Assembly: GCA_001782045.1 (NCBI GenBank)
Contig: MFNK01000003.1
Coordinates: 269,049-333,048, forward strand
Source of the DNA: Candidatus Levybacteria bacterium RIFCSPHIGHO2_01_FULL_36_15b
GTDB taxonomy: Bacteria; Patescibacteriota; Microgenomatia; Levybacterales; UBA12049
Reading direction: 5' to 3'
DNA length: 64,000 nucleotides
Shown here piece by piece: positions 1 to 64,000 of the stretch. A program made the position numbers and the translations under genes. The notes under the pieces are model-generated. The model saw only the letters and a program-made list of their open reading frames with translations. It ran no database searches and was not told the origin of the DNA. The number at the start of each line of letters is the position of its first letter. Positions within the stretch are counted from its first letter, which is position 1.

Positions 1-1819
1 AATCGGGATGATACTTTTCTGAAAAGTTTAGATAAAACGGTTCAGTTTTTTTGTCAAGAGTAATTGAATAATGAGAAGTATTATTGGTAGTGAAATTTGA
101 TTTCTTAAATGTGCCTTCATTATGCAGGCTTTCTTTTTCTGGTGTCATATAAATAAGGGGTCTTAAGTTATTATTTCTAAAAACTGCAATGCTTTCAGTA
201 TCAATATTCACTTGTTCTAAATAATCTACAGTGCTCAAATACTCTCTTAAACTATCCCAGGATTTTGCACTTATGTCTGAGTCTGCGTGTTCATTACTCT
301 TCAGAGTTATAACTACGTACCCATAAGAGCCTAGGGATAGCAATTTCTTTCCTATTTCAGATGCAAAAAGAGTTTTAAGCTTCTCTCCTTCAACGTTAGA
401 AGAATCCAAATCTATAGATTTATCAAGGTCCTCTATTGATACTTTCCAGTTTTTTAATGTCGCGACATTTGCCGAAATTACTGGAGTTTTATTACTCGAT
501 ATATCCCAGCGATGATCCATATTTATCCAGAACACCCTTGAATATTCATCTTGCCCTGTTAAAAAAGTATTCAGTTTTTCAACATCGGAAGGAACAGTTT
601 TCGGAACAAACACAGTTCCTATAGAACCTGTCAAAAATGGAACGGTATTCCATAGCGGCAACAAAACTATTAAAAATATAATTATGTATTTTGCAAATTT
701 ATGGTTTTCTAAATAATTAAACAGCCAAAGGGCAAAATAGCCTATCAATACCGAATAGCTCAACACAATTAAAAAATAAAACTTACCTGCTTCCCTAAAG
801 GCACTGAATCCCGGTATATAATCGTAAAATAAATTATAGATTTGTCCAAAAGGAGCACTATCTTGTTTTGCCAAAAAAATTCCAACTAATGCAAGTAGGC
901 CGAAGAAAAAAACTTGCTTATTTCTTCTACCAACTATTAATCCTAAGAATGCAACAATAGGAAATAACCAGAAATGTATTAGAATTGGCTGGACTACAAA
1001 CCAGGTTGTTTCTATTCCTGTCCAAAATGGATAAAAAAGAGAACCAACATTTTGAATATTAAAAAAATTACCTTCTATGATGGGTCTATTTAAAAATTCA
1101 TTGTTTGCAAGAGTGCCAGTTGTAAGATTAGGAATTATCCAATAAATATTCAGTATTAATAAGAGGATGAAAACAGAAAAAAATAGAGACAAATTTTTCT
1201 TGAGTTGAGTCCGCCAATTTTTTTCCAGAAAAAACTGATTGTAGAAAAAGTAAAGTAAAATAACTCCACTTACTATATAAAAAGTTCTAAAATCAACGGA
1301 TCCAGACGCAAACAATAAAAGTGTTGTAATCGGTATAAATAGTTTTTTCTTAGTTTCAAGCAAATAAATAAAAGAAAGAAAAGCAAAAGTACAACAAATA
1401 AATCCTAAAGGCAAAAATACGTGGCCCTGAGTTAATATTGAAAGAAAGTAAGTATTGTATGTGAAAATCAGTGACCCAACAAATCCTGCAATATTAGAAT
1501 TTGTAATTTTTCTTGTCAGCAAAAATCCCGCAATAGTACCTAGTATTGCGATTGGCCAGAATATTAAAAACTTCTCGGCAATATTTCCATCAAACCCTAA
1601 CTGTCCAAATAAACCGTATAGAAATCTAAAAGGATATTCCCATAACGTTACCCCCCCTTTCCAAAAGGAAGGGAAAATAAAATCCTTAATTGCGGCATTC
1701 GAACGGAAAACCCAGTCAGCATAAGAAAAGACAGAGAATGAAAACCATTCTTTATACACGATAATAGAAATAATCAACAGAAACTCAAGGGGGAGAAATT
1801 TCAATAATAATTTTTTCAC
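1..1819 (-). CDS. Partial (C-terminus off the left edge) paralog of the ~730-aa polytopic membrane protein family A, probably a GT-C-like glycosyltransferase with a C-terminal extracytoplasmic domain
   Basis: Manual minus-strand translation from a GTG/TTG start near 1819 gives ...KKLLLKFLPLEFLLIISIIVYKEWFSFSVFSYADWVFRSNAAIKDFIFPSFWKGGVTLWEYPFRFLYGLFGQLGFDG.... The frame stays open wherever I checked down to position 1. The product parallels 2813-4993 and 14826-17048 (shared ...FxAFREA.KFY... and ...EPFYLNFSES... segments). It is absent from the ORF track only because no stop falls inside the window. Confidence 0.6.
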   Translation of the reverse strand, partial: MKKLLLKFLPLEFLLIISIIVYKEWFSFSVFSYADWVFRSNAAIKDFIFPSFWKGGVTLWEYPFRFLYGLFGQLGFDGNIAEKFLIFWPIAILGTIAGFLLTRKITNSNIAGFVGSLIFTYNTYFLSILTQGHVFLPLGFICCTFAFLSFIYLLETKKKLFIPITTLLLFASGSVDFRTFYIVSGVILLYFFYNQFFLEKNWRTQLKKNLSLFFSVFILLLILNIYWIIPNLTTGTLANNEFLNRPIIEGNFFNIQNVGSLFYPFWTGIETTWFVVQPILIHFWLFPIVAFLGLIVGRRNKQVFFFGLLALVGIFLAKQDSAPFGQIYNLFYDYIPGFSAFREAGKFYFLIVLSYSVLIGYFALWLFNYLENHKFAKYIIIFLIVLLPLWNTVPFLTGSIGTVFVPKTVPSDVEKLNTFLTGQDEYSRVFWINMDHRWDISSNKTPVISANVATLKNWKVSIEDLDKSIDLDSSNVEGEKLKTLFASEIGKKLLSLGSYGYVVITLKSNEHADSDISAKSWDSLREYLSTVDYLEQVNIDTESIAVFRNNNLRPLIYMTPEKESLHNEGTFKKSNFTTNNTSHYSITLDKKTEPFYLNFSEKYHPD

Positions 1820-1845
1820 TTTTTTTTCAAAGACTATTACGTCTT

Positions 1846-2715
1846 CTAGGAGTTTTTATTTTTAAACTTTAAGTCAAATAGTTGGTAAATTACTCCAGCG
1901 ACCAACACAAAAAAGGCTATTACTGTAAGGTCCATAGAGAGCTGCGTTTTTTTTAGGTAATATACAATTGCTGCTAAGTTAATTATTAAAATTCCAAAGA
2001 TAATAATTAATGCTGACATGTTCTTTTTTGCCCAGCTTAAATTAAAAATTTTTAATTGATTTAAACCAAGATTAATTAAAAATAAGGAAAGAATTATAAA
2101 ATTAACATAAATTCCAGTTCCTATTAAGGTTGGGAAGCCTAACTCTATCTTTTCAATTTTTTCCTCCATTATATAACCTACTAGATTAGAGGGATTTGAA
2201 AACAGATAACTTTTAGGATATTGGTATAAAACTGCGCCCAAGGGTTCTACAGAACTAATACCGATTGAATGTTCCGGTTTCCCATCCAAAGACTCAACTT
2301 CAAAGATATAGGTTTTTGCTTTAGAATTAGAGATAACAGGAAAGCCAAAAGGGAAAAGCATATTAGGTTGAAACTGGCCTGTTGTGTATGCGCTTTCATA
2401 ATACCAATCTTTGGCTCCTTCTTCTTTAATCCTGAAAACAACACTATCCGGATTGATTCTCTGGAAGTTGTAAAAACGAATAGAAACCTGTCCCAAAAAA
2501 TCGTTAGTTGCAATAAAGCTACCTTGAAGCTTCTCACCTTTTATTAGTTCTCCGTAGTCAACGTTCTCAACCTGAAAGTTGCCCGGAGCCTTGGTTGTTA
2601 CAGAAAAAGCTTCTTCCCCTAAGTTGGTTTGAACAACAGTTAAATTAGATGCACTGTAAATATAAACAGCAGTCAAAAATATGAAAAATAATAAGAGTGT
2701 AATTTTTTTTATCAT
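1846..2715 (-). CDS. Hypothetical exported, membrane-anchored protein (N-terminal signal anchor, ~200-aa extracytoplasmic domain, 3 C-terminal TM helices)
   Basis: 289-aa ORF. It has a hydrophobic N-terminus (LLLFFIFLTAVYIY) and a hydrophobic C-terminal third. The stop at 1846-1848 was verified. It sits between two family-A membrane genes. Confidence 0.55.
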   Translation of the reverse strand: MIKKITLLLFFIFLTAVYIYSASNLTVVQTNLGEEAFSVTTKAPGNFQVENVDYGELIKGEKLQGSFIATNDFLGQVSIRFYNFQRINPDSVVFRIKEEGAKDWYYESAYTTGQFQPNMLFPFGFPVISNSKAKTYIFEVESLDGKPEHSIGISSVEPLGAVLYQYPKSYLFSNPSNLVGYIMEEKIEKIELGFPTLIGTGIYVNFIILSLFLINLGLNQLKIFNLSWAKKNMSALIIIFGILIINLAAIVYYLKKTQLSMDLTVIAFFVLVAGVIYQLFDLKFKNKNS

Positions 2716-2812
2716 GGTTCTTTCTTATAAAAATATAAAGATGAGTCCAATATTATTACTGTTAAGACAGCATCATTATTATAAAGCTTTTTACCTGAAA
2801 TGAAATAGTTCT

Positions 2813-4993
2813 TCACTCATCTTTCCTCTTCTTAATATTCATTACACCGTAATAAGACAGATATCCAGTGACTGCCAGTAAAGTAGTAAGACTCACTATT
2901 CCACCAAGATAGAGGTATAACTGAGGTTTAAAATAAACCGTCGCTTCGATATTATAACTGCCATCAGAATTTTGCTCGCAAGCTATTTGCTTGCAAATAG
3001 ATATGGGACTTAAGAGAAATGAATTAAGGGTAGCATCATTTTCAAAATGATTGCTGTCTGGAATTTGAATCATGGAGTCTTTATGTTCGGAAACTGTGAG
3101 AACTTTCCACCATGCAAAGTCTCCTACGTAAACTGTCCAATCGGGATGGTAACTTTCGGAGAAATTTAAGTAAAAAGGTTCTTTAACATTTTTTAAACTC
3201 ACAGAATATTGTGTGGGATGAACAAACTCATATGAAACCTTTTCAAAAGGAATTTCTTTTCTGATTGTTTCCTTCTCTTGTGTTATGTATAGATGGGGCA
3301 TAAAGTTCTCATTTTCATAAACAGCTAAGTCTTTCGTTCCTATATCTATTTTCTTAAGCCAAGTAATCTTATTCAGACTGTTTATGTAGTACTGTCTGGG
3401 TTCCCCGTAGTGTACAAAAAAGTCATCATCATTAGCCTTATCTTGGATTGGAACATAAACATATCTTATCGAAGACAATTTAAACAAATTTGGAGTATTT
3501 TTATAATTCAAAAAAGATAAAGTTTGCTGGGCTTGATTTGAATTATCATCTGATAAGAAGCTATTAAATAGATTCTTCCACTCAATATTTACAATATCAA
3601 TCAAGCTAATTTCCGGGTGAATATTTGTAAAGAAAGTCCACTTTGAAACTTTAGGTATCCAAAGAGTTCTAAAATAATCTGATTGTTTATTTATAAAATC
3701 TTTATTAACTATATAATCTTTTGGTATCGTGCGTGTGACAAAGAGGGTTCCTATCTCCCCTGTGATCAAAGGTTTCGTATTCCATAAAAATATTGCAATG
3801 ATTAGAATCGTAAGAAAATATTTTCCATAAACACTCATTCTAGTTTTTTTCCAATTCTTCCATAACCATGCCACAAAACCGGTAATCAGTACAGAATAAC
3901 CCAGAGCTGTAAGGGGATAAAACTTACTTGCTTCCCTAAAAGCATCAAATCCTGGCAAATGCAAATAAAGCCACAAATACAAACCTGGAAAAGGGGCTCC
4001 TGATTGTTTTGTTAGTAGAATACCCAAAAGAGCAAGTAAACCAAAAAATATTACAATTTTATTCTTTCTATTTAGATATAATCCCAAAAATGCAACAATA
4101 GGTATCAACCAATAATAAATAGGGATTTGTTGAGGATTAAATACTGCAGGTAAAGAACCTGACCAGAATGATTGGTAAAGCGTAATTGAATATAAAATGT
4201 TTGAAAATCCATCACCGAATAAACCTCTATGGAAGAGATCACTATTTGTTAAAGACCCCGAATGGGAAAGTCCCATTATCCAATAAGAACTAAGGAGAAA
4301 AGCGATTATTGCGGGTACCAGACCGACAGTAAATTTGTGAATTAAATGCCGTAATTGTTTTTTATTATTAATAAATAGTAAGTAGTAAATAAAATACATA
4401 GATAATATAATTCCCATTACATATCCCGCCCTAGTCTCATAAGAAATTATGATAAATAAAGATAGGGCTGTGAGCAATATATAAACTAATTTTTCTCTAT
4501 CTAGACTCTCTATGTAAAAAAATATTACTAGAGGAAACAAGGCAAAAGCTGCCATTAAGGTTAAGGTTCCAGTCTGCAAAATAAGAAAATACGTATTGAA
4601 ACTATAAATCAGAATACCTGTAACTACTGCGGCCTTATTCTTAAATAATTTATTAAGAAGAAAATATGAAGAAATTGGAGATAAAATTACAGCCGGCCAA
4701 AAATGAATGAGTCTTTCCGACAAAGCATAACTTAAGCCAAAATACTTTGAGAGTATTCCATATAACGCGTACGTTGGTGCTTGACTAACATCTACAATTA
4801 CACGACCAAAAGAAGCATCTCCTAACCATAGTGTGAAATAATATAAACGAAGACTGCTCATGGTTTCTTCAAAGAAAAAAATCCAATCTCCGCTCGTTAA
4901 AATTTCCAGGTTCAAGAACCAAGTGTGGTATACCACCATATAGATGACTATTAAAAAAATCATCCAGGACAAATGTTTTATCTTGTTAAACAT
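2813..4993 (-). CDS. Family A polytopic membrane protein (726 aa): N-terminal ~12-TM domain plus ~300-aa C-terminal extracytoplasmic domain and a terminal TM; putative GT-C-like glycosyltransferase
   Basis: Long hydrophobic N-terminal half and a hydrophilic C-terminal domain ending in the TM LYLGGIVSLTTLLAVTGYL. Paralogous to 14826-17048 and to partial 1-1819, with nucleotide-level similarity (e.g. aaacttac(c/t)tgcttccctaaa). Confidence 0.8.
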   Translation of the reverse strand: MFNKIKHLSWMIFLIVIYMVVYHTWFLNLEILTSGDWIFFFEETMSSLRLYYFTLWLGDASFGRVIVDVSQAPTYALYGILSKYFGLSYALSERLIHFWPAVILSPISSYFLLNKLFKNKAAVVTGILIYSFNTYFLILQTGTLTLMAAFALFPLVIFFYIESLDREKLVYILLTALSLFIIISYETRAGYVMGIILSMYFIYYLLFINNKKQLRHLIHKFTVGLVPAIIAFLLSSYWIMGLSHSGSLTNSDLFHRGLFGDGFSNILYSITLYQSFWSGSLPAVFNPQQIPIYYWLIPIVAFLGLYLNRKNKIVIFFGLLALLGILLTKQSGAPFPGLYLWLYLHLPGFDAFREASKFYPLTALGYSVLITGFVAWLWKNWKKTRMSVYGKYFLTILIIAIFLWNTKPLITGEIGTLFVTRTIPKDYIVNKDFINKQSDYFRTLWIPKVSKWTFFTNIHPEISLIDIVNIEWKNLFNSFLSDDNSNQAQQTLSFLNYKNTPNLFKLSSIRYVYVPIQDKANDDDFFVHYGEPRQYYINSLNKITWLKKIDIGTKDLAVYENENFMPHLYITQEKETIRKEIPFEKVSYEFVHPTQYSVSLKNVKEPFYLNFSESYHPDWTVYVGDFAWWKVLTVSEHKDSMIQIPDSNHFENDATLNSFLLSPISICKQIACEQNSDGSYNIEATVYFKPQLYLYLGGIVSLTTLLAVTGYLSYYGVMNIKKRKDE

Positions 4994-5021
4994 ATAGGTT
5001 TAGCTAAATTTGAATTTATAT

Positions 5022-6212
5022 CTAGTTTACTCTCGCAATATCAGATAAGACTTTATGAAGACGCTTATATATTCTTCCTGGGTCGAATCTAGCCTCGGTA
5101 ATTTCTTTAATCAATTCTACTTTAAAAATACCCTTATTTCTTGAAATTTGGATTATCTTTTTTGCAAATTCCTTATTACTACTGACAAGAAATCCCGTTT
5201 TATTCTGCTCGATTATATCACGAGGACCTGCGGGCATATTAAACGCAATTACGGGCAATCCTGCCGCCTGAGCCTCCAGAACACTATATGAAAACGTTTC
5301 CCACTTACTAGTACAGATAAATAAATCATTTTCTTTATAAATACTCGGCATGTATCTATGCTCTACGGATCCCATATAATTCACGTTATTCCATCTCTCA
5401 GCTGACTTAATAATTTTCTCTCTAAGAACCTTACTTCCGTCACCAATAATATTAAAAATAAACTGATTTTCATATCCTCTTAAATTAAGATAGTCAATCA
5501 CGGACAATAAGTCAGGAATTCCTTTCCCTTCTGCAAGTCTACCGACCCATAGAATATTGAGTTTTTTCTTATCCCAATTATGGTTAAACTTACTGTTTCT
5601 TCTAGTATTATTTGTTTTAAAATCTAAGGCATTATAAATCTTAACTATGTTCTTAGCGGGCATTAACCTTCTAAGATATTGCTCATCAGAACTGTTAAGC
5701 ACGTGAAACGCCTTAACATCTGATGTTAAAAATCTGTAAATGAAACCGCTATAGAGAAAATTATGCAGTTTCGATTGTAAAGATTTTGTTTCCGGGTAAT
5801 AAAAAGGTGTATGACAACCAAATATAACTGGAGGTAAATTTTCATATCCAACTAGGAATTTTAAAATAAAGGCTTCCAGAACTTCATTTTTGCTGTAAAT
5901 TACATCATATTCCTGAAGCTTCTTTCGAAGTGATCTTATAGAATCTACTTTAAAATAACCAGCGTCGCCTAAATTTTCCTCGATGTTCTTTTTGCTCTCT
6001 TTATAAATAAGACTCATGTCCATTTTTGATACAAAAGATAAATAGAATATATGAGTCAATCTCATGATTGTTAAGGCGAACTTATCATCCATGGTGACAA
6101 CGTCTGCTTTGACCGAAGGTAATTTAGATAAATTAGATGAGGTTTCGATAAAATACTTCGCAAGTCCTCCACCATGCTCTAGAAAAAATACAGTAAAAAA
6201 GGCTACTTTCAT
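5022..6212 (-). CDS. Glycosyltransferase family 4 (GT-B fold)
   Basis: GRLAEGKGIPDLL... and the E-x7-E region ...TFSYSVLEAQAAGLPVIAFNMPAGPRDII. Confidence 0.8.
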   Translation of the reverse strand: MKVAFFTVFFLEHGGGLAKYFIETSSNLSKLPSVKADVVTMDDKFALTIMRLTHIFYLSFVSKMDMSLIYKESKKNIEENLGDAGYFKVDSIRSLRKKLQEYDVIYSKNEVLEAFILKFLVGYENLPPVIFGCHTPFYYPETKSLQSKLHNFLYSGFIYRFLTSDVKAFHVLNSSDEQYLRRLMPAKNIVKIYNALDFKTNNTRRNSKFNHNWDKKKLNILWVGRLAEGKGIPDLLSVIDYLNLRGYENQFIFNIIGDGSKVLREKIIKSAERWNNVNYMGSVEHRYMPSIYKENDLFICTSKWETFSYSVLEAQAAGLPVIAFNMPAGPRDIIEQNKTGFLVSSNKEFAKKIIQISRNKGIFKVELIKEITEARFDPGRIYKRLHKVLSDIARVN

Positions 6213-6291
6213 CTTGCGTTTAGATTGGAGATTGTAAGTTTTGTATGTATAATAAGCTTAATTATATATTGAGAGTCAACGCAAGACAATA

Positions 6292-7284
6292 ATGATAAAC
6301 CAGCATATTACAATATTCATTCCAACATACAATAACGAGACAACTATTTTAGATACCCTACAAAGCATAGAAAGACAGAAAACAAATCAGATTCGTAAAA
6401 TAATCATTATCGATGATGGGTCAACTGATCAAACTATAGATCTTATTAATAATCATATTAAAACTTCTCACATTGAATTCAATTTTATCAAGAACACCAA
6501 ACCAACAGGATTGTCTAGAAAATATAATAAGGCAATTGATTTAGTTAAAACAGAGTTATTGATAATAATGCACGCTGATATTGTAATAGAGAGAAATAAT
6601 GCTATAGAAAAATATTATAAAATTATGGAAAACGAAAGCAATGTTGCGGCCATAAGTAAGATTAGACATAGATTCGAAGACTGGAAAAAATTTACTTTTT
6701 GGGAAAAATGTGAATTCGATAGATTCCTCATGTCTCAAAGGCATTTTCTTGCTGCCAAATTTGATATTTATAGAGTTTCTGCTCTTAAAAAAGTCGGTAA
6801 GTTTGATGCAGAAAAATATTACGCGGGAGGAGAGGATGCTGATTTGTGGTTAAAACTAGAGAAATTAGGAAACATCATAAAATCAGAAAACGTGTATATA
6901 CATAAACAATCTTTCGCTAAAGATTATTCTCTTTTTAGATTAATTTATAGAAGTGCAAGATATGCAGAAGCGGCAGGGGCAGTACTTAAAAACCATTACA
7001 GTCAATATAGTCTTATAGATCTAATGTTACTTTTCTTCAGAGAATTTCTAACTTTATTTTTCGTAATTGGACTTGTCATCTATTTATTATTTGAAATATC
7101 TCTATTGCTAATTGCAGCAATATTTTTATTTATATTGTTTTCTTTTGCAAACACGAAAAATACTTATTTATATTCTGGTATGAACCCAAGAATTTTAATT
7201 TTACCTTTCGTCAATGTTTGCTTAATCTTTGTAAGCAATTTTTTTGTTCTCAGAGGGTTCATAAGGGGTAAAGAAGTTTTATAA
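6292..7284 (+). CDS. Glycosyltransferase family 2 with C-terminal transmembrane segments
   Basis: N-terminal IFIPTYNNETTILDTLQSI...IIIIDDGSTDQT (GT-A DxD region). The C-terminal ~80 aa are hydrophobic. Confidence 0.8.
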   Translation: MINQHITIFIPTYNNETTILDTLQSIERQKTNQIRKIIIIDDGSTDQTIDLINNHIKTSHIEFNFIKNTKPTGLSRKYNKAIDLVKTELLIIMHADIVIERNNAIEKYYKIMENESNVAAISKIRHRFEDWKKFTFWEKCEFDRFLMSQRHFLAAKFDIYRVSALKKVGKFDAEKYYAGGEDADLWLKLEKLGNIIKSENVYIHKQSFAKDYSLFRLIYRSARYAEAAGAVLKNHYSQYSLIDLMLLFFREFLTLFFVIGLVIYLLFEISLLLIAAIFLFILFSFANTKNTYLYSGMNPRILILPFVNVCLIFVSNFFVLRGFIRGKEVL

Positions 7285-7315
7285 GTCCAATTGCAAAGGC
7301 TTCAAATGTTGTTCA

Positions 7316-8167
7316 CTATAATGTATTTTCCTTCAAAAATCTTCTTAGTCCGTCCTCCCATCTTGGTAAAACAATACCCATCTCCCTGGCCTTCGTATTT
7401 TTTAAAGGTGAGAATAATGGCGGCTTAGATGGCCTGTCAAAATCTTTTAAACTTATTGGAATTATGTTTATTCCATCTACATCGGAAAGTGCAAAAGCTT
7501 TTTTTGCCAACTGTAGCCTAGAAGCCATACCCTCGTTAACTAAGTGATAAAGTCCGAATTCATCAGATAATAATAATTCCTTAATAGCAGCAGCAAGATC
7601 TAGGGAATATGTAGGTGAGCTTATTTCATCTTTAACTATTCGAATTTGCTTGAGTTCCTTAGCTTTGCTAAATATTACATAAAGAAAATTGCGGCTCCAT
7701 TTACTGTATAACCAAGAAGTTCTAATGATAAAGTATTTTTTTAAATTCTCTTTTATGATATTTTCGGCGTGAAATTTTGTTTTACCCGCAATCGTTATTG
7801 GATTTGCCTTATCTTTTTCGATGTAAGCAGACTTCTTTTTGCCATCAAATACCTCGTTAGTACTTACAAAAAGAAGTGGAATGTCAAATTTTTTACATAC
7901 CTCCACAATATTTCTTGTTCCCTCTACGTTAATTCTATATGCTAGATCAGGATCTCTCGCGCAGTCATCGGCTCGAGTTAAAGAGGCAAAATGAAAAATC
8001 TTTCTAGGCTTAATTTTCGAGATTATCTTTGATACAAGATTTTTGTCTGTTACATCAAGCTCACTTTTAGTGGCCAAATAAAGTTCTCTTTTGGGGTATA
8101 CATCTAACATCGATTTTGCCAGTTGTCCATTACCTCCTGTTACCAATATGAGATTATTTAATTCCAT
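7316..8167 (-). CDS. RmlD-family NAD(P)H-dependent 4-keto-6-deoxy-sugar-nucleotide reductase (dTDP-4-dehydrorhamnose reductase-like)
   Basis: 283 aa. LILVTGGNGQLAK (Rossmann), AGKTKFHAE (YxxxK-like), IIRTSWLYS, GLYHLVNEG and LPRWEDGLRRFL align with RmlD. Confidence 0.75.
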   Translation of the reverse strand: MELNNLILVTGGNGQLAKSMLDVYPKRELYLATKSELDVTDKNLVSKIISKIKPRKIFHFASLTRADDCARDPDLAYRINVEGTRNIVEVCKKFDIPLLFVSTNEVFDGKKKSAYIEKDKANPITIAGKTKFHAENIIKENLKKYFIIRTSWLYSKWSRNFLYVIFSKAKELKQIRIVKDEISSPTYSLDLAAAIKELLLSDEFGLYHLVNEGMASRLQLAKKAFALSDVDGINIIPISLKDFDRPSKPPLFSPLKNTKAREMGIVLPRWEDGLRRFLKENTL

Positions 8168-8275
8168 TAAATTTTTGAAAAAGTATTAAACTTGTGTACA
8201 TATTATCATTTTTTATACATCTATTCTACATTCGTAGGTATTTCACTTTTTAAAAAAACATGATATATTTGCAAA

Positions 8276-9355
8276 ATGGCGGCAAAGAGAGCATTAATTA
8301 CAGGAGTTACAGGGCAGGATGGCTCATACATGGCAGAACTTCTTCTGGAAAAAGGCTACAAAGTATACGGTCTTCAGAGACACGCAAGTTATCCAAATAC
8401 ATCACGTATAGACCATTTACTTAATAATGCTAAATTTCCAAATTTCCAAACTGCCTTTGGCGATCTTTCCGATAGCGCAAACATTGCTGCAATTATTGAC
8501 AAGGCGGAGCCCGATGAAATTTATAATCTTGGAGCGCTTAGTCATGTCGGAGTTAGTTTTACAATGCCCGAGTATACAGTGGATGTTACAGGATTAGGGG
8601 CACTACGTATCTTAGAAGCCATACACCAGTTAAAGGCACCAACTAAATTTTATCAAGCTGGATCATCAGAAATGTTTGGAGCCGTTGAAAAACAGACGTT
8701 TCAGAACGAAAATACTCCATTTAATCCTCAATCTCCATATGCTATGTCAAAAGTTCTTGCTTTTCATACAACTCGGATATATAGAAAAAGCTACAATATT
8801 TTCGCAGCCAATGGAATTCTTTTTAATCACGAATCACCGCGACGGGGGGTATCTTTTGTTACACGGAAAATAACATTGGGTTTATCCCGAGTGAAGCTAG
8901 GACTGCAGGATGTACTTATGCTTGGTAACTTAAATGCTAAAAGAGATTGGGGATACTCAAGGGATTATGTTGAAGGAATTCATAAAATATTAAATTACAA
9001 AACGGCAGATGATTTCATCCTGGCAACTGGTGAGACACATACTGTACGTGAGTTTGTTGAGAGTGTTGCCAAGCAATTGGGATTTGATTTGGCGTGGAAA
9101 GGAAAGGGCCTAAAGGAAAAAGGCATTGATCGTAAGACTGGGAAAAAAATTATAGGCATAGATCCGGTCCACTTTCGTCCTGCAGAAGTAGATTATCTTC
9201 TCGGCGACTCATCAAAAGCAAGAAAGCTCCTTGGCTGGAAACCTAAAGTTAATTTCCAACAATTAGTTGAAATCATGATCAAGCATGATTATGATCTTAT
9301 GAAAAAAAATTTGGGAAAGGGACATAAATTAGTAACTAGACACCGTTTTTATTAA
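8276..9355 (+). CDS. gmd: GDP-mannose 4,6-dehydratase
   Basis: ALITGVTGQDGSYMAELLLEKGYKVYG, GSSEMFG, SPYAMSK, ILFNHESPRRG, FVTRKIT and DPVHFRPAEVDYLLGD are near-identical in pattern to bacterial Gmd. Confidence 0.95.
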   Translation: MAAKRALITGVTGQDGSYMAELLLEKGYKVYGLQRHASYPNTSRIDHLLNNAKFPNFQTAFGDLSDSANIAAIIDKAEPDEIYNLGALSHVGVSFTMPEYTVDVTGLGALRILEAIHQLKAPTKFYQAGSSEMFGAVEKQTFQNENTPFNPQSPYAMSKVLAFHTTRIYRKSYNIFAANGILFNHESPRRGVSFVTRKITLGLSRVKLGLQDVLMLGNLNAKRDWGYSRDYVEGIHKILNYKTADDFILATGETHTVREFVESVAKQLGFDLAWKGKGLKEKGIDRKTGKKIIGIDPVHFRPAEVDYLLGDSSKARKLLGWKPKVNFQQLVEIMIKHDYDLMKKNLGKGHKLVTRHRFY

Positions 9356-9380
9356 ACACAACTAACTAAATTCACATAAT

Positions 9381-9761
9381 GTGGAAAAAATAGCATATAA
9401 AAATAACTTAATAGCTCTTCGGCTAAAAAAAATTAAAAATGGAGTAATGTCTTTTACTGAACCAAGCGAGCCGATACAGCTTGTAACTCATAAAAGGTCC
9501 TTGGGAGAATACACAAAGGCGCACCTTCATTCACCCAAGAAACGTACTACGAATAAACTGCAGGAGTGCTTAGTTCTTATAAAGGGAAAGATAAAAATTG
9601 ACTTATATAATAGTGAGAAAAAATACTTCAAGTCTATTTTCATATCAGCAGGAGAAGCTGTTATATTCGTTAGTGGAGGACATGGTGTGCATATACTCGA
9701 GGACAGCGAAATTATAGAGATTAAGAATGGCCCTTTTATCGAAGATAAGGTTTTAATTTAA
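9381..9761 (+). CDS. Small cupin-fold protein, WxcM/FdtA-like sugar-nucleotide ketoisomerase/epimerase-like
   Basis: 126 aa with a His-x-His region (KAHLHSP) and C-terminal ...GGHGVHILEDSEIIEIKNGPF. Paralog of 18191-18589. Confidence 0.5.
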   Translation: MEKIAYKNNLIALRLKKIKNGVMSFTEPSEPIQLVTHKRSLGEYTKAHLHSPKKRTTNKLQECLVLIKGKIKIDLYNSEKKYFKSIFISAGEAVIFVSGGHGVHILEDSEIIEIKNGPFIEDKVLI

Positions 9762-9775
9762 ATTAAAACAATATT

Positions 9776-10435
9776 ATGAAAATTCTGGTTTTTGGAGGGG
9801 GAAGCGATCTTGCACAACAAATATATACCATGCAGAGGAACACTATCCTTGTGGAGCATGATGCCTGCGATATAAGTAGACCCAAGTCTGTGAAGAAGTT
9901 TATTCAAGCTCATAAGCCTGAAGTAGTAATAAATTGTGCTGGTTTGGTACAATCAGGATTAGTCAAGCAGCAAGATTTCGAGGATTGGAAAAATCAAGTT
10001 TTCACTAATTTAATTGGTAGTTTTAACATAGCTCAAGCAGCCACTAATAATGACGTAAAAACAATTATTTTAGTTGGCTCAGTTACGGGCTTATATGGAA
10101 AACCCAAATACAGCGCCTACTCAGCTGCAAAAGCCGGTGTCATTTCACTTGTCCAGTCTCTAGGTATGGAAGGAATTAACGCATATTGTGTCTCACCTGC
10201 TCGCATAGATACAAAGATGCGAAATAAAGAATTTCCCAACGAAGACAAGAGAAGCAGACTAACAACTCACGATGTGGCTAAGGTTATATTTGACTGCATT
10301 AATGGTAAATATAGGGCCGGAGATAATGTAATTATACTAAAACGGAAGTTCAGAAAGATTACCAGGGTTGACAGTGGACAGCCTTGGAAAGAATACCTAA
10401 ACATTAAACCTTACGAAACAGCTAAAACAATATAA
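9776..10435 (+). CDS. Short-chain dehydrogenase/reductase (SDR), probable sugar-nucleotide ketoreductase
   Basis: MKILVFGGGSDLAQQI (Rossmann), YSAYSAAKAG (YxxxK). Confidence 0.7.
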   Translation: MKILVFGGGSDLAQQIYTMQRNTILVEHDACDISRPKSVKKFIQAHKPEVVINCAGLVQSGLVKQQDFEDWKNQVFTNLIGSFNIAQAATNNDVKTIILVGSVTGLYGKPKYSAYSAAKAGVISLVQSLGMEGINAYCVSPARIDTKMRNKEFPNEDKRSRLTTHDVAKVIFDCINGKYRAGDNVIILKRKFRKITRVDSGQPWKEYLNIKPYETAKTI

Positions 10436-10483
10436 TATTTGAGAAATTTCTTAAAAAGAAATATAATCAAACCTTAATTCCTT

Positions 10484-11710
10484 ATGTTGGCAAAAAAATG
10501 CATTGTCTGCAGTAAATCAAATTTAACAAGAGTGATTGAGCTAGGTTTTCATCCATTAGCTGACACTTTCCTCAAAAAAGAACAACTATTGACTCCCCTA
10601 AGTACGTATCCACTCAACTGCTTACTCTGCAAAAACTGTGGACATTTACAGAATGAATACTTTACCTCAAGAGAAGAAAGATATATAGAAAGTAATTATA
10701 GCTATACATCTTTCAATTCAGAAACGGCAATAAAACATTGGATTGAGTTTTTCAATAATGTAAGTAAATATACTAACTTAAGCACTTCCGATCACGTAAT
10801 AGAATTCGGCTCAAACGACGGACATTTGCTTTCACATTTCAAAAAGAAAGGCGTTAAGGTGACTGGCATTGACCCTTCCCCCATTATGACCAGCCAGGCA
10901 AGAAAAATAGGCGTTGACTCAATAGCGGGGTTTGTAGGAAAAGATACAATCTCAACTGCTATAAAAATTAAAGGTAAAGCAAAAATAATCATGGGAAATA
11001 ACGTTCTGAATCATATTGAAAATTTAAAATCAGCCATGGACGGAGTAGTACAAGGCCTAAAGAAAGATGGCTATTTTGTTTTTGAAGTACCATCTTTAAA
11101 AGATACTTTAGAAAAATACTTGTTTGATATGATATTTCATGAGCATGTTTCTACGTTTAGCGTGCGCTCGGCAGATACGATGCTTAAAAGATACGGGCTT
11201 TACATTACGCATGTTGAGTACATAAACTACCATGGTGGCTCGCTAAGATTCATTTCTAGTCTAAATTCATCAGACTATAATTTCTCTCTTGTAAGTAAAT
11301 TTATTGAAGCGGAAGAGAAAGCAAAAATATTCAAACCAGAAACGTATACCAAGTTTATGGCAAAAATAGCTAAAGACCGGAATGATGTTTTGGCAAAGAT
11401 ATATAGCCTTAAGAAGCAGGGTAAAAAAATAGCCGCCGTTGGGGCTGGCGCAAGAAGTAATACGCTCCTAAACTTCTATAGACTCGATAAATATTCAGTC
11501 GAATTTGTTACAGACGCTTCAATGCATAAGATTGGAAAGTATACCCCCGGATCTTTTTTACTTATAAAAGATGACACTAGCCTTAAGAAAGAAAATATCG
11601 ACGTGGTTTTAATAACCGCTTGGAATATTGGTAAATATTTAACTCAGAAAATAAAGAATATAAATGATAAACTAGAAGTTATTGTCCCTGGAGAAAAAGA
11701 ACTATTGTGA
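10484..11710 (+). CDS. NDP-hexose C-methyltransferase-like (TylC3/NovU-type: Zn-ribbon + class I SAM MTase + C-methyltransferase C-terminal domain)
   Basis: N-terminal CIVCSKS...CKNCGHLQ zinc-ribbon-like Cys pairs and the SAM motif VIEFGSNDGHLL. Its 408-aa length is typical of sugar C3-methyltransferases. Confidence 0.65.
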   Translation: MLAKKCIVCSKSNLTRVIELGFHPLADTFLKKEQLLTPLSTYPLNCLLCKNCGHLQNEYFTSREERYIESNYSYTSFNSETAIKHWIEFFNNVSKYTNLSTSDHVIEFGSNDGHLLSHFKKKGVKVTGIDPSPIMTSQARKIGVDSIAGFVGKDTISTAIKIKGKAKIIMGNNVLNHIENLKSAMDGVVQGLKKDGYFVFEVPSLKDTLEKYLFDMIFHEHVSTFSVRSADTMLKRYGLYITHVEYINYHGGSLRFISSLNSSDYNFSLVSKFIEAEEKAKIFKPETYTKFMAKIAKDRNDVLAKIYSLKKQGKKIAAVGAGARSNTLLNFYRLDKYSVEFVTDASMHKIGKYTPGSFLLIKDDTSLKKENIDVVLITAWNIGKYLTQKIKNINDKLEVIVPGEKELL

Positions 11711-12141
11711 AGAAAACTAAAATTAAAATAGCTACGGAAGATGATCGAGGTAATATCTCTGATATTTTTTATAACCATCCGATTGATCACGTGGCAATTA
11801 TCCGTTCAAAGAAGGGAACATTCCGCGGAGACCACTATCATAAATTCACTACCCAGCATATATACATGGTGAAGGGGAGTCTAAGGTATTATTTTCGAAA
11901 AGTAGACGAAGATAATAGCAAGGTAAGAAGCACTATTATCCACGAGGGAGAACTAGTAACAACTGTCCCCAACGAAATACATGCTCTCGAAATGATTGAA
12001 GATAATCAATTCATAGCTTTTTCAGAAGGCAAGAGAGGCGGAGATGATTATGAATCAGATACTTTTCGGGTCTCTCCATCTATAATGAAAAACTACAGAA
12101 AAATTCACCCTACTGGCTCTGCAGGAAGACCTAAAAAATAG
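11707..12141 (+). CDS. FdtA/QdtA-like cupin (NDP-4-keto-6-deoxyhexose 3,4-ketoisomerase-like)
   Basis: 144 aa with the R-G-x-H-x-H motif (FRGDHYHKF) of FdtA-type isomerases. Confidence 0.6.
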   Translation: MKKTKIKIATEDDRGNISDIFYNHPIDHVAIIRSKKGTFRGDHYHKFTTQHIYMVKGSLRYYFRKVDEDNSKVRSTIIHEGELVTTVPNEIHALEMIEDNQFIAFSEGKRGGDDYESDTFRVSPSIMKNYRKIHPTGSAGRPKK

Positions 12142-12164
12142 ATAGAGACTATTTTCTGAAAAAC

Positions 12165-13292
12165 CTATCCCCTTTCCAGAAATTTAAACTTTCCTTGGTA
12201 ATAATTCTCATAATAAAAATGCCGATTGAACCTCTTTACGCCTTTAATGTAGCCTAGATAATTCATCTTAATATTTTTTACGGCATTAGTTAGAGAAGGT
12301 TGAGTCCTTTCAACTATTTCTCCTGCTTTATATTCTTGGATATAAGAAGCGATGCTTGGTATATTAGACATGATAACTGGCAAGCCTAGTTCCAAATACG
12401 TCTTGACTTTACCTGGATCAGTGTAATAAGTAACGTTTGAAGGATTATCCTCATAGAGTGCTATTCCTATCTGACACTGTCTAGATATATCAATTAACTC
12501 ATCTTCTGAAAAAAATCTATTTGGAAAGTATACCCGATCCTCTATCTTAAGTTTTTTTATTACTGTCATATATTTTGAAAATAAATTTTTCTCACATACT
12601 CCAATTATCTTTAATTTATATTCTCTGTTGTCTTTTAAGAAATCAAAAAATAATTCAAGACCCTGAGACGGCTTTATTAATCCTATAAATAGAATATTAA
12701 GTCCTTCCCTTTTTAAAGTTCGCTTAATTTCTTTTGGGTTAACCCCCAACATAACCGTCTTACGATTCATATTGCTTAAAACCTGTCCATTTAGAATTTT
12801 ATTAATCATATTACTTGCATAACAGGAATATGACACCCTGTCGTGATAAAATTTTTTTAGCCTCTCGAATAAAAGAATGAATATATTATTTCCCGGAAAA
12901 TAATCCCCTACCCAATAAACGAAATCAATATTTCTCCAAAAATTTTGCATTGTGGTTCCAAAAAAAAATACCGGATGAAAAACCACTGCAAAAAAACGTT
13001 CTTTTCTGGTATAGTATTTCCTTAGTGCTTTAAGATATTCGAGATACCATACTAAATAGTATAAAAAAACATTTTGAGATAAAATGAATGGCTTTTCTTC
13101 AATAAGTTCTCCGTATTTGTATAGCCTTACTGTATTATCTTTATTTTTTACTCTTGGCATTACGATAAATACGACAAGTTTCTCTGTGTGTGCGATAAAA
13201 TACTCAAGCGTGTTGCCTATGAATTGATGACTAGATTGAAGGAAAATATTTTTGTATCTAAAAATTGGTTTATCTTTTTTATTATCCGGCAT
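12165..13292 (-). CDS. GT-B fold glycosyltransferase (GT4/GT1-like)
   Basis: C-terminal ...DISRQCQIGIALYEDNPSNVTYYTDPGKVKTYLELGLPVIMSN... resembles the donor-binding domain of family 1/4 glycosyltransferases. Confidence 0.6.
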   Translation of the reverse strand: MPDNKKDKPIFRYKNIFLQSSHQFIGNTLEYFIAHTEKLVVFIVMPRVKNKDNTVRLYKYGELIEEKPFILSQNVFLYYLVWYLEYLKALRKYYTRKERFFAVVFHPVFFFGTTMQNFWRNIDFVYWVGDYFPGNNIFILLFERLKKFYHDRVSYSCYASNMINKILNGQVLSNMNRKTVMLGVNPKEIKRTLKREGLNILFIGLIKPSQGLELFFDFLKDNREYKLKIIGVCEKNLFSKYMTVIKKLKIEDRVYFPNRFFSEDELIDISRQCQIGIALYEDNPSNVTYYTDPGKVKTYLELGLPVIMSNIPSIASYIQEYKAGEIVERTQPSLTNAVKNIKMNYLGYIKGVKRFNRHFYYENYYQGKFKFLERG

Positions 13293-13297
13293 AAAAT

Positions 13298-13996
13298 TTA
13301 AGTATTTACTTTCTTATATTTAATAAAAATCCCCATAAAACCCTTTTTATTTGAATCATACTCCAATATTTCTTTATTAATTAAATTTCTACTAAAGAAT
13401 GGTCCCCTTCTGAATAACCATTTAGATGTATACAGATTTAAAAGACTTATTAACGTCCATATACCACCTTTTACAAATACCTCTTCTACTTGAAAATTGC
13501 TCTTCATTCCCAAATTTATAAGCTTCTCTGAGGTATAGTGCCTATGGCCAATTAACCACCAAGCGGGGTCTAAATACTTAGATAAAATTGAATCGTAGGG
13601 AGTAGACAAATAAAACTTCCCATTCTTTTTCAAAACGCGATTTACTTCTCTGAACATTCTATTTTCTGAATTATTTGGAATGTGCTCTATTACTTCCCAA
13701 GCAACAACAGTATCAAAATATTTATCTTTAAATGGTAGTTTTAATGCTCCACCGATTTTAAAAATTGCTCTATTATCTTTAATTGTTTTAGCAGCTTTTA
13801 AATCTTTTTTTGTTATCTCTATTCCGGTTATTTCCTTTACTCCTCTATTTAATGCATTCAACTCAAACCAACCAAAGCCACAACCTATGTCTAACACTTT
13901 TTTGTTCTGTATATCCGAATCATTAACAAAATTTATACTTTGCCTCAGTCTGGCATTTAATTCTAACACCGGCTTTTCATTCAAAATATTTTTCAT
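13298..13996 (-). CDS. Class I SAM-dependent methyltransferase
   Basis: VLDIGCGFGWF (motif I), ...KKNGKFYLSTP (motif post-II). Confidence 0.75.
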   Translation of the reverse strand: MKNILNEKPVLELNARLRQSINFVNDSDIQNKKVLDIGCGFGWFELNALNRGVKEITGIEITKKDLKAAKTIKDNRAIFKIGGALKLPFKDKYFDTVVAWEVIEHIPNNSENRMFREVNRVLKKNGKFYLSTPYDSILSKYLDPAWWLIGHRHYTSEKLINLGMKSNFQVEEVFVKGGIWTLISLLNLYTSKWLFRRGPFFSRNLINKEILEYDSNKKGFMGIFIKYKKVNT

Positions 13997-14826
13997 TTTC
14001 TTAGAATATAACCTATACCACCTACTGCAAATTCACACGTTTTCATAAATAACATTCCGATTCCGAGAAGTGGATTTGAGAATAGTTTACTGGGATTGGA
14101 GAAAAATAACTCATATCTTTTAATCAAACTCAGTTGTTGTTTTGTTTTTAAATTGTTTATTTTTTTAGAGGAATAACTATTTAACTGTTTAGAGTAATAC
14201 ATTTTCTTACTTAAAAGAGTCCCAAGAGATAGATTTCCTTCATTATGATTTATATAGCTTTTTATCCTTCCCAGTTGGTATTTTTTTTCAACTCTCTGGC
14301 TTAAATCCCAATCTTCTCCGCTAACCAAGCTGTCATCATATCCACCAGATTCGTTAAAAACATTTTTTGGGAAAAACCTAGCTGCCTCTAGCCAACCCAC
14401 CCCTTCATAGAAACTTCGCTCCAGAGCCTTGCATTGTGCCCAAAAACCTTTTCCAAAAGATTTTTCAGGAATAATTATACCTCCAATTTTTCGATCTGCA
14501 TTTTTTATTCTTTGTTCTTTGATGATTTTTACACAATCCTGTGCAACCCTTGGTGTTAATTCCATATCGCTATCTATGAAAAGTAGATGTTCGCCTTTTG
14601 CCTTTGATGCACCGAAGTTTCTCTGTACGCTTCTTTCCGGACCTTTATTAAAAACTAGTTTTGTGTACTTCTTTGCAATTTCTTTCGTTTTATCAGTAGA
14701 ATAATTATCAACAACTATTATTTCAATATTGTCATATGTCTGGTTCTTTATACTTTTAATACAAGCATCCAAAAAAACAGCAGAATTTTTTGTTGGAACA
14801 ATAATAGATAGTAAAGGATTTATCAT
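13993..14826 (-). CDS. Glycosyltransferase family 2
   Basis: LLSIIVPTKNSAVFLDACIKSIKNQTYDNIEIIVVDNYSTDKT and a FIDSDME acidic motif. The start overlaps the upstream stop by 1 nt (TAATG). Confidence 0.8.
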   Translation of the reverse strand: MINPLLSIIVPTKNSAVFLDACIKSIKNQTYDNIEIIVVDNYSTDKTKEIAKKYTKLVFNKGPERSVQRNFGASKAKGEHLLFIDSDMELTPRVAQDCVKIIKEQRIKNADRKIGGIIIPEKSFGKGFWAQCKALERSFYEGVGWLEAARFFPKNVFNESGGYDDSLVSGEDWDLSQRVEKKYQLGRIKSYINHNEGNLSLGTLLSKKMYYSKQLNSYSSKKINNLKTKQQLSLIKRYELFFSNPSKLFSNPLLGIGMLFMKTCEFAVGGIGYILRK

Positions 14827-17048
14827 TATTTTCCTATTATTTTAAATTTTAATCGCTTTGCACGAAATACTATTTTCAAAATATAGACAATCAGATAAAT
14901 AAACACTCCTATAAAAGTCGCCAGGGATATATACGTTCCAATATTTACTAGGTCTTGAGGTATATAGTAAAGTCTTAGATTAAAGTTTATACTTCCATCT
15001 GTATTTTTAGTGTAAGATTCTGTACTGTAATTTTTTATAATGTCTGTGGGGTTGATATAAAAAACATTAAATTGCATGTCTGTTTGCAAATGATCTTTGT
15101 CAGAGAGTTGATGCTTGCCTTCTAATTCCAAAGCCCAATCTTTCGCATAGGTATTATTAAAATTAAGGTACAGCGGTTTGTTTATATTTTTTATTTCTAT
15201 TGTGTATTCTGCAGCATTTATATACTTATAATCTACAACTTTATATGGAACTTTTTTATAAACAGTTTCCATTTCTTCTGTAATGTATATAAGAGGTTTA
15301 TAATTAAAATTTTCATATGCTACCATATCTTTTGTCCCAATATCTATTCTTTTAATAAAGTTTAAATTATCAAAAAAGTTAATAATAAAAGGACGATCGT
15401 TTATGCTTGTACCCAGAAACATATCGTCATCAGGAGTATCTTTATATTGTGGTGGGATAACAATATATTTCGTGCTAGTTATATCTAAAAAATTGTCGGA
15501 AAAACTTTGATTTAGTACTTCAAAATTCCAGGGTAGATCGGGAGCTACTTTAGTGGTGTTATATACATGTTCCTTATATTTAGGATTTTTTTTGAATTCC
15601 AAATACCACGCATAAGCATCGTAGTATATTACATAGCGTGGATGAAGATTGTCAAAATAGCTCCACTTGCTAAGCGCAGGAAACCATAATGTTCTAGAAA
15701 ATTGAGTATCATTTTCTAAGATCTCTGCCAAAATTTTGTAATCAGCTGGAAGACTGATGGTATTAAATAATCTCCCGATTTCTCCAGTGAAAAGAGGTTT
15801 TGCATTCCAAATAAAAACACTTGCTATTACAACAAGAATTAAATAACGAGCATAGAAGAAGTAGTTTCTACTTACTTTGATCTGCATTAGTGATTTTACA
15901 AAAGCTCCAATCAATACGCTATAACCAAGCGCTACTAGCATATAGAATTTGCTTGCCTCTCTATACGCATTAAAACCCGGAAAATGATTGTAAAGCCAAA
16001 GATATAAATGTGGAAAGGGGTTGTCCTCCTGTTTTGCCAGTAAAATTCCCAATGCCGCTATGAAAGCAAAAAACCAGACTTTTTTATTTCTATAGTTAAA
16101 TATCAGTCCGAGTGCTGCTATATTTGGTATTAACCAAAAATAGAATGGGATTTGTTGTACGGTAAATACCTTTAGGGATTCCCCTGTCCAGTAAGGATGA
16201 AAGAGCGTTACAGCATGCGAAAGATAGAAAAAATGACTTCCAAATAACGCACGGTCGAATGCCACATTATGGAATAAAGTATCAGAAAGATAAAAAGGCA
16301 TTATCCAGAAGGAGTTCAAAAGAAACATGACTACAAAAGGGATGATTCCAAACATCAAAGTAGAAAAAATTCGTTTAAAGTTACGGTTTTTTATATTTGA
16401 AAAAACCTTATAAACAACATAAAAGAGCATTATCCACAGTACTATATATAGTATTCTGAAATCGTAGGAACCTGCTATAAAGCCCACTAAGCCCACAATT
16501 AGGCTTAAAATCAATTTCTTATTATCGATGCTCTTTATGAATAAATAGAGGATTAAAGGGGTGAATCCATAAGCTACGGCCCATTGAGCTGTGCCTGTCT
16601 GTAAAACAAGTGCAGGCACATTATAACCATATACTAATGCACCAACAATAGCGGCAGTCTTATTTTTCAATAGATATGATATGAGCATAAAACTTCCAAT
16701 GAGAGACAGTATCGCCATGGGAACGAGATATACTAACTTAGAAGCAATTATTGTACTTTGGAAAAAAGTACAGAGACTACCATACATTAAACTGAGAGAT
16801 GGGTACATCGAAAGAACGAAGTTTATCCTACCAAAGCCGGAACCACTTGTGTCTAAGGTCCAAGCGCTAGGAGATGAATAGATATCTCTACAAGTATTAA
16901 TAAACCAACTGAATTGGGAGGTATCCCCGGAGGAAAAAATTTCATTCATGAAAATCCACCTCCAGTGTGTAATTAACGCTATAAGGACAAGAATCATTAC
17001 TGGATAATATTTTTTTATTATATGCACCATATAGATTACGATGTTCAA
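14826..17048 (-). CDS. Family A polytopic membrane protein (740 aa), paralog of 2813-4993
   Basis: Same architecture and shared segments (FNAYREASKFY, IDIGTKDMVAYENFNYKPLIYITEE, PLYLNFNNTY...). Confidence 0.8.
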   Translation of the reverse strand: MNIVIYMVHIIKKYYPVMILVLIALITHWRWIFMNEIFSSGDTSQFSWFINTCRDIYSSPSAWTLDTSGSGFGRINFVLSMYPSLSLMYGSLCTFFQSTIIASKLVYLVPMAILSLIGSFMLISYLLKNKTAAIVGALVYGYNVPALVLQTGTAQWAVAYGFTPLILYLFIKSIDNKKLILSLIVGLVGFIAGSYDFRILYIVLWIMLFYVVYKVFSNIKNRNFKRIFSTLMFGIIPFVVMFLLNSFWIMPFYLSDTLFHNVAFDRALFGSHFFYLSHAVTLFHPYWTGESLKVFTVQQIPFYFWLIPNIAALGLIFNYRNKKVWFFAFIAALGILLAKQEDNPFPHLYLWLYNHFPGFNAYREASKFYMLVALGYSVLIGAFVKSLMQIKVSRNYFFYARYLILVVIASVFIWNAKPLFTGEIGRLFNTISLPADYKILAEILENDTQFSRTLWFPALSKWSYFDNLHPRYVIYYDAYAWYLEFKKNPKYKEHVYNTTKVAPDLPWNFEVLNQSFSDNFLDITSTKYIVIPPQYKDTPDDDMFLGTSINDRPFIINFFDNLNFIKRIDIGTKDMVAYENFNYKPLIYITEEMETVYKKVPYKVVDYKYINAAEYTIEIKNINKPLYLNFNNTYAKDWALELEGKHQLSDKDHLQTDMQFNVFYINPTDIIKNYSTESYTKNTDGSINFNLRLYYIPQDLVNIGTYISLATFIGVFIYLIVYILKIVFRAKRLKFKIIGK

Positions 17049-17210
17049 TTAATCATTTTATATTAAAATAGTCAATAACACGATAAGGCATCAATTACCT
17101 TTATTAGGTTAATCATTAGTATACTAAAGAAAAAAGGATTTATCTTGGGCTAAAGGCTCATTTTATATTTACTGTACACAATGGAAAAATATCAACTACT
17201 CCAATTCTTA

Positions 17211-17239
17211 TTGACTTGCCAAGTTAAGCTCAATATAAT
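17211..17239 (+). promoter_or_regulatory. Sigma-70-type promoter, TTGACT-N17-TATAAT, upstream of the fcl operon
   Basis: TTGACT at 17211-17216, a 17-nt spacer and TATAAT at 17234-17239, about 25 nt upstream of the ATG at 17265. It lies in the largest intergenic region of the window (17049-17264). Confidence 0.5.
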
Positions 17240-17264
17240 TTAGTGAGCAAAAAGGTATAATTTT

Positions 17265-18194
17265 ATGAAAATATTAGTTGCTGGCGGAACCGGATTCCTG
17301 GGACTCCACGTTGTAAATAGATTAAAGAAGGAGAATTTACCCTTTATAACTGCTTCTCTTTCTCAAGGTATCGATTTTAGAAATTATAAGCAGACGGAAA
17401 AATTCTTTAAAGAAAATAAAATAGATACTGTGATATATTGCGCTGCTTTTGTGGGAGGAATTTCCTATGGCTATGAGAAACCGGCAGAGAGCTATTACAA
17501 CAATATCCTGATGGCTACGAATTTAATAGAACTCTCCAGAATATATAAAGTTAAAAGGTTTATAAATCCTATCTCAAATTGCTCGTATCCAGGACACCTA
17601 ACGAAAAAACTCAAGGAAGAGTTATGGTGGGATGGACCACTTCATGAGTCTGTACTGGCCTACGGAATTGCTAGAAAAGCAAGTTGGGTACAGACTTGGG
17701 CATATAACAAGCAATATGGTATGGATTTTATTAATCTGATACTACCCAATATGTATGGACCTTCGGATCACTTCGACGAAAAAAAGTCTCATGTAATAGG
17801 TGCACTAATAATGAAGATGTGTGACGCAAAGGCAGAAGGTAGGAAAGATGTAATTGTCTGGGGTAGCGGAAAACCGATCCGAGAGTGGTTATACGTAAAA
17901 GACGCTGTGACGGTTATCTTAAAATCTATATCAATAACCCCAACTATAGAGCCAATAAATATTGGGATAGGCGAAGGTATTTCTGTAAGAGCACTCGCCG
18001 AATTAATTAAAGATATTGTGGGCTATAAAGGGAAGCTAGTTTACGATCCTACTAAGCCAGATGGGGCGCCCTATAAAATAATGGACAACAAAAGGATGAT
18101 TAAGCATTTTATGGGCTGGATTCCGCCCACTAAATTGAGAGATGGGATAGAAGAAACTGTTGAATGGTATTTGAATAATAAAAAGAAAGCATGA
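17265..18194 (+). CDS. fcl: GDP-L-fucose synthase (GDP-4-keto-6-deoxy-D-mannose 3,5-epimerase/4-reductase)
   Basis: MKILVAGGTGFLG, NMYGPSDHF, SHVIGALI, VIVWGSGKPIREWLYVKD and KPDGAPYKIMD all align with E. coli Fcl. Confidence 0.85.
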   Translation: MKILVAGGTGFLGLHVVNRLKKENLPFITASLSQGIDFRNYKQTEKFFKENKIDTVIYCAAFVGGISYGYEKPAESYYNNILMATNLIELSRIYKVKRFINPISNCSYPGHLTKKLKEELWWDGPLHESVLAYGIARKASWVQTWAYNKQYGMDFINLILPNMYGPSDHFDEKKSHVIGALIMKMCDAKAEGRKDVIVWGSGKPIREWLYVKDAVTVILKSISITPTIEPINIGIGEGISVRALAELIKDIVGYKGKLVYDPTKPDGAPYKIMDNKRMIKHFMGWIPPTKLRDGIEETVEWYLNNKKKA

Positions 18195-18589
18195 ATATAA
18201 TTAAAGGTGGGAAATTGTTTGCAATCATTCATAAGAAAGAGGATTGGAAAGAAGAATTAAACTTTCTCACTCCAAATGACATGTTTTGTCAAGTTGGAAC
18301 ATGGTGGTATCAAAAGAATAAACATCTTAAGGCACATAAGCATATTTATAATCCTCGTAAAGCTTCAATGACTCAGGAATGTGTGATCGTTATTGTTGGC
18401 AAAATTAAAGCTACAATTTTCGATAACAATGATAAAATTATTCATACGGATATACTTACAGCAGGAGACTTACTTGTTTGCTTCGAGGGAGGCCACAGCT
18501 ACGACATTTTGGAAGATGATACAAAAGTTATTGAATGCAAGAATGGACCATTCGTTTCTGTGGAAAAAGATAAGGTAACAATTGAATGA
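18191..18589 (+). CDS. Small cupin-fold protein, paralog of 9381-9761 (WxcM/FdtA-like)
   Basis: 132 aa with KAHKHIY (H-x-H) and ...EGGHSYDILEDDTKVIECKNGPF. Translationally coupled (ATGA overlap) to fcl. Confidence 0.5.
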   Translation: MNIIKGGKLFAIIHKKEDWKEELNFLTPNDMFCQVGTWWYQKNKHLKAHKHIYNPRKASMTQECVIVIVGKIKATIFDNNDKIIHTDILTAGDLLVCFEGGHSYDILEDDTKVIECKNGPFVSVEKDKVTIE

Positions 18590-19308
18590 TTTCAAATATA
18601 GTTTTATTTTCAGATAGAGAAGATGTTAAGCACTGCATCGCTTATTTAAGAAAAAAGGGAGTGCCTATTCTATATATAGTTTCCAACAAATTAAAAGACA
18701 GCAATTATAATTTAGAGATTAGAAAGAATATTGTAGATAGAGATTATAAAAATTCAATCTTAATATCATATTACTACGGAAGTTTAATAGAGAAAAAAAT
18801 TTTTAATCGTTTTAAGGTAGCAATCAATTTCCACCCCGCACCCCTCCCTTTATATAGAGGAGTTAAATGCGGTGTTCATGCAATACTAAACGAAGAAAAA
18901 AAATTTGGTGTCTCTTGTCACATCATTACTGAAAGATTTGATGATGGTGAAATTTTGGGCAAACTAGAGTTTCCAATAGATGATATTGAAACAGGATATT
19001 CAATTAATATAAAAAGCAGAAAGAAACTATATGATTTATTTAAAAGATACATAAATAAATATATATTTGGGGAAAATGTAAATATGTATGAAATACTAGA
19101 TAATATTAGTTATAATTTATCATCTCCAACTTATTTTTCTGGAAAAGATTTTGAAAAACTAAAATGTTTGGATGGAATTAATCCTTATTCTGTTTATGCA
19201 AAAAAAATAATAAGAGCTATGTGGCATCCTAAGTACATGGACACTTATTATACAAATAAAAAAAAGGAGAAAATCTATCTTTCACATACACCAGCTGAGG
19301 TGAGCTAA
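18586..19308 (+). CDS. Formyltransferase-domain protein, probable sugar N-formyltransferase
   Basis: INFHPAPLPLYRG (the N-x-H...HPS/A-LP-x-YRG N10-formyl-THF motif of Fmt/PurN/ArnA), followed by an Asp (DDGEI) at the expected spacing. Confidence 0.65.
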   Translation: MISNIVLFSDREDVKHCIAYLRKKGVPILYIVSNKLKDSNYNLEIRKNIVDRDYKNSILISYYYGSLIEKKIFNRFKVAINFHPAPLPLYRGVKCGVHAILNEEKKFGVSCHIITERFDDGEILGKLEFPIDDIETGYSINIKSRKKLYDLFKRYINKYIFGENVNMYEILDNISYNLSSPTYFSGKDFEKLKCLDGINPYSVYAKKIIRAMWHPKYMDTYYTNKKKEKIYLSHTPAEVS

Positions 19309-19310
19309 AT

Positions 19311-20417
19311 ATGAAAAACAAGAACAACAAGAAAATTGACTTTATACCTCAAATGGAACCCTCTTTTGATGAAAATGAAACTAATCAATTAATAAAGTAC
19401 ATGAGAGGAGGGGGATGGGTCACAGAGTTCAAAAAAACCCAGGAGTTTTCAGAAATGGTGCGCGACTATACAAAGTCAAAGTTCTGTTCTATCGTGTCCA
19501 ACGGCACTGTAAGCTTATATATAGCACTTATGGCATGCGGAGTAAGAAAGGGGGACGAAGTTATTGTTCCTGATTACACTATGATTGCAAGTCCAAATGC
19601 AATAGTTCTTGCTGGAGCAAAACCAGTTTTTTGCGATATAGAAAAAGCGACACTTTGTTTAGATTTTGAGCTATTTAAAAAACTCGTCAATCCTAAAACG
19701 AAGGCTGTAATGCTGGTAACAGTAAATGGAAGATACCCAACAAAATATATGGATATAGTTAACTTTTGTAAAGAAAATAAAATATTCTTAATAGAAGACG
19801 CAGCGCAATCATTTGGATCATTTTATAAGAAGAAACATCTTGGAACGTTTGGAGATATTGGAAGTTATTCATTCAGTGCTCCAAAAATAATAACTACCGG
19901 GCAAGGAGGAGCCTTAGTTACAGACAATCCTGAACTTTATGAAAAAATAAGAAAGATCAGGGATTTTGGACGAGAAAATCCAGGCAATGACCATTATCTT
20001 ACTCTTGGCTGGAATTTTAAATTTACTGATCTCCAAGCTGTCATAGGAATAGAACAACTAAAAAAAATGAAATTCAGAGTAAAAAGAAAAAAAGAGATAT
20101 ATAAATTATATACAAAATTATTGAGGAACAATAATAAGATTGAACTTATACCAACAAATCTTGAGGATACATCACCATGGTTTAACGATATTCTTGTGGA
20201 GAAAAGGACTGAATTAATAGAATTTTTAAAAATGAGTAATATAGGGACTCGGGAATTTTATCCAGCACTTCATTCAACCCCGGTATATAATATAAGAAAA
20301 GAGTTCCCGATTACTGAAATGGTTGCCAGAAAAGGCCTATGGCTACCATCCTCTGTCAAATTAACGGACGAAGATATAGCGTACATCTGTTCTAAGATAA
20401 ATGAATTTTATAAATAA
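19311..20417 (+). CDS. DegT/DnrJ/EryC1/StrS-family PLP-dependent sugar aminotransferase
   Basis: ...SAPKIITTGQGGALVTDNPELYEKIRKIRDFGRE... (PLP-lysine region). Length is 368 aa. Confidence 0.85.
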   Translation: MKNKNNKKIDFIPQMEPSFDENETNQLIKYMRGGGWVTEFKKTQEFSEMVRDYTKSKFCSIVSNGTVSLYIALMACGVRKGDEVIVPDYTMIASPNAIVLAGAKPVFCDIEKATLCLDFELFKKLVNPKTKAVMLVTVNGRYPTKYMDIVNFCKENKIFLIEDAAQSFGSFYKKKHLGTFGDIGSYSFSAPKIITTGQGGALVTDNPELYEKIRKIRDFGRENPGNDHYLTLGWNFKFTDLQAVIGIEQLKKMKFRVKRKKEIYKLYTKLLRNNNKIELIPTNLEDTSPWFNDILVEKRTELIEFLKMSNIGTREFYPALHSTPVYNIRKEFPITEMVARKGLWLPSSVKLTDEDIAYICSKINEFYK

Positions 20418-20424
20418 TATTTAG

Positions 20425-21207
20425 ATGAATACAAAATATGCAATTTTAATTTTATCTTCCGATAAATATCGTGATTTATGGGTTCCTTTTTTTGAACTTT
20501 TTTGGAAGAACTGGCCAAGTTGTCCATTTAATGTTTACTTGGGCAGTAATTCTCACGCTTTCTATCACAAGAGAGTAAAAAATATATTAACGGGAAAGGA
20601 CATTAATTGGTCTACAAGTTATAAAAAGATATTAAAACAGATTCCTGAAAAATATATTTTTGTTTTATTGGAAGATTCAATTATTACAAGCAAGATAGAT
20701 ACTGCTTTGTTCATAAAGTGCTTTAATTTTGCTGAGAGCAATGAAATAAACCATCTAAATTTTACCTCTTTACCTAGTTCTGCAATTACCTCCAAAAATC
20801 CAAAATTTATACCTGTAAAAAGATTCATACCATATAGAGTCCACGTTATTGGTTTCTGGAAAAAAGATTATCTATATGACCTTCTTCTCGAAGGAGAAAA
20901 TCCTTGGAGCTTTGAAATTATGGGCTCATATAGATCTTCCTACGATGACGGATTTTATTCTACCAAGTATCCTATTTATTCATCTATACACTTAGTTAAG
21001 AAGAATAAATGGATCCAGAATGGCTTACAATACTGTAAAGATAACGCAATAGGGATCGATATTTCTAAGAGGAAAAGCTTATCTATGTTCGAGCAACTTT
21101 TGTATAATCTCCATGAATATTATTTCAAATTTATTTATTTTCATTTTGATTGGAAAATTCGAGTGGGATTTATGAATATATTAAGAAGAGCACTGTTAAG
21201 TTACTAA
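20425..21207 (+). CDS. Hypothetical protein, possibly a nucleotide-diphospho-sugar transferase-fold enzyme
   Basis: 260 aa. ILILSSDKYRDLW...FVLLEDSII (acidic DxD-like motif). No confident family assignment. Confidence 0.5.
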   Translation: MNTKYAILILSSDKYRDLWVPFFELFWKNWPSCPFNVYLGSNSHAFYHKRVKNILTGKDINWSTSYKKILKQIPEKYIFVLLEDSIITSKIDTALFIKCFNFAESNEINHLNFTSLPSSAITSKNPKFIPVKRFIPYRVHVIGFWKKDYLYDLLLEGENPWSFEIMGSYRSSYDDGFYSTKYPIYSSIHLVKKNKWIQNGLQYCKDNAIGIDISKRKSLSMFEQLLYNLHEYYFKFIYFHFDWKIRVGFMNILRRALLSY

Positions 21208-21896
21208 TTATAATTTTTTAATGTCCAGTTTTCCCAAACAAAAGGAAATTGATAAGATAAACTATGTGTTTCTTTAAGTTCATTTTGGATCTTACTCGCT
21301 CGTAGTTCGGCATTAGGAACAAAAGTGTGAAACTGAACTTGTATATTTTTAAACCTCTTTATAAGACCTGCCTCAAGCAGATACTCGAGTAGTTCATATT
21401 CTCCTCCTTCAATATTTATCTTGATGAGATCGACTTGCTTTATTTCGTAATCCTTCATAAATTGCTTAATGCTAACTACTTTGGATTTAACCAATTCCCC
21501 TGATTTTCCAAATTCTGATGTTTCATTGTCTGACATTCGCAAGTAGATATTTCGTTTTTTACCCGACAGACCATAAGGAAAAACTTTAACATTTTTAGAG
21601 CCTCGGAATCTAACTTCTATTTTTTCTACATATTCTTTAACCGGTTCAAAGATATAGATATTACAGTGATATTTTTTTAGGATGGTTTCAGACCAAATAC
21701 CCTTATATCCTCCAAGATCAAAAACTATTGAGTTTTTTTTTAAATGATAGTTTATCCATAAGGTATTGTCTCCATCAATGAGCTTCCATTGTAATACAAC
21801 TAAAGAATGTGGAGAAAGAAAAGTTTTACCACATATTAATAAAAATGGAATAAAAATTTTAGGTATTTTAGCTAGGAACTTATTTATCATATTCAC
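21204..21896 (-). CDS. FkbM-family SAM-dependent methyltransferase
   Basis: FDLGGYKGIWSE...IYIFEPVKEY...KINIEGGEYELLEYL (FkbM-domain pattern). Confidence 0.65.
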   Translation of the reverse strand: MNMINKFLAKIPKIFIPFLLICGKTFLSPHSLVVLQWKLIDGDNTLWINYHLKKNSIVFDLGGYKGIWSETILKKYHCNIYIFEPVKEYVEKIEVRFRGSKNVKVFPYGLSGKKRNIYLRMSDNETSEFGKSGELVKSKVVSIKQFMKDYEIKQVDLIKINIEGGEYELLEYLLEAGLIKRFKNIQVQFHTFVPNAELRASKIQNELKETHSLSYQFPFVWENWTLKNYN

Positions 21897-21931
21897 GGAT
21901 TGTTTACTACATTTTTTGCATGCACATTATC

Positions 21932-22804
21932 TCATATATATTTATTGCTTCTTAAGAAGTTATAAAACCAAATTCTAATTCGAGATGGAAATATCCAAAG
22001 CGTAACGAATTGTATTAAGTTATAAAGAAAATCAAAAAAGGTAAAATGATATTTGTATTTTTTAAGAGCATTTAATCTGATTTTTAATGTTAAAATCTCT
22101 ATTGCTTTTAAGTCTGCATGACTACTGGACTCTGCATTAAACCTATATTTCAATAGTGGTTTTGATATGCTAGCAAATTCATATTTACTTCCTATTTCAA
22201 ACCATAGATCAATATCTTCACAAGGATAAATTCCTAGTTTATATCCTCCAAACTCCTTAAACACAGATTTCCTAATCATTATTGCAGGATGAGCAAATGG
22301 ACTATATCTAAACCAAATTTTCTTAAGCTCCTTAGAATCAGTTGGATAATCTCTCTTCAGTATCACCGTATCATGCTCGTCGATTATAATTATATTTGAA
22401 CCCACTACGGCTACTTTCGGATTTTTCATAAGCAATTTGTATTGAAGTTCTAATCTCTGAGGATGAGCTAGGTCATCTATATCCATTCTCGCGATATAGT
22501 TCGCCCGCGCAGAGCCTATGCCGATATTTAAAGACTGTGCAATTTTAAGGTTAGTGTTATTTTTGATTATTTTTATTCTTGGATCTCTTTTTTGAAAATT
22601 TTTTATTATTTCTAATGTTTTGTCTGTTGATGCATCATCAATAATGATTAACTCAAAGTTTTTAAATGTTTGATCTAAAACGCTTTGTATGGATTTGGTA
22701 GCAAATTTTTCCGCGTTATACGCTGGCATAACAACGGATATTAAGGGTTTTCTCGTCATATTTCTGTAAAATATCTGATAATAGCTTCGTGTAATTTTCT
22801 CCAC
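21932..22804 (-). CDS. Glycosyltransferase family 2
   Basis: LISVVMPAYNAEKFATKSIQSVLDQTFKNFELIIIDDASTDKT. The real start is probably the internal Met at ~22759 (MTRKPLISVV), which gives a 4-nt overlap with the upstream gene instead of 49 nt. Confidence 0.8.
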   Translation of the reverse strand: MEKITRSYYQIFYRNMTRKPLISVVMPAYNAEKFATKSIQSVLDQTFKNFELIIIDDASTDKTLEIIKNFQKRDPRIKIIKNNTNLKIAQSLNIGIGSARANYIARMDIDDLAHPQRLELQYKLLMKNPKVAVVGSNIIIIDEHDTVILKRDYPTDSKELKKIWFRYSPFAHPAIMIRKSVFKEFGGYKLGIYPCEDIDLWFEIGSKYEFASISKPLLKYRFNAESSSHADLKAIEILTLKIRLNALKKYKYHFTFFDFLYNLIQFVTLWIFPSRIRIWFYNFLRSNKYI

Positions 22805-23835
22805 CCTGGCTTTAAATTGGAATTTATTATTAGAGGCTTTTTAATTTTTCTTAAACATTCATATATAGCATGAGGGGTTTTATCTACTATCAGATTATTT
22901 GCTGACGAGTTTAATGCACTATCTCTCAGGCCTGCTGAATCATACGCCACCACTTGTGTTCCGGCATAGTTTGCTTCAGGAACGATCATTCCCCAACCTT
23001 CCCTACTTGATGGAACAAGTAAAATCCAAGCTCGTGACATTTCTAAAAATTTTTTACTCTCTGAAACATAACCCAGAAACTTAACATATTTTTTTATTCC
23101 AAGACTTGACACTTTATCTCTAAGTTTTTGCTCGAATTCATCTGTACCTCTCCCAATTATCCTGAGATACCATTTTTTATCAGAATTAGAATTCAATAAA
23201 GCGATCGTTTCTATAGCATCTTTTATTCCTTTTACCTCGGCGAGTCTGCCCACGAATAGCGCTGTAGGTGTGAAGTATTTTTTTTGCTTATTTATTTCCT
23301 CAGGTGCATCAAACCCCATAGGTAATATCTTAATTTTTTCACTTCTTACTCCAAGGGCTATCAAATCCCTCTTAGTAGACTCTGATATTGTTAAAATCGT
23401 GTTTAACCCATAGATTTTAAACATAATATGTTTCTCTATAAATTTACCTATGTTACTTGTAGGAAAAGATAACATTTCATCCCAGATGTTTTTTGCGACC
23501 TCACAAATAACAGTAGTTTTCTTGATACCTAATGCGAATATAGGAGAATAGTAGCCTGTACCATGTATGCAGTCTATTATTAAATCTACCTTACCAAACT
23601 TACCCGCCCAGAGGAAGATTGGCCAAAGAAGAAAATGAGTGAATCTGTTTCCATAACGAATAATTTCTATTTTTCCAAACTGGCCACCTGACGATAAATT
23701 TTCTTCTCTCATTGAGTACCACTTAACTTTGTCTCCTTTTTTAATGAAGGGGGCGAGTATCTGTAGATTCAATTTTTCAGCTCCCCCTGATAAGGAATTT
23801 AGCGGATCACGCCAGTTGAGAATCAAAATATTCAT
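22756..23835 (-). CDS. Glycosyltransferase family 4
   Basis: GRLAEVKGIKDAIETI... and SSREGWGMIVPEANYAGTQVVAYDSAGLRDS (E-x7-E). Confidence 0.8.
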   Translation of the reverse strand: MNILILNWRDPLNSLSGGAEKLNLQILAPFIKKGDKVKWYSMREENLSSGGQFGKIEIIRYGNRFTHFLLWPIFLWAGKFGKVDLIIDCIHGTGYYSPIFALGIKKTTVICEVAKNIWDEMLSFPTSNIGKFIEKHIMFKIYGLNTILTISESTKRDLIALGVRSEKIKILPMGFDAPEEINKQKKYFTPTALFVGRLAEVKGIKDAIETIALLNSNSDKKWYLRIIGRGTDEFEQKLRDKVSSLGIKKYVKFLGYVSESKKFLEMSRAWILLVPSSREGWGMIVPEANYAGTQVVAYDSAGLRDSALNSSANNLIVDKTPHAIYECLRKIKKPLIINSNLKPGWRKLHEAIIRYFTEI

Positions 23836-24584
23836 TTCTTATCGTAATATCTTAAGATTTTCAAACGATAGAAAACTGCCATTGTATCCCAGAGCATCCA
23901 AAAAATAACACGCCAGAAAGAAGACGAGGTGATACTAGATATGTTTTTAAAATTAATTCTGACCGGAGCTTCAAAAATTCTGTGGTAGCCTAATTTATAA
24001 GCAACCGCTAATACCTCTATGTCAAAAGCGAATTTCTTGACAACAATTCTTTTAAAAACATCTTTGGCTGCTTTTTTTCTAAAGATTTTTAAACCGACCT
24101 GTGTATCTTTTATACCAAAACCGAAAAGAAACTGAGTTAAGCTTCTATAGCCCCAGGATAGAATTTTGCGCCATAGAGGATAGTTAACTTTTGATTCGGG
24201 ATGTAATTTACTTCCAATTACAATATCTGCCTTATTCCAGTCCATAATGTCTAACATTAAGGAAATTTGAGTAGGATCCAAATCCCCTCCTGCATCTATA
24301 AATCCAATTACGTCCCCCGTTGCCCTTTCAACCCCTTTTTTAATAGCAAAACCCTTCCCTTCATTTTTTTCATATCCCAAAGCAACAACCTCAATATTTT
24401 TGAGCTTGGATAACTTTTGCATTGTTTTGTCTAAATAACCATCCACCACAACAATTAATTCGTGTTTTAGGGGAAGCGCAGAAAGAGCTTTATCAAGATT
24501 TTTTACATCCTTTGCGATAGTTTTTTCTTGTTTATATGCCGGAACAACTAATGAAATGGAATTTGCTCTCATTAATAAATGCAA
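23832..24584 (-). CDS. GT2 polyprenol-phosphate-sugar synthase-like (DPM1/GtrB/ArnC-like)
   Basis: ISLVVPAYKQEKTIAKDV...LIVVVDGYLDKT, ...FGIKDTQVGLKIFRK. The 250-aa length is typical of Dpm1-like enzymes. Confidence 0.7.
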   Translation of the reverse strand: MHLLMRANSISLVVPAYKQEKTIAKDVKNLDKALSALPLKHELIVVVDGYLDKTMQKLSKLKNIEVVALGYEKNEGKGFAIKKGVERATGDVIGFIDAGGDLDPTQISLMLDIMDWNKADIVIGSKLHPESKVNYPLWRKILSWGYRSLTQFLFGFGIKDTQVGLKIFRKKAAKDVFKRIVVKKFAFDIEVLAVAYKLGYHRIFEAPVRINFKNISSITSSSFWRVIFWMLWDTMAVFYRLKILRYYDKK

Positions 24585-24596
24585 AGTTATTTTAAC

Positions 24597-25853
24597 TTAT
24601 ATTCCAAACTTTTTGAAGTAGTAGGAAAGAAGCGCTATTAATAATATCGATGAGGAAAAAATTGAAACATAAATGATTTGATAGAAATCAGCATGATATA
24701 AATAAATGAAAACTATCTGAAGAATAGCTACGGGTATAACTAGCAACCAAATTTTAGTCTGGTTAAAAGAAAGAAAAAGGTTTACACATACATTAACCAT
24801 GCTAAATATAGTTAAGAATAATCCGAAAAGACCAAGAAATTTAGCTATTTCTAAATATTCTCTGCCTCCTAAAAATAGAGTTATCACAAACTGAGGGTAT
24901 AGATAATAAAACGTAGTGATAAGCGCTGCCGGAAGAAAAACTAAAACAAGAGCAAGATAAAATAGTCTTTTATAACTAGCTCCAATAGCATGTCTTTTAA
25001 TTAGAAGTGGAAACAAAACTGAGGGAATTGGCATGGTAAAGTAGAATATCACTTTTCCAATTAGAGATAATCCAGCATAAAAACCTGCTTGCTTTGCTTC
25101 AAATAGATGTCTTACAAGAATTACATCAATGGAGGTAAACGATGTGAGAAACAACATAGTAAAAAAAGCCGGAACCGAATAAGATAAAATCTCTTTTTTA
25201 GGGAGGTTTATGCTTTGATTAAACTTTAAATTTATAAATGATCGCAATGGAAAAAATGAGATAAGAAATGAACCTAATGTCATAAAAAATATTGCAATCA
25301 AACCGGAATAAGCCTTAAATCCTAAATAAACAAGTAGTACACCTGCGGCAAGTTTTATGATACTAGAAACAACAGCAATTACAGATATTAATGGGAATTT
25401 TAATAAACTTTGAAGAAAAGATTGATTAAGACTACTTAAATAGACGATTGAAACAATTGCTCCTACCACAACCAAATACCAGATGCTATCCAATTTTAGA
25501 AATAATGAGATTGGAAAGGTTAATGCGCAGAAAATCGCAAACAAAGTGATTGAAAAAATCAGTAAAAATTTTGCACACAGATTATAAAACGAGGAAAATT
25601 TATCCAACTTTCCTTGTGCATAATAATCCGTTGCAAATTTTACAATAATTGTACTAATTGAGCCTGCCGGAATAAGTGCTAAGGAAATAATTGCAAGAAG
25701 ACTTGCAAATATTCCATAATCGGTCACTGACAAATTGCGTGCCAGAAAAAGGTTAAGAAGAAATGCCAAGAAATTCCCCGCCATCCCCCCTAAAAATAAA
25801 TAAAATGAACCTTTTATCAGGTCATGGCGTAGTAGCTTTGTTAATAAATTCAT
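24597..25853 (-). CDS. Wzx-like oligosaccharide/polysaccharide flippase (MOP superfamily)
   Basis: 418 aa, ~12 predicted TM. N-terminal LIKGSFYLFLGGMAGNFLAFLLNLFLARNLSVTDYGIFA is typical of Polysacc_synt family proteins. Confidence 0.7.
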   Translation of the reverse strand: MNLLTKLLRHDLIKGSFYLFLGGMAGNFLAFLLNLFLARNLSVTDYGIFASLLAIISLALIPAGSISTIIVKFATDYYAQGKLDKFSSFYNLCAKFLLIFSITLFAIFCALTFPISLFLKLDSIWYLVVVGAIVSIVYLSSLNQSFLQSLLKFPLISVIAVVSSIIKLAAGVLLVYLGFKAYSGLIAIFFMTLGSFLISFFPLRSFINLKFNQSINLPKKEILSYSVPAFFTMLFLTSFTSIDVILVRHLFEAKQAGFYAGLSLIGKVIFYFTMPIPSVLFPLLIKRHAIGASYKRLFYLALVLVFLPAALITTFYYLYPQFVITLFLGGREYLEIAKFLGLFGLFLTIFSMVNVCVNLFLSFNQTKIWLLVIPVAILQIVFIYLYHADFYQIIYVSIFSSSILLIALLSYYFKKFGI

Positions 25854-26902
25854 ACACTTTTATAAACATCGATTGTTTCCTGTGCGGTTTTTTTCCAAGA
25901 AAAACGCTTTACATTTTCTAAGCCTTTCTCCTGAAACTCTTTTTGTAGTTTTTCGTCTTCAAAGACCTCTTTAATTCCTTCAGCCATTTTTTCGTAATTA
26001 AATGGGTCAATATAATAAACACTGTTTCCGCCAACTTCTAAGAGAGATGCTTCTTTTGTTGTAATAACCGGAGAACCACATGCCTGTGCTTCAAGAACTG
26101 GGAGTCCGAAACCTTCATAGAATGATGGCAGTATAGAAACTGTAGCGGTATTATAAAGAGACACTAAATCTTCCTGGGTTACAAAACCAAGAACAGTAAT
26201 AAGATTTGAATTTTCAGTTTTAAATTCGTCGATTTGTTGATGTACACGAACGAGATCCCTATTCCATAAGTTAGTTTTATCGAACTCAGAGACAAAAGCC
26301 TTACCAACCAAAACAAGCGGTATGTTCGCGGCTTTAATCGCATTAAGAAGTCTTGGAAGATTTTTATTTGGGGTCACATCACCAACATACAATACAAACT
26401 TCTCAGGTAGATTATACTTTTTCCTAACTTCCATTTTCCATTTTCCACCTTCAAGAACTCTAAACTCTTCCCCCGCGGCTAAGTAGACAACGTTTACCTT
26501 ATTTTCTTTCGCCCCAACATACTTAAGAATGTCGCCCTTGGAATTTTTGGAATCTGTTATTATTGCATTCGCTTGCTTTAGAGAAAATCTTTGCATCTGC
26601 CATTTAAGCTGACCTTTAAAACCTCTTGGAAAAAGATTGGGAAAAACTATTGGAGTTAAATCGTGGACTGTAACAACTGTTTTATATCTTTTGTATAAAG
26701 GAAGCGCAAGAAAAAACGGTTCGAAATAAGGAAAATGTACCAAATCTACTTTGTTAGGTAATTTATCTCCCGTATTAAAAAATATGTATTCATTTTCCGG
26801 AAAGTAATTAACTAAGGAGCTCTTAAGATGTTCTAAATAAAACCCAACTCCTCTAACTTTATGACCTGTTTGTAGCGGTGAAACATCGATTGCAACTTTC
26901 AT
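25850..26902 (-). CDS. Glycosyltransferase family 4
   Basis: ...SFYEGFGLPVLEAQACGSPVITTKEASLLEVGG. Confidence 0.8.
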   Translation of the reverse strand: MKVAIDVSPLQTGHKVRGVGFYLEHLKSSLVNYFPENEYIFFNTGDKLPNKVDLVHFPYFEPFFLALPLYKRYKTVVTVHDLTPIVFPNLFPRGFKGQLKWQMQRFSLKQANAIITDSKNSKGDILKYVGAKENKVNVVYLAAGEEFRVLEGGKWKMEVRKKYNLPEKFVLYVGDVTPNKNLPRLLNAIKAANIPLVLVGKAFVSEFDKTNLWNRDLVRVHQQIDEFKTENSNLITVLGFVTQEDLVSLYNTATVSILPSFYEGFGLPVLEAQACGSPVITTKEASLLEVGGNSVYYIDPFNYEKMAEGIKEVFEDEKLQKEFQEKGLENVKRFSWKKTAQETIDVYKSV

Positions 26903-28041
26903 AAGTATCTTTTGAGTTTTGGAAATTTAAAAACTAAAAACTCATAAACTCCGTATGTTGCAATTATATATAAAACAGGGATCAGAATTACAAAATATCT
27001 AGCGCTTGCATCGCCTAAGCTCATTAAAATTAAATAACTTAAAGACCAAACAAGCAATATCTCTATTTCTAGCTTTGTATTTCTTGCTATAAAACTTCTC
27101 ATCAGAGTTAAAAAAGATATCACAGTTATGAGAGGCCAAGTGATGAACCATTGAGGATCGTATGCAATTGCATTTCCGTTGTACCATTTATTAATAAGCA
27201 AAAGTGGCCAAATAGTAAATGGCTGTCTTAAATGCCCAGTGTTGTAAAGAAAAATCCATTTTTGAATTCCCAAAAATTTGTTTAATGGGTAACCATCTAA
27301 TAGTACTTTCAAATAAGTTGAATATAAGAATAATACTGCCACTGGTAGGCTGATTATTAGTTGTTTAAGCCTCATATAATCTTTATGTATCAAAAGTGGA
27401 ATTACTAAGGCAACTATAATTGCCGCTCCACTTCCGAAAAATTTTGTTGATATAAAAGCGCCTAAAAATACAGCAGATAAAAAAATATTAAAAAAACTAT
27501 TTCTTGTAATTCTTGCTCTATTAAAAAAATAAAAAATTAACAGCAAGAAAGATAGCTGCATCAAATCTAATAAGGGCGTATAAATCAATTGATTCTTAAA
27601 AATTGGTTCAAAACTAAACAAGAGAGGTGGCAAAGAGGCAATTAAGGAATTTCCGAAAATTTGTTTCCCAACAAGATACATGAGAAACAATGACAGAAGG
27701 GAAAATAAAAATATAACAACGTTTGGATTATTAAAAATAAGAATTGAAGCTCCAATTAAATATTTGCCAAGTGGCGGTGCTTCTGGGTTCGTAATTATGG
27801 GACTTTCTCCTTTAATCAATGCTCCTGCGGAATATGAATATAAATAAAAATCCTTTATAAAATTTCCATGTTTATTCTTATAAACAGAGTCGTAGACCAT
27901 TTTTTTCAGATCAGAGAAGTTATGCCAATAATTGAACGTATATAAATCTTTGTGCGAGTAAACTACAGAAAAAACGTTATAAAAAATCAGCGCAATAAGA
28001 ATAATTTTGATATATTTTAAATTTTTGAGTGCCATTTCCAT
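26899..28041 (-). CDS. Polytopic membrane protein, GT39/PMT_2-like lipid-carrier-dependent glycosyltransferase (divergent)
   Basis: 380 aa with ~10 TM and a first-loop region YSAGALIKGESPIITNPEAPPLGKYLIGASI resembling ArnT/PMT_2 proteins. Confidence 0.55.
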   Translation of the reverse strand: MEMALKNLKYIKIILIALIFYNVFSVVYSHKDLYTFNYWHNFSDLKKMVYDSVYKNKHGNFIKDFYLYSYSAGALIKGESPIITNPEAPPLGKYLIGASILIFNNPNVVIFLFSLLSLFLMYLVGKQIFGNSLIASLPPLLFSFEPIFKNQLIYTPLLDLMQLSFLLLIFYFFNRARITRNSFFNIFLSAVFLGAFISTKFFGSGAAIIVALVIPLLIHKDYMRLKQLIISLPVAVLFLYSTYLKVLLDGYPLNKFLGIQKWIFLYNTGHLRQPFTIWPLLLINKWYNGNAIAYDPQWFITWPLITVISFLTLMRSFIARNTKLEIEILLVWSLSYLILMSLGDASARYFVILIPVLYIIATYGVYEFLVFKFPKLKRYL

Positions 28042-28982
28042 GCGCTTTCAATAATTGTTTTAAGATCTGAATTTATTGGATTAAAACCTAAAATATTTTT
28101 TGCTTTTGTATTGTCTGCAAAGATTTGTGGTGGATCGCCAAATCTTCTATCTTTATATGCAATTTGCAAATCCTTTTCGCTCACCTTTTTTACCATTTCT
28201 AAAACTCCTAGGTTAGAATATCCCTTTCCTGCTCCAAGATTAAAACTATCGCTTGTGTTTTTATCCTTAAGATACGAAAGTGCCTGTAAATGAGCCTCTG
28301 CCAAATCTAAAACGTGGATATAATCCCTAATACAAGTGCCATCAGGTGTTGGATAGTCCTTGCCAAAGAGCGTAAAGGGTTTGTTTTCAAGAATAGCGAT
28401 TATTGCGTTTGGAATAATATGGGTTTCAGCTTCATGGTTTTCCCCCATTGAGCCATCCAAAGCTGCTCCCGCAGCATTAAAATAGCGAAGATTAATGTGT
28501 TTGATATTGTAAATTTTATCGTACCAGAACAAAACTTTCTCAAACATTAACTTAGACTGTCCATAAACACTTTCCGGCTTCTTAGACTCATCCTCGCTCA
28601 CCGGTATTTTCTTCGGTGTACCATATATAGAGCATGTAGATGAAAAAACAAAGTGAGAAGTTTTTCCTTTCATCGCATCAAGCAGGTTAAGACCACCCTG
28701 GATGTTATTCTCAAAATACTTTTCGGGTTTTTCCATTGACTCTCCTGCTAAAGCATAAGCGGCAAAGTGAATTACAGCATCGAATTTGTTTTCGGAAAAT
28801 ATTTTTTTGACAAATTCTTTGTCTAATAGGTTTCCTTCGTAAAGCTTAACTTCCTGTGGAACAACCTCCCTGTGCCCAACTTCTAAACTATCCAAGACAA
28901 TAGGCTCGTCTCCGTTTTCGATGAGTCGCTTTACCATGAAACTTCCGATGTAACCTGCTCCTCCTGTTACTAATATCTTCAT
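28017..28982 (-). CDS. galE: UDP-glucose 4-epimerase
   Basis: MKILVTGGAGYIGSFMVKRL, YGQSKLMFE, RYFNAAGA, GTCIRDYIHVLDLAEAH and FNLGAGKGYS align with GalE. Confidence 0.9.
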   Translation of the reverse strand: MKILVTGGAGYIGSFMVKRLIENGDEPIVLDSLEVGHREVVPQEVKLYEGNLLDKEFVKKIFSENKFDAVIHFAAYALAGESMEKPEKYFENNIQGGLNLLDAMKGKTSHFVFSSTCSIYGTPKKIPVSEDESKKPESVYGQSKLMFEKVLFWYDKIYNIKHINLRYFNAAGAALDGSMGENHEAETHIIPNAIIAILENKPFTLFGKDYPTPDGTCIRDYIHVLDLAEAHLQALSYLKDKNTSDSFNLGAGKGYSNLGVLEMVKKVSEKDLQIAYKDRRFGDPPQIFADNTKAKNILGFNPINSDLKTIIESAWKWHSKI

Positions 28983-28996
28983 TCTTCTATTTTACC

Positions 28997-30550
28997 TTAT
29001 CTGAAAATTAAATTCTGGAAATAATTTGGATCTACTTCTAATTTATCCTTGGAAAGATCTATTTTCTCAACAACTATACCACTGTCAAATCTTTTAAAAG
29101 TTGCGGGCTCCGCTTGCGTTCTAATTACGTTTTCCTTCCAGAATAAATGAGCATTATCATCATTCTGACGGGGCGGATACATTATTAAATACGTGTTCTG
29201 TGATTTTCTATTCTCGAGCTGGTTTAACCTATTTTCTTTTGAGAAATACCAAATTAGGTAATCCATATTATAGGTTAAAATACCCGGTGAATATACAAAG
29301 TATCCCGCGTCTTTTCGTTTAGAATCATTAATAACCCACTCGGCAACCTCTTTCTGATTTATGTAAGTTCCATTGCTTACTGATTTATATTCTTGATTTT
29401 GAAGATATACAGTACTGAGATAATTCAAAGGCGCTATGACTGCAATTAAAAGAAAGGCTAAAACTAGGAAACGAAGAAAAGGAATTTTCCAAATGATTTT
29501 TATTGATAAGCTTACGATAAAAGAAAAAATTACAGCAATTGGAAGAAGATAGTGGGACCACAAAGGGAAAGGGTAAATTATGTAAAAACCAAAGATCAAG
29601 ACAGGAGAGAACAAAAGAAAAATAAACTCTTTATCCAACTTTTGAATTCTTGAGCTTCTAATTTTTTTGGTTAAAAAGAATAATGCAGAGAAAATAATAG
29701 AAACCAATAATATTTCTGAAATTATATTTTTTTCATATAAAGGCGAGAAAAAACTATCCCACAAAGCATTTGCCCTATCACCCACCCTAAATATAATATC
29801 TGAATACTGTTCGTAACCGGGAAGTGGTTTATGTGTATTTGTGAATAATTTAAATACAGAAGAAGTCATTAAAAACTGATGCCTTAAGTCGAAAAGAATA
29901 AAAGTAGATACTGCCAATACCGCGCTTAGAAAGCCTAAAAATAAATATTTGATTCTTGGAATTCTTCCTGCAAAAAGAAAAGCTAAAATAGTTACCGGCA
30001 GAAGAAGGACAGAAAATGCAGACTCAAACTGAAAACCCAGTCCTATTGAAAAGAGTGCAAGTATAAAATATTTTTCCTCCCCTCTGATAAATTTAACTAT
30101 TGAAAGAAGATATAAAAGAAACACAATGGGAAGTACTTGAGCGTTAGTAGTAATTTGAGTAGATGCAATAAGCTCACCTGATATGGTAAGAAAAAAAGCA
30201 ACAAGCAGTCCTAGCCAGTTGTTATACAGCTTCCATCCTACAATAAAACCGGCTGCAACAATTCCTAGATTTACCAAAAGGAAAAGCGGAATGAGGGTAA
30301 GGAAAGGATTTCCTCCAGACAAGATAAAGAATGGAACTATAAAATATATCCATAACACCCCATGAAATAAGCCTCCGAAGCCCGTACGTCCTCCTATAAG
30401 AGTTAAATCGTGGTCCACTGCAATTGACTTAGCAATAAGCAAATCCCTTGCCTGGTCTACCAAATAAAAAAAATCTCCGTTCAATAACATATTTGACCTT
30501 AGCAAAAAAGCAATCAAAAGAATTGCTATGAATAAAAGGAGGGTCTTCAT
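28997..30550 (-). CDS. Family B polytopic membrane glycosyltransferase (ArnT/GT83-like with DQARD loop motif)
   Basis: 517 aa. The first extracytoplasmic loop ...FYLVDQARDLLIAKSIAVDHDLTLIGGRTGFGGLFHGVLWIYF aligns with the ArnT DEARYAEIAREML...KPPL region. Confidence 0.7.
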   Translation of the reverse strand: MKTLLLFIAILLIAFLLRSNMLLNGDFFYLVDQARDLLIAKSIAVDHDLTLIGGRTGFGGLFHGVLWIYFIVPFFILSGGNPFLTLIPLFLLVNLGIVAAGFIVGWKLYNNWLGLLVAFFLTISGELIASTQITTNAQVLPIVFLLYLLSIVKFIRGEEKYFILALFSIGLGFQFESAFSVLLLPVTILAFLFAGRIPRIKYLFLGFLSAVLAVSTFILFDLRHQFLMTSSVFKLFTNTHKPLPGYEQYSDIIFRVGDRANALWDSFFSPLYEKNIISEILLVSIIFSALFFLTKKIRSSRIQKLDKEFIFLLFSPVLIFGFYIIYPFPLWSHYLLPIAVIFSFIVSLSIKIIWKIPFLRFLVLAFLLIAVIAPLNYLSTVYLQNQEYKSVSNGTYINQKEVAEWVINDSKRKDAGYFVYSPGILTYNMDYLIWYFSKENRLNQLENRKSQNTYLIMYPPRQNDDNAHLFWKENVIRTQAEPATFKRFDSGIVVEKIDLSKDKLEVDPNYFQNLIFR

Positions 30551-32859
30551 TTGTTAAGATTTATTTTTTCAATTAAGTATTTTTGCAATGAAAAAGTGGA
30601 TTTCAGTTGGTATTTATTGAGCCAGCCTACCAAATCGTCATAAACCGTGGGTTGATTAACGTTAATCCATATTTTTTTGTCTTTTTCAAAATCTTGGCTT
30701 TTAACGCTACCCAAATCAACAAGCAAAAAAACTTCTTTATTTACCGCCGGAAGTCTTTCTTTGGAACAACCATCTTCTTCTATGCAGCTAAAACCTATTT
30801 TTTTGCCGTTGACGTCTGATATTCCCCTAAAACTCATTATTAAACTTAAGCCCATGCTTTGACCATAAAATTTATAAGTATAATCGTATAAAGAAAATTT
30901 TGTGTTAGGAAATTTTTTTGTTAAATTGTTAATAACTTTTTCATATCCAAATCTCGGACTCGGATAATTAATTACAATAAGTATATAAGTCACACTAAAC
31001 AGAATTATTAGAGCCATAGATAAAACAACAAAGGCTTTGGACAGTCTTATGTTTAAATTCCAAATTTTATATAAAACAAAAGAACTAAAAATTAATATAA
31101 AAGGCAATAAGTAAATTAAATATCCCTCACTTCTTTCAGCTCTATAAAATCTGTTTATAAAAACAAATAATAAGAATATAAAACCCAATACTAATAATTG
31201 TGCAGATACTTTCTTTTTGAATGCATAAAAAAGAAAAAAAACGGAACTTGTAAAAAATAGAACCAGTCCTAATACTGGAAGTCGTCCTACAACAAACGAC
31301 CAATATGCAGGAAAGTCCTGAAATAAATAAAGCTTCCAGCTATTTGGAACATAAATTCTCCCTACTCCGATTAAAAAGTAATCTAAAATATTTAATGTGT
31401 TTGCAAAGCCCTGTTGGCTATCCCAATAAATTATTGGCAAAGACGCAATGAAAAATCCTGTCAAGGAAAAGAATAATGCTTTAACCTTGTCTTTAACTGA
31501 TAAACTAGTTATGAAGAAAAGAGCAAGAAAGAATACAAGAAGATTAATTGATTGATAATGCATACTTAAGGCAACTCCAACTGATAACCCCATTAAAAAT
31601 GAGTAGATGTGATTTTTTTTCTTCCAAAGCAGTAAAAAACAAATAATTGAAAGTGCAGAAAAAGTAGCTACAAAAGTATGCTGACCCAGGCTTAAAGATC
31701 TAACTACAAGTTGAGGGGAAAAAGCTGCCAAAATACCCATTATTATTGAAAACTTTTCATCAATCAAAATTTTGCCCAAATACATTAACAAAACTACTGT
31801 AATAATGCTTGTTATTTCCATCATTACCCATGGAGCTCCTATAAAAAAGGGCAAAGCCAGATAAGAAAGCATTATAAACCAGTAAAATATAGGACCAAAA
31901 ACAAATGGACCTGCGCTGCTAAAAGACCCTGTCAGGGGCAGCTCAAGGCGTTTTATTGACTCTAGAGCGATGATTGCATCTCTACTATCGTCTCCGCCAA
32001 GCCCCCATCGCAAAGGAAAGTTCCAGAGCCTTAAAATTGATGCAATTATGATAATTACTGCCGCCAAGAATTTGTAAGTACCAACGTATTTTATGTATGA
32101 GACTGGAAATCGGAGAGCTGAAACAAAACTGAATAAAAATCCTTGCCACCCATCCATAAACCCCTTGTGTCTAAAATATGTCGTAAAAAACCAGTGAGCA
32201 GGTCTGACTAGCAAATACATAAAACCGTAGAAAGTTTTCTGTAAAAAGTTCTTTGTTTTTTGTTCTTCTTTTATTTGGTGGGAATAAAAATTGTTATAGA
32301 AATTCCATTTTTTTAAGTAATGCGAAAAATTTTTATAAGGATAATGAAGTAGCGCTGATTTTAAATACCCTACTTTTCCATCTATTACTGCCTGTTCGTG
32401 AACATCTTTTTGTGGCAGTTTTCCTTTACCATTTCTATATAGACGAATTGTATAATCAGGGTATTGTCCGCCTTTCATTAAAAATCTTCCCAAAAACCAG
32501 TTTTTTCTGGGCATCCAGTAGCCATTGATTTGCTGATGGTTGATTGTTGATGGTTGATGGTTAAGAATGCTCTTTATCTCCTGCGCCAATTCGGGAGACA
32601 CTTGTTCATCCGCATCCATTTGTAACACCCAATCCGACGTTGCAATATCAATTGCCATTTGTTTATTTATATGGAAGTTTTCTTTATTAGTGGTTATTTT
32701 TACTTTAGCCCCGTATTTTTTTGCTATTTCCACCGTTTTATCCGTTGAGGCTCCATCAACTATTATTATTTCATCGGCAATATCTTTAAAACTTTCTATG
32801 CACGAAGCAAGATTTTTTTCTTCGTTAAAAGTTGCTAAAACTACAGATAGAGTTTTCAT
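30547..32859 (-). CDS. Fusion protein: N-terminal GT2 (WaaE/KdtX-like) domain + C-terminal family B GT-C-like membrane domain (770 aa)
   Basis: N-terminus LSVVLATFNEEKNLASCIESFKDIADEIIIVDGASTDKTVEIAKKYGAKV...QMDADEQVS. After ~aa 250, 11+ TM helices with ...GGDDSRDAIIALESIKRLELPLTGSFSSAGPFVFGPIFYW (the family B loop motif). Confidence 0.75.
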   Translation of the reverse strand: MKTLSVVLATFNEEKNLASCIESFKDIADEIIIVDGASTDKTVEIAKKYGAKVKITTNKENFHINKQMAIDIATSDWVLQMDADEQVSPELAQEIKSILNHQPSTINHQQINGYWMPRKNWFLGRFLMKGGQYPDYTIRLYRNGKGKLPQKDVHEQAVIDGKVGYLKSALLHYPYKNFSHYLKKWNFYNNFYSHQIKEEQKTKNFLQKTFYGFMYLLVRPAHWFFTTYFRHKGFMDGWQGFLFSFVSALRFPVSYIKYVGTYKFLAAVIIIIASILRLWNFPLRWGLGGDDSRDAIIALESIKRLELPLTGSFSSAGPFVFGPIFYWFIMLSYLALPFFIGAPWVMMEITSIITVVLLMYLGKILIDEKFSIIMGILAAFSPQLVVRSLSLGQHTFVATFSALSIICFLLLWKKKNHIYSFLMGLSVGVALSMHYQSINLLVFFLALFFITSLSVKDKVKALFFSLTGFFIASLPIIYWDSQQGFANTLNILDYFLIGVGRIYVPNSWKLYLFQDFPAYWSFVVGRLPVLGLVLFFTSSVFFLFYAFKKKVSAQLLVLGFIFLLFVFINRFYRAERSEGYLIYLLPFILIFSSFVLYKIWNLNIRLSKAFVVLSMALIILFSVTYILIVINYPSPRFGYEKVINNLTKKFPNTKFSLYDYTYKFYGQSMGLSLIMSFRGISDVNGKKIGFSCIEEDGCSKERLPAVNKEVFLLVDLGSVKSQDFEKDKKIWINVNQPTVYDDLVGWLNKYQLKSTFSLQKYLIEKINLNK
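32534..32561. repeat. Heptanucleotide tandem repeat (TGATGGT)x4, one imperfect unit, inside the coding sequence of 30547-32859
   Basis: tgatggt tgattgt tgatggt tgatggt (28 bp). It encodes ...STINHQQINGYW... on the minus strand. Confidence 0.7.
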
Positions 32860-34508
32860 TATTTATCCTTGCTGTAGGTAGTATAACATGTGAACCTTGG
32901 ATTGACCTTTATGATACTTTTAATTGAATCTATTTCTTTTTTACCCAAGCCTTGGGTGTCTTTGAAGGTACTTAAATCCTGGTTTAAAATACGCTTTTGT
33001 ACAATAAGATCAGTATATTTCTTCTCTTCAATGAGGCTTGATGTATTATCTTCCATGTATATAAATACCGGTTTTATGAAATCTGAAATGCCAGCATTCG
33101 GCTCTAAAATAATAAATCTCAATGGCACGTGATTTTTATCATACGGAAGATTATTAGAGTCTACTACCTGTTCTTGACCTGCCCAATACGGAACATAACC
33201 ATATGTGTTTTTGCCATATGTACTATATAAATATGACCAGAGCACGTTAATATATAACGGATTTGTCAAAGCGCATATACTAAATGGCTTACCTTCAGCA
33301 GAGATGTATGTGTAATCAATTAAATTCTTCTCATCTTTTAATGTAAAATTTTGAATACTTAAAAGCTTTATTGCTTTAAAATTATCTGAAACAAACAAGT
33401 ACATATTAGAAACAAAAACAATAAGAATCCCCAGTATTAGGATGATATTTTTGGCAGATTTGATATTTACAAGTACATAGGCGGCAAGTATTGATAGTGG
33501 AGCAAAAAAAGTTGTATTTATTAATTGAGTCTCATGAACCCCGCTGAATGTCAAAAATAGTGGAGCTGTTGCGAACAGCCAAATGAAAAAAAAGATTTTA
33601 GTTTTAGACACCTTAATTTTAATCCAGGAAAATATTGAAAAAGATATAAACAATGCAAATGCAATTGTTGTGTCAAAGGCAAGAAGTGAATAGCGGATAG
33701 CCTGTGATATTTTAACTATATACCTATTTATTCCTCCAATTAAATCAAAGGTTTGCTTGTGGGATAGCACATAATTAAGCAACGATTTTGTCATCATAAA
33801 ATTCCATTTTAATTCTGCAATTAAATACGGCGAAAAGAGGGCAAACAGTAAGACAAAATTTAACAATAATATCCTTAAGCCTATCTTTGGTTTAAAAATC
33901 AAAAAATAAACGATGTAGAAAATTAGCTGATAAAATAGGTAAAAATTTGTCTGGACACTTAATGCAAAACCGATTACCGAGATTGTTAAGCCAATGTTTT
34001 TCTTTTGGAAAATAAATATTGCAAGCCCGATAAAAAACAATAACGATGCTATTCCCATAGGGGATGCATTAGATATAAATTTTGAGAAATTTATCTGCTC
34101 ATAAGAAACTGCCCAGAAAAAAGCAGCAAGCAATCCCACTCTCTTATCATTAAATAAAATGATGCTCGTAAAATATATTAAAAATATTGCGCTGATATTG
34201 ATAAGTGACAAAAATATTGCAGGAAAATTTGGATTAAATCCGCCTATTAAATAAACTATTGCTAGAACGTAGTAAGATAAAACTCCATGAAACACACCCG
34301 GTATATCAGATTCCTGTCCTAATAACTTAAAATTCTTAAGGTTAACAATGTCTAACATTCTTTGTGCATCTCTCGCTTGATCGTAACCAAAAGTAAAATT
34401 ATCCCAGATATTAAATAGCCTTAAGCACGCTCCAAAGGAAAATATTAACAAGAGGATAAATAGCGGATTTTGAAACAATTTCTTTATAAATTTTAAATTA
34501 ATTTTCAT
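32859..34508 (-). CDS. Family B polytopic membrane glycosyltransferase (ArnT-like, DQARD motif)
   Basis: ...FGYDQARDAQRMLDIVNLKNFKLLGQESDIPGVFHGVLSYY.... 549 aa, ~13 TM. Confidence 0.7.
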   Translation of the reverse strand: MKINLKFIKKLFQNPLFILLLIFSFGACLRLFNIWDNFTFGYDQARDAQRMLDIVNLKNFKLLGQESDIPGVFHGVLSYYVLAIVYLIGGFNPNFPAIFLSLINISAIFLIYFTSIILFNDKRVGLLAAFFWAVSYEQINFSKFISNASPMGIASLLFFIGLAIFIFQKKNIGLTISVIGFALSVQTNFYLFYQLIFYIVYFLIFKPKIGLRILLLNFVLLFALFSPYLIAELKWNFMMTKSLLNYVLSHKQTFDLIGGINRYIVKISQAIRYSLLAFDTTIAFALFISFSIFSWIKIKVSKTKIFFFIWLFATAPLFLTFSGVHETQLINTTFFAPLSILAAYVLVNIKSAKNIILILGILIVFVSNMYLFVSDNFKAIKLLSIQNFTLKDEKNLIDYTYISAEGKPFSICALTNPLYINVLWSYLYSTYGKNTYGYVPYWAGQEQVVDSNNLPYDKNHVPLRFIILEPNAGISDFIKPVFIYMEDNTSSLIEEKKYTDLIVQKRILNQDLSTFKDTQGLGKKEIDSIKSIIKVNPRFTCYTTYSKDK

Positions 34509-34510
34509 TT

Positions 34511-36151
34511 CTATTTTATTTTCCTAACTTTTGAATATATAAAAAGTGAAAAGATAGAAATCAAAGATAATAGAGATATTATATTCGATATCATTCTTAA
34601 TTTTGTTTCCTCAAATCTTGCAACGGTTTCATAGCTACCCTTATTTAGAAAGAAAGTCATAATTCCTTGATAATCTTTATTTTGGAAATAAACTTCAACA
34701 GGTAAATTATTTGCTGTTATTTTCCAGCCGGGAAAGTACAGCGTATTTTCCCTAAAAAGTGTTTTTGCATCTACTTTAATTTGATATTTGTGATATGTAG
34801 AACTTCTTTCAATCTCCTCAATTTCGGCATACCCATCTATAATTTCTAAATGGGCACTGGGCCGATGCTCCATAAATCTTACCGACCAAATTGGAGCACT
34901 TTCTCCTGTGTCCGTTGTGCTTTCATAAATCCCGGTATAAAAACTTTCGCTTTTTTCCTGATAAGCTTTTGGCTTAGCATAGTTAATGCTAATTAATAAA
35001 ATAATAATGATGGCGGAGATAGAAACCAGTTTGACGTTAATTTTTTTATTTAGTGAGTCTAGAAGTAATGCTCCTAATACAGATGTAGTAAAAAGCACCA
35101 TAGCTAAAAATCTCCAAGGGAATTGAAAATTCTGAAGAATAATTATTTTCGACCAAATAAAATTAGAAACCGGAAGCATAATAAAAATTGAAAATATACT
35201 AAAAGCAATTAAAATAAGTGCGAGATAAAATTTGTACTTATCTTTTTTACCAAAAATTAGTACTAAAGGAGAAAGAAGTAATGAAATCCAGGATAAAGGC
35301 CCAAATTGTAAAGTAAATTGTCCTGTAATTCCATAACTCCACGGTCCATAAATTAATTGTTCAAAATTAACAAACCTATTTATATATGTACCTGCGGTTA
35401 CAATGTCTCTTAATGTATATTTACCCTCTAAAAGTGCCGGTATCCAAAAAAATGCTGATAGCGCAAGACCAAGAATTATTAAAAAGACAAGATTAATAAT
35501 TAATGTTTTTTTGTATTTAGATAGGTAGATTAATAATAAGGAGTAAAGCAATATAAAAGGCATCAGTATAAGGCTTATGGCGTTATGAGACAGGATTAAA
35601 AAGGATAAAGAAAAGCTTCCAAGGATAAAATATTTTAAATCCTGATTTTTATACAACCTGTATATAAAAAAGAGAGTTAATGGAATAAATGGAAATGCAA
35701 GATTTTCTCCTACATCACCTCTTACATAAAGATCAACAAACCTATATGGTGCATACGTAAATAAAACTGCTCCAAACAAAGCGGCGTATTTAGAAGTAAA
35801 TTCTCTAAGCCATAAATACATAAAAGGCAAAGACAAAAACATTCCTAGGCCCATAACGATTTTTGTAGAATTTACAAATGAAAATCCTAGAAAATGGAAA
35901 AGAGAGGCAATATAAGAAGGCAAGGGATATAAAAACATTAAAATTGGATGCCCATATCCCCAATTTAAATTAGAAGCCCATCGTGGAATTAAGCTTCCTT
36001 GTTCAAGGTTTAAATAGAAATTGGCAATTCGTGCAACATGATCCTGTCCATCGTGGGTTATGGGAAAACCCGAAGGAAGTAGGGCAAGGATTGGAAACAA
36101 AGAAAGGAATATTAAAAGTATTTTGAAATGGTGTTTTACTAAGAAATTCAT
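34511..36151 (-). CDS. Family C polytopic membrane protein (HDG...RW...GYGHP motif), putative GT-C-like glycosyltransferase
   Basis: ...GFPITHDGQDHVARIANFYLNLEQGSLIPRWASNLNWGYGHPILMFLYPLPSY...YAPYRFVDLYVRGDVGE.... Paralog of 53762-55429 and 55417-57054. Confidence 0.7.
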   Translation of the reverse strand: MNFLVKHHFKILLIFLSLFPILALLPSGFPITHDGQDHVARIANFYLNLEQGSLIPRWASNLNWGYGHPILMFLYPLPSYIASLFHFLGFSFVNSTKIVMGLGMFLSLPFMYLWLREFTSKYAALFGAVLFTYAPYRFVDLYVRGDVGENLAFPFIPLTLFFIYRLYKNQDLKYFILGSFSLSFLILSHNAISLILMPFILLYSLLLIYLSKYKKTLIINLVFLIILGLALSAFFWIPALLEGKYTLRDIVTAGTYINRFVNFEQLIYGPWSYGITGQFTLQFGPLSWISLLLSPLVLIFGKKDKYKFYLALILIAFSIFSIFIMLPVSNFIWSKIIILQNFQFPWRFLAMVLFTTSVLGALLLDSLNKKINVKLVSISAIIIILLISINYAKPKAYQEKSESFYTGIYESTTDTGESAPIWSVRFMEHRPSAHLEIIDGYAEIEEIERSSTYHKYQIKVDAKTLFRENTLYFPGWKITANNLPVEVYFQNKDYQGIMTFFLNKGSYETVARFEETKLRMISNIISLLSLISIFSLFIYSKVRKIK

Positions 36152-37677
36152 TGTTCAATTCTTGTTTGTATAACTACTCCACTAGGCAATGTGTAAGACT
36201 TGATTATTTTCCCATTTTTTTCTCTATCCCTAAGCCACCATTTTGGCCTATCCTCGTAACCCGGATCTGGCTCTATTATAAAAAAAGAATATGTAGCATC
36301 CTTAGTTTCTTCAGTTGGAAGATATTTATATTTTTTTTCTCCATACCACATAAATAAATATCTATACGTGTAATCAAAAACTGGGGGAGTATATGCTACA
36401 AATTTAAAATCCTTGCCGTTTGCTTCTTTATAGACGTAATCAACCACTGCAAGCTGATTCCTATACACAGATGCATTACCTATAAATTGTGGGCTCATGA
36501 ATGACTTTAGTTGTCGTATTGGATCGAAATTAATAATAAATAATAACGACACGGCTAAAATGATTAAATATTGATATTTTTCTTGCTTTGGAATCATAAA
36601 AAGCGCTAGCGTAAATAATAAAATATAAATAACCGGAAGTCCTACGAGATAATGTGGCCACAAAGCTCTGCCAAACGAAATTGTTCCAATAAAGAAAACA
36701 ATAAGAATAGTAAAGAGTGTGATCATAAATTTTTTAAAAATTTCACTTGATCTTTTATAAAATAAAATTGCAGATATAACTGTGAAAACAATGAATACCC
36801 AAGCAAGTATTTGGTTATTAAAGGTAAGTGAGGAAGCATACATATCAACAAAGGAATTAACCCTATTTTCTACAAGTTGAGTAAAGGTAATTGGGTCTTC
36901 TATCGTATTCTTGCTTGTAATAAATGTTATTAAAGATTTGCTCATCTGAAAACCGTGTTTTATTTCAAAAAAAATTCTTGGAGAAGCAATTAAAATCATT
37001 CCTAATGCAAATGAAAATATTTGTTTGATTTTGATTTTTTTATAAAGAAGGAAAAAGAGTGACAGTATGGTACCAATTGTAAATAGAATACCCCAAAGGA
37101 TTTCTATATCTATATTTAATGCAAGCAAGATCCCAAGAAAAAAGAAATATCTTAAATCTTTTTTTTCAAATTTATAGATTTTATATAAGCAATAAAGCGT
37201 TAACATAACAAATAAAGGCGCTATGTTAGGATTCCAAATCTGAACAGATAATGAAACTAAAACAGGAGAAACGCTAACGAATGCGGCAAGCCCCAAGCCT
37301 AAAAAAATTCCATCTATTTTTTTTCCTAAAATGTAAGAGACAATAATGGATGCAACGCCTACTATAGCCATTATTAAAGCAATTCCAGCGGGATCGCCTC
37401 TAAAAATAATGAAAAATGGAACGAGCATGTAGTACCACCAAGGACCATAAAATACTCCTGGAATTCCGGTCGTTGCGCCTATAAACATTAGATCATGGTT
37501 TACTACAATATTCTGCAATGCGAGCATGTCGCGCCCTACGTCATATGTAAACGCAAAAGAATTAGTTAGTACTCCTTGAAGCCTTAAAAAAGAACCAACA
37601 ATAACTAAAAGAAATAAAATTACCAGTTCTTTTTTAAAAATAATTTTTTTAAAGTCCATAAGCTTAGGTACCTGCAA
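36148..37677 (-). CDS. Family B polytopic membrane glycosyltransferase (ArnT-like; DVGRD variant)
   Basis: ...FAFTYDVGRDMLALQNIVVNHDLMFIGATTGIPGVFYGPWWYY.... 509 aa. Confidence 0.7.
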   Translation of the reverse strand: MQVPKLMDFKKIIFKKELVILFLLVIVGSFLRLQGVLTNSFAFTYDVGRDMLALQNIVVNHDLMFIGATTGIPGVFYGPWWYYMLVPFFIIFRGDPAGIALIMAIVGVASIIVSYILGKKIDGIFLGLGLAAFVSVSPVLVSLSVQIWNPNIAPLFVMLTLYCLYKIYKFEKKDLRYFFFLGILLALNIDIEILWGILFTIGTILSLFFLLYKKIKIKQIFSFALGMILIASPRIFFEIKHGFQMSKSLITFITSKNTIEDPITFTQLVENRVNSFVDMYASSLTFNNQILAWVFIVFTVISAILFYKRSSEIFKKFMITLFTILIVFFIGTISFGRALWPHYLVGLPVIYILLFTLALFMIPKQEKYQYLIILAVSLLFIINFDPIRQLKSFMSPQFIGNASVYRNQLAVVDYVYKEANGKDFKFVAYTPPVFDYTYRYLFMWYGEKKYKYLPTEETKDATYSFFIIEPDPGYEDRPKWWLRDREKNGKIIKSYTLPSGVVIQTRIEQ

Positions 37678-39331
37678 CTCTAATTACCGGCGTGCCGTCG
37701 AGGTTATAAATAGTTTTTATTTCAGTGCCACTTGGAATCTCATCAGTATTCCCTATTAAAAGAGTATTAGGCATTTTAGAATCAGAAGACCAATCAATTG
37801 GCCTAAACTCATACTTACCAAAAGAATGGTGAGCTGCGTATCCACCGGCGCTATTTTGACCTATCTTTTGATACTGTTCTGGTGGGTACTTTAAATAAAA
37901 TAAAAAGAACATATATGATTTATCCATCGGCTGATCGTCCGATACAATTATTTTATCGTATTTAGTATCTAAAGCCATAGCAATGTCAACTGCCTCCTTA
38001 TAGCCATATTGCCAGTAAAAGGAGGAATAGTAATTCTGTTGAGCAAAATACTGATTAAGATAAAACATGAAATTAAACATAGCAAGCAACGCAAAGGCAC
38101 CGGTAAATAAAAGATAGGGAATTTTTCTTAAGTCTTTGCCTTTAGACCAAATTAGTAAATTTAGTGCACCAAGTGCTGCAATTATTTGCCACGTGGGTAA
38201 GAAATTAAGCGTTCTTACAGCATGAGGAACCTCGGTTGTAACTGATGCAGGCAATGGAGCGAGTAGAACCCAAGAAAAAAGAATTAGCTTTGTTTTAACA
38301 TCGATTTTTCCAAATAATAAGAAGTAAATACCAATTAAAATGAGCGGCAATTCAAATAAATACAGCATTCCCATATTTGGTGCATGATGTCTTGCAATAT
38401 CGCCTTTTAAAAATAGCCAGTTTGGGTCAAAATGTGAGATATATCCTGACACCATAGTTTTTGCATAAACTATTCTTCTGTTATCCAGGATTAAGCCTAA
38501 TTTATCATTGCGAGCCTTATCTTCCTCAAGTCTTTGAATATTATTTTTTAAAAGCTCCGTTTGATATGAAAAAATACTTGTTCCTGTAACCCGCAAAAGA
38601 GCGGCGCTGTTGGTAAAAATATAAAAAACCATAGGAAACACTAATAGTAATCCCAATAAAAACGATGAAGATAGATATTTTTTGCTAATAGAAAATAGTT
38701 TTTTCCTATAAATTAAGATAAGTGCTAAAACCAAAAGTGGAGTGAAGACCTTTTCACTTTGATATGCATAAATAGAAAAAGCTGCAAAAGATGCTGCCAG
38801 CATTAAAAATTTAGGTTTTTGTAGACCTTTAATAAAAAATAGTACTGTTAGAATATTTAATACGGCTCCGACATTTGCTTCAAATCCTACCCTTGAAAAT
38901 TGCAAAGACCATGGAGAAATAGCCATTAGCATTGCCGATATCAATGCTGTAATTTCTAATTTCCAATTTCCAATTTCCAATGAGGTCCTCAATAGTTCCT
39001 TAACTAAGAAATAGACGGCAATTACGGAAATAATTCCAAAAATTGCCGATGGAAACCTAACTGCGAAAGTATTTAGACCAAAAATTAAGACTGATGGAAT
39101 CGTAAGATATGTATATAATGCGGGTTTATAATCGTCAAACGATCTTAAAACAACTGGTAAAAACTTTCCATATTCGTCTTTTCCTGTTTGAATTATCGAA
39201 TAAGCATTGTATGCCAACGCTGCCTCGTCCCAATCAGGCGAGGGAGGAATATCTCCAAGTTGCCAAATTCTTAAAACCCCAGCAAGGATTAATATTGCTG
39301 ACAAAATAATTAATACTAGTTTTCTATTCAT
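37664..39331 (-). CDS. Glycosyltransferase family 39-like (PMT/ArnT superfamily; PMT_2-type) membrane protein
   Basis: ...LRIWQLGDIPPSPDWDEAALAYNAYSIIQTGKDEYGKFLPVVLRSFDDYKPALYTYLTIPSV...RFPSAIFG.... The DE motif in loop 1 is the hallmark of PMT/ArnT. Confidence 0.8.
   Translation of the reverse strand: MNRKLVLIILSAILILAGVLRIWQLGDIPPSPDWDEAALAYNAYSIIQTGKDEYGKFLPVVLRSFDDYKPALYTYLTIPSVLIFGLNTFAVRFPSAIFGIISVIAVYFLVKELLRTSLEIGNWKLEITALISAMLMAISPWSLQFSRVGFEANVGAVLNILTVLFFIKGLQKPKFLMLAASFAAFSIYAYQSEKVFTPLLVLALILIYRKKLFSISKKYLSSSFLLGLLLVFPMVFYIFTNSAALLRVTGTSIFSYQTELLKNNIQRLEEDKARNDKLGLILDNRRIVYAKTMVSGYISHFDPNWLFLKGDIARHHAPNMGMLYLFELPLILIGIYFLLFGKIDVKTKLILFSWVLLAPLPASVTTEVPHAVRTLNFLPTWQIIAALGALNLLIWSKGKDLRKIPYLLFTGAFALLAMFNFMFYLNQYFAQQNYYSSFYWQYGYKEAVDIAMALDTKYDKIIVSDDQPMDKSYMFFLFYLKYPPEQYQKIGQNSAGGYAAHHSFGKYEFRPIDWSSDSKMPNTLLIGNTDEIPSGTEIKTIYNLDGTPVIRVAGT
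38951..38978. repeat. Heptanucleotide tandem repeat (AATTTCC)x4, first unit imperfect, inside the coding sequence of 37664-39331
   Basis: aatttct aatttcc aatttcc aatttcc (28 bp). It encodes ...SLEIGNWKLEITAL... on the minus strand. Confidence 0.7.
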
Positions 39332-40950
39332 CTTGTATATGCTACCAAAGCCGGTACTCCGTTAAGTAAATAGAAAGTTTTTAAAATAGTAATATCTTCC
39401 GGTAATTTGTATGGAGTATTAATATACAGAACTTTACTAGAAGAACCGCGAGAATAATCATAGTTTTCCGGAAACAAATACTTTCCTACCTTTTCCACTT
39501 TTACAAATCCAAAAGCTTCTCTTTTAATTTTTGAGCTATTTCTAAATTCTTCTGGGCTTGATTTATTATAAAAAAGGTAATAAATATAAGGCCTGCCAAG
39601 GGCAGTGGTAACTTGGATATAGTCATAGTTTTTTTCTACAGACTTAACATAATCAACTGACTGTTTATAACCGAATTGCCATTCTCCAGAGTATGCCTTA
39701 GGATAATGCGCATAATAGTAGTGTGAAAAGTAAGCTACATTAACAAACAACAATGCAAACAATACCCCATAAACTGCTTTTTTATATCTATTAATCATTT
39801 CAAACACGCTTACGAATCCAAAAGCAGCTATTATTTGGAAAGCAGGAAGAGTCGTTTCTATTCTTAAAGCATGAGGGGTTTCTCTTGCAGTTGCTGCAGG
39901 AAGTATGCCTATTAAAATCCATAATGGTATGATCCACCAATTTCCCTCTCTTTTTCTAAATAACAAAAATATTCCACCCACAAAGAAGATAATGTCCCAA
40001 ATATACATTTGCCCTACTTCTTGTGTAGAAAATTTTGGATTTCCGTCTCCTTTTATAAATAGAAAACTAGGCGACAAGTTATCAAGGTAATGCTTTGCAA
40101 AATCTAATGAATATAAAACTCTTCTATTATTGAGTAACTTAGACCATAAGGCGTTATTATCATTTTCAATTTGCTGATTAGCTTTTTTAACAATTTCAGG
40201 ATTACTAAAGATATTTACCTCTTTAAAACGCAATGATGCCTGAGGAGTAAGAAGAAATGGGATTAAGGGCAACAATATTAAAAGTCCAATGATAAAAGAT
40301 AAAAAAACTTGCTTTTTGTCTTGCCAAAGCACTTTTCTAAAAACAATTGCAAGTAATATAACCAAAAGCGGTGCGACTATCCTTGAAGTATTAAACGTAT
40401 GCATTGATAGCGCAAAAGAAACTGCTGAAATGATTAAATACCATTTTTTATCCTGCACTCCTGATAAAAATGCCCATATTCCCAAAACTATGAAAAAAGA
40501 GGCAACATTTGCCTCAAATGCGCCTCTTGAAAGCAAAATATGCCACGGAGAAACAGCAAGAAACAATGACGAAACCAATGCTATTAATTCTGCGTTTCTA
40601 GATTTAGAAAAAATTCTTTTAACTAAAAAATACGTTAGAAGCACAGTCAAAACACCAAAAAAAGCAGAAGGAAATCTGGTAGCAAATTCATTTAGGCCAA
40701 ATATTTTAATTGGAATTACATCTAAATAGGCATACATTACGGGCTTAAAATCACCGAATGACTCAAAATAATCAACAGGTAAAAATCTACCAAACTCATC
40801 CTTACCGTCAATCCCTAAGGAATAAGCATTGTATCCCCAAGCCGCTTCATCCCACGTAAGTGAAGGAGGGTTAGAGCTTAGTTGATAAAACCTTAAAAGC
40901 ATAGCTATGACAATGATTAAGCCTAAAATAATAAATTTATATTTTTTCAT
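39328..40950 (-). CDS. Glycosyltransferase family 39-like (PMT_2-type) membrane protein, tandem paralog
   Basis: ...LRFYQLSSNPPSLTWDEAAWGYNAYSLGIDGKDEFGRFLPVDYFESFGDFKPVMYAYL...RFPSAFFG.... Confidence 0.8.
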   Translation of the reverse strand: MKKYKFIILGLIIVIAMLLRFYQLSSNPPSLTWDEAAWGYNAYSLGIDGKDEFGRFLPVDYFESFGDFKPVMYAYLDVIPIKIFGLNEFATRFPSAFFGVLTVLLTYFLVKRIFSKSRNAELIALVSSLFLAVSPWHILLSRGAFEANVASFFIVLGIWAFLSGVQDKKWYLIISAVSFALSMHTFNTSRIVAPLLVILLAIVFRKVLWQDKKQVFLSFIIGLLILLPLIPFLLTPQASLRFKEVNIFSNPEIVKKANQQIENDNNALWSKLLNNRRVLYSLDFAKHYLDNLSPSFLFIKGDGNPKFSTQEVGQMYIWDIIFFVGGIFLLFRKREGNWWIIPLWILIGILPAATARETPHALRIETTLPAFQIIAAFGFVSVFEMINRYKKAVYGVLFALLFVNVAYFSHYYYAHYPKAYSGEWQFGYKQSVDYVKSVEKNYDYIQVTTALGRPYIYYLFYNKSSPEEFRNSSKIKREAFGFVKVEKVGKYLFPENYDYSRGSSSKVLYINTPYKLPEDITILKTFYLLNGVPALVAYTR

Positions 40951-41531
40951 TTTTCTGCTTTAAACCACATATTAAATCCTAATTCAAAATACCCGCTTTT
41001 TATATTCTTAAATCCGGTGTTTTGAACCATATCTATTATTGTTTTTCTACTATGATGGCTTTTGTGATCATGAATTTCTTCCTCAGATATTAAATTAAAT
41101 TTTGACATCTGATGTAAAAGTTTGTCAGACCATGGAGGCGGAGTGGTAATTATAAAAATACCGTTCTTTTTTAAGATTCTGTATATTTCATTTAAAACAA
41201 GTGGAATTTTCTCTTGATCTATATGTTCAAAAACAGCCAGCATTGTTATTGCATCAAAAAAATTTTCTTTGAAAGGAATTGGCTTTTGCGAAATATTGGA
41301 TTTTATTAATTTTATCCCGTCGATATTTATATTTGAAAGGGAGGGGTCGATCCCATATTTGTCTTTGAATTCTGTTTTTGTTAAGAAGTAAGGATAAAAA
41401 CCACATCCGACATCCAAAATTCTTCCCGTTCGATATCTGTTAGGTATTAAATAGTTAGCTTTTTGAGCTCTTTTTTTAGAGAGAAAGTGTTCAAGAATCC
41501 CTGAACCTCGGGTAACTTGGCCATTGGTCAT
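40947..41531 (-). CDS. Class I SAM-dependent methyltransferase
   Basis: ILDVGCGFYPYFL, LKKNGIFIITTP. Confidence 0.75.
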   Translation of the reverse strand: MTNGQVTRGSGILEHFLSKKRAQKANYLIPNRYRTGRILDVGCGFYPYFLTKTEFKDKYGIDPSLSNINIDGIKLIKSNISQKPIPFKENFFDAITMLAVFEHIDQEKIPLVLNEIYRILKKNGIFIITTPPPWSDKLLHQMSKFNLISEEEIHDHKSHHSRKTIIDMVQNTGFKNIKSGYFELGFNMWFKAEK

Positions 41532-41533
41532 AT

Positions 41534-42244
41534 TTAATCTGTGAATCTATATTTAAAAAGGTACCAGATTGCTTTGCTTCCGTCCTTTACTGCGCTTATC
41601 TTCTTTCCTTCTTCATATCCCCGCGGTTTAACCTCTATTGGAAGTTCCATAATTTTATATCCTCTTTTTAATAGCTTTGCAGTAATTTCCGGTTCAAACT
41701 CAAACCCCTTAGCATTCATTCTTACACCGTTAAGAGCAACTTTTGGAAAAAGCTTGTAGCAGGTTTCCATATCTGTTATCCATTGACCATACAAGATGCT
41801 TGTAACTAGGCTTAGGAATCTGTTTCCAAAATAATGTAGCAAAAACCTAAAAGTTTTCTCTTCTCCTGCAAGACGAGGGAGTCTTTTTATTCTCGTTCCA
41901 TAAACTACTTTTGATTTTTTTTCTAATATTGGTTTTATTAACTGCCTGATAAACTTTGGATCGTATTCCAAATCGGCATCTTGAATAATTATGTATTCCC
42001 CGGTTGAGTTTTTAATACCTGCAAGAACTGCAGCTCCTTTTCCCTGGTTTTTATCTTGCAATATGGTTTTAAAAGATTTTGATTGAAGTTTATTTAATTT
42101 TTCCCGCGTTTCATCTGTTGAGCCATCATCAACTACTATAATTTCTTTTTCAACTCCAGGAATTTTTTCGTTGATAACTTTTTTTAGAATTTCTTCTACA
42201 GTTTTTCCTTCGTTATAAACAGGAATAATTATAGATAATTTCAT
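41534..42244 (-). CDS. GT2 polyprenol-phosphate-sugar synthase (DPM1/GtrB-like)
   Basis: MKLSIIIPVYNEGKTVEEILKKV...IIVVDDGSTDETREKL, ...DADLEYDP..., ...ITDMETCYKLFPK. 236 aa, no TM. Confidence 0.8.
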   Translation of the reverse strand: MKLSIIIPVYNEGKTVEEILKKVINEKIPGVEKEIIVVDDGSTDETREKLNKLQSKSFKTILQDKNQGKGAAVLAGIKNSTGEYIIIQDADLEYDPKFIRQLIKPILEKKSKVVYGTRIKRLPRLAGEEKTFRFLLHYFGNRFLSLVTSILYGQWITDMETCYKLFPKVALNGVRMNAKGFEFEPEITAKLLKRGYKIMELPIEVKPRGYEEGKKISAVKDGSKAIWYLFKYRFTD

Positions 42245-43161
42245 TGATACTTCCTTACCACTTGTTGATCGGATAATTTGAAAATTTTAAGATTGGCATT
42301 TCTAGATTTTATAATTTTGGGCAGCATTTTTAAAGCATTAAAAAAACCTAAATTAAAAGCAGTATCCAGGTTTAGTATCGCTTTAATGAAGTGATAAGGG
42401 AGCCATAAAAAATGCTCCAGCATTAATTTAGAATCGGTTAAGTTGGTCCACGCAAATATAAATTGATTTCTGTAGGCTGTGGCCTTAACTTTGAAGGGGG
42501 AAAAGTTTCTCTTTATAGTTCCCTTTTCGTGCTCGTGAAAAACAACGCTTTCTTTTTCAAAAAGAACATCATATCCTGCTTTTTGTGCGCGATAAGACAA
42601 ATCTATATCTTCCCAATAAAAAGGTGTGTAAAGCTCGTTAAGTCCCCCTAGCTGGTCCCAAAGAGACTTTCTGAAAGCCCCACTTCCTCCACTTACCCAT
42701 AAGGTATCGCTTTTATCTACCTCTCCCCTTTTGTGAACCAAAAATCCCCTTTTCCAGGTTCCTTCCCCTCTTCCTCGCAATACTATTGTATTTTCCTCAA
42801 CGCTTTTATCCATACATCCGACTGCAAATACCTTCTCGCTTTTAAAATGATCAAGAAGGGGCTTAAGAAATCCAGACTGCGGATATACATCATTATTTAA
42901 TAGAATTAAAATTTCTCCTGTTGCGTTTTTTGCCCCTTTATTTACTGTTATCGAAAATCCTAGGTTCCTATCGTTTTTTAATAGCTTAACTTGGGAAAAA
43001 TTGCTTACCACTTTAACTGATTGGTCTGTTGATCCATCATCCACTACTATTATTTCCGCATTGCCTTCTTTGTAGTTTTCAAGTTCTTTAACAAGCTTAG
43101 GTAAATTTTTCGACAATAAATTTTGTCCCTGGTAATTTGGAATAATAATGCTTAAATTCAT
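42241..43161 (-). CDS. Glycosyltransferase family 2
   Basis: LSIIIPNYQGQNLLSKNLPKLV...EIIVVDDGSTDQS, LLNNDV, YWEDIDLSYRAQKAGY. Confidence 0.8.
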   Translation of the reverse strand: MNLSIIIPNYQGQNLLSKNLPKLVKELENYKEGNAEIIVVDDGSTDQSVKVVSNFSQVKLLKNDRNLGFSITVNKGAKNATGEILILLNNDVYPQSGFLKPLLDHFKSEKVFAVGCMDKSVEENTIVLRGRGEGTWKRGFLVHKRGEVDKSDTLWVSGGSGAFRKSLWDQLGGLNELYTPFYWEDIDLSYRAQKAGYDVLFEKESVVFHEHEKGTIKRNFSPFKVKATAYRNQFIFAWTNLTDSKLMLEHFLWLPYHFIKAILNLDTAFNLGFFNALKMLPKIIKSRNANLKIFKLSDQQVVRKYQ

Positions 43162-43162
43162 A

Positions 43163-45412
43163 TTAAAAAAGAGTGTTTTTGAAAATTATCTTATGATTTC
43201 CCTTTGGAACAATTATTCCCCTAAAATTATAATCGGTCAAGTAAATTCGAGTTGGCACACTATCTATTTCAGCTTTCCACGTAGGATAAAAACTGTCAGT
43301 TAAGACTAAATACCCTTCATTCTCGTTTCTAGTTGATATAACTATTCTATTTTCACTGTATTCATCGATAACAACTTTGCCAACGCTCCAGTTTTTGGAA
43401 AGACTTTGTGAAGCTTCTTCAATAACCGCCCTTTGCTTAAAAGGATAATCATCAAACATTAAGTTAATTGCCTCATTTTTATCACGAGCAACTGTGGTTT
43501 TTCCTACAAAAAATGCTCTATCTATTACACGCGAATTATTGTAAATTTTTGTTTGTCCCTCCTGATAAACTTTTTCTAAATACGGCTCATTTATATCCTC
43601 CAAGCTTAAGATATATTTGACTCCGAGTAGATCAATTAATGGTGACTTGAAGTTTTGAGGCGTAATAATCCTATTGAACCCAAAAGGAGGTTCTATATTT
43701 GGCTCATTCCTTCCAAGTGCTGCCATAAGCTCAGCATATCTTCGTAGATACAAAGGGTCATAACCATCCAGAGTTTGAATTTTGTAATAAGTGGCAAAGT
43801 TAGGCGGAAAAATTTCTGCACTTGTAGACATAAAACGATAATTATTTAAATTCTCTTGTAAAAAGTTAGTTGTTTTTGTACTTGGAAATAAATATTTACT
43901 TTCCGCAAAGGTTGTATATTTCCAACCGAATCTGAAAAGGTCAAATAAAGTAATAACGACAATTATAATAAATAAAGTCTGAATAGCTTTCTTATTTTCT
44001 GATATTTTCTTAATAAATAACGTCACCATTAAAACTGACGATATAAATAGAAACAAAACCGTAGGTAACATTAAATTTCTTTTGGAAACGGCTAAATTTT
44101 CAGCTGTTATAAAGTCCTTTCCAAAAACTGGAGTAAAAGCCCAAAGAGAAGAAAATAGTATGAAAATAAATGATATTATAAAAATTATTTTTTTCTTTTC
44201 TTTGGTTTTTATAAAATAATCAACTCCAATAGCTGCAAGAACGCTTAAGCAAAAATCGATTACAAACATAAGTCTTGTTGGTTGCGAAGTAGAGATAAAA
44301 GGTATAGAAAATTTATAGGGTATTTTGGCAATAATACTCGGGTAAGCAAAAATAAATGCTACCAGTAAAATAAACCAAAAGAAAGCTGTGGTTTTATCTT
44401 TTTTAAATATTGAGAATAAAGCCATTATTAAGGGGAGTATTCCTACGTATCCGACAAACTCACCATAATTAAATTCCCCAAAATAATTAAGCGTTGCGGG
44501 GTTGCCAAAAAAATCAGGTGATAGGAATTGTACGAGATTTTGCCAAGGTACAAACCAACCAGCTATATTCCAATTAACTTGATCAATTGCTCTGGCAGAA
44601 TTTTCTATAAACTGTAACGTCGGAAGCCACTGTGGCAATGCAATAATTGTGATGGTCAAAAGGTAACCAATAAATAACAAAATAATTCTCGTACTTCTAC
44701 CGTTTTCAATCCATCTAAAGATAAAGTATGCAAGAGATACAGCAAACACATATGAAAATATTTGAAGGTGCCCAGCAAAAAAAGAGAAAAGGCTTGCAGT
44801 TGCCAATACTAACCACCAAATTGAGAACCTATTAAGATTTTTTAGAATTTTATCGATAGACAATAGCATCAAAGGAAGCCAAAGCGCAGTATGTAAAATA
44901 TTTCCCCATTCAAGCCAGGCAATAGCAAACCCAGAGAATGCGAAAGTAACTGAACCAAAATACGAAGCTATTTTGCTCATTCCTAAATTTCTTAGGAAAT
45001 AAAATAGGAAAAAACAAGCAAGCAGAGGCTGCAAAAATATAAGTAAGGACCAGGATGAAGAGAAAGGAAATATTAAGAATAGAATATTTAAAGGGTAGAA
45101 TGCTCCGGATTGGAAGTTTGCCAAAAGCGGTGTTCCGGAAAAGCTATACGGGTTCCAAAGAGGAAGCTGAAGTTTTTTCTCTAAATCTAGCACCAAATTT
45201 TTCCATGAAATTTGTTGCCTAACTGGATCTGTTATCAAAAAATTTTTAAAAGGAATTCCTCTGGGATAATCTTTCGCATAAAAATCCAAATAGGGATGAT
45301 ACAAACCGACTATAGTATCAGTAGGTATAGGCAATAAACCTTTAAACAGAAATTGCCAAAAGAAAATTGTGACAGTTGCTAAAATTAATAAACCTGGCAA
45401 AAATCTATTCAT
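43163..45412 (-). CDS. YfhO-family-like GT-C membrane glycosyltransferase (749 aa)
   Basis: N-terminal ...LPLWNPYSFSGTPLLANFQSGAFYPLNILFL... matches the conserved YfhO N-terminal motif. ~13 TM plus an extracytoplasmic C-terminal domain. Paralog of 46697-49051 and 60335-62722. Confidence 0.7.
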   Translation of the reverse strand: MNRFLPGLLILATVTIFFWQFLFKGLLPIPTDTIVGLYHPYLDFYAKDYPRGIPFKNFLITDPVRQQISWKNLVLDLEKKLQLPLWNPYSFSGTPLLANFQSGAFYPLNILFLIFPFSSSWSLLIFLQPLLACFFLFYFLRNLGMSKIASYFGSVTFAFSGFAIAWLEWGNILHTALWLPLMLLSIDKILKNLNRFSIWWLVLATASLFSFFAGHLQIFSYVFAVSLAYFIFRWIENGRSTRIILLFIGYLLTITIIALPQWLPTLQFIENSARAIDQVNWNIAGWFVPWQNLVQFLSPDFFGNPATLNYFGEFNYGEFVGYVGILPLIMALFSIFKKDKTTAFFWFILLVAFIFAYPSIIAKIPYKFSIPFISTSQPTRLMFVIDFCLSVLAAIGVDYFIKTKEKKKIIFIISFIFILFSSLWAFTPVFGKDFITAENLAVSKRNLMLPTVLFLFISSVLMVTLFIKKISENKKAIQTLFIIIVVITLFDLFRFGWKYTTFAESKYLFPSTKTTNFLQENLNNYRFMSTSAEIFPPNFATYYKIQTLDGYDPLYLRRYAELMAALGRNEPNIEPPFGFNRIITPQNFKSPLIDLLGVKYILSLEDINEPYLEKVYQEGQTKIYNNSRVIDRAFFVGKTTVARDKNEAINLMFDDYPFKQRAVIEEASQSLSKNWSVGKVVIDEYSENRIVISTRNENEGYLVLTDSFYPTWKAEIDSVPTRIYLTDYNFRGIIVPKGNHKIIFKNTLF

Positions 45413-46476
45413 TCTAAAATAATTTCTTTTAATTCTCTACAAAATCTTTCGCCTGCAAAATATTCCGCTCTTTTCTTTGCTGCAATAGATAATATATTTA
45501 ACTTTCTTTCATTTTTAGCTAATTCAATAGTTTTTTTCTTTAACTCTTCAATTGAGTTCCAAAGATAACCGTTTTCTCCATCTGTTATTATTTCTTTTTG
45601 TCCACCAGCATTAATTACAACGGGTACACATCCTGCTCCCATTGCCTCAACAGTTGATATGCCAAAATGCTCGGCAAATTCGGGATGTAAATTTAAATCT
45701 TCTCCAAAACCTGTTGCGTGCCAATATATTTTAGCTTTTGAGTAAATATCCCAAAGCTCGTCATTGCTTTTATTCACCAAAAATTCAATCGGATAACCAT
45801 TTGCAATTTCTTTGATCTTATTAAAATTTTCCTCGTCCGCACTATTAAGACCAACACATAAAACAAATTTCCAGTCTTTAAAACCTCCGTCAATCATTTC
45901 TTTAAAAGACTGTACCATCATGCCTTGTCTTTTATAATCTTCGTTGTTTACCCTTGCGTCTCTAAACCTCCCCACATGGAGAATATAATTTTCCTTCTTT
46001 TCCAGTCTTGCCTTAATTTCAATAGACGGATAAAGCACTTTACTTTGAATTCCAAGCTCTTTGTCCGCGAAGCTTTTTGTAAACGTTGAATTGCAAAAAA
46101 CTGCATTTATTCGTTTGAGCTTTAAACTACTTAATAAATTTGTCCTTACATTAGGAAGCGGTTGTTGAATATGTATAAATGTTTTGTTTGATAGGGTTAC
46201 GGGGATACTTCCATCGGAAAGGAAAATTATAATATCAAATTTTTTAGTTTCAATAATCTTTTGAATAAAACTGAATTTCGAGGAAAAAATATTTTTGTAG
46301 AAATTGACTTTCGATAGATCTATTGAAAATCTCCTCGTCAAGTTCTTAAACACTTCTTGGTCGTCCCAAAATACATAAACTTCATTATCTTTAGAAAGAC
46401 AAGATGCCAATGTCATCATGTATTTTTCTCCTCCACCAATATCGTCCAAATAAGGATCGAAAATTCCTATTCTCAT
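45409..46476 (-). CDS. Glycosyltransferase family 4
   Basis: ...AEHFGISTVEAMGAGCVPVVINAGGQKEIITDGENGYLW. Confidence 0.8.
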   Translation of the reverse strand: MRIGIFDPYLDDIGGGEKYMMTLASCLSKDNEVYVFWDDQEVFKNLTRRFSIDLSKVNFYKNIFSSKFSFIQKIIETKKFDIIIFLSDGSIPVTLSNKTFIHIQQPLPNVRTNLLSSLKLKRINAVFCNSTFTKSFADKELGIQSKVLYPSIEIKARLEKKENYILHVGRFRDARVNNEDYKRQGMMVQSFKEMIDGGFKDWKFVLCVGLNSADEENFNKIKEIANGYPIEFLVNKSNDELWDIYSKAKIYWHATGFGEDLNLHPEFAEHFGISTVEAMGAGCVPVVINAGGQKEIITDGENGYLWNSIEELKKKTIELAKNERKLNILSIAAKKRAEYFAGERFCRELKEIILE

Positions 46477-46537
46477 AGACTAATTCTATCAACTTTCAAT
46501 TTTTATTGCATAAAACTAAGACCTTCTCTATAATTAA

Positions 46538-46771
46538 GTGGTGAATAATTTTCTAATTCCGCAAATTCCCTCATTGCTTCTTTTTGCAGCTTTCCTTTGG
46601 ACTTTGCTTTGGAAAGGCATAGCACTATGGAGAGCCGCCAACTTAAAACAAAAGAATTGGTTTATAGCAATTCTTGTTTTAAACACGTTAGGAATTCTAG
46701 AGCTTGTTTACTTGTTTTATTTTGCTAAAAAAAGGCTTACCATACAAGAACTTAAATTTTGGGAAAAATAA
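46538..46771 (+). CDS. Possible small 2-TM membrane protein (77 aa, GTG start), PLDc_N-like pattern
   Basis: Two hydrophobic helices (LLLFAAFLWTLLW / WFIAILVLNTLGILELVYLFYF). Its 3' end overlaps the convergent gene 46697-49051 by 75 nt, which lowers confidence. Confidence 0.3.
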   Translation: MVNNFLIPQIPSLLLFAAFLWTLLWKGIALWRAANLKQKNWFIAILVLNTLGILELVYLFYFAKKRLTIQELKFWEK

Positions 46772-49051
46772 CATTAAAATAAAACCTAGGCCTGCAAGAA
46801 AAAGTCCTAAAACAAAAGATTTAGGAAAATAATTAAACTCTATTAAATGTTCTCCTTTTGGAATAGATACTGCTCGGAACGTAAAATCACTTCGTAATAT
46901 TTCTATTTCCTTCCCATCTACAAATGCCTCCCAACCAGGGTAGAAAGGGTCTGATATGAAAAGCAAGGAATTTCCATCAGTGTTAGTTTTTATCTTTATC
47001 TTATTGGACGTATAGGTAAGTAAATTAAGTTCTCCTTTTTTAAAATTTGGTTCACTTTGGGGATCTTTTTCTAAAACGACTGTTTCTCTCAAGTTTAAAT
47101 CCTTTGTAAACATCTCGTTTAGGATTTCTTGGGAGTTTGTTTTGACAGAATATTTATCAAGAAGAAAGGCCTTAGGATAAGCTTTAATGTTCTCATAGAT
47201 TTGATAAGCTACATCATCATAAGTTAATTTAAAACTATCTGGATAATTCCAAAAAGGATACTCCCAAACAGCATTACCATCTGATTTCTTGTGAATTAAA
47301 TAATTAACTCCCAATAAGTTTAATCCCTCATCTGAATTCAGTCCGTTTTTGGGAAATGCCACGACTGAACGAGCTGCAGGCGTTAAGTCACCATTATTTA
47401 GAGACGATATGAATTCTCCGTACCTTCTATTGTATACAGCGTCATATCCTCCTATTGTCGGTACTTTATAGACTACCGAGGCTTCTGCGCCAAAATTTGC
47501 TAACGCACGATCTTTATTCTGAATTTTAGCCAACTCACTTGAAACTTGTACATTTGGATAAAAATGGCTCTTGAGAGCAAATGGCTGCCATTTAGTCGCA
47601 AATCTAAGCATATCTAATGCTGTAAGAAGAATAAGTATAAATAGAATAATATTTATTCGCCTTGTGAGTTTACTAAAAATTATAAATAAACCGATTGTGC
47701 CTAAAAACGCTACAAAAATAAGCGTAGGTAGGATTAGATTTTGCCTAGCAATAACGGATTTTTCCAAACCTAGTACTTTTAAAAACACTATTAGCCACAG
47801 AGTTATAAAAATTATTGAGATAAGTGGTAAAAAGAGTTTCAATTTTTTTAACACTTTCTCTCTTAAATCCTTTTCCAGTTTTTCATAACCAAAAGCCGCA
47901 AGAACTGCGGCCGAAAAACTAAATAAAACTATTACTCTTGAAGCAGCGCTGGTTGATAATACAGGAATTTTAAGCAATACAACTAAATTTAAAAGTGGTG
48001 TTTGAAAAGAAAGAAATATTGCAATTAATGAGGAGACTAGGAAAAAAAATATTTTTTTGTTTTTTACGTAAAATAGACTATATATAGCAAGGAGTATTGG
48101 AACAAGTCCTAAAAAGGCATTCCATTCGGCATAATGCCCATACCAGTCGTTTCTTGTAACCGGATTGCCAAAGAAGTCTGGAGCAAAAAAAGTTGCAACA
48201 TAGCTCCACGGTATTACTTCAGCTTTTTGAAAGATAGAACTTCTTAAGCTTTGAGTATATGCTTCGACAGATGGCAAAACCTGAGGCAATGTAAGTAAGG
48301 CTCCAAAAGTTAAATAAGCAAAACAGAAAAAGGTTAATTGCTTATCTCTTGTTTCATAAAGCTTAAATAATAAATAAATAACTATAAAAAAAAGAAAATA
48401 TAAACTGATCTGAAAATGTCCGCTGAAAAAAGACAAAGGAAAAGTGAGCGATAGCATAAACAAATACTTAAATTCTCTTTCACTATAATATTTCTCTATA
48501 AAAAAAAGGGCGAGCGGTAAAAAAAGTATTGCATATCCAAGCGTTGCATAACCCATCCATGAGGTAATGAAGCCGCAAAACATAAAAGACACTGCTCCTA
48601 TTAAAGATGATTGATTTCCTAATTTAAGATTTTTTAAAAAAACAAACATAAAAGTTCCTGCAAGAAGCGGCTGGAGTAAAACTAAAATACTCCATGCATC
48701 TACAAAAGGGAGTAAAAGGAATAATAAATTAAACGGTGAAAGTACTGCTGATTGATAATTGGCAAGATGTACCGTCCCGGAAAAACTATAAGGATTCCAG
48801 AGCGGAATTTCACCACTTTTTAATGTATCTATAGTAAACATTTTCCACGGGACAATCTGACCTATAACATCGGGCATAGCATTGTTTTTTACAGGTCCTG
48901 CAAAACCGGGATAAGCATTCCATGGAGAAAAGAAATTAACAAGATAATCTGAAGCAAAAGGAATTTTATTTTGAACAAAATAGGGAGCAGAAAAGATTAG
49001 CCATATAAAAAAAATAAATAGCAGTGGCCAAAATTTATTTAATAATTTCAT
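46697..49051 (-). CDS. YfhO-family-like GT-C membrane glycosyltransferase (784 aa)
   Basis: ...IPLWNPYSFSGTVHLANYQSAVLSPFNLLFL..., with a C-terminal TM LGLFLAGLGFILMLFF. Confidence 0.7.
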   Translation of the reverse strand: MKLLNKFWPLLFIFFIWLIFSAPYFVQNKIPFASDYLVNFFSPWNAYPGFAGPVKNNAMPDVIGQIVPWKMFTIDTLKSGEIPLWNPYSFSGTVHLANYQSAVLSPFNLLFLLLPFVDAWSILVLLQPLLAGTFMFVFLKNLKLGNQSSLIGAVSFMFCGFITSWMGYATLGYAILFLPLALFFIEKYYSEREFKYLFMLSLTFPLSFFSGHFQISLYFLFFIVIYLLFKLYETRDKQLTFFCFAYLTFGALLTLPQVLPSVEAYTQSLRSSIFQKAEVIPWSYVATFFAPDFFGNPVTRNDWYGHYAEWNAFLGLVPILLAIYSLFYVKNKKIFFFLVSSLIAIFLSFQTPLLNLVVLLKIPVLSTSAASRVIVLFSFSAAVLAAFGYEKLEKDLREKVLKKLKLFLPLISIIFITLWLIVFLKVLGLEKSVIARQNLILPTLIFVAFLGTIGLFIIFSKLTRRINIILFILILLTALDMLRFATKWQPFALKSHFYPNVQVSSELAKIQNKDRALANFGAEASVVYKVPTIGGYDAVYNRRYGEFISSLNNGDLTPAARSVVAFPKNGLNSDEGLNLLGVNYLIHKKSDGNAVWEYPFWNYPDSFKLTYDDVAYQIYENIKAYPKAFLLDKYSVKTNSQEILNEMFTKDLNLRETVVLEKDPQSEPNFKKGELNLLTYTSNKIKIKTNTDGNSLLFISDPFYPGWEAFVDGKEIEILRSDFTFRAVSIPKGEHLIEFNYFPKSFVLGLFLAGLGFILMLFFPKFKFLYGKPFFSKIKQVNKL

Positions 49052-49787
49052 TTTTTTTATTTTGAAATTCCCAAAGTTTTGCGTATGTTATAAAAATACT
49101 AAAAGCTTGATAAATACTTTCTATTAGTCCTGTGCCCCTTGCCTTATATCCACCTTGCAATATGTAAGAATTGACAAAAGCAGACAACATAACTCTTGGG
49201 AATCTCCACCAACTCATTTTAGGATGATTAGCCCTTAAACGTAACTCTGCTTCAATACTAGACCAAGCAGCAGTTTTTTCAACCATTGATTCCAAGTTTT
49301 TATGAGTTTTATGTATTAAGAAACCATCAAAAATTGCAGTTTTACCCTCAACTATTGGTGTTTCGTGGATTTTACCCTCCCATCTTTTTAAATTGCCTTT
49401 TCTAAAAAGTCTTAACATCTTTTCTATATAGGGCCATTCATAATTTCCTAAATAAAAGTTTTTCCTTCTTAGATAATAAGCGCTAATGTTGTCATTTTTA
49501 ACGGCTTTGAGAATTTCACCCTTTAAAACTTCATCGCATCTTTCATCAGCATCAATATACAAAACCCAATCAAAACTCGCATGTTTAAGCCCAAAATTGC
49601 GACTCTCTGAAAAGTTAACTGTGGAGTCAATAAATACTTTTGCTCCTAAGCTTTCTGCTATTTTCTCTGTATTATCTGTTGAGCCGTTATCTACTACGAT
49701 AATTTCATCACAAAAAGATAAGTTATCAATGCAATCCCTTATATTATCTATTTCATTCTTTGCAAGAATAATCGCTGAAATTTTCAT
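49035..49787 (-). CDS. Glycosyltransferase family 2 (WaaE/KdtX-like)
   Basis: MKISAIILAKNEIDNIRDCIDNLSFCDEIIVVDNGSTDNTEKIAESLGAKV...IDADER. Confidence 0.8.
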   Translation of the reverse strand: MKISAIILAKNEIDNIRDCIDNLSFCDEIIVVDNGSTDNTEKIAESLGAKVFIDSTVNFSESRNFGLKHASFDWVLYIDADERCDEVLKGEILKAVKNDNISAYYLRRKNFYLGNYEWPYIEKMLRLFRKGNLKRWEGKIHETPIVEGKTAIFDGFLIHKTHKNLESMVEKTAAWSSIEAELRLRANHPKMSWWRFPRVMLSAFVNSYILQGGYKARGTGLIESIYQAFSIFITYAKLWEFQNKKNEIIK

Positions 49788-50692
49788 CTTTTATAACTAC
49801 CCTTACCTAGTATTCGCAAATAATAATCCCGCACGCCAATCTTTTGCCATTTCCTTCCTTCGTACAAAAGCCGTATGCTTTCTTTCAATAATGCCAACTT
49901 GGAGTAAAAAGGTCCATATTTGATACCGAATATCAGTCTATTGCGTGTTATGTAATAATCTTGCAGTTCCGAGCCGGAACCCCCGGTGGCCGCAGCATTT
50001 TTATGCCATAATTTTGCAGCAGGTTCAAATTGAATTTTAAATCCTTTAATTTTTGATCTGATACTAAAATCTGCATCTTCATAGTAGAGAAAATACCTAT
50101 CATCCAAAAGTCCCACATTTTCAAAAACTTCTTTTTTGATCATCATGCAGCAACCTGTAGCTATTTCAGTTTCGCTAGTTTTAGAGTATTTATTGCTATC
50201 TACTTCATCGACTCCAGTATGTTTTCCTAAAATATTTTTCCAGTCTATTTCTCCTCCCGCATACCAAATAATTTTTCCTTTATCTTTTTCGCTGTATCTT
50301 TCTTTGTGATATTCAAAACCTTTAGCAAAATATATTTTAGGAACCACTATTCCTACATCGCTTTTGAAAGCTTTCAGCATATTTGTAATTAAATCCTTAT
50401 CTACTTGTGTATCGTTGTTTAAAATAACGATATAATCAGCACCATTCTGCAGGGAATATTTGATTCCAATGTTGTGCCCTCCACTAAACCCTAAGTTTTG
50501 ATTACTCCTTATAATCTTTAGTTTAAATTCTTTAAGGCTTTCCCGAGAGACAAATGGTTCTACTGAGGCATTATCAATAACTACCACATTAAGCTCTATG
50601 TCTTTTCTATCTAACTTTCTAATACTCTCAAGACATTCAAGGGTAGATTCATTATCATTAAATGTAAGCAGAGAAATAAAAACTTTGCTCAT
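49784..50692 (-). CDS. Glycosyltransferase family 2 (WbbL/rhamnosyltransferase-like subgroup)
   Basis: ...VVIDNASVEP..., NQNLGFSGGHNIG, ILNNDT, YFLYYEDADFSIRSKIKGF. Confidence 0.8.
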   Translation of the reverse strand: MSKVFISLLTFNDNESTLECLESIRKLDRKDIELNVVVIDNASVEPFVSRESLKEFKLKIIRSNQNLGFSGGHNIGIKYSLQNGADYIVILNNDTQVDKDLITNMLKAFKSDVGIVVPKIYFAKGFEYHKERYSEKDKGKIIWYAGGEIDWKNILGKHTGVDEVDSNKYSKTSETEIATGCCMMIKKEVFENVGLLDDRYFLYYEDADFSIRSKIKGFKIQFEPAAKLWHKNAAATGGSGSELQDYYITRNRLIFGIKYGPFYSKLALLKESIRLLYEGRKWQKIGVRDYYLRILGKGSYKR

Positions 50693-51604
50693 CTAGATTT
50701 TTATCTTTCCTCTTATTTTTTCAATATTTTTTTTGAAGGGATTTTTAATATTTTCCAATTTTTCTTTTCTTATCCAGTAATTTATATCCCGCCCATTTCT
50801 TTTGAATTCATCTTCAACTTCGGATAAAAAGTTTTCACCATTGCGCTCTACAAACCCTTTCTTTTCCCAAATAAACGCAAAAACTAAAAAATGATAAAAA
50901 GCCATCAAAAAAGACAACATTAATCCATGAAAACCGTCTTTATATCCTTTTCTCGAAAAAAACCACTTAAGAAAATCGTCAACTGGAAAGCGAATTGCAT
51001 CATAATATGAGAATTTGTATCCGTTCTTGATATATTCTTCTGCCTCATTTGGAGCATATATCATAATTTTATTTACAAACTGAGCAATAGATTCATAGTT
51101 ATGGTGAATTATGTAGCTGGATAATTTTTCCGTGTGTCCTCCTAGCTTAAGATCTTCATGAACATGCTTGCTTTCATATTTTCCTTTTCCTTTCTTGAAT
51201 AACCTCAATTGATAGTCAGGATACCATCCAGTATTTTCGCTTATCCACTTTCCAAACATAAAGTTTTTTCTTGGTATCCAATAGCCAGATGCGTCTTTTG
51301 AGTTCTTAATCACAGATTTTATTTCTTCTGCAAGCTCACTTGACACTTCTTCGTCAGCGTCTAGGCTTAATATCCAATCATTAGATACTTTATCAAAGCC
51401 GAAGTTTTTTTGAATATCTATATTTTGAGGATCGTTTTTTTGACTATAAACTTTGTCCGTATATTTTTTTGCAATTTTAAATGTATTGTCAACCGATTGA
51501 TTATCAACGAAGATAATTTCATCGACAAACTTTAAGGACCTAAGACATCTATCTATATTTTTTTCTTCATTGTATGCGCTTACGACTGCCGAAATTTTTG
51601 GCAT
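50693..51604 (-). CDS. Glycosyltransferase family 2 (WaaE/KdtX-like)
   Basis: MPKISAVVSAYNEEKNIDRCLRSLKFVDEIIFVDNQSVDNTFKIAKKY...LDADEEVS. Confidence 0.8.
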   Translation of the reverse strand: MPKISAVVSAYNEEKNIDRCLRSLKFVDEIIFVDNQSVDNTFKIAKKYTDKVYSQKNDPQNIDIQKNFGFDKVSNDWILSLDADEEVSSELAEEIKSVIKNSKDASGYWIPRKNFMFGKWISENTGWYPDYQLRLFKKGKGKYESKHVHEDLKLGGHTEKLSSYIIHHNYESIAQFVNKIMIYAPNEAEEYIKNGYKFSYYDAIRFPVDDFLKWFFSRKGYKDGFHGLMLSFLMAFYHFLVFAFIWEKKGFVERNGENFLSEVEDEFKRNGRDINYWIRKEKLENIKNPFKKNIEKIRGKIKI

Positions 51605-51607
51605 ATT

Positions 51608-53062
51608 CTAACTCCTTAGGTTTTCTCTTATAAGTAATAAATCGGTTTTTAAACGTTCTTTTCCTATAATATATACTGTAAAAAAGTATATCACAGCTCC
51701 GATTACAATGACCGAAATTAAGCCAAGTAAATTAACCGAAATAAAAGGACTTATTAGGTAAACAGCAATTCCCATAAGAATTGATCCGAAAATTGGATAA
51801 GAAATCGCACTTGCTACATTAAATTTAATTTGTCTTTTTGTTATATAAATAACTAAAACTACTGAAACTGAAATTATCGCAGAAGCAATTGCAACTCCAT
51901 TAAAACCAAATAGTACAATTAGTAGTGGCGTTAAAACCCAAGTTGATAAGGTCCAAAATACCATAAGATATAGGGTGGTTTTAATTTTGCCTATTGCATT
52001 CAAAGCATTCGTAAGCGGCGTAGAGATAGAAGATAAACTTGCGTTTATAGAAAAAAATAAAAGAGACAAAAGCGCAGGCTCCCATTTGCTGTACCTTGGA
52101 ATGAGATCAATAAAATATGGGGATAAAACCACCAGTCCCACAAGCGAGGGAAAAATAAGGAAACTTGCTGCGAATATTGATTTTTCTATTGCTTTTGAAA
52201 GAATCTCTTTTTCATTCTGAAGTCTTGAAAAAGAAGGAAAAGTTATTCTTATAACATTATCCATTACTAATCTTAAAGGCATTAAAGACCACTTTTGCGC
52301 AAACCCAATATAGCCTACTTGTGAAAAAGGAAGTATTTTGCCCAAAAAAGCTATAAACAAATCATCTTTTATTAAGGCGAGCAAGCTATTAAGCTGGAAT
52401 GGAACCCCAAAGGTTAAGAGTTTTTTTGCACTATCTTTTGAAAATCCAATACCAACTCGCCAGGGACTTATTATATATATTGTAATAAGTCCTGAAATTC
52501 CCCGAGCCAGAACTGCAAAACTAAAGCTTGAAATTCCGAATCCATTAATTGCCAAAATCACAACTGTAATATTAAAAAATAAAGCTTCTACTAATTGAGG
52601 CACTACCAGTTTTGTAAAATTTAATTCCCTCTCTAATATTATCGATGGTATGGTTTTAAGGGAAGAAAGAAAAAACGATACGGCAAGAGCTTGGAAGAGA
52701 AATACCCCGTCTTGTCCTAAATTATAAAACCTTCCAATACTGCTCGAGAAAAAAAGTGCTAATGCAACAAGTGATAAAACGAGAATCTGTTGGATGGTGA
52801 AAGTAGTCTTTAAATCATCATCTGTTATATTTTCTTTTTTTTGTATCAGAGCAGCTGCAAGTCCAACATCAGAAAAATACGAAAGAAAAGCAATGATAGC
52901 CGAAACAATAAAAAACACCCCAAAAATTGAAGGAGCCAGAAAAATTGTAAGTAAAAAATTAGCAGAAAAATTTACAACTTGTATAAAAAACGTTCTTGAA
53001 GTAAGTGCTATTATTCCACGAACTGATTTCTGCTTAATTGTGGCTATATCAACTTCTTGCAT
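51608..53062 (-). CDS. Wzx/MurJ-like (MOP superfamily) polysaccharide flippase
   Basis: 484 aa, ~14 TM. ...SVRGIIALTSRTFFIQVVNFSANFLLTIFLAPSIFGVFFIVSAIIAFLSYFSDVGLAAALIQK... is typical of Polysacc_synt proteins. Confidence 0.7.
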   Translation of the reverse strand: MQEVDIATIKQKSVRGIIALTSRTFFIQVVNFSANFLLTIFLAPSIFGVFFIVSAIIAFLSYFSDVGLAAALIQKKENITDDDLKTTFTIQQILVLSLVALALFFSSSIGRFYNLGQDGVFLFQALAVSFFLSSLKTIPSIILERELNFTKLVVPQLVEALFFNITVVILAINGFGISSFSFAVLARGISGLITIYIISPWRVGIGFSKDSAKKLLTFGVPFQLNSLLALIKDDLFIAFLGKILPFSQVGYIGFAQKWSLMPLRLVMDNVIRITFPSFSRLQNEKEILSKAIEKSIFAASFLIFPSLVGLVVLSPYFIDLIPRYSKWEPALLSLLFFSINASLSSISTPLTNALNAIGKIKTTLYLMVFWTLSTWVLTPLLIVLFGFNGVAIASAIISVSVVLVIYITKRQIKFNVASAISYPIFGSILMGIAVYLISPFISVNLLGLISVIVIGAVIYFFTVYIIGKERLKTDLLLIRENLRS

Positions 53063-53765
53063 GATTAAAATTCAAATCTTTCCATAACGTCAAACTTTCC
53101 TTTATTGCCCTAAGAATTACCCGTAAGTTTCCCCCGCTTTGATCTCCATAAATACGTGGATAATGATGAACTTCAACTTCTAGAATTTTTAATTTTGCTT
53201 TTCTTGCCCTGGCTAAAATTTCCGTGGTTATCATAGCTCCTTCGGATGAAAGAGGAAGAATTTTATTTACTGCTTCTTTCTTAAATAGCTTAAATCCACA
53301 ATCTATATCTTTAAACCTAAATCCAAAAAATATATAGTCCCAAATCTTAAGTAGCAACATTAATAAGTGTCTAAATGGATGATCATGTCTTTTTTTCCTG
53401 AAACCTACTACTATGTCAGCGTTGTCTATTTTTTCCATAAATTTTGATATTTCCGAAAAATCAAACTGCCCATCACCGTCATTAAAAACAATATGATTGT
53501 ATCTTGATCTTTTTAACCCGGTTTTTAAAGCAGCTCCATATCCCCTGTTTTCTCCATGAGCAACCGTAATAAGTCTATTGTCTCTTTCTGATATTTTTTT
53601 CATAAGTTCTAGCGTATTGTCAGAAGATCCATCATCCACCATTATAATTTCCCATTTTTTTGCTATTTTATTAGCAACGGGAATTGCCTTATTTATAACT
53701 CTTTCCAAATTTTCTTCCTCGTTCCAAAAGGGGAAAAAGATTGATAATTCCTCAAATCTGCTCAT
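53049..53765 (-). CDS. GT2 polyprenol-phosphate-sugar synthase (DPM1/GtrB-like)
   Basis: LSIFFPFWNEEENLERVI...IIMVDDGSSDNT...HGENRGYGAALKTG, ...DIDCGFKLFKK. Confidence 0.75.
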   Translation of the reverse strand: MSRFEELSIFFPFWNEEENLERVINKAIPVANKIAKKWEIIMVDDGSSDNTLELMKKISERDNRLITVAHGENRGYGAALKTGLKRSRYNHIVFNDGDGQFDFSEISKFMEKIDNADIVVGFRKKRHDHPFRHLLMLLLKIWDYIFFGFRFKDIDCGFKLFKKEAVNKILPLSSEGAMITTEILARARKAKLKILEVEVHHYPRIYGDQSGGNLRVILRAIKESLTLWKDLNFNHARS

Positions 53766-55429
53766 CTGGGTCTTTTTATTATACCAAGAGCAAGGAGCAC
53801 AATGCCAGATATGCTTAAAATATTACCAATTGTCTCAGTTTTTGTTTCTTTATAAGCAAACACTAGATTATTTTTTCCTGGTACAAGTTGTACGCTTGTG
53901 CCCTTAGTAGCTTCTTTTGTACTTACTTCTCTTCCGTTTAGATATGCTCTCCATGCCGGAAAATATGCCAAGGGGACAACAACGTTTGTCTTTTGAACAG
54001 TTCTTAGATTTAATTCTATTCTGTTAGTTTTTTTACTATAGCTTTCCAATCTAATGTTGTTATTTTCTACTGATTTCAAATTTGCTATTTGAGATATGTT
54101 TTTGGGTTTCATAAATTTCTTTGGCATGTATTCGCTAGTTATTTTAGAAATATCCCAATTCAAAGCATTTTTCGACACATAATCAGATGAATCTTTAGCA
54201 AGAATTGTTTGGGGAGAAAAGAATTTAAAATTTAGAAAAACTACTGCGATACAAGCTGAAAAAATAACTATCATATATATTCTAGGATTAATATATTGTT
54301 TTAATAATAAAAATAAACCACCGCTAAGGAAGGACACAGAAAAAGACGCTATCAATAAAAATCTCCAAGGATACTGAATATATTCCATTGCAGGTAAACT
54401 ATCCCAAATAAATTGAGACGCCGAAAGCATTAGAAATACACTTAAGAGTAAAAATGATAAAAACAATGTTACTATTTGAATTGTGTCTTTCTCCAAAACT
54501 TTAAAATTTCTTTTTAGAAGTAAAAAGAGAGTGGCAAGTATAGATAATACGGAAGCTAATATATGATATTTACCTATCATAAAGGAAATACCATCGATGC
54601 ATCCTTTTGCTGAACCGCCAAATCCCCATTGACTTGTCCAAAACTGCGATAAGCATACGAAATGATCTCTAAAATTTGCTCCTCCGCCAACTTGAGACAC
54701 AACATTTGTATAATTCATTTCTAAAATAGCCGGGAGCGAGTAAAATGAAGAAAGTAAAACTCCTAATCCTAAAGCTATAAATAAATTAGCTCTATTTTTG
54801 TTTTTTATAAAAAGAAAAATAGAAAACAGTAAGTAGAAAGGGGTAATTATAAAAGCAGTTAAATTGTGGGAAATAATAACAAGTGCAAAAAAAAGTGCCA
54901 CAAGAAATACATGTTTATATAAATTTTCCTTGTATATTTTATAAAGACCCAAAAAAACAAGAGGAACAAATCCATAGGCATAAAATTCCGCAACGTCTCC
55001 CCTGACGTAAATATTTACTGCATGATATGGGGCATATAAATAAAGCAACCCGGCGACAAGGCCCGCAGGCCTTCCAAAAAACTCTTTAGCCAATAAATAC
55101 ATAGAAATTCCTGCCAGTATAATGCCAATAATCATCATCGCTTTTGTGGCGTCAAGAGGATTTAAGCCCAATAAGTTAATTACTGCTCCAGTATAGTAAG
55201 CAAATGGTGCATAAAAATTAAATATTGGATAGCCGTACCCAAAACCCAAATCTGCGCTCCATCTTACGGGCACCATTCCATCTTTTAGGGCACTTGCCAT
55301 TTCAAAAACCCTAGAGGGTTGCGTATCGTCATGCATTGGGAAAAATCCGTTTAATAAAAGTGGTCTTATTGCAAAAAAAGATAAGATTATTATTAAAAAG
55401 AATGGAAATAGTTTTTTTAATGATTCCAT
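53762..55429 (-). CDS. Family C polytopic membrane protein (HDD...RW...GYGYPIFNFY), putative GT-C-like glycosyltransferase
   Basis: ...FFPMHDDTQPSRVFEMASALKDGMVPVRWSADLGFGYGYPIFNFYAPFAYY...YAPYHAVNIYVRGDVAEF.... Confidence 0.7.
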   Translation of the reverse strand: MESLKKLFPFFLIIILSFFAIRPLLLNGFFPMHDDTQPSRVFEMASALKDGMVPVRWSADLGFGYGYPIFNFYAPFAYYTGAVINLLGLNPLDATKAMMIIGIILAGISMYLLAKEFFGRPAGLVAGLLYLYAPYHAVNIYVRGDVAEFYAYGFVPLVFLGLYKIYKENLYKHVFLVALFFALVIISHNLTAFIITPFYLLFSIFLFIKNKNRANLFIALGLGVLLSSFYSLPAILEMNYTNVVSQVGGGANFRDHFVCLSQFWTSQWGFGGSAKGCIDGISFMIGKYHILASVLSILATLFLLLKRNFKVLEKDTIQIVTLFLSFLLLSVFLMLSASQFIWDSLPAMEYIQYPWRFLLIASFSVSFLSGGLFLLLKQYINPRIYMIVIFSACIAVVFLNFKFFSPQTILAKDSSDYVSKNALNWDISKITSEYMPKKFMKPKNISQIANLKSVENNNIRLESYSKKTNRIELNLRTVQKTNVVVPLAYFPAWRAYLNGREVSTKEATKGTSVQLVPGKNNLVFAYKETKTETIGNILSISGIVLLALGIIKRPR

Positions 55430-57054
55430 ATTTTTTTTCTATATACCCAAAATAAAATCGTAGTTACTATAAATGAAATTATTGAAATAAAATTACTTAA
55501 GCTTCTTAAAGGAGTTTCTTCAAAGCGTAAGCTTACATCGTTACTGCCCTTGTTTAATCTTAACCTTATTACTCCTCTTGGGTTATCATAGTCTATTTTA
55601 GTGCTTATTCCATTAACGTAAGCATTCCAACCTGGATAATATATCAAATTCACCTGAACCGTTCTTTCTTTTTCTAGAAATGTGCTAAAGCTGATTTTAT
55701 TTGCAAGCGTTTGTGATAATATTATTTTTTCATTTCCGTCTAAAATTTCTACTTTCTCGCTCGCCTGTTGTCTAGGCATTGTTTTTACCCATAAGGGCAT
55801 TAGCTCATTTGAAGATGTAGTAGTCGCTTGATTTGTAGTATAAAATGAGTCTTCCCTTACTATAATAGATTGCGGCTTTGCATGTGGAATAACCAATACA
55901 AATGCAAAGATTGCAAGAAATATAGACATTGCAATAAATCTTTTATCAATTGTTGTCAAATATCCAGCGAGCAGGCTTATCAAGAAAGTAATTACTGCAA
56001 GAAGTGTCCAAGGATAATTTATTTCAGAAATCAGTGGCACGTTAGACCATATAACTGAAGAGAAGGAAAATAAAAGTATAGAAATAGCTAAAGTCGATAA
56101 AATTAAATAAATTGCAATTCGCGAGTCTCTGCTATTGAATCTGAAAAGAACTAAGAAAAAAACCGTGATAAAAACTAAAATATAGGGTAGTCCTATTTGA
56201 TAACCGAAGCCGTTAATATCGGTTGGCGTACCATATCCCCACTTTGGAGTAATTAAATCCGAAAGGCTTACAAAATACTGGCTTCTGTCTGCAATTGGAA
56301 CCTTAGAAAGTAATATTAAATTTTTTTCAGCAAAAGCCGGTATCCAGAAAAATGCGGCAAGGCAAAGGGAAAGAACAATAGAAAATATAAGATTTAATAA
56401 AAATGAAATATTTTTTTTGAAAATTGCAAAAAACGAAACTAACAATAATACTAACCCAAAAAGAACTGCCATAATGTTATGCATTAGCATTAATAAACAG
56501 TAAAGAATTCCAAATATAAGAATGTCTGGAATAGAATTTGGTTTTTCATAAATTTTCTTTATCCAAAGCAGAATGAGCGGAAAAAGAACAAATGACAAAG
56601 ACTCACCAAGTGAGCCTCTAACATATAAATCCACTATGTGATATGGAATATATATATAAAGAGTTGCGCATATAAACCCCGCTAAGTTATTTTTCCAAAG
56701 ATTTTTTGCCAAAAAAAACATTGAAAGAAACGATAAAACTACACTTAATGCAAAGAGAATTTTTATACTTGTAATAAATCCAAGCTTAAGAAAAACAAAA
56801 ACCAGTCCTAAATAATAAGGAAGTGGATATGTAAAGTTAAAAAGTGGATAACCGTATTGAAAATTTAGATAAGTACTATAACGCGCCGGAATCTCGAACG
56901 ACTTAAATTCCCTATACATTTCTGAAAGCCTTACAACTGCCCACTCTCCATCGTGTGTGGGAAAATAACCAGATTTAAAATAAGGCAGTATAAGAGGCAG
57001 ACTTATTACAAAGGATATTAGTAAAATTACAACAATATTTTTGAATTGCTTCAT
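55417..57054 (-). CDS. Family C polytopic membrane protein, tandem paralog
   Basis: ...YFPTHDGEWAVVRLSEMYREFKSFEIPARYSTYLNFQYGYPLFNFTYPLPYY...YIPYHIVDLYVRGSLGES.... Confidence 0.7.
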   Translation of the reverse strand: MKQFKNIVVILLISFVISLPLILPYFKSGYFPTHDGEWAVVRLSEMYREFKSFEIPARYSTYLNFQYGYPLFNFTYPLPYYLGLVFVFLKLGFITSIKILFALSVVLSFLSMFFLAKNLWKNNLAGFICATLYIYIPYHIVDLYVRGSLGESLSFVLFPLILLWIKKIYEKPNSIPDILIFGILYCLLMLMHNIMAVLFGLVLLLVSFFAIFKKNISFLLNLIFSIVLSLCLAAFFWIPAFAEKNLILLSKVPIADRSQYFVSLSDLITPKWGYGTPTDINGFGYQIGLPYILVFITVFFLVLFRFNSRDSRIAIYLILSTLAISILLFSFSSVIWSNVPLISEINYPWTLLAVITFLISLLAGYLTTIDKRFIAMSIFLAIFAFVLVIPHAKPQSIIVREDSFYTTNQATTTSSNELMPLWVKTMPRQQASEKVEILDGNEKIILSQTLANKISFSTFLEKERTVQVNLIYYPGWNAYVNGISTKIDYDNPRGVIRLRLNKGSNDVSLRFEETPLRSLSNFISIISFIVTTILFWVYRKKIWNH

Positions 57055-58700
57055 GTACCAACTATTCTAAACGCAACGCTGCCGTCTAAGAAGTAAATAG
57101 TTTTAATAAGTCCGGGTGCGTTTTCTGGAATCTCATTGGGACTGCCTATTAAAAGAGTGTTTTTAAGCTGACTATCCTGACTATAGTTTATTTTTCTGAA
57201 TTCATATTTACCGATAACCCTTCTCATCCTCTCAACTTGTCCGCTACCTTGATAGTTCCAATTTTTTTGATACCAAGAAGGTTCAATTTTATTATGGAAT
57301 AGATAGTAAATATATGGCTGGTCATAAATGTAAGTAAAAAGAATTTTGCTGTATTTATTTTCAACTGACTTAGCTTCTAAAACTGCTTCTTTGTTTCCAT
57401 ATTGCCACCAATGACTTATCTGGCGAGGAGTATGGACATAATACTGATGGAGATAATAAGCAAAGTTAATAACGAAAAGTCCGGCAGTTATTACAAGAAG
57501 AATTTTGTATTTGTAATTATTTCTATTTAAGAAAAAATAGTACACGCCAAGTGCTGTAAATATAGAGAATGCCGGTGCCATGGCAATAGCTCGTACTGGA
57601 TGCGGCGTACCTGTACTAACTGCTGAAGACAAAGGTGCAATTAAAAATAGAACCAAAATCAATAATGATTTTTTAGTTCTATCCCTAAAAATAAAATATA
57701 TTCCAAATATAATAAAGGGCAATTCCCATAGGTATTGCATTCCCATGTTTACTGCATGGTGTTGTCCACCGCCATCTCCATTAAAAAATAAAAAATCAGG
57801 ATTCCAATGATCAAAATACCCCTTTGCAAGAGCTAAGAAATAGACAACTCTTCTGTTGTCTAGAATCGCGCCTATTTTGTCACTGCGAGAATAATCGTAT
57901 TCAAGCCTCTTTATCGAAGGATTTATTGTTTCACCTGTGGCAAAAATTGATACCATAGAAAGCCTAGAACCGGATCCACCGATTGATATAAAGCTTGAGT
58001 AAACCGGCAGAGAAATAATTAAGCCGAAAAGAAGTGAAACAAGATAGTATTTTTTGTTAACGAGTATATCTTTCCAAAAAAGAAGCGTAAAGGCGGCAAT
58101 GAAAAGAGGCGTAATCAAAACAAAACTATGGTAGGAATATATGCTTAAAACAAAAGAGATTGCCGCAAGAATTGCCAGCCATTTCGCTTTTAAACTTTTA
58201 AGAAGCAATAAAAATGCCAATAGAAAAAAGAATATCCCTGCATTACCTTCAAACGCAGCTCTAGAAAATTGCAAACTCCAAGGGGAAACTCCCCAAAAAA
58301 ATGCAGCTAATATTGCCAATATCTCTTTTTTGTTTTTTTCTAATTTAGAAAAAATTTCTTTTGTTAAGAAGTAAATTGTAATAACTGACAAAAATCCCAA
58401 GATCGCTGAGGGAAGTCTAACTCCCATTTCACTCAAGCCGAATAAGGCAATGCTGGGTACTGAAAGATAAATATAGGCAGGTGGTTTATAATCGCCAAAG
58501 GATCTAATTGATAATGGAAGTTTATTTCCATATTCATCGGCTCCAGTCTTAAGAATCGAATATGCATTATATCCGATGCTCGCCTCATCCCAATCTAAAG
58601 AAGGAGGATTTACTCCTAAATTATAAAATCTTAGAAAAAAAGCGAGTAAAAACACAAACGTTAAAATAATCAAATATATATTTTTTTTAAATAGATACAT
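57051..58700 (-). CDS. Glycosyltransferase family 39-like (PMT_2-type) membrane protein
   Basis: ...LRFYNLGVNPPSLDWDEASIGYNAYSILKTGADEYGNKLPLSIRSFGDYKPPAYIYL...RLPSAILG.... Confidence 0.8.
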   Translation of the reverse strand: MYLFKKNIYLIILTFVFLLAFFLRFYNLGVNPPSLDWDEASIGYNAYSILKTGADEYGNKLPLSIRSFGDYKPPAYIYLSVPSIALFGLSEMGVRLPSAILGFLSVITIYFLTKEIFSKLEKNKKEILAILAAFFWGVSPWSLQFSRAAFEGNAGIFFFLLAFLLLLKSLKAKWLAILAAISFVLSIYSYHSFVLITPLFIAAFTLLFWKDILVNKKYYLVSLLFGLIISLPVYSSFISIGGSGSRLSMVSIFATGETINPSIKRLEYDYSRSDKIGAILDNRRVVYFLALAKGYFDHWNPDFLFFNGDGGGQHHAVNMGMQYLWELPFIIFGIYFIFRDRTKKSLLILVLFLIAPLSSAVSTGTPHPVRAIAMAPAFSIFTALGVYYFFLNRNNYKYKILLVITAGLFVINFAYYLHQYYVHTPRQISHWWQYGNKEAVLEAKSVENKYSKILFTYIYDQPYIYYLFHNKIEPSWYQKNWNYQGSGQVERMRRVIGKYEFRKINYSQDSQLKNTLLIGSPNEIPENAPGLIKTIYFLDGSVAFRIVGT

Positions 58701-60396
58701 ATATTATCCTAAAGGCCCTTGTACCATCTTTCCTATATAGATTCGTGTGCTTTAAAAGGTTCAAGCCTTTATAATCCTTACAGTTTCCACTGTCGATAAT
58801 AATCGTATTTTTTGCTATGGGAATTGACGGGTCAAGATTATACGAGGGACATTCCGAATTCGCAAAATAAAACTTTCCAAACCCCTTACCAGGCTTATCT
58901 TTTGGAGAACCTTCTTTTTGATATTGTACTGGATCATACTGCATATAGAATAAAACCAGCGGATATATTCCACCGAAAGATTTACTAATAATAATCCCAT
59001 TTGTATTTAAGTAATTATCCTTAACAATTTTCATCATTTTGTCGAAACCTTCGTATCTGTACCAATTTCTATGGACCTGAGTTTGGATAAAATATTGATG
59101 TAAAAAATAGGAAAAATTATAAAGTAGGAAAATTGCAAAAATTGCAATAAATAATTTAGATAATTTTCCTGGATACTTCTCAATAATCTTAACAAAGCCA
59201 AGCGCTACAATAAGGCCAATTATAGGAAACATTACAATCGCTCTTTGTAGGTTTGGAACATCATCAACAGTAATTGCAGCAACAACTGGAGCAATTAAAA
59301 GCCACACAAGAGGCAGTTTGTGAAAGATATCTTTTGAGAGAAGTAAGTAAAAAATACCTACAATAATAAATGGAAGTTCAACTAAATATAGCAAGCCCAT
59401 GCCCGGCACCTTATACCAATTGGGCCAACCTCCCTGAATAAATAAAAACTGCCCTGAAAAATATTCTAGATAATTTGAAACAAACGCTATGGAATAATTC
59501 GTTATCTTATTATGCGTAAACCTTGTAATAAGTTGCGAGATGTTTTGATTTCCATCTTCGCGAATTTGCTCATCCAAAATAAGCTGTGTTCCTGGTGCAT
59601 TAAAAATATTTACCTGAGAAAATCTTCCTGTTCCTCCTTTAATTAGAAATACGAGCGAAAAAGAGATCAAAGAGACGACTAAAAATGAAAAAATTAAAGA
59701 CATCTTAACGTTTTTTGAAAACTTACCCCAAACGGGAAAAAGAAAAAGTATAAAACATAAGAATAGTAGAGGTACAAAAACTCTTGGCGTATGGTAAAAG
59801 AAAAAGCTAAGCGAAAGAGATATTGCTCCGGCAAAAAAATAAATCGGGCTTCTCTTTTGTATCCCCGCTATTACAAGAGCAAACCCAGAAATTATCCAAA
59901 ATAGCGAAACTATTGTCTCAGCGCTAGCGCGAGACAATACAATACTCCATGGAGCCATAGTCACCAAAATTGCAGCAAGTAAACTTACTCTTTTGTTCTT
60001 AAATAAAAGCTGGGAAAAAAAATAGATAGGCAAAATCATTAATATTCCAAATAATGCCCCTGGTAATCTTGTAGCAAATTCATTTAGTCCTAAAATTTTT
60101 ATTGGCAATATTGTCAAATAATGATATCCAGATGGCCTGTTGTCGCCGAACATGTCTATATACAGCGGCAGACTATTGTTATTTTCATCTTTCCCTGTAA
60201 GCAGGAGGGAATAAGCGTTGTATCCCAAAGAAGCCTCGTCGATGTGAAAACCGAGAGGAACAGAACCTAAGTCATATAATCTTAAAAACGACGCAAATAA
60301 TAAAATGATTCCAAGAATTAACCAAGTTTTTAAATTATTTTTTGATAATTGAATTCTTCCTAGCATAAGCAAATCTAACATTATTATATCCCACAA
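58687..60396 (-). CDS. Glycosyltransferase family 39-like (PMT_2-type) membrane protein, tandem paralog
   Basis: ...LRLYDLGSVPLGFHIDEASLGYNAYSLLLTGKDENNNSLPLYIDMFGDNRPSGYHYL...RLPGALFG.... The annotated start overlaps the upstream gene by 62 nt. The true start is probably an internal Met/Leu near ~60366. Confidence 0.75.
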   Translation of the reverse strand: MWDIIMLDLLMLGRIQLSKNNLKTWLILGIILLFASFLRLYDLGSVPLGFHIDEASLGYNAYSLLLTGKDENNNSLPLYIDMFGDNRPSGYHYLTILPIKILGLNEFATRLPGALFGILMILPIYFFSQLLFKNKRVSLLAAILVTMAPWSIVLSRASAETIVSLFWIISGFALVIAGIQKRSPIYFFAGAISLSLSFFFYHTPRVFVPLLFLCFILFLFPVWGKFSKNVKMSLIFSFLVVSLISFSLVFLIKGGTGRFSQVNIFNAPGTQLILDEQIREDGNQNISQLITRFTHNKITNYSIAFVSNYLEYFSGQFLFIQGGWPNWYKVPGMGLLYLVELPFIIVGIFYLLLSKDIFHKLPLVWLLIAPVVAAITVDDVPNLQRAIVMFPIIGLIVALGFVKIIEKYPGKLSKLFIAIFAIFLLYNFSYFLHQYFIQTQVHRNWYRYEGFDKMMKIVKDNYLNTNGIIISKSFGGIYPLVLFYMQYDPVQYQKEGSPKDKPGKGFGKFYFANSECPSYNLDPSIPIAKNTIIIDSGNCKDYKGLNLLKHTNLYRKDGTRAFRIIYVSI

Positions 60397-62722
60397 AAGA
60401 CACTAAAAATATAAGAGATAATGCACTGATGCCAAGCCCTAACTTAAAACTTTTGGGATTATAATAAAATTCTACTTTATGATTCCCCTTTGGGATTTCA
60501 ACGGCTCTAAAAGAATAATTGGCAATAAGAATTTCTTTTTTATTCCCATCTATTTTTACTTCCCATTCGTTGTAATAATTATCCGATAAGAATAACAGCG
60601 AGGGCTTATCTGCTAAGGCCTGAATGACTATTTTATTTGGAGAATAAGAAACTAAATTAGCTTTTTGAGCCACAGTAAAAGCCGCTTGAAAGCTTGGGCT
60701 TTTCTCTAAGATTAAAGTTTTTCGTAAATCCAAGCTTTTATCATATATTTTTTCCAGTGCTTTATTTTTTGATACAACTATATAATCAGATGTAATAAAA
60801 AATCTTGGCAGTGCGTCTTTATTTTCATAAATTTGCCATGGACTATCTTGCCAAATAAGCGAATATTGATCTTTTGGAAATACTTCTTCGTTAGGTTGCC
60901 AACTATTAGATAGTAGGTTGTCTTTAAAGGTAATATATTTAATTCCTAAAAGATCAAGAAGTTCTTTTCTATAAACATTTTCCCCTAACGATTTTCCGCC
61001 TTGAGAAATATTTACATCAGATCTTGGAATAGTCTTTAGAATTTTTCCGTCCTTTGCCATAGTTACTAACTCCATATACCTTTTTATTATTAAAGGGTCG
61101 TATCCCTCAGCTGAGTAAATTTTTTCATGAGTTTGGAAATTTGTTTCTATATATCCACTTCCATAACCCCAAGATCTATCTATCCCCGAAAGATTTTTTA
61201 TTTCCTTAACTACCTTAGTTTGTGGATAAAAAAATTGAGCTGGAGAAAAAGGAGTTATTTTATTAAAAAAATAAAAAAGGTCAAAAACAATAATTATCAA
61301 AAAAATTGTGGCAATGTTTTTATATTTTCGAAAAGGAATTAACGCTAATAAACTTAAAATAAAAATAGATGATGGTAATATTAAATTCTTTTTAGAGACT
61401 AACAAATCTGAAATCCATGGATATTTTAAATAATAAGGAGCAATAAAAACAAAAATCCATAAAGATAAATATATAAACCCAACGATAACAAGAGGCTTAT
61501 AAACTATTTTTCTTTCTTTTAACCAAATATTTAATCCCATAGCAGATAGGACAGAGGCTGAAAAAGAAAAAAGAAAAATAATTCTTGTGGGAACTCCTGT
61601 ACTTATAAATGGAATATGTAAAGAATTAATGAATAATCCAAAAGGCGTGTTTAATGTAAAAATATAAACAAAAAAAGCCCATGCAAAGAAAAACCAATAT
61701 GGTTTAAATTTTTTCTGAAAAAAAGAAATGAAGATAAAAATTAACGGTAAAACTCCTATATAAGTTACCCTTTCAATATATGTTCCGTTTAACCAATAGT
61801 TTCTAGTTGCTGGATTTCCAAAAAAATCAGGTACAAAGGTAGTTACCGTGTGATACAGGGGAATTAATAAGTTTTTAATAGCATCAATTGAAAAACTACT
61901 TCTTGCAGATTGAGAAAATAAATCAAAAGTAGGAAGCAATTGAAAAGCAGAAAGAAATAAGGGTAAGATGAAAACTGGCAGGTAGTTTAAAACTAGCGTT
62001 AATTTCTTTTTCTCTGAAATTATTTTGTAAATTAAATAAGTAAATGAAAATATAAATACATAAATAGAAACCTGAATATATCCAGCAAGAATTGATAAAG
62101 TAAGAGATAAAATCAATAAAAAGGAAGTTGATATTGTAAGTTTCTTAATATTCTTATCTATTAAGAAAAGTATTATAGGTAACCAAAGGACAGCATGACC
62201 AATAATTCCATATTGGAGCCATACAACCATATACGAGGAAAAAGCAAAAGTGATTGCGCCAAATATAGAGGCAACTTTATAAAGATTATTTTGCCGTAAA
62301 AAAAGAAAAGTAAATATTCCGGCAAGAATTGGCTGAGCAATAATATACATAGCCCAACCTGGAATAATTCCAAATATTAACAGCAATAAATTAAAAGGAT
62401 AAAAAAATCCACTTTGAAAATTGGGCATAAAAGGAGTACCTGAAAAATTATAAGGATTCCATAACGGAATCTGCCAGGTTGCCAGGCTATTTATTGCAAA
62501 TTCTTTCCAAGGAAAAGTCATTCTAATAATGTCAAAACCCTGACCCTTATTGGGTACGCCGCCAGGAGCAATTCCAAAATAAGAGTTTGAACTATATGGA
62601 GAATATTCTCCAACTAAAAGATCTCCAGGAAAAGGGATATATCCTTTAAAAAGGGGGTGGAAAAAAAGAATTACTATAAATCCTATTAGGATATAAGGCC
62701 AAAGCTTTTTAAGCTTCTTCAT
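60335..62722 (-). CDS. YfhO-family-like GT-C membrane glycosyltransferase (795 aa)
   Basis: ...IPLWNPYNFSGTPFMPNFQSGFFYPFNLLLL..., with a C-terminal TM LGLGISALSLIFLVSFVGY. Confidence 0.7.
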   Translation of the reverse strand: MKKLKKLWPYILIGFIVILFFHPLFKGYIPFPGDLLVGEYSPYSSNSYFGIAPGGVPNKGQGFDIIRMTFPWKEFAINSLATWQIPLWNPYNFSGTPFMPNFQSGFFYPFNLLLLIFGIIPGWAMYIIAQPILAGIFTFLFLRQNNLYKVASIFGAITFAFSSYMVVWLQYGIIGHAVLWLPIILFLIDKNIKKLTISTSFLLILSLTLSILAGYIQVSIYVFIFSFTYLIYKIISEKKKLTLVLNYLPVFILPLFLSAFQLLPTFDLFSQSARSSFSIDAIKNLLIPLYHTVTTFVPDFFGNPATRNYWLNGTYIERVTYIGVLPLIFIFISFFQKKFKPYWFFFAWAFFVYIFTLNTPFGLFINSLHIPFISTGVPTRIIFLFSFSASVLSAMGLNIWLKERKIVYKPLVIVGFIYLSLWIFVFIAPYYLKYPWISDLLVSKKNLILPSSIFILSLLALIPFRKYKNIATIFLIIIVFDLFYFFNKITPFSPAQFFYPQTKVVKEIKNLSGIDRSWGYGSGYIETNFQTHEKIYSAEGYDPLIIKRYMELVTMAKDGKILKTIPRSDVNISQGGKSLGENVYRKELLDLLGIKYITFKDNLLSNSWQPNEEVFPKDQYSLIWQDSPWQIYENKDALPRFFITSDYIVVSKNKALEKIYDKSLDLRKTLILEKSPSFQAAFTVAQKANLVSYSPNKIVIQALADKPSLLFLSDNYYNEWEVKIDGNKKEILIANYSFRAVEIPKGNHKVEFYYNPKSFKLGLGISALSLIFLVSFVGYNNVRFAYARKNSIIKK

Positions 62723-62724
62723 TT

Positions 62725-64000
62725 TTAATTTGATATTACCTTGTAAACCCTATAAAACGAGCCCGTATTTCCCTGCTCCACTTGAAAAATTAATTCTAAT
62801 GGAAATTCAGGAGGAATTGGATCATGCTCTTTTTGATAAAAAACATAGTAAGTAGGCATTTTTTTAGCCCTATCTAAAACTTCTTTGGAAATATTATCCA
62901 CTGGCCAGTATCCTTTTATAGTAATATTTTTATTATCTACTAGGTACATTTCAAGAGCAAAAGGCATTAAGCCAAAGGTGCCCTCTGTTGCAATATAAAT
63001 TTTTTCTTTCTTAGCTGCTTTGGAAAAATAATCAATACTTTCTTTCACTCCCCAACCCGCTGCCCAGCTATTAATATATTGACTATTGTCCGCTTTGGCA
63101 ATTCTTGAATTGATAGGGTCATATATAAATTGAATCGAAATAAAAGCCGGAAAGACAAGAAAAAGAATTAATAAGGCTAAGGTTAAATATTGTTTGCTTG
63201 TTTTGTATTTTTTAAATAAAAACTCAATTAGGTAATTTAATCCCAAAGCAGCAAGCGGAATTAGCATTATGCTCATAAAAAATATAAACCGCGGAAAAAT
63301 TACTTTTCCAAAAAGCGCAAGCGCAATAAAAGGAAGTAAAAAATAGATTATGAGTATTAATTTTTCCTTTGCAAAATCCCTAAAATTAATTAAAGAAATA
63401 ATAATTAATACAATGTAGGGAATTTTTAAATATTCGTACAGCCAACTCCAAAGACCATTTAGATTTCCGACGAAAAAGGTAAAAGGATGCTGTAACCATT
63501 CCGAAATCGGATAGACAAAAACAGCATTCTTTGCACTAATCATCTGAAAAAGAGGAGAAAGTCTTAGTACGTTGTAAAGACCATAAGCAATTGCTACGGA
63601 AAAAGCAGATAACAGAGCAAATCGCAATATCTTTTCTTTCCACTTTTTGTCCTTAAAATTAAAAAACAATAAAAAGAACGGTAGGAGATAAATACTAAAA
63701 AAATTTGCGGTTTTTGTTAAAATTCCTCCTCCGATTACAAATCCAAGAGTATAAGCAATTTCAAGTTTTGGCGTCCGTAGTAATAGAATCGATAAATATA
63801 AAGACCAGACAAAAAATGCTGCAACCATGCTATCGTATAGAGCCATTCTGTCTAAAACCACCGCAAGAGGAAAAAATATATAAAGCAAAGATGAGATAAA
63901 TGCAACTTTTTTGTTTTTGAAGAGCTCTAACGTAAGAAACCACAACCCAGCAATTGTAAAAAAGCCTGAAGCCACAGAAACAAGTCTTCCGGCAATTAAA
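62725..64000 (-). CDS. Partial (N-terminus off the right edge) GT39/ArnT-like membrane glycosyltransferase
   Basis: The frame is open to the window end. Translation upstream of the listed GTG start reads ...LIAGRLVSVASGFFTIAGLWFLTLELF..., so the true N-terminus lies beyond 64000. The pattern ...LAVVLDRMALYDSM...GGGILTKTANFF resembles the ArnT/PMT mid-region. Confidence 0.6.
   Translation of the reverse strand, partial: LIAGRLVSVASGFFTIAGLWFLTLELFKNKKVAFISSLLYIFFPLAVVLDRMALYDSMVAAFFVWSLYLSILLLRTPKLEIAYTLGFVIGGGILTKTANFFSIYLLPFFLLFFNFKDKKWKEKILRFALLSAFSVAIAYGLYNVLRLSPLFQMISAKNAVFVYPISEWLQHPFTFFVGNLNGLWSWLYEYLKIPYIVLIIISLINFRDFAKEKLILIIYFLLPFIALALFGKVIFPRFIFFMSIMLIPLAALGLNYLIEFLFKKYKTSKQYLTLALLILFLVFPAFISIQFIYDPINSRIAKADNSQYINSWAAGWGVKESIDYFSKAAKKEKIYIATEGTFGLMPFALEMYLVDNKNITIKGYWPVDNISKEVLDRAKKMPTYYVFYQKEHDPIPPEFPLELIFQVEQGNTGSFYRVYKVISN

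Follow-up and report, generated by a model that had tools for sequence, protein, structure and literature searches.

What would a bacterium build with some 20 membrane-embedded glycosyltransferases encoded side by side? This question is raised by a 64-kb stretch of DNA (hereafter the window) that makes up most of a Candidatus Levybacteria (Patescibacteria/CPR, Microgenomates group) locus spanning 75 kb or more, the source organism being an ultra-small groundwater bacterium. The locus runs past both window ends. The window holds 48 ORFs of at least 150 aa, the majority on the minus strand (Table 1); adjacent genes overlap at 26 of the 45 same-strand junctions, and the gap is 30 nt or less at 41 of them. 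The locus is probably an extracytoplasmic glycan assembly line for an elaborate cell-envelope glycopolymer. As anticipated by an earlier sequence-only reading, no description of such a gene set was found in the searchable literature.

Nineteen GT-C-like polytopic proteins are encoded in the window, spanning together 34.3 kb (54% of its length); the sequence-only reading had counted slightly more (about 20, in five or more families) and had underestimated their share at some 40% of the coding capacity. They form five families: PMT_2/PMT-like (six members), "DQARD" (famC, four members, one being the C-terminal part of a GT2 fusion), YfhO (three), PTPS_related (three) and famD (three), the last without Pfam match. 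Fourteen of the proteins match Pfam PMT_2/PMT, YfhO or PTPS_related, and hhalign connects famD with YfhO (98.3%), PTPS_related with YfhO (97.7%) and famC with PMT2a (98.2%). An acidic residue directly past TM1 is kept in every family, and the GT-C catalytic Asp of PimE, ArnT and PglB lies just past TM1 (PMC12041525). The Pfam matches, the links between families and this residue at the catalytic position identify the proteins as GT-C enzymes. The idea of an artefact, either transporters mistaken for glycosyltransferases or paralogs of several genomes joined into a chimeric assembly, is refuted and has a negligible probability: nothing was found in its favour, and the same locus occurs in at least six independent assemblies (ENA, JGI, Logan, NCBI) with identical proteins in identical order. 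The locus is therefore not chimeric, a point that the sequence-only reading had left to be checked.

Table 1. Genes of the window, with the evidence for each assignment (coordinates in nt of the window; E, E-value).
Position	Strand	Product	Evidence and remarks
1..1819	-	famD GT-C glycosyltransferase, 692 aa	C-terminal 86 aa beyond window start; full gene in L001/L088; 30-34% identity to other two famD
1846..2715	-	289-aa membrane protein, no assigned family: N-terminal TM, extracytoplasmic domain, 3 C-terminal TM	TM prediction; no Pfam or NCBIfam match; flanked by two famD genes
2813..4993	-	famD GT-C glycosyltransferase, 726 aa	
5022..6212	-	GT4 glycosyltransferase (cytoplasmic)	Glycos_transf_1, E 1e-30
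6292..7284	+	GT2 glycosyltransferase, 3 predicted C-terminal TM helices	Glycos_transf_2, E 1e-24; ArnC-like assignment rejected by PDB search
7316..8167	-	RmlD-like 4-keto-sugar reductase	RmlD_sub_bind, E 4e-71
8276..9355	+	GDP-mannose 4,6-dehydratase	GDP_Man_Dehyd, E 3e-129; same name at NCBI
9381..9761	+	126-aa soluble protein, cupin-like by eye	Gene call; TM-less; no Pfam match
9776..10435	+	Short-chain dehydrogenase/reductase	adh_short, E 8e-20
10484..11710	+	Sugar C-methyltransferase	Methyltransf_13, Methyltransf_23, Methyltransf_14
11707..12141	+	144-aa cupin-like protein, probable sugar epimerase/isomerase	Cupin_2, Polysacc_synt_C (both weak); TM-less
12165..13292	-	GT4 glycosyltransferase	Glycos_transf_1, E 4e-8
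13298..13996	-	SAM methyltransferase	Methyltransf_11, E 3e-19
13993..14826	-	GT2 glycosyltransferase	Glycos_transf_2, E 7e-27
14826..17048	-	famD GT-C glycosyltransferase, 723-740 aa by start codon choice	
17265..18194	+	NAD-dependent sugar epimerase/dehydratase	Epimerase, E 2e-46
18191..18589	+	132-aa soluble protein, paralog-like of 9381-9761	Gene call, sequence; no Pfam match
18586..19308	+	Sugar N-formyltransferase	Formyl_trans_N, E 2e-13
19311..20417	+	DegT/DnrJ-type sugar aminotransferase	DegT_DnrJ_EryC1, E 6e-93
20425..21207	+	260-aa soluble protein, no assigned family	No Pfam or NCBIfam match
21204..21896	-	FkbM-type methyltransferase	Methyltransf_21, E 1e-11
21932..22804	-	GT2 glycosyltransferase	Glycos_transf_2, E 1e-36
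22756..23835	-	GT4 glycosyltransferase	Glycos_transf_1, E 4e-26
23832..24584	-	Small TM-less GT2, candidate polyprenol-phosphate-sugar synthase	Paralog of 41534-42244 (E 3e-21) and 53049-53765 (E 2e-17)
24597..25853	-	Wzx-type (MOP) flippase, 12 TM	Polysacc_synt_3, Polysacc_synt
25850..26902	-	GT4 glycosyltransferase	Glycos_transf_1, E 1e-28
26899..28041	-	Short PMT_2-like GT-C glycosyltransferase, 380 aa	Wzy polymerase assignment rejected
28017..28982	-	NAD-dependent sugar epimerase/dehydratase	Epimerase, E 6e-59
28997..30550	-	famC GT-C glycosyltransferase	PMT_2 weak; family hhalign to PMT2a 98.2%; VDQARD past TM1
30547..32859	-	Fusion of cytoplasmic GT2 and famC GT-C domains, 770 aa	Glycos_transf_2 residues 5-139; PMT_2 323-479
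32859..34508	-	famC GT-C glycosyltransferase	Paralog of 36148-37677, E 1e-24; YDQARD past TM1
34511..36151	-	PTPS_related-type GT-C glycosyltransferase	PF10131, E 2.5e-11; family hhalign to YfhO 97.7%
36148..37677	-	famC GT-C glycosyltransferase	PMT_2, E 1.7e-5; family hhalign
37664..39331	-	PMT_2-type GT-C glycosyltransferase (PMT2a)	PMT_2, E 2.6e-10; DWDEA past TM1
39328..40950	-	PMT_2/PMT-type GT-C glycosyltransferase (PMT2a)	PMT_2, E 6.5e-15; PMT, E 4e-11
40947..41531	-	SAM methyltransferase	Methyltransf_23, E 6e-17
41534..42244	-	Small TM-less GT2, candidate polyprenol-phosphate-sugar synthase	33% identity to ArnC-like 53049-53765
42241..43161	-	GT2 glycosyltransferase	Glycos_transf_2, E 7e-27
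43163..45412	-	YfhO-type GT-C glycosyltransferase	PF09586, E 7e-22
45409..46476	-	GT4 glycosyltransferase	Glycos_transf_1, E 4e-19
46697..49051	-	YfhO-type GT-C glycosyltransferase	PF09586, E 2e-34
49035..49787	-	GT2 glycosyltransferase, subfamily of fusion's GT2 domain	Glycos_transf_2; 28% identity to fusion's GT2 domain
49784..50692	-	GT2 glycosyltransferase	Glycos_transf_2, E 1.5e-19
50693..51604	-	GT2 glycosyltransferase, one predicted TM	Glycos_transf_2; 37% identity to fusion's GT2 domain
51608..53062	-	Wzx-type (MOP) flippase	Polysacc_synt_3, E 1e-47
53049..53765	-	ArnC/GtrB/DPMS-like polyprenol-phosphate glycosyltransferase, catalytic domain only, TM-less	PDB: ArnC 9bhc E 6e-23, GtrB 5ekp E 1.5e-10, DPMS 5mlz E 6.5e-10
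53762..55429	-	PTPS_related-type GT-C glycosyltransferase	PF10131, E 7e-14
55417..57054	-	PTPS_related-type GT-C glycosyltransferase	PF10131, E 4e-6; 31-32% identity to paralogs
57051..58700	-	PMT_2-type GT-C glycosyltransferase (PMT2a)	PMT_2, E 8e-10
58687..60396	-	PMT_2-type GT-C glycosyltransferase (PMT2a)	PMT_2, E 4e-9
60335..62722	-	YfhO-type GT-C glycosyltransferase	PF09586, E 2e-30; NCBI "hypothetical protein" OGH11610.1
62725..64000	-	PMT_2/PMT-type GT-C glycosyltransferase, 505 aa	N-terminal ~80 aa beyond window end; full gene L005:8481-9998; PMT_2, E 6e-13; FTDEA past TM1

The sequence-only reading regarded the locus as an island of recently diverged paralogs, some similar at the nucleotide level, and possibly variable or combinatorial. 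That the island expanded recently, was acquired horizontally or is phase-variable is contradicted by the data and highly improbable. The GT-C paralogs share only 25-42% protein identity, and their DNA similarity is confined to patches of 31-94 nt over conserved motifs (70-86% identity). GC content is uniform (30-36%) throughout the window, which contains neither a tRNA gene nor long homopolymer tracts, and recombinase and transposase families are absent from the Pfam matches of its ORFs, in a general search that was not integrase-specific. The two short 7-nt tandem repeats present, both within coding sequence, might be counted for an island of this kind, but the repeats lend no support to a combinatorial or variable system. 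Comparison with a sister species (67% identity) does reveal O-antigen-like cassette swapping, which between species is seen only in the left half. Conversely, the gene order of the right-hand ~38 kb is found again in numerous Levybacteria and in further Microgenomates, and is kept between species whose orthologues share only 35-50% identity. This part is an ancient, vertically inherited superoperon common to the lineage and not a peculiar insertion. More than 527 relatives of the YfhO proteins were found, about half of them in records bearing the placeholder titles "uncultured Gammaproteobacteria/Pseudomonadales"; the organism-named records are all from Patescibacteria, except one Pacearchaeota MAG. 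GT-C-like ORFs number 7 per 22 kb in the median and 12 at most; the order MptAB-PMT-YfhO occurs in 29 of 80 loci and PTPS_related x2-GT2-Wzx in 37 of 80. To note, the gene next to the window is assigned to MptA/B only weakly. Corynebacteriales also carry many GT-C enzymes, dispersed around the genome, which the figure of 1-3 per bacterium in the sequence-only reading ignored.

Besides the GT-C enzymes, the window encodes five GT4 and ten stand-alone GT2 enzymes, two sugar-nucleotide cassettes and four methyltransferases, instead of the three first reported; the two flippases and two nucleotide-sugar pathways of the sequence-only reading were confirmed by Pfam matches. Three of the ten stand-alone GT2s are ArnC/GtrB/DPMS-like, one by PDB search and two as its paralogs, and two more paralogs are located just beyond the window. 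About five candidate synthases, in the window and just outside, thus stand against at least 20 GT-C enzymes. This gene content fits the extracytoplasmic glycosylation fed by lipid-linked sugars proposed at the outset. In the assembly line envisaged, locus-encoded pathways would provide unusual nucleotide sugars, one branch leading to a GDP-6-deoxyhexose with a C-methyltransferase, the other, through an aminotransferase and an N-formyltransferase, to an amino sugar. In the cytoplasm, GT4 and GT2 enzymes would build lipid-linked primers, while the few ArnC/GtrB-like GT2s would load polyprenol phosphate with single sugars. The two Wzx-type flippases may carry the lipid-linked intermediates to the outer side of the membrane, where ~20 GT-C enzymes, differing from one another in acceptor and linkage specificity, would extend and branch a cell-envelope glycopolymer, either a wall polysaccharide or a lipoglycan. 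The analysis establishes the folds and families of the enzymes, the arrangement as an operon, its conservation in the lineage and the taxon; we infer the donors, the order of the steps, the acceptor and the action of all enzymes on one polymer.

Such a line would resemble, on a larger scale, a blend of mycobacterial lipoglycan assembly with the multi-component glycosylation systems of Gram-positive bacteria. In mycobacteria, the single donor PPM, made by Ppm1, is used by PimE among others (PMC12041525), a pattern of few donors for many linkages that the ratio of synthases to GT-C enzymes here would match. The set formed by TM-less GT-A enzymes, Wzx-type flippases and GT-Cs is already known from the S. 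pyogenes rhamnose-polysaccharide system, where GacK is the flippase and GacL the GT-C (PMC8035078). Against this reading, Pfam matches of the window ORFs of at least 150 aa include no phosphoglycosyltransferase of the initiating WecA/WbaP type and no Wzy, chain-length regulator or LCP ligase, and no acceptor, anchor or ligase gene was identified.

The ~20 enzymes could also represent several separate systems side by side, each consisting of a GT-A synthase, a flippase and a GT-C that attach a single side-chain sugar to a polymer or protein already present, a different one for each system. YfhO/PMT_2 enzymes are known to work in this way in Firmicutes, B. subtilis and L. lactis each having three such pairs (PMC8035078). 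Sub-modules are found repeatedly as units, among them PTPS_related x2-GT2s-Wzx and GT4-YfhO-GT2-GT2s, and an ancient block duplication ~19.3 kb apart suggests modular growth. With so few synthases and only two flippases, however, most GT-C enzymes are left without a dedicated partner, and the tight, conserved, co-linear operon argues for one pathway, making juxtaposed systems rather unlikely.

The nature of the acceptor bears on a further alternative, namely that the system serves chiefly for protein O-glycosylation, placing long or varied glycans on S-layer, pilin, secreted or membrane proteins as PMT/GT39 enzymes, the streptococcal Pgf system or TfpW do. The PMT-family matches are equally compatible with it. 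Nevertheless, this is improbable: the ~80 kb inspected showed no gene for an S-layer protein, a pilin or an acceptor rich in Ser/Thr, and the characterised YfhO enzymes, to which the YfhO family of the window is related, act on polymers (PMC8035078). A polymer is favoured over a protein by three elements. The closest fold to famD is that of AftD, with an alignment covering 557 residues. As the transmembrane part of the famD model stops near residue 420, the match probably reaches into the extracytoplasmic part, judging from alignment length and the model's TM end rather than from a residue-level alignment. Some famD homologues also carry a fused CBM_4_9 or LysM domain. Finally, a review points out that AftD, and possibly YfhO, bear carbohydrate-binding domains for wall-polymer acceptors (PMC8035078).

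The nearest relatives of the GT2 domain of the GT2-famC fusion are GmaR, a flagellin-modifying enzyme, and SunS, a peptide-modifying enzyme, an observation that was counted against the polymer.

GC content is uniform along the 64-kb window, at 30-36%, and the window encodes 48 ORFs of at least 150 amino acids plus three small ORFs. From 64000 down to 21204, nearly all of them lie on the minus strand, and the packing is operon-like, since 26 of the 45 same-strand junctions overlap and 41 of the 45 are of 30 nt or less. In a hydropathy scan of the window, 20 large proteins were predicted to have 7-14 TM segments. All-against-all BLASTP of the polytopic proteins groups them into the families PMT2a, famC, PTPS_related, YfhO and famD, to which are added the 505-residue PMT-like protein (PMT505) and a short GT-C of 380 residues.

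Polytopic GT-C-like families and other features of the window (identity by BLASTP; positions in the window)
Feature	Positions	Pfam match	Members	Identity	Post-TM1 motif or remark
PMT2a	37664-39331, 39328-40950, 57051-58700, 58687-60396	PMT_2/PMT	4	33-42%	DWDEA/HIDEA
PMT505	62725-64000	PMT_2/PMT			FTDEA; cut by window end
famC	28997-30550, 36148-37677	PMT_2/PMT, weaker	3 + fusion	25-28%	(Y/V)DQARD
famC, third member	32859-34508	none			
GT2-famC fusion	30547-32859	PMT_2/PMT, weaker, C-terminal half			
PTPS_related	34511-36151, 53762-55429, 55417-57054	PTPS_related	3	29-32%	THDG
YfhO	43163-45412, 46697-49051, 60335-62722	YfhO	3	31-35%	PxD
famD	2813-4993, 14826-17048	none	2	36%	GDW; D42 in at least 90% of 44 homologues
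famD, third member	1-1819				692-aa gene cut by window start
Short GT-C	26899-28041	none			D64, invariant in 45 sequences
Wzx-type flippases	24597-25853, 51608-53062	Polysacc_synt_3			
ArnC-like GT2	53049-53765				238 aa
Paralogs of ArnC-like GT2	41534-42244, 23832-24584				
Membrane-anchored GT2	6292-7284				C-terminal TM
GT4 queried against the PDB	45409-46476				
289-aa protein	1846-2715				between two famD genes
Tandem repeat	38951-38981				AATTTCC x4.4, in PMT2a coding sequence
Tandem repeat	32534-32562				TGATGGT x4.1, in GT2-fusion coding sequence

Nineteen genes of the window are assigned to GT-C on the basis of their Pfam matches, of profile-profile links and of an acidic residue following TM1. 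PF02366, the PMT profile (GT39), scores 43.3 bits with the second PMT2a protein of the table and 26.5 bits with PMT505 (cut-off 22.7), the remaining PMT-type members matching PMT_2 only. Profile-profile comparisons tie the unassigned families to verified GT-C ones: famD to YfhO (98.3%, E 2e-14), PTPS_related to YfhO (97.7%) and famC to PMT2a (98.2%). Each family harbors a conserved acidic residue in the first extracytoplasmic loop, directly after TM1. The catalytic Asp of PimE, ArnT and PglB is found at the same place (PMC12041525), and by analogy this residue is probably catalytic in the window families. Hydrophobic segments, 7-14 in number, are predicted in all 19 proteins. The profiles of famD, PTPS_related and YfhO matched no PDB sequence, hence the need for fold comparison: a helix bundle is visible in both structure models, the comparison supports the GT-C fold, which is defined by a conserved N-terminal TM module with juxtamembrane helices, and the short GT-C is structurally closest to ArnT. 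The sequence-only reading had proposed 18-19 GT-C proteins in five or more families, to be checked by profile and structure; Pfam, profile-profile and fold comparisons all lead to GT-C, and 19 proteins are counted. Its figure of about 40% of the coding capacity was too low, as these genes span 34.3 kb, i.e. 54% of the window.

famD is a new GT-C family without a Pfam model and with thousands of members: its profile yields 2,288 matches at E<=1e-30 and 6,590 at E<=1e-10 among 1.84 billion cluster representatives. Structurally, famD comes closest to AftD, with a match over 557 residues. As the TM region of the famD model extends only to about residue 420, the match probably reaches into the extracytoplasmic part, as judged from alignment length rather than residue by residue. 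Some famD homologues, of about 840-1290 amino acids, carry a CBM_4_9 (PF02018) or LysM domain. An annotation of famD as “MmpA trehalose lipid delivery protein” was discarded: the NCBIfam model gives 24-35 bits against a cut-off of 210, and fold comparison and hhalign both point to AftD/YfhO. The fusion protein combines a cytoplasmic GT2 domain, nearest GmaR and SunS, and a famC GT-C domain in one polypeptide. It was considered as a conserved feature and rejected as such, being absent from all 80 related loci (0/80).

The soluble partners comprise five GT4 and ten stand-alone GT2 enzymes, besides the GT2 domain fused to famC, and four methyltransferases, one of which is a sugar C-methyltransferase. 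Two sugar cassettes are present, the first with GDP-mannose 4,6-dehydratase, RmlD-like, SDR and cupin proteins, the second with an epimerase, a cupin, an N-formyltransferase and a DegT aminotransferase. The 238-residue GT2 matches ArnC (E 6e-23), GtrB and archaeal Dol-P-Man synthase across the whole catalytic domain, without the TM helices of these enzymes, and its best PDB match is an ArnC-like synthase. It has two paralogs in the window and two just outside, one of the latter with the classical two C-terminal TM helices. By homology, these proteins are putative GT-A polyprenol-phosphate-sugar synthases. The membrane-anchored GT2 near the left end was considered as GtrB-like, but in the PDB it matched chondroitin synthase and N-terminal domains of TagF type instead, and it is kept as a membrane-anchored GT2 of generic kind. 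Among the GT4 enzymes, the one queried against the PDB (of five) gave no PimA-like match. Two Polysacc_synt_3 proteins are Wzx-type flippases. A GtrA-type flippase was sought among the small ORFs and rejected: no GtrA-like small membrane ORF occurs in the window, the three small ORFs being devoid of TM helices and cupin-like in appearance. Among the window ORFs of at least 150 residues, there is no Pfam match to Wzy, an initiating phosphoglycosyltransferase, a chain-length regulator, an LCP ligase or a GtrA-type flippase; the only Wzy candidate of the window, the short GT-C, is a GT-C. It is the co-encoded ArnC-like synthases and flippases that suggest the use of a lipid-phosphate-linked sugar donor at the outer face.

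The glycosylation locus continues beyond the window on both sides. The operon has its start on the right, about 2.3 kb past 64000, and its first genes are, in order, a GT2, a 393-residue protein and PMT505. The 393-residue protein has nine predicted TM segments and a precomputed MptA_B_family (PF26314) match; its TIGR03459 match is weak (E 1e-9, 38 bits against a cut-off of 439) and our own Pfam scan of it was empty. Leftwards, the locus takes in another 8.6 kb or more, which encode a GtrB-like GT2, a 623-residue 6-TM protein, a GT4, a hexapeptide acetyltransferase and a 1054-residue protein (L088:18153-20870, on a contig carrying the flank, about 5.4-8.6 kb left of position 1). For the latter, 20 or more TM helices are predicted, and Pfam gave no match. 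The full superoperon covers at least 75 kb, and its GT-C genes number 20 or more. Upstream of the operon start, a fetched flank (L005:3097-6218) encodes a serpin-like ORF (weak Pfam match), a GIY-YIG protein and an NMT1-type ABC transporter; in many relatives, a Lon protease gene instead abuts the operon start.

A chimeric assembly, which would have undermined the sequence-only reading, is excluded. Exact copies of three window proteins occur in ENA, JGI and Logan assemblies independent of one another, each protein on 13-15 contigs; these contigs are 155-282 kb long, with the same neighbour order and near-identical called lengths. Exact-sequence look-up of four window proteins found them in NCBI under two Candidatus Levybacteria MAGs (e.g. 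OGH11565.1 / OGH35640.1), where the YfhO gene and one Wzx gene are labelled “hypothetical protein”.

Relatives were searched with the YfhO alignment against one genome per GTDB species, which returned more than 527 YfhO relatives, the best being 50% identical. All organism-named records are from Patescibacteria (Levy-, Gottesman-, Shapiro- and Woesebacteria), except one Pacearchaeota MAG. About half of the records are titled “uncultured Gammaproteobacteria/Pseudomonadales”; these titles look like placeholders, as the gene content and best matches of the loci concerned (L008-L087) are of Levybacteria/Patescibacteria. Eighty loci were fetched with 10 kb on either side and scanned with HMMs of the window families. 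GT-C-like ORFs number 7 per 22 kb in the median and 12 at most; another 44 polytopic ORFs, some of them GT87, stayed unlabelled. A recurring order was found, GT2-MptAB-PMT-YfhO-(PMT2a)n-PTPS_related x2-GT2s-Wzx-GT2s, then YfhO-GT4-YfhO-GT2-GT2s ... PMT2a x2-3-famC-epimerase, and one example runs without a break over 44.6 kb in L017 plus L087. Of the 80 loci, 29 show MptAB-PMT-YfhO in colinear order and 37 show PTPS_related x2-GT2s-Wzx.

This conserved gene order implies that the paralogs are old. DNA repeats are limited to motif patches of 31-94 nt with 70-86% identity. Four of the short DNA matches link 34.5-40.9 kb with 53.8-60.4 kb at a spacing of 19.25-19.39 kb each, and this common offset reveals an ancient block duplication: the duplicated block is PMT2a-PMT2a-X-PTPS_related, X being now famC in one copy and PTPS_related in the other. 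The recent combinatorial expansion initially envisaged therefore fails, and recent duplication or gene conversion is rejected on the low paralog identities and the motif-patch-only DNA similarity. The marks of a mobile island (integrase, tRNA flank, deviant composition, patchy presence) did not emerge from the Pfam matches, the tRNA search, the GC profile or the related loci, and synteny is conserved across the lineage. The window has no tRNA gene and no compositional break, and no recombinase or transposase family is among its Pfam matches, which served as the screen for an integrase. Phase variation is not supported either: the window has no long homopolymers and two short heptanucleotide repeats only, which are possible slipped-strand sites.

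The left half of the window displays O-antigen-like cassette variation between species. A sister species (L090, ENA ERZ27253378) retains the skeleton of this half, with a famD orthologue 67% identical, but has an RmlC-type isomerase in place of the formyl-amino-sugar cassette and FkbM methyltransferase. It also has an NTP-transferase, a second C-methyltransferase and an extra PTPS_related GT-C, with a DUF2079 protein at the locus edge. Being absent from the sister species, the formyl/amino cassette is an accessory sugar pathway.

Several known systems resemble what was observed of the folds, families, organisation and conservation of the locus. In the Gram-positive multi-component systems, such as CsbB/GtcA/YfhO, GtlA/GtlB, CsdAB-EF and S. 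pyogenes Gac (PMC8035078, PMC5836110), a GT-A makes a C55-P-sugar, a GtrA- or Wzx-type flippase moves this sugar lipid, and a GT-C of YfhO or PMT_2 type then attaches the sugar to the wall polymer; the S. pyogenes variant associates a cytoplasmic GT-A, the Wzx-type flippase GacK and the GT-C GacL (PMC8035078). ArnC/GtrB-like GT-A, flippase and YfhO/PMT_2 GT-C are all found in the locus, and its PTPS_related x2-GT2s-Wzx sub-module resembles Gac, with a TM-less synthase and a Wzx flippase. Whereas known genomes have 1-3 dispersed pairs with one decoration each, the locus gathers at least 20 GT-C in one conserved operon, from six families, with about 5 synthases and without a GtrA/GtcA flippase. 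The acceptor polymer of the known systems is LTA, WTA or rhamnan. The locus would work like the multi-component systems without being a simple member.

The assembly of PIM, LM, LAM and arabinogalactan in mycobacteria and corynebacteria (PimE, MptA/B/C, EmbA/B/C, AftA-D) is closer in its pattern, with many GT-C each making one linkage from few polyprenol-phosphate donors. In mycobacteria, several GT-C enzymes besides PimE share one or two donors, and the genes of the pathway are scattered or in small clusters over a 4-Mb genome. The locus, in contrast, is one superoperon in an ultra-small CPR genome, and its families are YfhO, PTPS_related, famC and famD, not Emb, Aft or GT87. Mycobacterial synthesis proceeds by cytoplasmic GT4 steps, flipping, then periplasmic GT-C such as PimE, which uses PPM, made by Ppm1, as single donor (PMC12041525). 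A further likeness is AftD as nearest fold to famD; the precomputed MptA_B_family match at the opening of the operon is a weak link. The ArnC/ArnT pathway of lipid A aminoarabinose shares an ArnC-like synthase, the ArnT-like short GT-C, and a formyltransferase and aminotransferase with the locus, but neither ArnD deformylase nor ArnE/F occurs among the Pfam matches of the latter. CPR bacteria are regarded as monoderm, without lipid A. As in Wzx/Wzy O-antigen and capsule clusters, the locus has Wzx, GT2/GT4 and nucleotide-sugar cassettes swapped between species; unlike them, it is dominated by GT-C enzymes and, by Pfam on ORFs of at least 150 residues, lacks Wzy, initiator, chain-length regulator and ligase.

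For the donors, the order of action, the acceptor and the unity of the product, we infer the following. An extracytoplasmic assembly line would build an envelope glycopolymer, and would consist of a conserved core and a species-variable decoration part. Several independent decoration systems, each a GT-A/GT-C pair, are a live rival; with about 5 synthase candidates and 2 flippases for at least 20 GT-C, one-to-one pairing does not fit, whereas the mycobacterial logic of few donors and many GT-C does. Protein O-glycosylation is the other live rival. The AftD match of famD over 557 residues, the CBM_4_9 or LysM fusions of some famD homologues, and the carbohydrate-binding domains for wall-polymer acceptors borne by AftD and possibly YfhO (PMC8035078) speak against a protein, and a carbohydrate polymer is the favoured acceptor by analogy. 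The assembly line may be pushed further, to a reading that we consider tentative and rather doubtful as a whole: Levybacteria and other Microgenomates would spend ~7% of a ~1-Mb genome on a lineage-defining pathway in which at least 20 GT-C, including a Pfam-less family, build, for the most part on the outer side of the membrane, a large and hitherto unseen envelope glycopolymer (LAM-like lipoglycan or wall heteropolysaccharide). This mode, so far described from Corynebacteriales alone, would have evolved independently and might be central to the attachment of episymbionts to, or hiding from, their hosts. The ~7% relates 75 kb to ~1 Mb, guided by a 0.995-1.02 Mb Gottesmanbacteria chromosome and scaffold.

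CPR/Patescibacteria represent a large share of bacterial diversity and, to our knowledge, almost nothing is known of their cell-envelope chemistry. Full-text searching brought up no paper linking CPR/Patescibacteria or Levybacteria with YfhO, ArnT/PMT-type or GT-C enzymes. A 2024 perspective on Patescibacteria biology leaves glycans, polysaccharides, S-layers and teichoic acids unmentioned, and the nearest precedent found is a Saccharibacteria paper reporting a few PIM-type mannosyltransferases (PMC6031116). The enzyme classes and their chemistry are already known; new are the scale (a single superoperon that reaches 75 kb or more and brings together 20 or more GT-C genes), the lineage-wide conservation and the Pfam-less famD family. 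A superoperon conserved in a whole branch predicts a complex surface glycopolymer, whose importance would explain its retention in a genome that has lost most biosynthetic capacity. The locus offers named targets for glycan chemistry, cryo-ET and heterologous reconstitution, and its diverged GT-C paralogs are a natural set for studying the evolution of acceptor and linkage specificity. Between two famD genes lies a 289-residue protein without family match in Pfam or NCBIfam, formed by an N-terminal TM, an extracytoplasmic domain of ~170 residues and three C-terminal TM segments, which could be an accessory or acceptor-binding subunit.

Follow-up and report, generated by a model that had tools for sequence, protein, structure and literature searches.

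An uncurated family of GT-C-fold membrane proteins in Patescibacteria, with AftD-like architecture and a putative role in three-component-style surface glycosylation

Introduction

In AftD, TM helices 1 to 11 are followed by a soluble domain and a re-entry helix, TM12 (bioRxiv 10.1101/2019.12.22.885152). The N-terminal TM region of this enzyme has a homolog in MmpA (Rv0226c/NCgl2761) (PMC8698533). An established pathway is that of three-component systems in which the GT-C enzyme bears a CBM (PMC11127046). The three-component extracytoplasmic glycosylation systems considered here are GtrA/GtrB/GtrC, CsbB/GtcA/YfhO and Citrobacter ORF15/14/12, the last with a GT136 GT-C enzyme.

Here we compare with these systems a family of membrane proteins, Family A, that is encoded three times in a 64-kb stretch of a Candidatus Levybacteria genome (the window, meaning the whole stretch analysed). 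The family comprises 8,615 clusters at 50% identity, mostly from Patescibacteria, and its members are annotated in the databases only as "hypothetical". Family A is thus a large uncurated family with a GT-C fold that nobody has described, and the kind of enzyme it represents is an ordinary one.

Results

Three old paralogs in a glycan locus

An ORF scan of the window reveals three paralogous Family A genes, all on the minus strand. Copy 1 (1..1819, minus strand) begins with a GTG at 1819 and has its N-terminal 606 aa inside the window, while its C-terminus lies beyond position 1. This missing part, which the first-pass annotation had left to be recovered, was obtained from locus L083 (JGI 3300025323), identical to the window across 14,993 nt; the full gene (L083/L082:13175-15253, with no difference from the window where the two overlap) encodes 692 aa and ends in the same terminal TM anchor as the other copies. 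Copy 2 (2813..4993, minus strand; 726 aa), which serves as the reference, is identical to OGH35636.1 (NCBI), a protein from a Candidatus Levybacteria MAG annotated as 'hypothetical protein'. Copy 3 (14826..17048, minus strand) has 740 aa when read from the TTG at 17048, but its true start is likely the ATG at 17030, which public gene calls also choose and which gives 734 aa. The family profile recovers copy 1 at E 4e-174 and copy 3 at E 1e-247.

Given that pairwise BLASTP among the three copies returns E-values of 1e-76 to 1e-150, their paralogy is far beyond chance. The first-pass annotation had further reported near-identical nucleotide stretches and, from these, a recent duplication. Neither survives closer comparison: protein identity between the copies is 30-36%, the best DNA repeats between them span 44-54 nt at 61-82% identity, the longest exact words common to the copy pairs are 14, 11 and 12 nt, and copy 2 shares more identity with proteins encoded in other Patescibacteria genomes (44-48%) than with either of its paralogs here. 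Judged by their sequences, the three copies are old, diverged paralogs, and they probably differ in donor, acceptor or linkage.

The window as a whole is a glycan locus, encoding GT2 and GT4 glycosyltransferases, Gmd, RmlD, an aminotransferase, a formyltransferase, methyltransferases and two Wzx-type flippases. A GT4 glycosyltransferase (5022..6212, minus strand; Pfam Glycos_transf_1, E 1e-30) is encoded directly upstream of copy 2, probably in one operon with it. A soluble GT2 glycosyltransferase (13993..14826, minus strand; Pfam Glycos_transf_2, E 7e-27), in which no TM segment is predicted, has a start that overlaps the stop of copy 3. The window also encodes PMT_2-family proteins and three YfhO-like paralogs (43163-45412, 46697-49051 and 60335-62722; E 1e-22 to 1e-34).

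A GT-C fold resembling AftD

The AF2 model of copy 2 has a pLDDT of 88.6 and a pTM of 0.88. Together with hydropathy, it places 11 TM helices within roughly the first 404 residues, followed by an extracytoplasmic C-terminal domain of ~285 aa (residues about 405-690; 2924..3781, minus strand), modelled with a pLDDT mostly above 90, and a C-terminal TM anchor (residues 691-725; 2819..2923, minus strand) that leads into a basic cytoplasmic tail. Within the C-terminal domain the model predicts an alpha/beta subdomain (420-545) and a beta-sandwich (547-688). An EL4-like loop (246-291) is modelled at low pLDDT and resembles the flexible loops of GT-C enzymes. The earlier description of three paralogs, one of them cut by the window edge, gave each a 12-TM domain; the model shows 11+1 TM helices instead.

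A Foldseek search of the PDB with this model returns AftD (PDB 6W98, 6w98_A) as the best structural match, at E 8e-9 over 645 columns, followed by STT3 (6ezn_F, 1.6e-6) and PglB (3rce, 1.5e-5), and then by DPY19 (7zli), ALG12 (9s6t) and ArnT (5ezm). All GT-C matches fall between E 8e-9 and 9e-4, each with a probability of 1.0, whereas transporters reach a probability near 0.1. The modelled three-dimensional structure is thus similar to the GT-C superfamily, with a class A type fold, in agreement with the initial view that these are membrane glycosyltransferases of GT-C type carrying a periplasmic domain. Its closest relatives, AftD and MmpA, had not been named there.

In sequence, Family A is only marginally similar to any characterised GT-C. 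A sequence profile search of the PDB returns no match, and the NCBIfam MmpA model (NF053599) matches the three copies weakly but consistently (E 4e-9 for copy 1, 1.5e-5 and 6e-7 for the others); these matches are partial, covering about residues 139-461, and score 23.8-35.7 bits against a curated cutoff of 210.

AftD and Family A share 11 TM helices, an alpha/beta soluble domain, a beta-sandwich and one re-entry TM helix. In each, an acidic residue follows closely on TM1 (D41 in AftD, D36 in copy 2), a loop further along holds a conserved Lys, and glycan-binding modules are associated with the enzyme. They differ in size, Family A having about 700 aa and AftD about 1,400 aa, and in how their parts are joined. 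AftD carries three CBMs in cis, whereas the window copies have none and end after TM12; in Family A, a CBM-like domain is found on a separate partner protein, or fused in other lineages. AftD also has in cis a C-terminal TM13-16 bundle with an ACP-binding site, which the window copies are without, a TM module being encoded apart. Finally, AftD belongs to Mycobacteriales and to the context of the decaprenyl-phospho-arabinose pathway; Family A belongs to Patescibacteria, and no genes of that pathway are seen with it.

Families considered and set aside

The first-pass annotation had likened the three proteins to STT3/PglB/AglB or to YfhO/EmbC-type enzymes. The GT-C fold implied by this comparison is borne out, but membership in the STT3, YfhO or Emb families is not. 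For STT3/PglB/AglB, the likeness consists in the GT-C class A fold, the EL1 Asp and a C-terminal periplasmic domain of mixed alpha/beta structure (Foldseek E 1e-6 to 5e-5); Family A differs in having a terminal TM anchor past the soluble domain and a gene context that points to monosaccharide-P-lipid donors. A regex scan of the three paralogs for WW[DE] or W[WFY]D[YFW]G finds neither, as had been noted earlier for an obvious WWDYG motif. Pfam STT3 (PF02516) has a cutoff of 24.5 bits; copy 2 reaches 11.6 (E 0.19), and the other copies give no match. With no WWDYG and a score below the cutoff, membership in this family is not supported.

YfhO resembles Family A in being polytopic, GT-C-like and of similar length, in its terminal TM anchor and in occurring in loci for decoration of wall glycopolymers. 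Pfam YfhO (PF09586) nevertheless gives no match to the three copies at E<=1, whereas two of the YfhO-like window proteins, scanned as a positive control, reach 78 and 120 bits; membership was accordingly rejected. Emb-like proteins (EmbA/B/C) were rejected as well (Foldseek E 0.18, probability 0.33-0.38, rmsd 23 A).

Invariant residues of the family

Seven residues are the same in 36/36 homologs: D36, R188, Y191, K329, R353, E354 and K357. D36 (codon 4886..4888, minus strand, checked) belongs to an S-G-D-W motif of the loop that follows TM1, the first on the extracytoplasmic side, and is also kept in all three paralogs. An acidic residue at this place is characteristic of the GT-C superfamily and had been named by the first-pass annotation as a feature on which the assignment should be tested. 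We propose D36 as a candidate catalytic or metal-binding Asp; from its position, it would be the equivalent of AftD D41. AftD K361 and D474 may likewise have counterparts in Family A.

The most conserved loop of the family, from K329-Q330 through P-G-F-x-A-F-R353-E354-A-S-K357-F (3923..4009, minus strand; codons checked), sits between TM9 and TM10 and overlaps the region matched by NCBIfam MmpA. It may form the region that binds the phosphate and the sugar of the donor. In the C-terminal domain, S508, Y511, D518, N521/D522, Y596, W619 and N657 are conserved, and position 426 (D426) is D or E in 34/36 homologs.

A CBM-like partner and a lipid-sugar synthase

Between copies 1 and 2 lies a gene for a protein of 289 aa (1846..2715, minus strand), whose location is as first described. 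It has an N-terminal TM helix, an extracytoplasmic CBM-like beta-sandwich (residues about 27-167) and three C-terminal TM helices. Its AF2 model has a pLDDT of 73 overall and 80-94 in the sandwich, for which the best Foldseek matches are CBM6, CBM36, CBM4 and CBM35 (E 2e-5); the TM-score to these CBMs is about 0.5 when target-normalised and about 0.27 when query-normalised, with an rmsd of about 6 A. No family match was obtained for the partner or the small-TM family in Pfam, nor for the partner in NCBIfam, and the small TM protein shows no detectable similarity to GtrA or to any Pfam family. A profile of the partner matches no other of the 52 window ORFs at E<=10.

Immediately downstream of Family A genes, homologs of the partner are encoded. 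Either the partner or just its TM module is present in 51/81 related loci, almost always on the same strand, and in many genomes the TM module is found alone beside family members. Because the module so often occurs there lacking any ectodomain, the suggestion that the neighbour is a glycosylation acceptor is unlikely to be correct; its alternative designation as an accessory subunit fits the conserved gene adjacency. The module would be a conserved accessory and could act either as a subunit of the enzyme, in the way of the separate TM13-16 bundle of AftD, or as the flippase of the system.

A second conserved neighbour is a GT2 of 311 aa with two C-terminal TMs, encoded 90 nt downstream of copy 1 and beyond window position 1 (L083:15344-16279). 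Its ortholog in a close relative (L001) has its best match in ArnC, over the full length (E 2e-53), followed by PgfS (3e-40) and AglJ (1e-24). An ArnC-like GT2 is found in 35/81 related loci, again almost always on the same strand, and more than half of the 81 are without one inside the 8-10 kb sampled; the small TM gene stands immediately before the GT2 gene in 10 loci. By comparison, other genes of the locus reappear in no more than 0-16/80 other loci. No partner and no GtrB-like gene adjoins copy 3, and an ORF and hydropathy scan of the window finds no free-standing small multi-TM gene.

As in the three-component systems, a GT-C protein, a polyprenyl-phosphate sugar synthase of the GtrB/ArnC type, here the co-encoded GT2 with its C-terminal TM hairpin, and a small multi-TM protein are thus encoded in one cluster, and a CBM is tied to the GT-C component, as in Citrobacter ORF12 (PMC11127046). 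Unlike in the Gtr systems, the small TM protein in some cases carries a fused CBM-like ectodomain. Family A lies outside all GT-C families of the known three-component systems, and here there is a single partner and a single GT2 for two GT-C paralogs.

Longer members of Family A carry CBM_4_9 or LysM domains within the extracytoplasmic part; LysM, a peptidoglycan-binding module, was seen in one homolog.

Discussion

We consider it probable, at roughly 0.6, that Family A provides the class A type GT-C of an extracytoplasmic glycosylation system of three-component style whose target is a surface glycan. In such a system, a GT2 with two C-terminal TMs (ArnC/GtrB/AglJ type) at the cytoplasmic face would load a sugar onto polyprenyl phosphate, and the gene immediately downstream of copy 1, outside the window, would encode this charging enzyme. 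The lipid-linked sugar would then be flipped across to the outer side, where each Family A enzyme would move it to an acceptor outside the membrane, using the invariant Asp36 of external loop 1 and, where membrane and periplasm meet, the invariant K329 / R353-E354-K357 loop. The acceptor would most likely be a surface or cell-wall glycopolymer of the 64-kb locus and not a protein Asn, and it may be held by the alpha/beta and beta-sandwich domain at the C-terminus of the enzyme together with the CBM-like ectodomain of the partner. A polysaccharide acceptor is favoured because of the CBM_4_9 insertions and the CBM-like partner.

The same enzymes might instead act on another acceptor: a glycolipid, as ArnT or PimE do, peptidoglycan, or a teichoic-acid-like polymer decorated in the manner of YfhO/CsbB. 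ArnT is a significant fold match, ArnC is the best model of the adjacent GT2, one homolog bears the LysM module, and YfhO-family and PMT_2-family proteins are encoded in the window. However, ArnT and PimE-type enzymes have neither a large beta-sandwich nor a CBM apparatus, the YfhO model does not match Family A at E<=1, and the CBM_4_9 insertions and the CBM-like partner again favour a polysaccharide. None of these arguments tells the glycan of the locus apart from a wall polymer. We regard this reading as rather unlikely.

It is improbable that Family A consists of STT3/PglB/AglB-like oligosaccharyltransferases, which would transfer a preassembled oligosaccharide en bloc from lipid pyrophosphate to Asn (or Ser/Thr) of surface proteins, the 289-aa neighbour being their acceptor or a subunit. 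The structure does match STT3 and PglB strongly (E 1.6e-6 to 4.7e-5, probability 1.0), the sole Pfam trace is the sub-threshold STT3 score, and the two Wzx-type flippases of the window would handle lipid-PP-oligosaccharides. Nevertheless, WWD/WWDYG is absent from every paralog, that trace stays below its cutoff, AftD matches the structure better, and family members bear glycan-binding CBM_4_9 or LysM modules. Furthermore, the conserved neighbour is a GT2 of the polyprenyl-monophosphate sugar synthase type, and the occurrence of the other neighbour's TM module without ectodomain in many loci implies that this neighbour is not a conserved acceptor protein.

Equally doubtful is the proposition that Family A proteins are not enzymes but membrane scaffolds or transport-associated proteins that organise an envelope-assembly complex, as proposed for the AftD-like protein MmpA in trehalose-lipid export: MmpA is the only significant curated sequence match and is described as acting in lipid transport, with catalysis not demonstrated (PMC8698533), and AftD itself plays a scaffold role with TmaT (bioRxiv 10.64898/2026.07.31.741767), yet MmpA is glycosyltransferase-like by Foldseek (bioRxiv 10.64898/2026.07.31.741767), Patescibacteria have no mycomembrane, the EL1 Asp and the charged periplasm-facing loop residues are invariant across 36 diverse homologs, as one would expect at a GT-C active site, and the gene with which linkage is conserved encodes a lipid-sugar synthase.

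Gene copies and paralogy

The three Family A genes encode paralogous membrane proteins and all lie on the minus strand. Copy 1 (1-1819) begins with a GTG at 1819, and its 3′ end lies past the window edge. Copy 2 (2813-4993; 726 aa), used here as the reference for residue numbers, has the same sequence as NCBI OGH35636.1, listed as a "hypothetical protein" from a Candidatus Levybacteria MAG. Copy 3 (14826-17048) encodes 740 aa from a TTG or 734 aa from the ATG at 17030, the latter being the start in public gene calls. The JGI metagenome contig L083 matches the window, read as its reverse complement, exactly across 14,993 nt and continues past position 1; in it, full-length copy 1 is 692 aa long and has the same terminal transmembrane (TM) anchor as the other copies. 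The gene order of the window is also that of L001, a relative at 92% identity. Neither tRNA nor Rfam features were found in the window.

The first-pass annotation proposed that the copies had duplicated recently, an idea that the sequences contradict. In pairwise BLASTP the three proteins share 30-36% identity (E 1e-76 to 1e-150), the best DNA repeats between copies are 44-54 nt long at 61-82% identity, and the longest exact words common to the copy pairs are 14, 11 and 12 nt. The protein identity and the longest shared word of 14 nt rule out both recent duplication and gene conversion. Furthermore, copy 2 is closer to proteins of other genomes (44-52% identity) than to its own paralogs (34-36%). 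Given this, and given that the DNA repeats are short and weak, we conclude that the duplications are old.

Fold and family placement

An AlphaFold2 model of copy 2, built from a 36-sequence alignment (A2), has a mean pLDDT of 88.6 and a pTM of 0.88. It contains 11 TM helices, the last ending near residue 404. The first external loop is long, the loop at 246-291 is modelled with low confidence, and the one joining TM9 to TM10 is strongly conserved. The outward-facing C-terminal domain is modelled as an alpha/beta subdomain (420-545) followed by a beta-sandwich (547-688), after which a TM helix (691-725) and a basic tail end the protein. When the whole protein was searched, no Pfam or PDB sequence match pointed to an unrelated enzyme in this domain.

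In a Foldseek search of the PDB, the top match of the model is Mycobacterium abscessus AftD (6w98_A; E 8e-9 over 645 columns). It is followed by yeast and human OST STT3, PglB, the C-mannosyltransferase DPY19, ALG12 and ArnT, each with a probability of 1.0; Emb proteins and transporters gave no significant match. On the basis of the model, the fold of Family A is thus GT-C, the class that had been recognised from the sequence at first pass. The likeness to AftD extends to the overall plan of 11 TM helices, a soluble part and TM12 (bioRxiv 10.1101/2019.12.22.885152).

The affinity to STT3 or YfhO that had been suggested at the same time was mistaken: no Pfam family covers these proteins, the nearest approach being a trace of STT3 at E 0.19, and the YfhO model gives no match. 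The Family A profile found nothing among PDB sequences, a YbeY hit at E 1.7 being spurious. All three copies weakly match the NCBIfam model MmpA (E 4e-9 to 1.5e-5), with scores of 24-36 bits against a cutoff of 210. MmpA is homologous to the TM region of AftD (PMC8698533), and a recent preprint suspects it to be a glycosyltransferase (bioRxiv 10.64898/2026.07.31.741767). Taken together, the sequence and structure evidence places Family A at the AftD/MmpA corner of the GT-C superfamily, which ties it distantly to envelope proteins of mycobacteria. Judged by sequence, it belongs to no curated family; it is a new, large, uncurated family inside the known GT-C class. No concept is overturned, as the enzyme class is well known and only the family is new.

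Candidate active site

The first extracytoplasmic loop (EL1) bears D36, set in the motif S-G-D-W directly after TM1. Every one of the 36 homologs has this residue, as do the three paralogs; the first-pass annotation had named the absence of a first-loop acidic residue as evidence against a GT-C enzyme, and the residue is present. R188, Y191, K329, R353, E354 and K357 are likewise invariant, and position 426 (D426 in copy 2), where the soluble domain begins, holds D or E in 34/36. AftD requires K39, D41, E251, K361 and D474 (bioRxiv 10.1101/2019.12.22.885152). By position alone, without superposition, it is plausible that D36 corresponds to D41, K329 to K361 and D426 to D474.

Two other readings were weighed. 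Family A might be an OST-type protein glycosylase, as the structural matches to STT3 and PglB would allow; AftD ranks ahead of both, a WWD or WWDYG motif was found in none of the three copies, and we consider this the less likely reading. A non-catalytic scaffold resembling MmpA would fit the weak matches to that model; set beside the invariant EL1 aspartate and charged loop residues, it too appears less likely than an enzyme.

The partner and its small TM module

Between copies 2 and 1 lies the gene for a 289-aa partner protein (1846-2715, minus strand). Its model comprises an N-terminal TM helix, a beta-sandwich at about 27-167 (pLDDT 80-94) and three C-terminal TM helices, and the sandwich is nearest to CBM6, CBM36, CBM4 and CBM35 (E 2e-5; target-normalised TM-score about 0.5). 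In about 22 of the 81 related loci compared, a partner homolog of 328-407 aa has its start on the Family A stop codon or no more than a few bases away from it. The partner profile also finds the C-terminal TM module as free-standing proteins of 100-177 aa with the motifs HPIPSR and AE..A.YAYY, encoded directly 3′ of the Family A gene or directly 5′ of an ArnC-like GT2. The partner or the module is present in 51/81 loci, and in 42 of the 64 loci whose downstream sequence reaches 3 kb or more. Hydrophobic bias is not the cause of these matches, since the profile matched no other of the 52 window ORFs, about 20 of them polytopic membrane proteins, at E<=10. Pfam and NCBIfam gave no match to the partner or the small TM proteins, and all the proteins that a search with the small-TM alignment brought up were unnamed.

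Given that the TM module is kept with or without the ectodomain, we conclude that the partner is accessory to the system and not a target of glycosylation. The module could act as a subunit comparable to TM13-16 of AftD, or as a flippase.

The putative donor synthase and conserved neighbours

Just outside the window, 90 bases downstream of copy 1, is the gene for a GT2 of 311 aa whose C-terminal part carries two TM helices (L083:15344-16279). Its L001 ortholog best matches ArnC over its whole length (E 2e-53), then PgfS and AglJ, in each case scoring under the equivalog cutoff; these three enzymes synthesise polyprenyl- or dolichyl-phosphate sugars. An ArnC-like GT2 gene shares the strand of Family A in 34/81 loci and is in opposite orientation in one further locus. 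The sugar-nucleotide genes of the window recur in only 0-11 of the 80 other loci and a Wzx flippase in 16/80. As the other genes of the locus recur so rarely, the conserved neighbours of Family A are the small TM module, with or without its CBM-like domain, and the GtrB/ArnC-type lipid-sugar synthase. Family A and these neighbours have the same make-up as a described three-component extracytoplasmic glycosylation system (PMC11127046). A combined ORF and hydropathy scan of the window found no free-standing small multi-TM (GtrA-like) gene.

A second GT2 with C-terminal TM segments (6292-7284), considered as a donor-synthase candidate, is dissimilar to the ArnC-like enzyme and has only weak N-terminal matches. 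The ArnC-like GT2, together with the formyltransferase and aminotransferase genes at 18586-20417, had raised the idea of a formamido-sugar donor; this is not family-wide, the formyltransferase recurring in 0/80 and the aminotransferase in 8/80 other loci.

Also just past window position 1, L083:16855-18726 encodes a protein of 623 aa whose N-terminal domain is soluble, with a faint trace of DUF3863, and whose C-terminal half is rich in TM segments. L001 has a conserved counterpart, and none was found in the other 80 loci; next to it, on the 3′ side, come genes for a GT4, a hexapeptide acyltransferase and a protein of >1,054 aa.

Size and distribution of the family

At a threshold of E<=1e-3, the Family A profile retrieves 8,615 of 1.84 billion cluster representatives, which puts the family at about 8,600 clusters at 50% identity; at E<=1e-30 it retrieves 1,843. 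No Pfam or NCBIfam model covers them, their annotations read solely "hypothetical protein", and no source consulted names any member. The lineage-titled loci (80, from one-genome-per-species contigs) are nearly all from Patescibacteria, including Levyibacteriota, Moran-, Woese-, Ames-, Doudna- and Saccharibacteria and WWE3. A member of 1,272 aa is found in the cultured Minisyncoccus archaeiphilus PMX.108 (L060), a parasite of archaea. The titles of about 17 TPA-assembly records read 'uncultured Gammaproteobacteria', and those of a few more name Bdellovibrionales, Bacteroidia or Limisphaerales; many of the closest loci carry a Gammaproteobacteria or Bdellovibrionales title. We suspect that these titles (L002, L004, L007, L009 and others) are wrong, since the sets of Family A, partner and GT2 genes at these loci resemble those of Patescibacteria.

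One locus comes from a Pacearchaeota archaeon (P0102, L014), and the first homolog search found a Family A protein (P0079) in the methanogen isolate Methanococcoides sp. AM1. The Family A homologs of this methanogen and of the DPANN archaeon are at 40-44% identity. Their occurrence suggests transfer between Patescibacteria and archaea.

About one fifth of the sampled members are 900-1,500 aa long, with extra domains inserted C-terminal to the conserved core; CBM_4_9 was detected in two long members, P0074 (34.6 bits) and P0168 (44.3 bits). The partner HMM, run with --max, matched none of about 270 members at E<=1, including about 54 of at least 900 aa. Because it misses the long members, the notion of the same CBM acting in cis or in trans holds at the level of fold class only. 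The 839-aa member P0096 carries an extracytoplasmic LysM domain at residues 638-681, scoring 25.5 bits where the cutoff is 20.9, a hint that some members dock on peptidoglycan.

Proposed role

At the outer face of the membrane, a Family A enzyme would take a sugar off a polyprenyl-phosphate carrier and attach it to a glycopolymer of the surface or wall. Holding the acceptor would fall to the beta-sandwich domains, whether in cis or on the partner, and the three old paralogs may differ in specificity. A lipid or peptidoglycan acceptor, to which the LysM-bearing member might point, seems less likely than a glycopolymer; the sandwich of the partner is closest to carbohydrate-binding modules. We give odds of roughly three in ten to the full proposal that Family A, the small TM family and the GtrB/ArnC-like GT2 form an undescribed three-component surface-glycosylation system, widespread in Patescibacteria, with the small TM protein acting as a polyprenyl-phosphate-sugar flippase of a new type or as an obligatory subunit, encoded in trans, that corresponds to AftD TM13-16. 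If so, Family A and its partner would be a 'split mini-AftD', an evolutionary relative of the mycobacterial arabinan machinery.

Patescibacteria (CPR) are epibionts with tiny genomes whose surface contacts the host cell, and to our knowledge almost nothing is known of their envelope glycan synthesis. A search of the literature available to the analysis found no earlier account of GT-C enzymes in these bacteria. Family A thus offers an entry point, with a conserved and equally unannotated partner: the GT-C assignment, candidate active site, partner and donor synthase turn thousands of unannotated genes into testable enzymes. The prediction is testable because cultured or genetically tractable Patescibacteria have homologs, Saccharibacteria likewise among the carriers.

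The wider glycan locus

A glycan locus spans the entire 64-kb window; among its products are GT2 and GT4 enzymes, a DegT aminotransferase, a formyltransferase, two Wzx flippases, Gmd and RmlD (both above cutoff), a fucose-synthase-like SDR, and C- and O-methyltransferases. At least four other polytopic GT-C-like families are present (YfhO, three times; PMT_2-like; PTPS_related; a GT2-PMT_2 fusion), and Family A is the one with nothing from Pfam at E<=1 apart from the STT3 trace. The membrane proteins of 26899-28041 and 32859-34508 have no Pfam match at E<=0.01. In all, these 64 kb encode about 20 polytopic membrane proteins, mostly GT-C-like, in a bacterium with a small genome.

The YfhO-type proteins of the window are not Family A but three other minus-strand paralogs (43163-45412, 46697-49051 and 60335-62722) with a mutual identity of 31-35%. 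Pfam PF09586 matches the two that were scanned (E 7e-22 and 2e-34), and a terminal TM anchor is predicted in two of the three (46697-49051 and 60335-62722). The 770-aa fusion (30547-32859, minus) joins an N-terminal GT2 (Pfam E 8e-24) to a 12-TM PMT_2-like GT-C (E 2e-6), and may combine a lipid-sugar synthase with its GT-C consumer in one polypeptide. Further sets of polytopic paralogs of 510-570 aa occupy 28997-40950 and 53762-60396 on the minus strand: genes 37664, 39328, 57051 and 58687 (PMT_2-like in the scanned member, 37664-39331); 34511, 53762 and 55417 (PTPS_related in the scanned member, 34511-36151); and 28997, 32859 and 36148 (one member with a sub-threshold PMT_2 trace only).

Several small plus-strand ORFs were also observed. 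ORF 46538-46771, lying mostly inside the intergenic gap 46476-46697 and opposite in strand to its neighbours, encodes 77 aa with two predicted TM helices (…WKGIALWRAANLKQKNWF…NTLGILELVYLFYF…) and may be a real small membrane protein. The 144-aa product of ORF 11707-12141, whose start overlaps the stop of the C-methyltransferase, matches the C-terminal part only of Polysacc_synt_C/WbcJ-type proteins; as it is conserved in L001 and L083, it is a stand-alone domain or an old fragment. Finally, 9381-9761 and 18191-18589 encode paralogs of 126-132 aa with 35% identity and sub-threshold matches to WbuC-family cupins, each within a sugar-nucleotide modification operon.

Follow-up and report, generated by a model that had tools for sequence, protein, structure and literature searches.

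The window, that is, the whole 64,000-nucleotide stretch of DNA analysed here, derives from an uncultured groundwater member of Candidatus Levybacteria. Between positions 7316 and 12141 it carries six ORFs, and all six members of what the initial annotation had termed a nucleotide-sugar cassette exist as placed. Five of them lie in series on the plus strand: gmd (8276-9355), cupA (9381-9761), encoding an HxH-containing cupin of 126 aa, sdr219 (9776-10435), encoding a 219-aa classical SDR, cmt (10484-11710), encoding a three-domain Zn-ribbon sugar C-methyltransferase (C-MT), and cupB (11707-12141), encoding a 144-aa cupin. Because the first four are separated by gaps of 25, 14 and 48 bp and the last two overlap by 4 bp, these genes form a single tight operon. 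Upstream, an RmlD-family reductase gene (7316-8167, minus strand) is divergent from gmd across a gap of 108 bp. The most likely function of the operon is to make, from GDP-mannose, a rare 6-deoxy sugar with a methyl branch for the cell surface.

The first operon gene encodes a Gmd that passes the equivalog profile TIGR01472 (454.7 bits, cutoff 415; residues 4-341 on model positions 1-341) and matches PF16363 at 3.3e-129; its product is GDP-4-keto-6-deoxy-D-mannose, as had been annotated. Profiling of every sizeable ORF revealed no other 4,6-dehydratase in the window, the remaining extended SDRs being an Fcl-like protein (17265-18194) and GalE (28017-28982; 392.8 bits). The earlier remark that RmlA and RmlB are missing from the window also holds, and neither these two nor RmlC was found in ~82 kb comprising the profiled window ORFs and the 8-10 kb inspected past each end. 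Taken alone, the missing rmlAB genes are weak evidence on the nucleotide, because ManC (GDP-mannose pyrophosphorylase) is missing from the same ~82 kb too.

The fourth gene product displays the three-domain architecture of NDP-hexose C-methyltransferases such as TylC3, EryBIII, TcaB9, MtmC and KijD1, namely an N-terminal Cys4 zinc ribbon (PF08421, Methyltransf_13; 57.7 bits, cutoff 31.3, 1.3e-15), a class I SAM core (PF13489; 73.1 bits, 2.8e-20) and a C-terminal nucleotide-sugar domain (PF08484, Methyltransf_14; 115.2 bits, cutoff 23.5, 3.2e-33). Its closest solved relatives are MtmC (PDB 4rv9; 6.3e-58, full-length, residues 5-389), TcaB9 and KijD1. The Cys4 zinc site, the glycine-rich SAM motif, the conserved Tyr and the Glu-His residues are all kept, and the corresponding invariants (C6, C9, C49, C52, Y74, E107-FGSNDG113, N176, H177 and H219-E220-H221), which we take to map onto the residue numbers of TcaB9, are at least 97% conserved among 116 homologues. 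The HEH motif aligns with that of MtmC, with F218 replacing the Tyr of the latter (IFHEH versus IYHEH). The protein is thus predicted to be a genuine NDP-sugar C-methyltransferase of the TylC3/TcaB9/MtmC family, in agreement with its first description as TylC3-like. A non-sugar enzyme, which the initial annotation had left to a profile search, was not what that search returned; the sugar C-MT domains, together with the MtmC, TcaB9 and KijD1 matches, rule out a protein or small-molecule methyltransferase.

Both small cupins had initially been described as FdtA-like, which holds at best for the fold of cupB and fails at the profile level, since neither protein passes the FdtA/QdtA profile PF05523. 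The cutoff of this profile is 23 bits; cupB reaches 13.4 (E 0.07), and neither cupA nor a third cupin of the window (18191-18589) matches at E values up to 10. In fold, cupB is nearest to the FdtA/QdtA/FdtD ketoisomerases and almost equally near to CapF, ChmJ, WbcA, a GDP-heptose 3-epimerase and RmlC, while by sequence it passes the CapF C-terminal cupin profile PF14667 (39.6 bits, cutoff 28.7). Structure thus predicts an NDP-4-ketosugar cupin, which would act as an epimerase at C5 or C3 or, less likely, as a 3,4-ketoisomerase. CupB starts at a GTG that overlaps the cmt stop codon, and is translationally coupled to C-MT by this overlap. CupA has no match in Pfam and only a weak WbuC-like signal (28.4 bits on TIGR04366, whose cutoff is 42), and AF2 models it, with a pLDDT of 91.9, as a generic cupin with no specific similarity to FdtA/QdtA ketoisomerases. 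It directly follows gmd in all of the closest loci, and may be a C3 epimerase or serve an accessory function.

The arrangement of the operon directly behind Gmd is conserved: the order gmd-cupin-(SDR)-C-MT-cupin is also kept in seven other Patescibacteria loci. The complete series of gmd, cupA, a variable SDR gene, cmt and cupB is found in L006, L007, L021, L039, L040 and the P0040 locus, with C-MTs 63-79% identical to that of the window, and in the three of these where BLAST was run (L006, L007 and L021) a Gmd 77-87% identical to the window protein occupies the same position. The C-MT and cupB pair recurs in every related locus examined. In L009 and L022 (C-MT identity 56-58%), Gmd (52-54%) is encoded within 5 kb, and in L038 gmd does not occur within 6 kb of cmt. 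More remote pairs (37-40% identity) lie near RmlB or other dehydratase-like SDRs. Both of these last observations speak against a GDP-linked substrate.

The candidate ketoreductase within the operon is, judging from its sequence, SDR219, which matches adh_short (7.7e-20) and, over residues 1-96, RmlD_sub_bind (8e-8), bears glycine (GGGSDLA) and catalytic (YSAAK) motifs, and has only FabG-like solved relatives. In L006, L007, L039, L040 and the P0040 locus the same slot is filled by an unrelated SDR of 257-263 aa, of which the window encodes no homologue, and SDR219-like genes (25-28% identity) flank the C-MT and cupB pair in L010 and L011; the in-operon reductase slot is conserved, and its occupant has been swapped between lineages. 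The divergent RmlD-family protein matches PF04321 (3.8e-71) and, best among the solved RmlD structures, PDB 3sc6 (3.9e-56), and passes the dTDP-4-dehydrorhamnose reductase equivalog TIGR01214 (240.6 bits, cutoff 224.05), although its usual partners are the RmlA, RmlB and RmlC absent from the window and its flanks. Both reductases announced by the initial annotation are thus present. Its emphasis on an RmlD paired with Gmd was misplaced: this neighbourhood is not conserved in L006, L021 or L040, the syntenic operons lack an RmlD orthologue, and a metagenome scan returned no relatives of the window RmlD above 41% identity. This enzyme could be a second or an alternative NAD(P)H 4-ketoreductase, its membership of the pathway being uncertain.

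Three minus-strand genes classified by Pfam, encoding a GT4 glycosyltransferase (12165-13292), a class I methyltransferase that is possibly a sugar O-methyltransferase (13298-13996) and a GT2 glycosyltransferase (13993-14826), are probable downstream users of the sugar. The same three follow cupB in L006 (65%, 67% and 64% identity, respectively). GT2 is encoded immediately 3' of cupB in L009, L022, L024, L038, L039 and the P0040 locus, and behind a small GIY-YIG gene in L040; in L009, L022 and L024 a class I methyltransferase of ~229 aa comes after it. Further along, a second cassette on the plus strand (17265-21207) encodes the Fcl-like SDR (259.7 bits against GDPFucSynFcl, below the cutoff of 500), the third cupin (36.3 bits against WbuC TIGR04366, cutoff 42), a formyltransferase (PF00551, 2e-13), a DegT aminotransferase (PF01041, 6.4e-93) and a 260-aa protein. 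This cassette is likewise of the GDP type and must be fed by the same Gmd product.

Collectively, these data favour, at a probability of about 0.6, an operon that converts GDP-D-mannose to a GDP-activated, C-methyl-branched 6-deoxyhexose. This GDP-linked reading is the best supported because the sole 4,6-dehydratase is Gmd, RmlA, RmlB and RmlC are missing, the C-MT is a genuine sugar enzyme, the operon is conserved behind Gmd and the neighbouring cassette is GDP-type; the substrate predicted for C-MT is thereby argued for by genomic context. In the proposed route, Gmd would oxidise and dehydrate GDP-mannose to GDP-4-keto-6-deoxy-D-mannose, a step established for its family. By analogy with TylC3, TcaB9 and MtmC, C-MT would then take the proton from C3, beside the 4-keto group, and transfer the SAM methyl to this carbon. 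CupB would reset the configuration of a carbon adjacent to the ketone, most likely C5, as EvaD and TylK do after EvaC and TylC3, or alternatively C3 before methylation, and cupA may contribute a second epimerisation. Finally, C4 would be reduced by an NAD(P)H-dependent SDR, for which SDR219 is the candidate, possibly with or instead of the RmlD-family enzyme. The GT4, GT2 and class I methyltransferase would install the sugar in a surface glycan and perhaps O-methylate it, and Gmd would also supply the second cassette, which lies 5 kb away and encodes the Fcl-like, DegT and formyltransferase proteins. The cupin roles and the regiochemistry, whether C3, C5 or other, are inferred, and sequence does not reveal the exact stereochemistry of the product.

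The second cassette invites a different ending, in which its DegT and formyltransferase take the C-methylated 4-keto intermediate towards a GDP-linked 3-C-methyl-4-formamido-4,6-dideoxyhexose with a kansosamine-like scaffold, while the SDRs make a second, reduced product. Such a scheme overlaps with the preferred one rather than excluding it. It would fit a window served by one Gmd, and homologues of Fcl-like (56%) and DegT (46-47%) lie directly beside the C-MT and cupB pair in L009 and L022, whereas in L024 only DegT is found, as the immediate divergent neighbour with no reductase nearby. We nonetheless consider it unlikely, given that the gene inside the operon encodes a reductase rather than an aminotransferase, both in the window and in the seven loci closest to it, that ~5 kb of opposite-strand genes separate the second cassette from the operon, and that this cassette has all it needs to make an unmethylated N-formyl amino sugar.

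In a canonical dTDP route, resembling those to mycarose or noviose, dTDP-4-keto-6-deoxyglucose would be the substrate of C-MT, the cupins, SDR219 and RmlD, with RmlA and RmlB encoded elsewhere and Gmd serving only a fucose- or perosamine-like cassette. What counts against the GDP-linked reading counts here in favour: the characterised and solved members of the C-MT family, including the structural matches, all use dTDP-sugars; to our knowledge, GDP-sugar use has been shown for no enzyme of the TylC3/TcaB9/MtmC family; and the adjacent RmlD would, by its score above the NCBI equivalog cutoff, be a dTDP enzyme. Likewise, four relatives have an RmlD gene ~4 kb away from the operon. It is next to the RmlC and RmlB genes in the P0040 locus, L038 and L039 and, in L007, where no RmlC was profiled, next to the gene for a 350-aa SDR whose type is uncertain; this also seems to speak for dTDP. 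In L011, a true RmlB (396 bits) is encoded 7 kb from the distant C-MT. Yet gmd comes first in the operon both in the window and in six further loci, which would be an odd position for an unrelated gene to keep repeatedly; rmlA, rmlB and rmlC are absent from the 82 kb; and the RmlD of the window, 35% identical to the RmlDs of the neighbouring rml sets, is not their orthologue. This explanation is therefore quite improbable. Least probable of all is a GDP-linked sugar of another regiochemistry, with cupB a true 3,4-ketoisomerase moving the ketone to C3 or the methyltransferase NovU-like, the methyl on C4, C2 or C5, and the FabG-like SDR219 a 3-ketoreductase: cupB fails the FdtA profile and passes the CapF epimerase-domain one, the epimerases named above score nearly as well by fold, and the nearest solved methyltransferases all act on C3 beside a 4-keto group.

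The preferred GDP-linked route follows the logic by which antibiotic pathways make C-methyl sugars, that is, a 4,6-dehydratase, a C-MT, a cupin epimerase and an SDR 4-ketoreductase in turn, as in the dTDP systems for mycarose (TylC3/TylK/TylC2), epivancosamine (EvaC/EvaD/EvaE) and noviose (NovW/NovU/NovS) and those of MtmC, TcaB9 and KijD1. The operon shares with these actinomycete pathways the C-MT family, its three-domain architecture and the logic of enzyme order. It differs in that the dehydratase is Gmd, not RmlB, that the cupins are not of the RmlC family (PF00908) but of a CapF-C/FdtA-like fold and weakly WbuC-like, and that no 2,3-dehydratase or 3-ketoreductase for 2-deoxygenation is present; moreover, those are secondary-metabolite clusters, whereas the setting here is cell-surface glycan assembly (GT2, GT4, GT-C and Wzx). 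In CapF, the C-terminal cupin domain acts as a C3 epimerase on a 4-keto-6-deoxy sugar ahead of the SDR-catalysed reduction, and cupB resembles this domain (Cap5F/WbjC) and the WbuC cupins of L-FucNAc-type loci in passing PF14667 and sharing HxH...H motifs. Unlike CapF, it is a stand-alone protein coupled to a methyltransferase, not fused to a reductase, its sequence similarity is marginal (E ~0.005-0.014), and its presumed substrate is GDP-linked, not UDP-linked. From the FdtA, QdtA, FdtD and HCAN_0198 ketoisomerases cupB is set apart by the failed Pfam profile and by an operon with no 3-aminotransferase coupled to it; a ketoisomerase role after C3 methylation is also not obvious.

The closest precedent is the GDP-virenose route of Coxiella burnetii, proposed in silico only, with the Gmd CBU_0689, the TylCIII-like C-MT CBU_0691 and the Fcl/GMER-like CBU_0688 (PMC3539893), and still called uncharacterised in 2026 (PMC13252051). 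The GDP-linked branched deoxyhexose of the initial annotation stands as the best reading of the operon context, but calling it unusual overstated the case, this proposal having come first. The odds seem even that the module (gmd-cupin-SDR-C-MT-cupin, often then GT2), conserved in Patescibacteria, houses a branch of the sugar C-methyltransferase family that depends on GDP-sugars and is new to biochemistry, with two small cupin families replacing epimerases of the RmlC or Fcl type. In that case a branched-chain 6-deoxy sugar would adorn the surface of many CPR bacteria, made by a route that still awaits demonstration in any organism and has been proposed, though never shown biochemically, for the Q-fever pathogen. 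By gene content and description, both systems cluster Gmd with a TylC3-family C-MT and an epimerase/reductase function, and in both the predicted product is a GDP-activated 6-deoxy-3-C-methylhexose that would enter a surface glycan. In Coxiella, one bifunctional Fcl-like SDR is predicted for epimerisation and reduction, whereas here two small cupins and a separate small SDR are found, with Gmd and C-MT in one operon and the below-cutoff Fcl-like gene 5.5 kb off in the other cassette; and the Coxiella host is Gram-negative with LPS, whereas the present one is a monoderm-type member of the Patescibacteria.

All six ORFs from which the initial annotation had proposed a GDP-linked C-methylated deoxyhexose were found, exactly within 7316-12141. 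An RmlD-family reductase gene on the - strand (7316-8167; PF04321, 3.8e-71; TIGR01214, 240.6 bits over a cutoff of 224; solved RmlD structures to 3.9e-56) is separated by 108 bp from a divergent gmd (8276-9355, +; TIGR01472, 454.7 bits, cutoff 415). The latter is followed on the + strand by the cupin gene cupA (9381-9761), a compact classical SDR of 219 aa, here SDR219 (9776-10435; adh_short, 7.7e-20; only FabG-like solved relatives), a three-domain sugar C-methyltransferase, C-MT (10484-11710; Zn-binding PF08421, a class I SAM core, and PF08484), and a second cupin gene, cupB (11707-12141). Intergenic gaps of 25, 14, and 48 bp and the overlap of the cupB GTG start with the C-MT stop codon indicate that the + strand genes form an operon. 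A promoter/terminator scan of 7000-12500 was uninformative overall because counts matched those of shuffled sequence (22 promoter-like sites versus 20 +/- 3.8; 2 terminators versus 3.2). A sigma-70 consensus match of 11/12 (TTGAGA, 17 nt, TATAAT) at 10439-10467 (+), 17 bp ahead of the C-MT start, could drive C-MT and cupB from within the operon. C-MT, cupA, and cupB each have >100 detectable homologues. Several metagenome assemblies contain the window's contig. The cupA product has an identical counterpart assigned to Candidatus Levybacteria bacterium RIFCSPLOWO2_01_FULL_36, and the named sources of C-MT relatives are Patescibacteria, Levybacteria, Nealsonbacteria, and Yanofskybacteria.

The best solved relatives of C-MT are the dTDP-sugar 3-C-methyltransferases MtmC (6.3e-58, residues 5-389 aligned), TcaB9, and KijD1. 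Across 116 homologues (48-100% identity), four cysteines (C6, C9, C49, C52), Y74, the SAM motif E107-FGSNDG113, N176, H177, and H219-E220-H221 are at least 97% conserved; the HEH triad aligns to that of MtmC, with a local difference at Phe218, which is Tyr in MtmC. Residue equivalences to TcaB9 are presumed, in part by way of the MtmC alignment. By domain architecture and conserved residues, C-MT is, at the sequence level, a member of the TylC3/TcaB9 family, as the earlier sugar C-methyltransferase call had it, and the architecture rules out a protein or small-molecule methyltransferase. Reading of its C-terminal domain for nucleotide specificity yielded no discriminating signal: the motifs GAxA(K/R)xNTLLN, KxGxxxPG, and AWNxG are common to the dTDP-using MtmC, and specificity is therefore not readable there. 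Among the related loci compared with the window, some carry two C-methyltransferase paralogues, in tandem in L023 (6751-9248) and L014 (6234-9194) or 5 kb apart in L022 (14109-15383), which may point to sugars branched twice or to a pair of distinct branched sugars.

Both cupins had been described as FdtA-like. For cupB (144 aa), the constant companion of C-MT, this is correct at the level of fold, because Foldseek places QdtA, FdtA, and FdtD on top, followed by CapF, ChmJ, WbcA, StrM, and RmlC, but not by sequence, since the protein falls below the FdtA cutoff of PF05523 (13.4 bits versus 23) and passes PF14667 (39.6 bits versus 28.7), a profile derived from CapF's C-terminal cupin domain. 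Fold-comparison figures were 13.5 for CapF, 12.9 for FdtD, 12.8 for WbcA, 12.5 for a GDP-heptose 3-epimerase, and ~12.3 for RmlC and StrM. These fold and profile results are compatible with both a ketoisomerase and a mono-epimerase, and a PDB search restricted to the motif in residues 11-65 retrieved only generic metal-cupin matches that do not separate the two. A ketoisomerase-first route with different regiochemistry is an improbable rival. CupA (126 aa), the weakly WbuC-like cupin after Gmd, gave only noise against solved structures in single-sequence and profile searches. Close paralogy of the two cupins was rejected, as profile-profile comparison gave only 29% probability.

In most close relatives, the slot between cupA and C-MT is occupied by an unrelated extended-type SDR of 257-263 aa (L006, 7203-7994; L007, 7207-7998; L039, 5207-5998; L040, 5219-5992; L038, 5206-5982), which is 64-68% identical among L038-L040. 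No NCBIfam model recognises it, and the window lacks a homologue. SDR219 in its place is a clear non-orthologous displacement within a conserved operon; SDR219-like genes also flank C-MT and cupB in L010 and L011, which supports a functional link. The RmlD-Gmd pairing, flagged by the initial annotation as atypical, does exist as an adjacency, but the window RmlD gene is not conserved together with the operon in relatives and the adjacency is therefore peculiar to this genome. A metagenome scan for close relatives of this RmlD retrieved none above 41% identity. RmlD-like genes that are only 35% identical to it are found in L007 (region 13083-15569), L038 (11143-13218), L039 (11055-13230), and the P0040 locus, encoded on the opposite strand ~4 kb downstream of the C-MT operon. 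In the last three, RmlC (PF00908) and an RmlB-like gene stand alongside, making up an rmlB-rmlC-rmlD set. In L007, the RmlD-like gene stands next to an SDR of 350 aa whose type is uncertain, all its NCBIfam scores being below cutoff. The single divergent RmlD that the window retains could be a second 4-ketoreductase gained by the pathway, or else a leftover member of a dTDP-rhamnose set.

We profiled every sizeable ORF of the window. Gmd is its sole 4,6-dehydratase, and RmlA, RmlB, RmlC, and ManC were found neither there nor 8-10 kb past each end. The previously noted lack of RmlA/RmlB in the window thus holds, yet it is weak evidence on its own because ManC is missing too. Two candidates for RmlB were discarded: the 321-aa SDR at 28017-28982 is GalE (392.8 bits, cutoff 262.3; only 127 bits with the dTDP-glucose dehydratase model), and 17265-18194 is Fcl-like. 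A second sugar cassette (17265-21207, +) comprises this Fcl-like SDR (259.7 bits with the GDP-fucose synthase model, below cutoff), a 132-aa WbuC-like cupin, a formyltransferase, a DegT aminotransferase, and a 260-aa protein without family match. Its gene content resembles a pathway to a GDP-linked N-formyl amino-deoxyhexose (perosamine-like, or a 3-amino sugar should the cupin act as a ketoisomerase), and the only Gmd, at 8276, must serve both cassettes. GT2 and GT4 transferases, two Wzx-like flippases, and YfhO and PMT_2-type GT-C proteins were also identified; glycosylation genes take up ~60 kb, and nearly the whole 64 kb is devoted to glycan assembly, which for a small CPR genome is a substantial fraction. 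Large membrane proteins form paralogous arrays (-) at 28997-40950, 43163-49051, and 53762-63975, with five families of 3-4 members each at 24-43% identity; profiled members include YfhO, PMT_2/PTPS_related GT-C types, and a GT2-PMT_2 fusion (30547-32859). Three ~600-740-aa proteins, paralogous to one another (-; 31-36% identity; 1-1819, 2813-4993, 14826-17048) are interleaved with sugar genes, and the two profiled have no Pfam match. A 917-aa protein adjoining the L039 operon partly matches the window ORF 1846-2715 (45% identity over 114 aa).

Synteny is stronger evidence on the nucleotide question than the absence of rml genes. The closest loci (L006, L007, L021, L039, L040, and the P0040 locus; C-MT 63-79% identical) share the order gmd, cupA, SDR (missing in L021), C-MT, cupB, with gmd 77-87% identical wherever BLAST was run. 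In L009, L022, and L024 (C-MT 55-58% identical), a DegT gene adjoins C-MT and cupB, joined in L009 and L022 by an Fcl-like gene and, within 5 kb, by Gmd (52-54% identical). The Fcl-like and DegT neighbours match genes of the window's second cassette (Fcl-like 56%, DegT 46-47% identity). A route that ends in an amino sugar, by way of DegT and the formyltransferase, is a less likely alternative. Context shifts to other dehydratase-like SDRs or UDP-type genes in L010-L013 (C-MT 37-40% identical) and L023 (51%), and L011 carries a true RmlB in the C-MT neighbourhood. The C-MT and cupB pair is constant across all loci compared while its context changes, and the module is thus portable; the window belongs to its Gmd-linked clade. 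Conventional dTDP chemistry, supplied by rmlAB located elsewhere in the genome, is likewise a less probable rival. The GT4, class I MT, and GT2 genes at 12165-14826 also follow cupB in L006 (64-67% identity). In L040, an 85-aa GIY-YIG nuclease gene (7735-7992) separates cupB from the GT2 gene, its immediate downstream neighbour elsewhere, and another GIY-YIG gene lies just past the window's right end (3984-4232 of L037, the stretch beyond it). Small EamA-type membrane proteins occur near C-MT-cupB-GT2 (220 aa)-MT in L022 (5505-5885) and L024 (4771-6743, with an additional PMT_2 GT-C protein); their resemblance to ArnC/ArnEF/ArnT logic suggests that the branched sugar may be carried on polyprenyl phosphate to a GT-C transferase acting outside the cytoplasm.

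Collectively, Gmd as sole 4,6-dehydratase and the Gmd-linked synteny lend partial support to the GDP-linked reading proposed earlier, and we put at roughly 60% the probability that the operon product is a GDP-linked C-methyl deoxyhexose. Gmd would generate GDP-4-keto-6-deoxy-D-mannose, the only step with an equivalog-level assignment. By analogy with dTDP pathways, C-MT would then methylate C3 via an enolate beside the 4-keto group, cupB, perhaps with cupA, would epimerise a flanking carbon, and SDR219 and/or RmlD would reduce C4. The product would be used by the GT4, class I MT, and GT2 genes.

Branched-chain (C-methyl) sugars are familiar mainly from antibiotic pathways acting on dTDP-sugars, and we found no demonstrated GDP-dependent C-methyltransferase in the searchable literature. 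To our knowledge, the only proposed GDP route to a C-methyl sugar is that of virenose, a virulence determinant of Coxiella, and it has never been reconstituted. Being compact, with small, probably soluble enzymes and plentiful homologues, the operon is a tractable protein set for asking whether TylC3-family methyltransferases use GDP-4-keto-6-deoxymannose. It could also give functions to two uncharacterised cupin families, the PF14667-like C-MT partner and the weakly WbuC-like cupin after Gmd, and it illustrates the heavy investment of reduced-genome CPR bacteria in unusual surface glycans. Natural manno-type 3-C-methyl sugars include D-evalose and H. pylori 3-C-methyl-D-mannose (PMC12961483). 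For Coxiella burnetii, a GDP-virenose route has been put forward, as yet unproven, that involves Gmd CBU_0689, TylCIII-like CBU_0691, and Fcl-like CBU_0688 (PMC3539893, PMC13252051). The window operon follows the same logic as this route and as the dTDP routes to mycarose, epivancosamine, and noviose, but stands apart from known routes in its dehydratase, its two small non-RmlC cupins and small SDR, and its Patescibacteria surface-glycan context.
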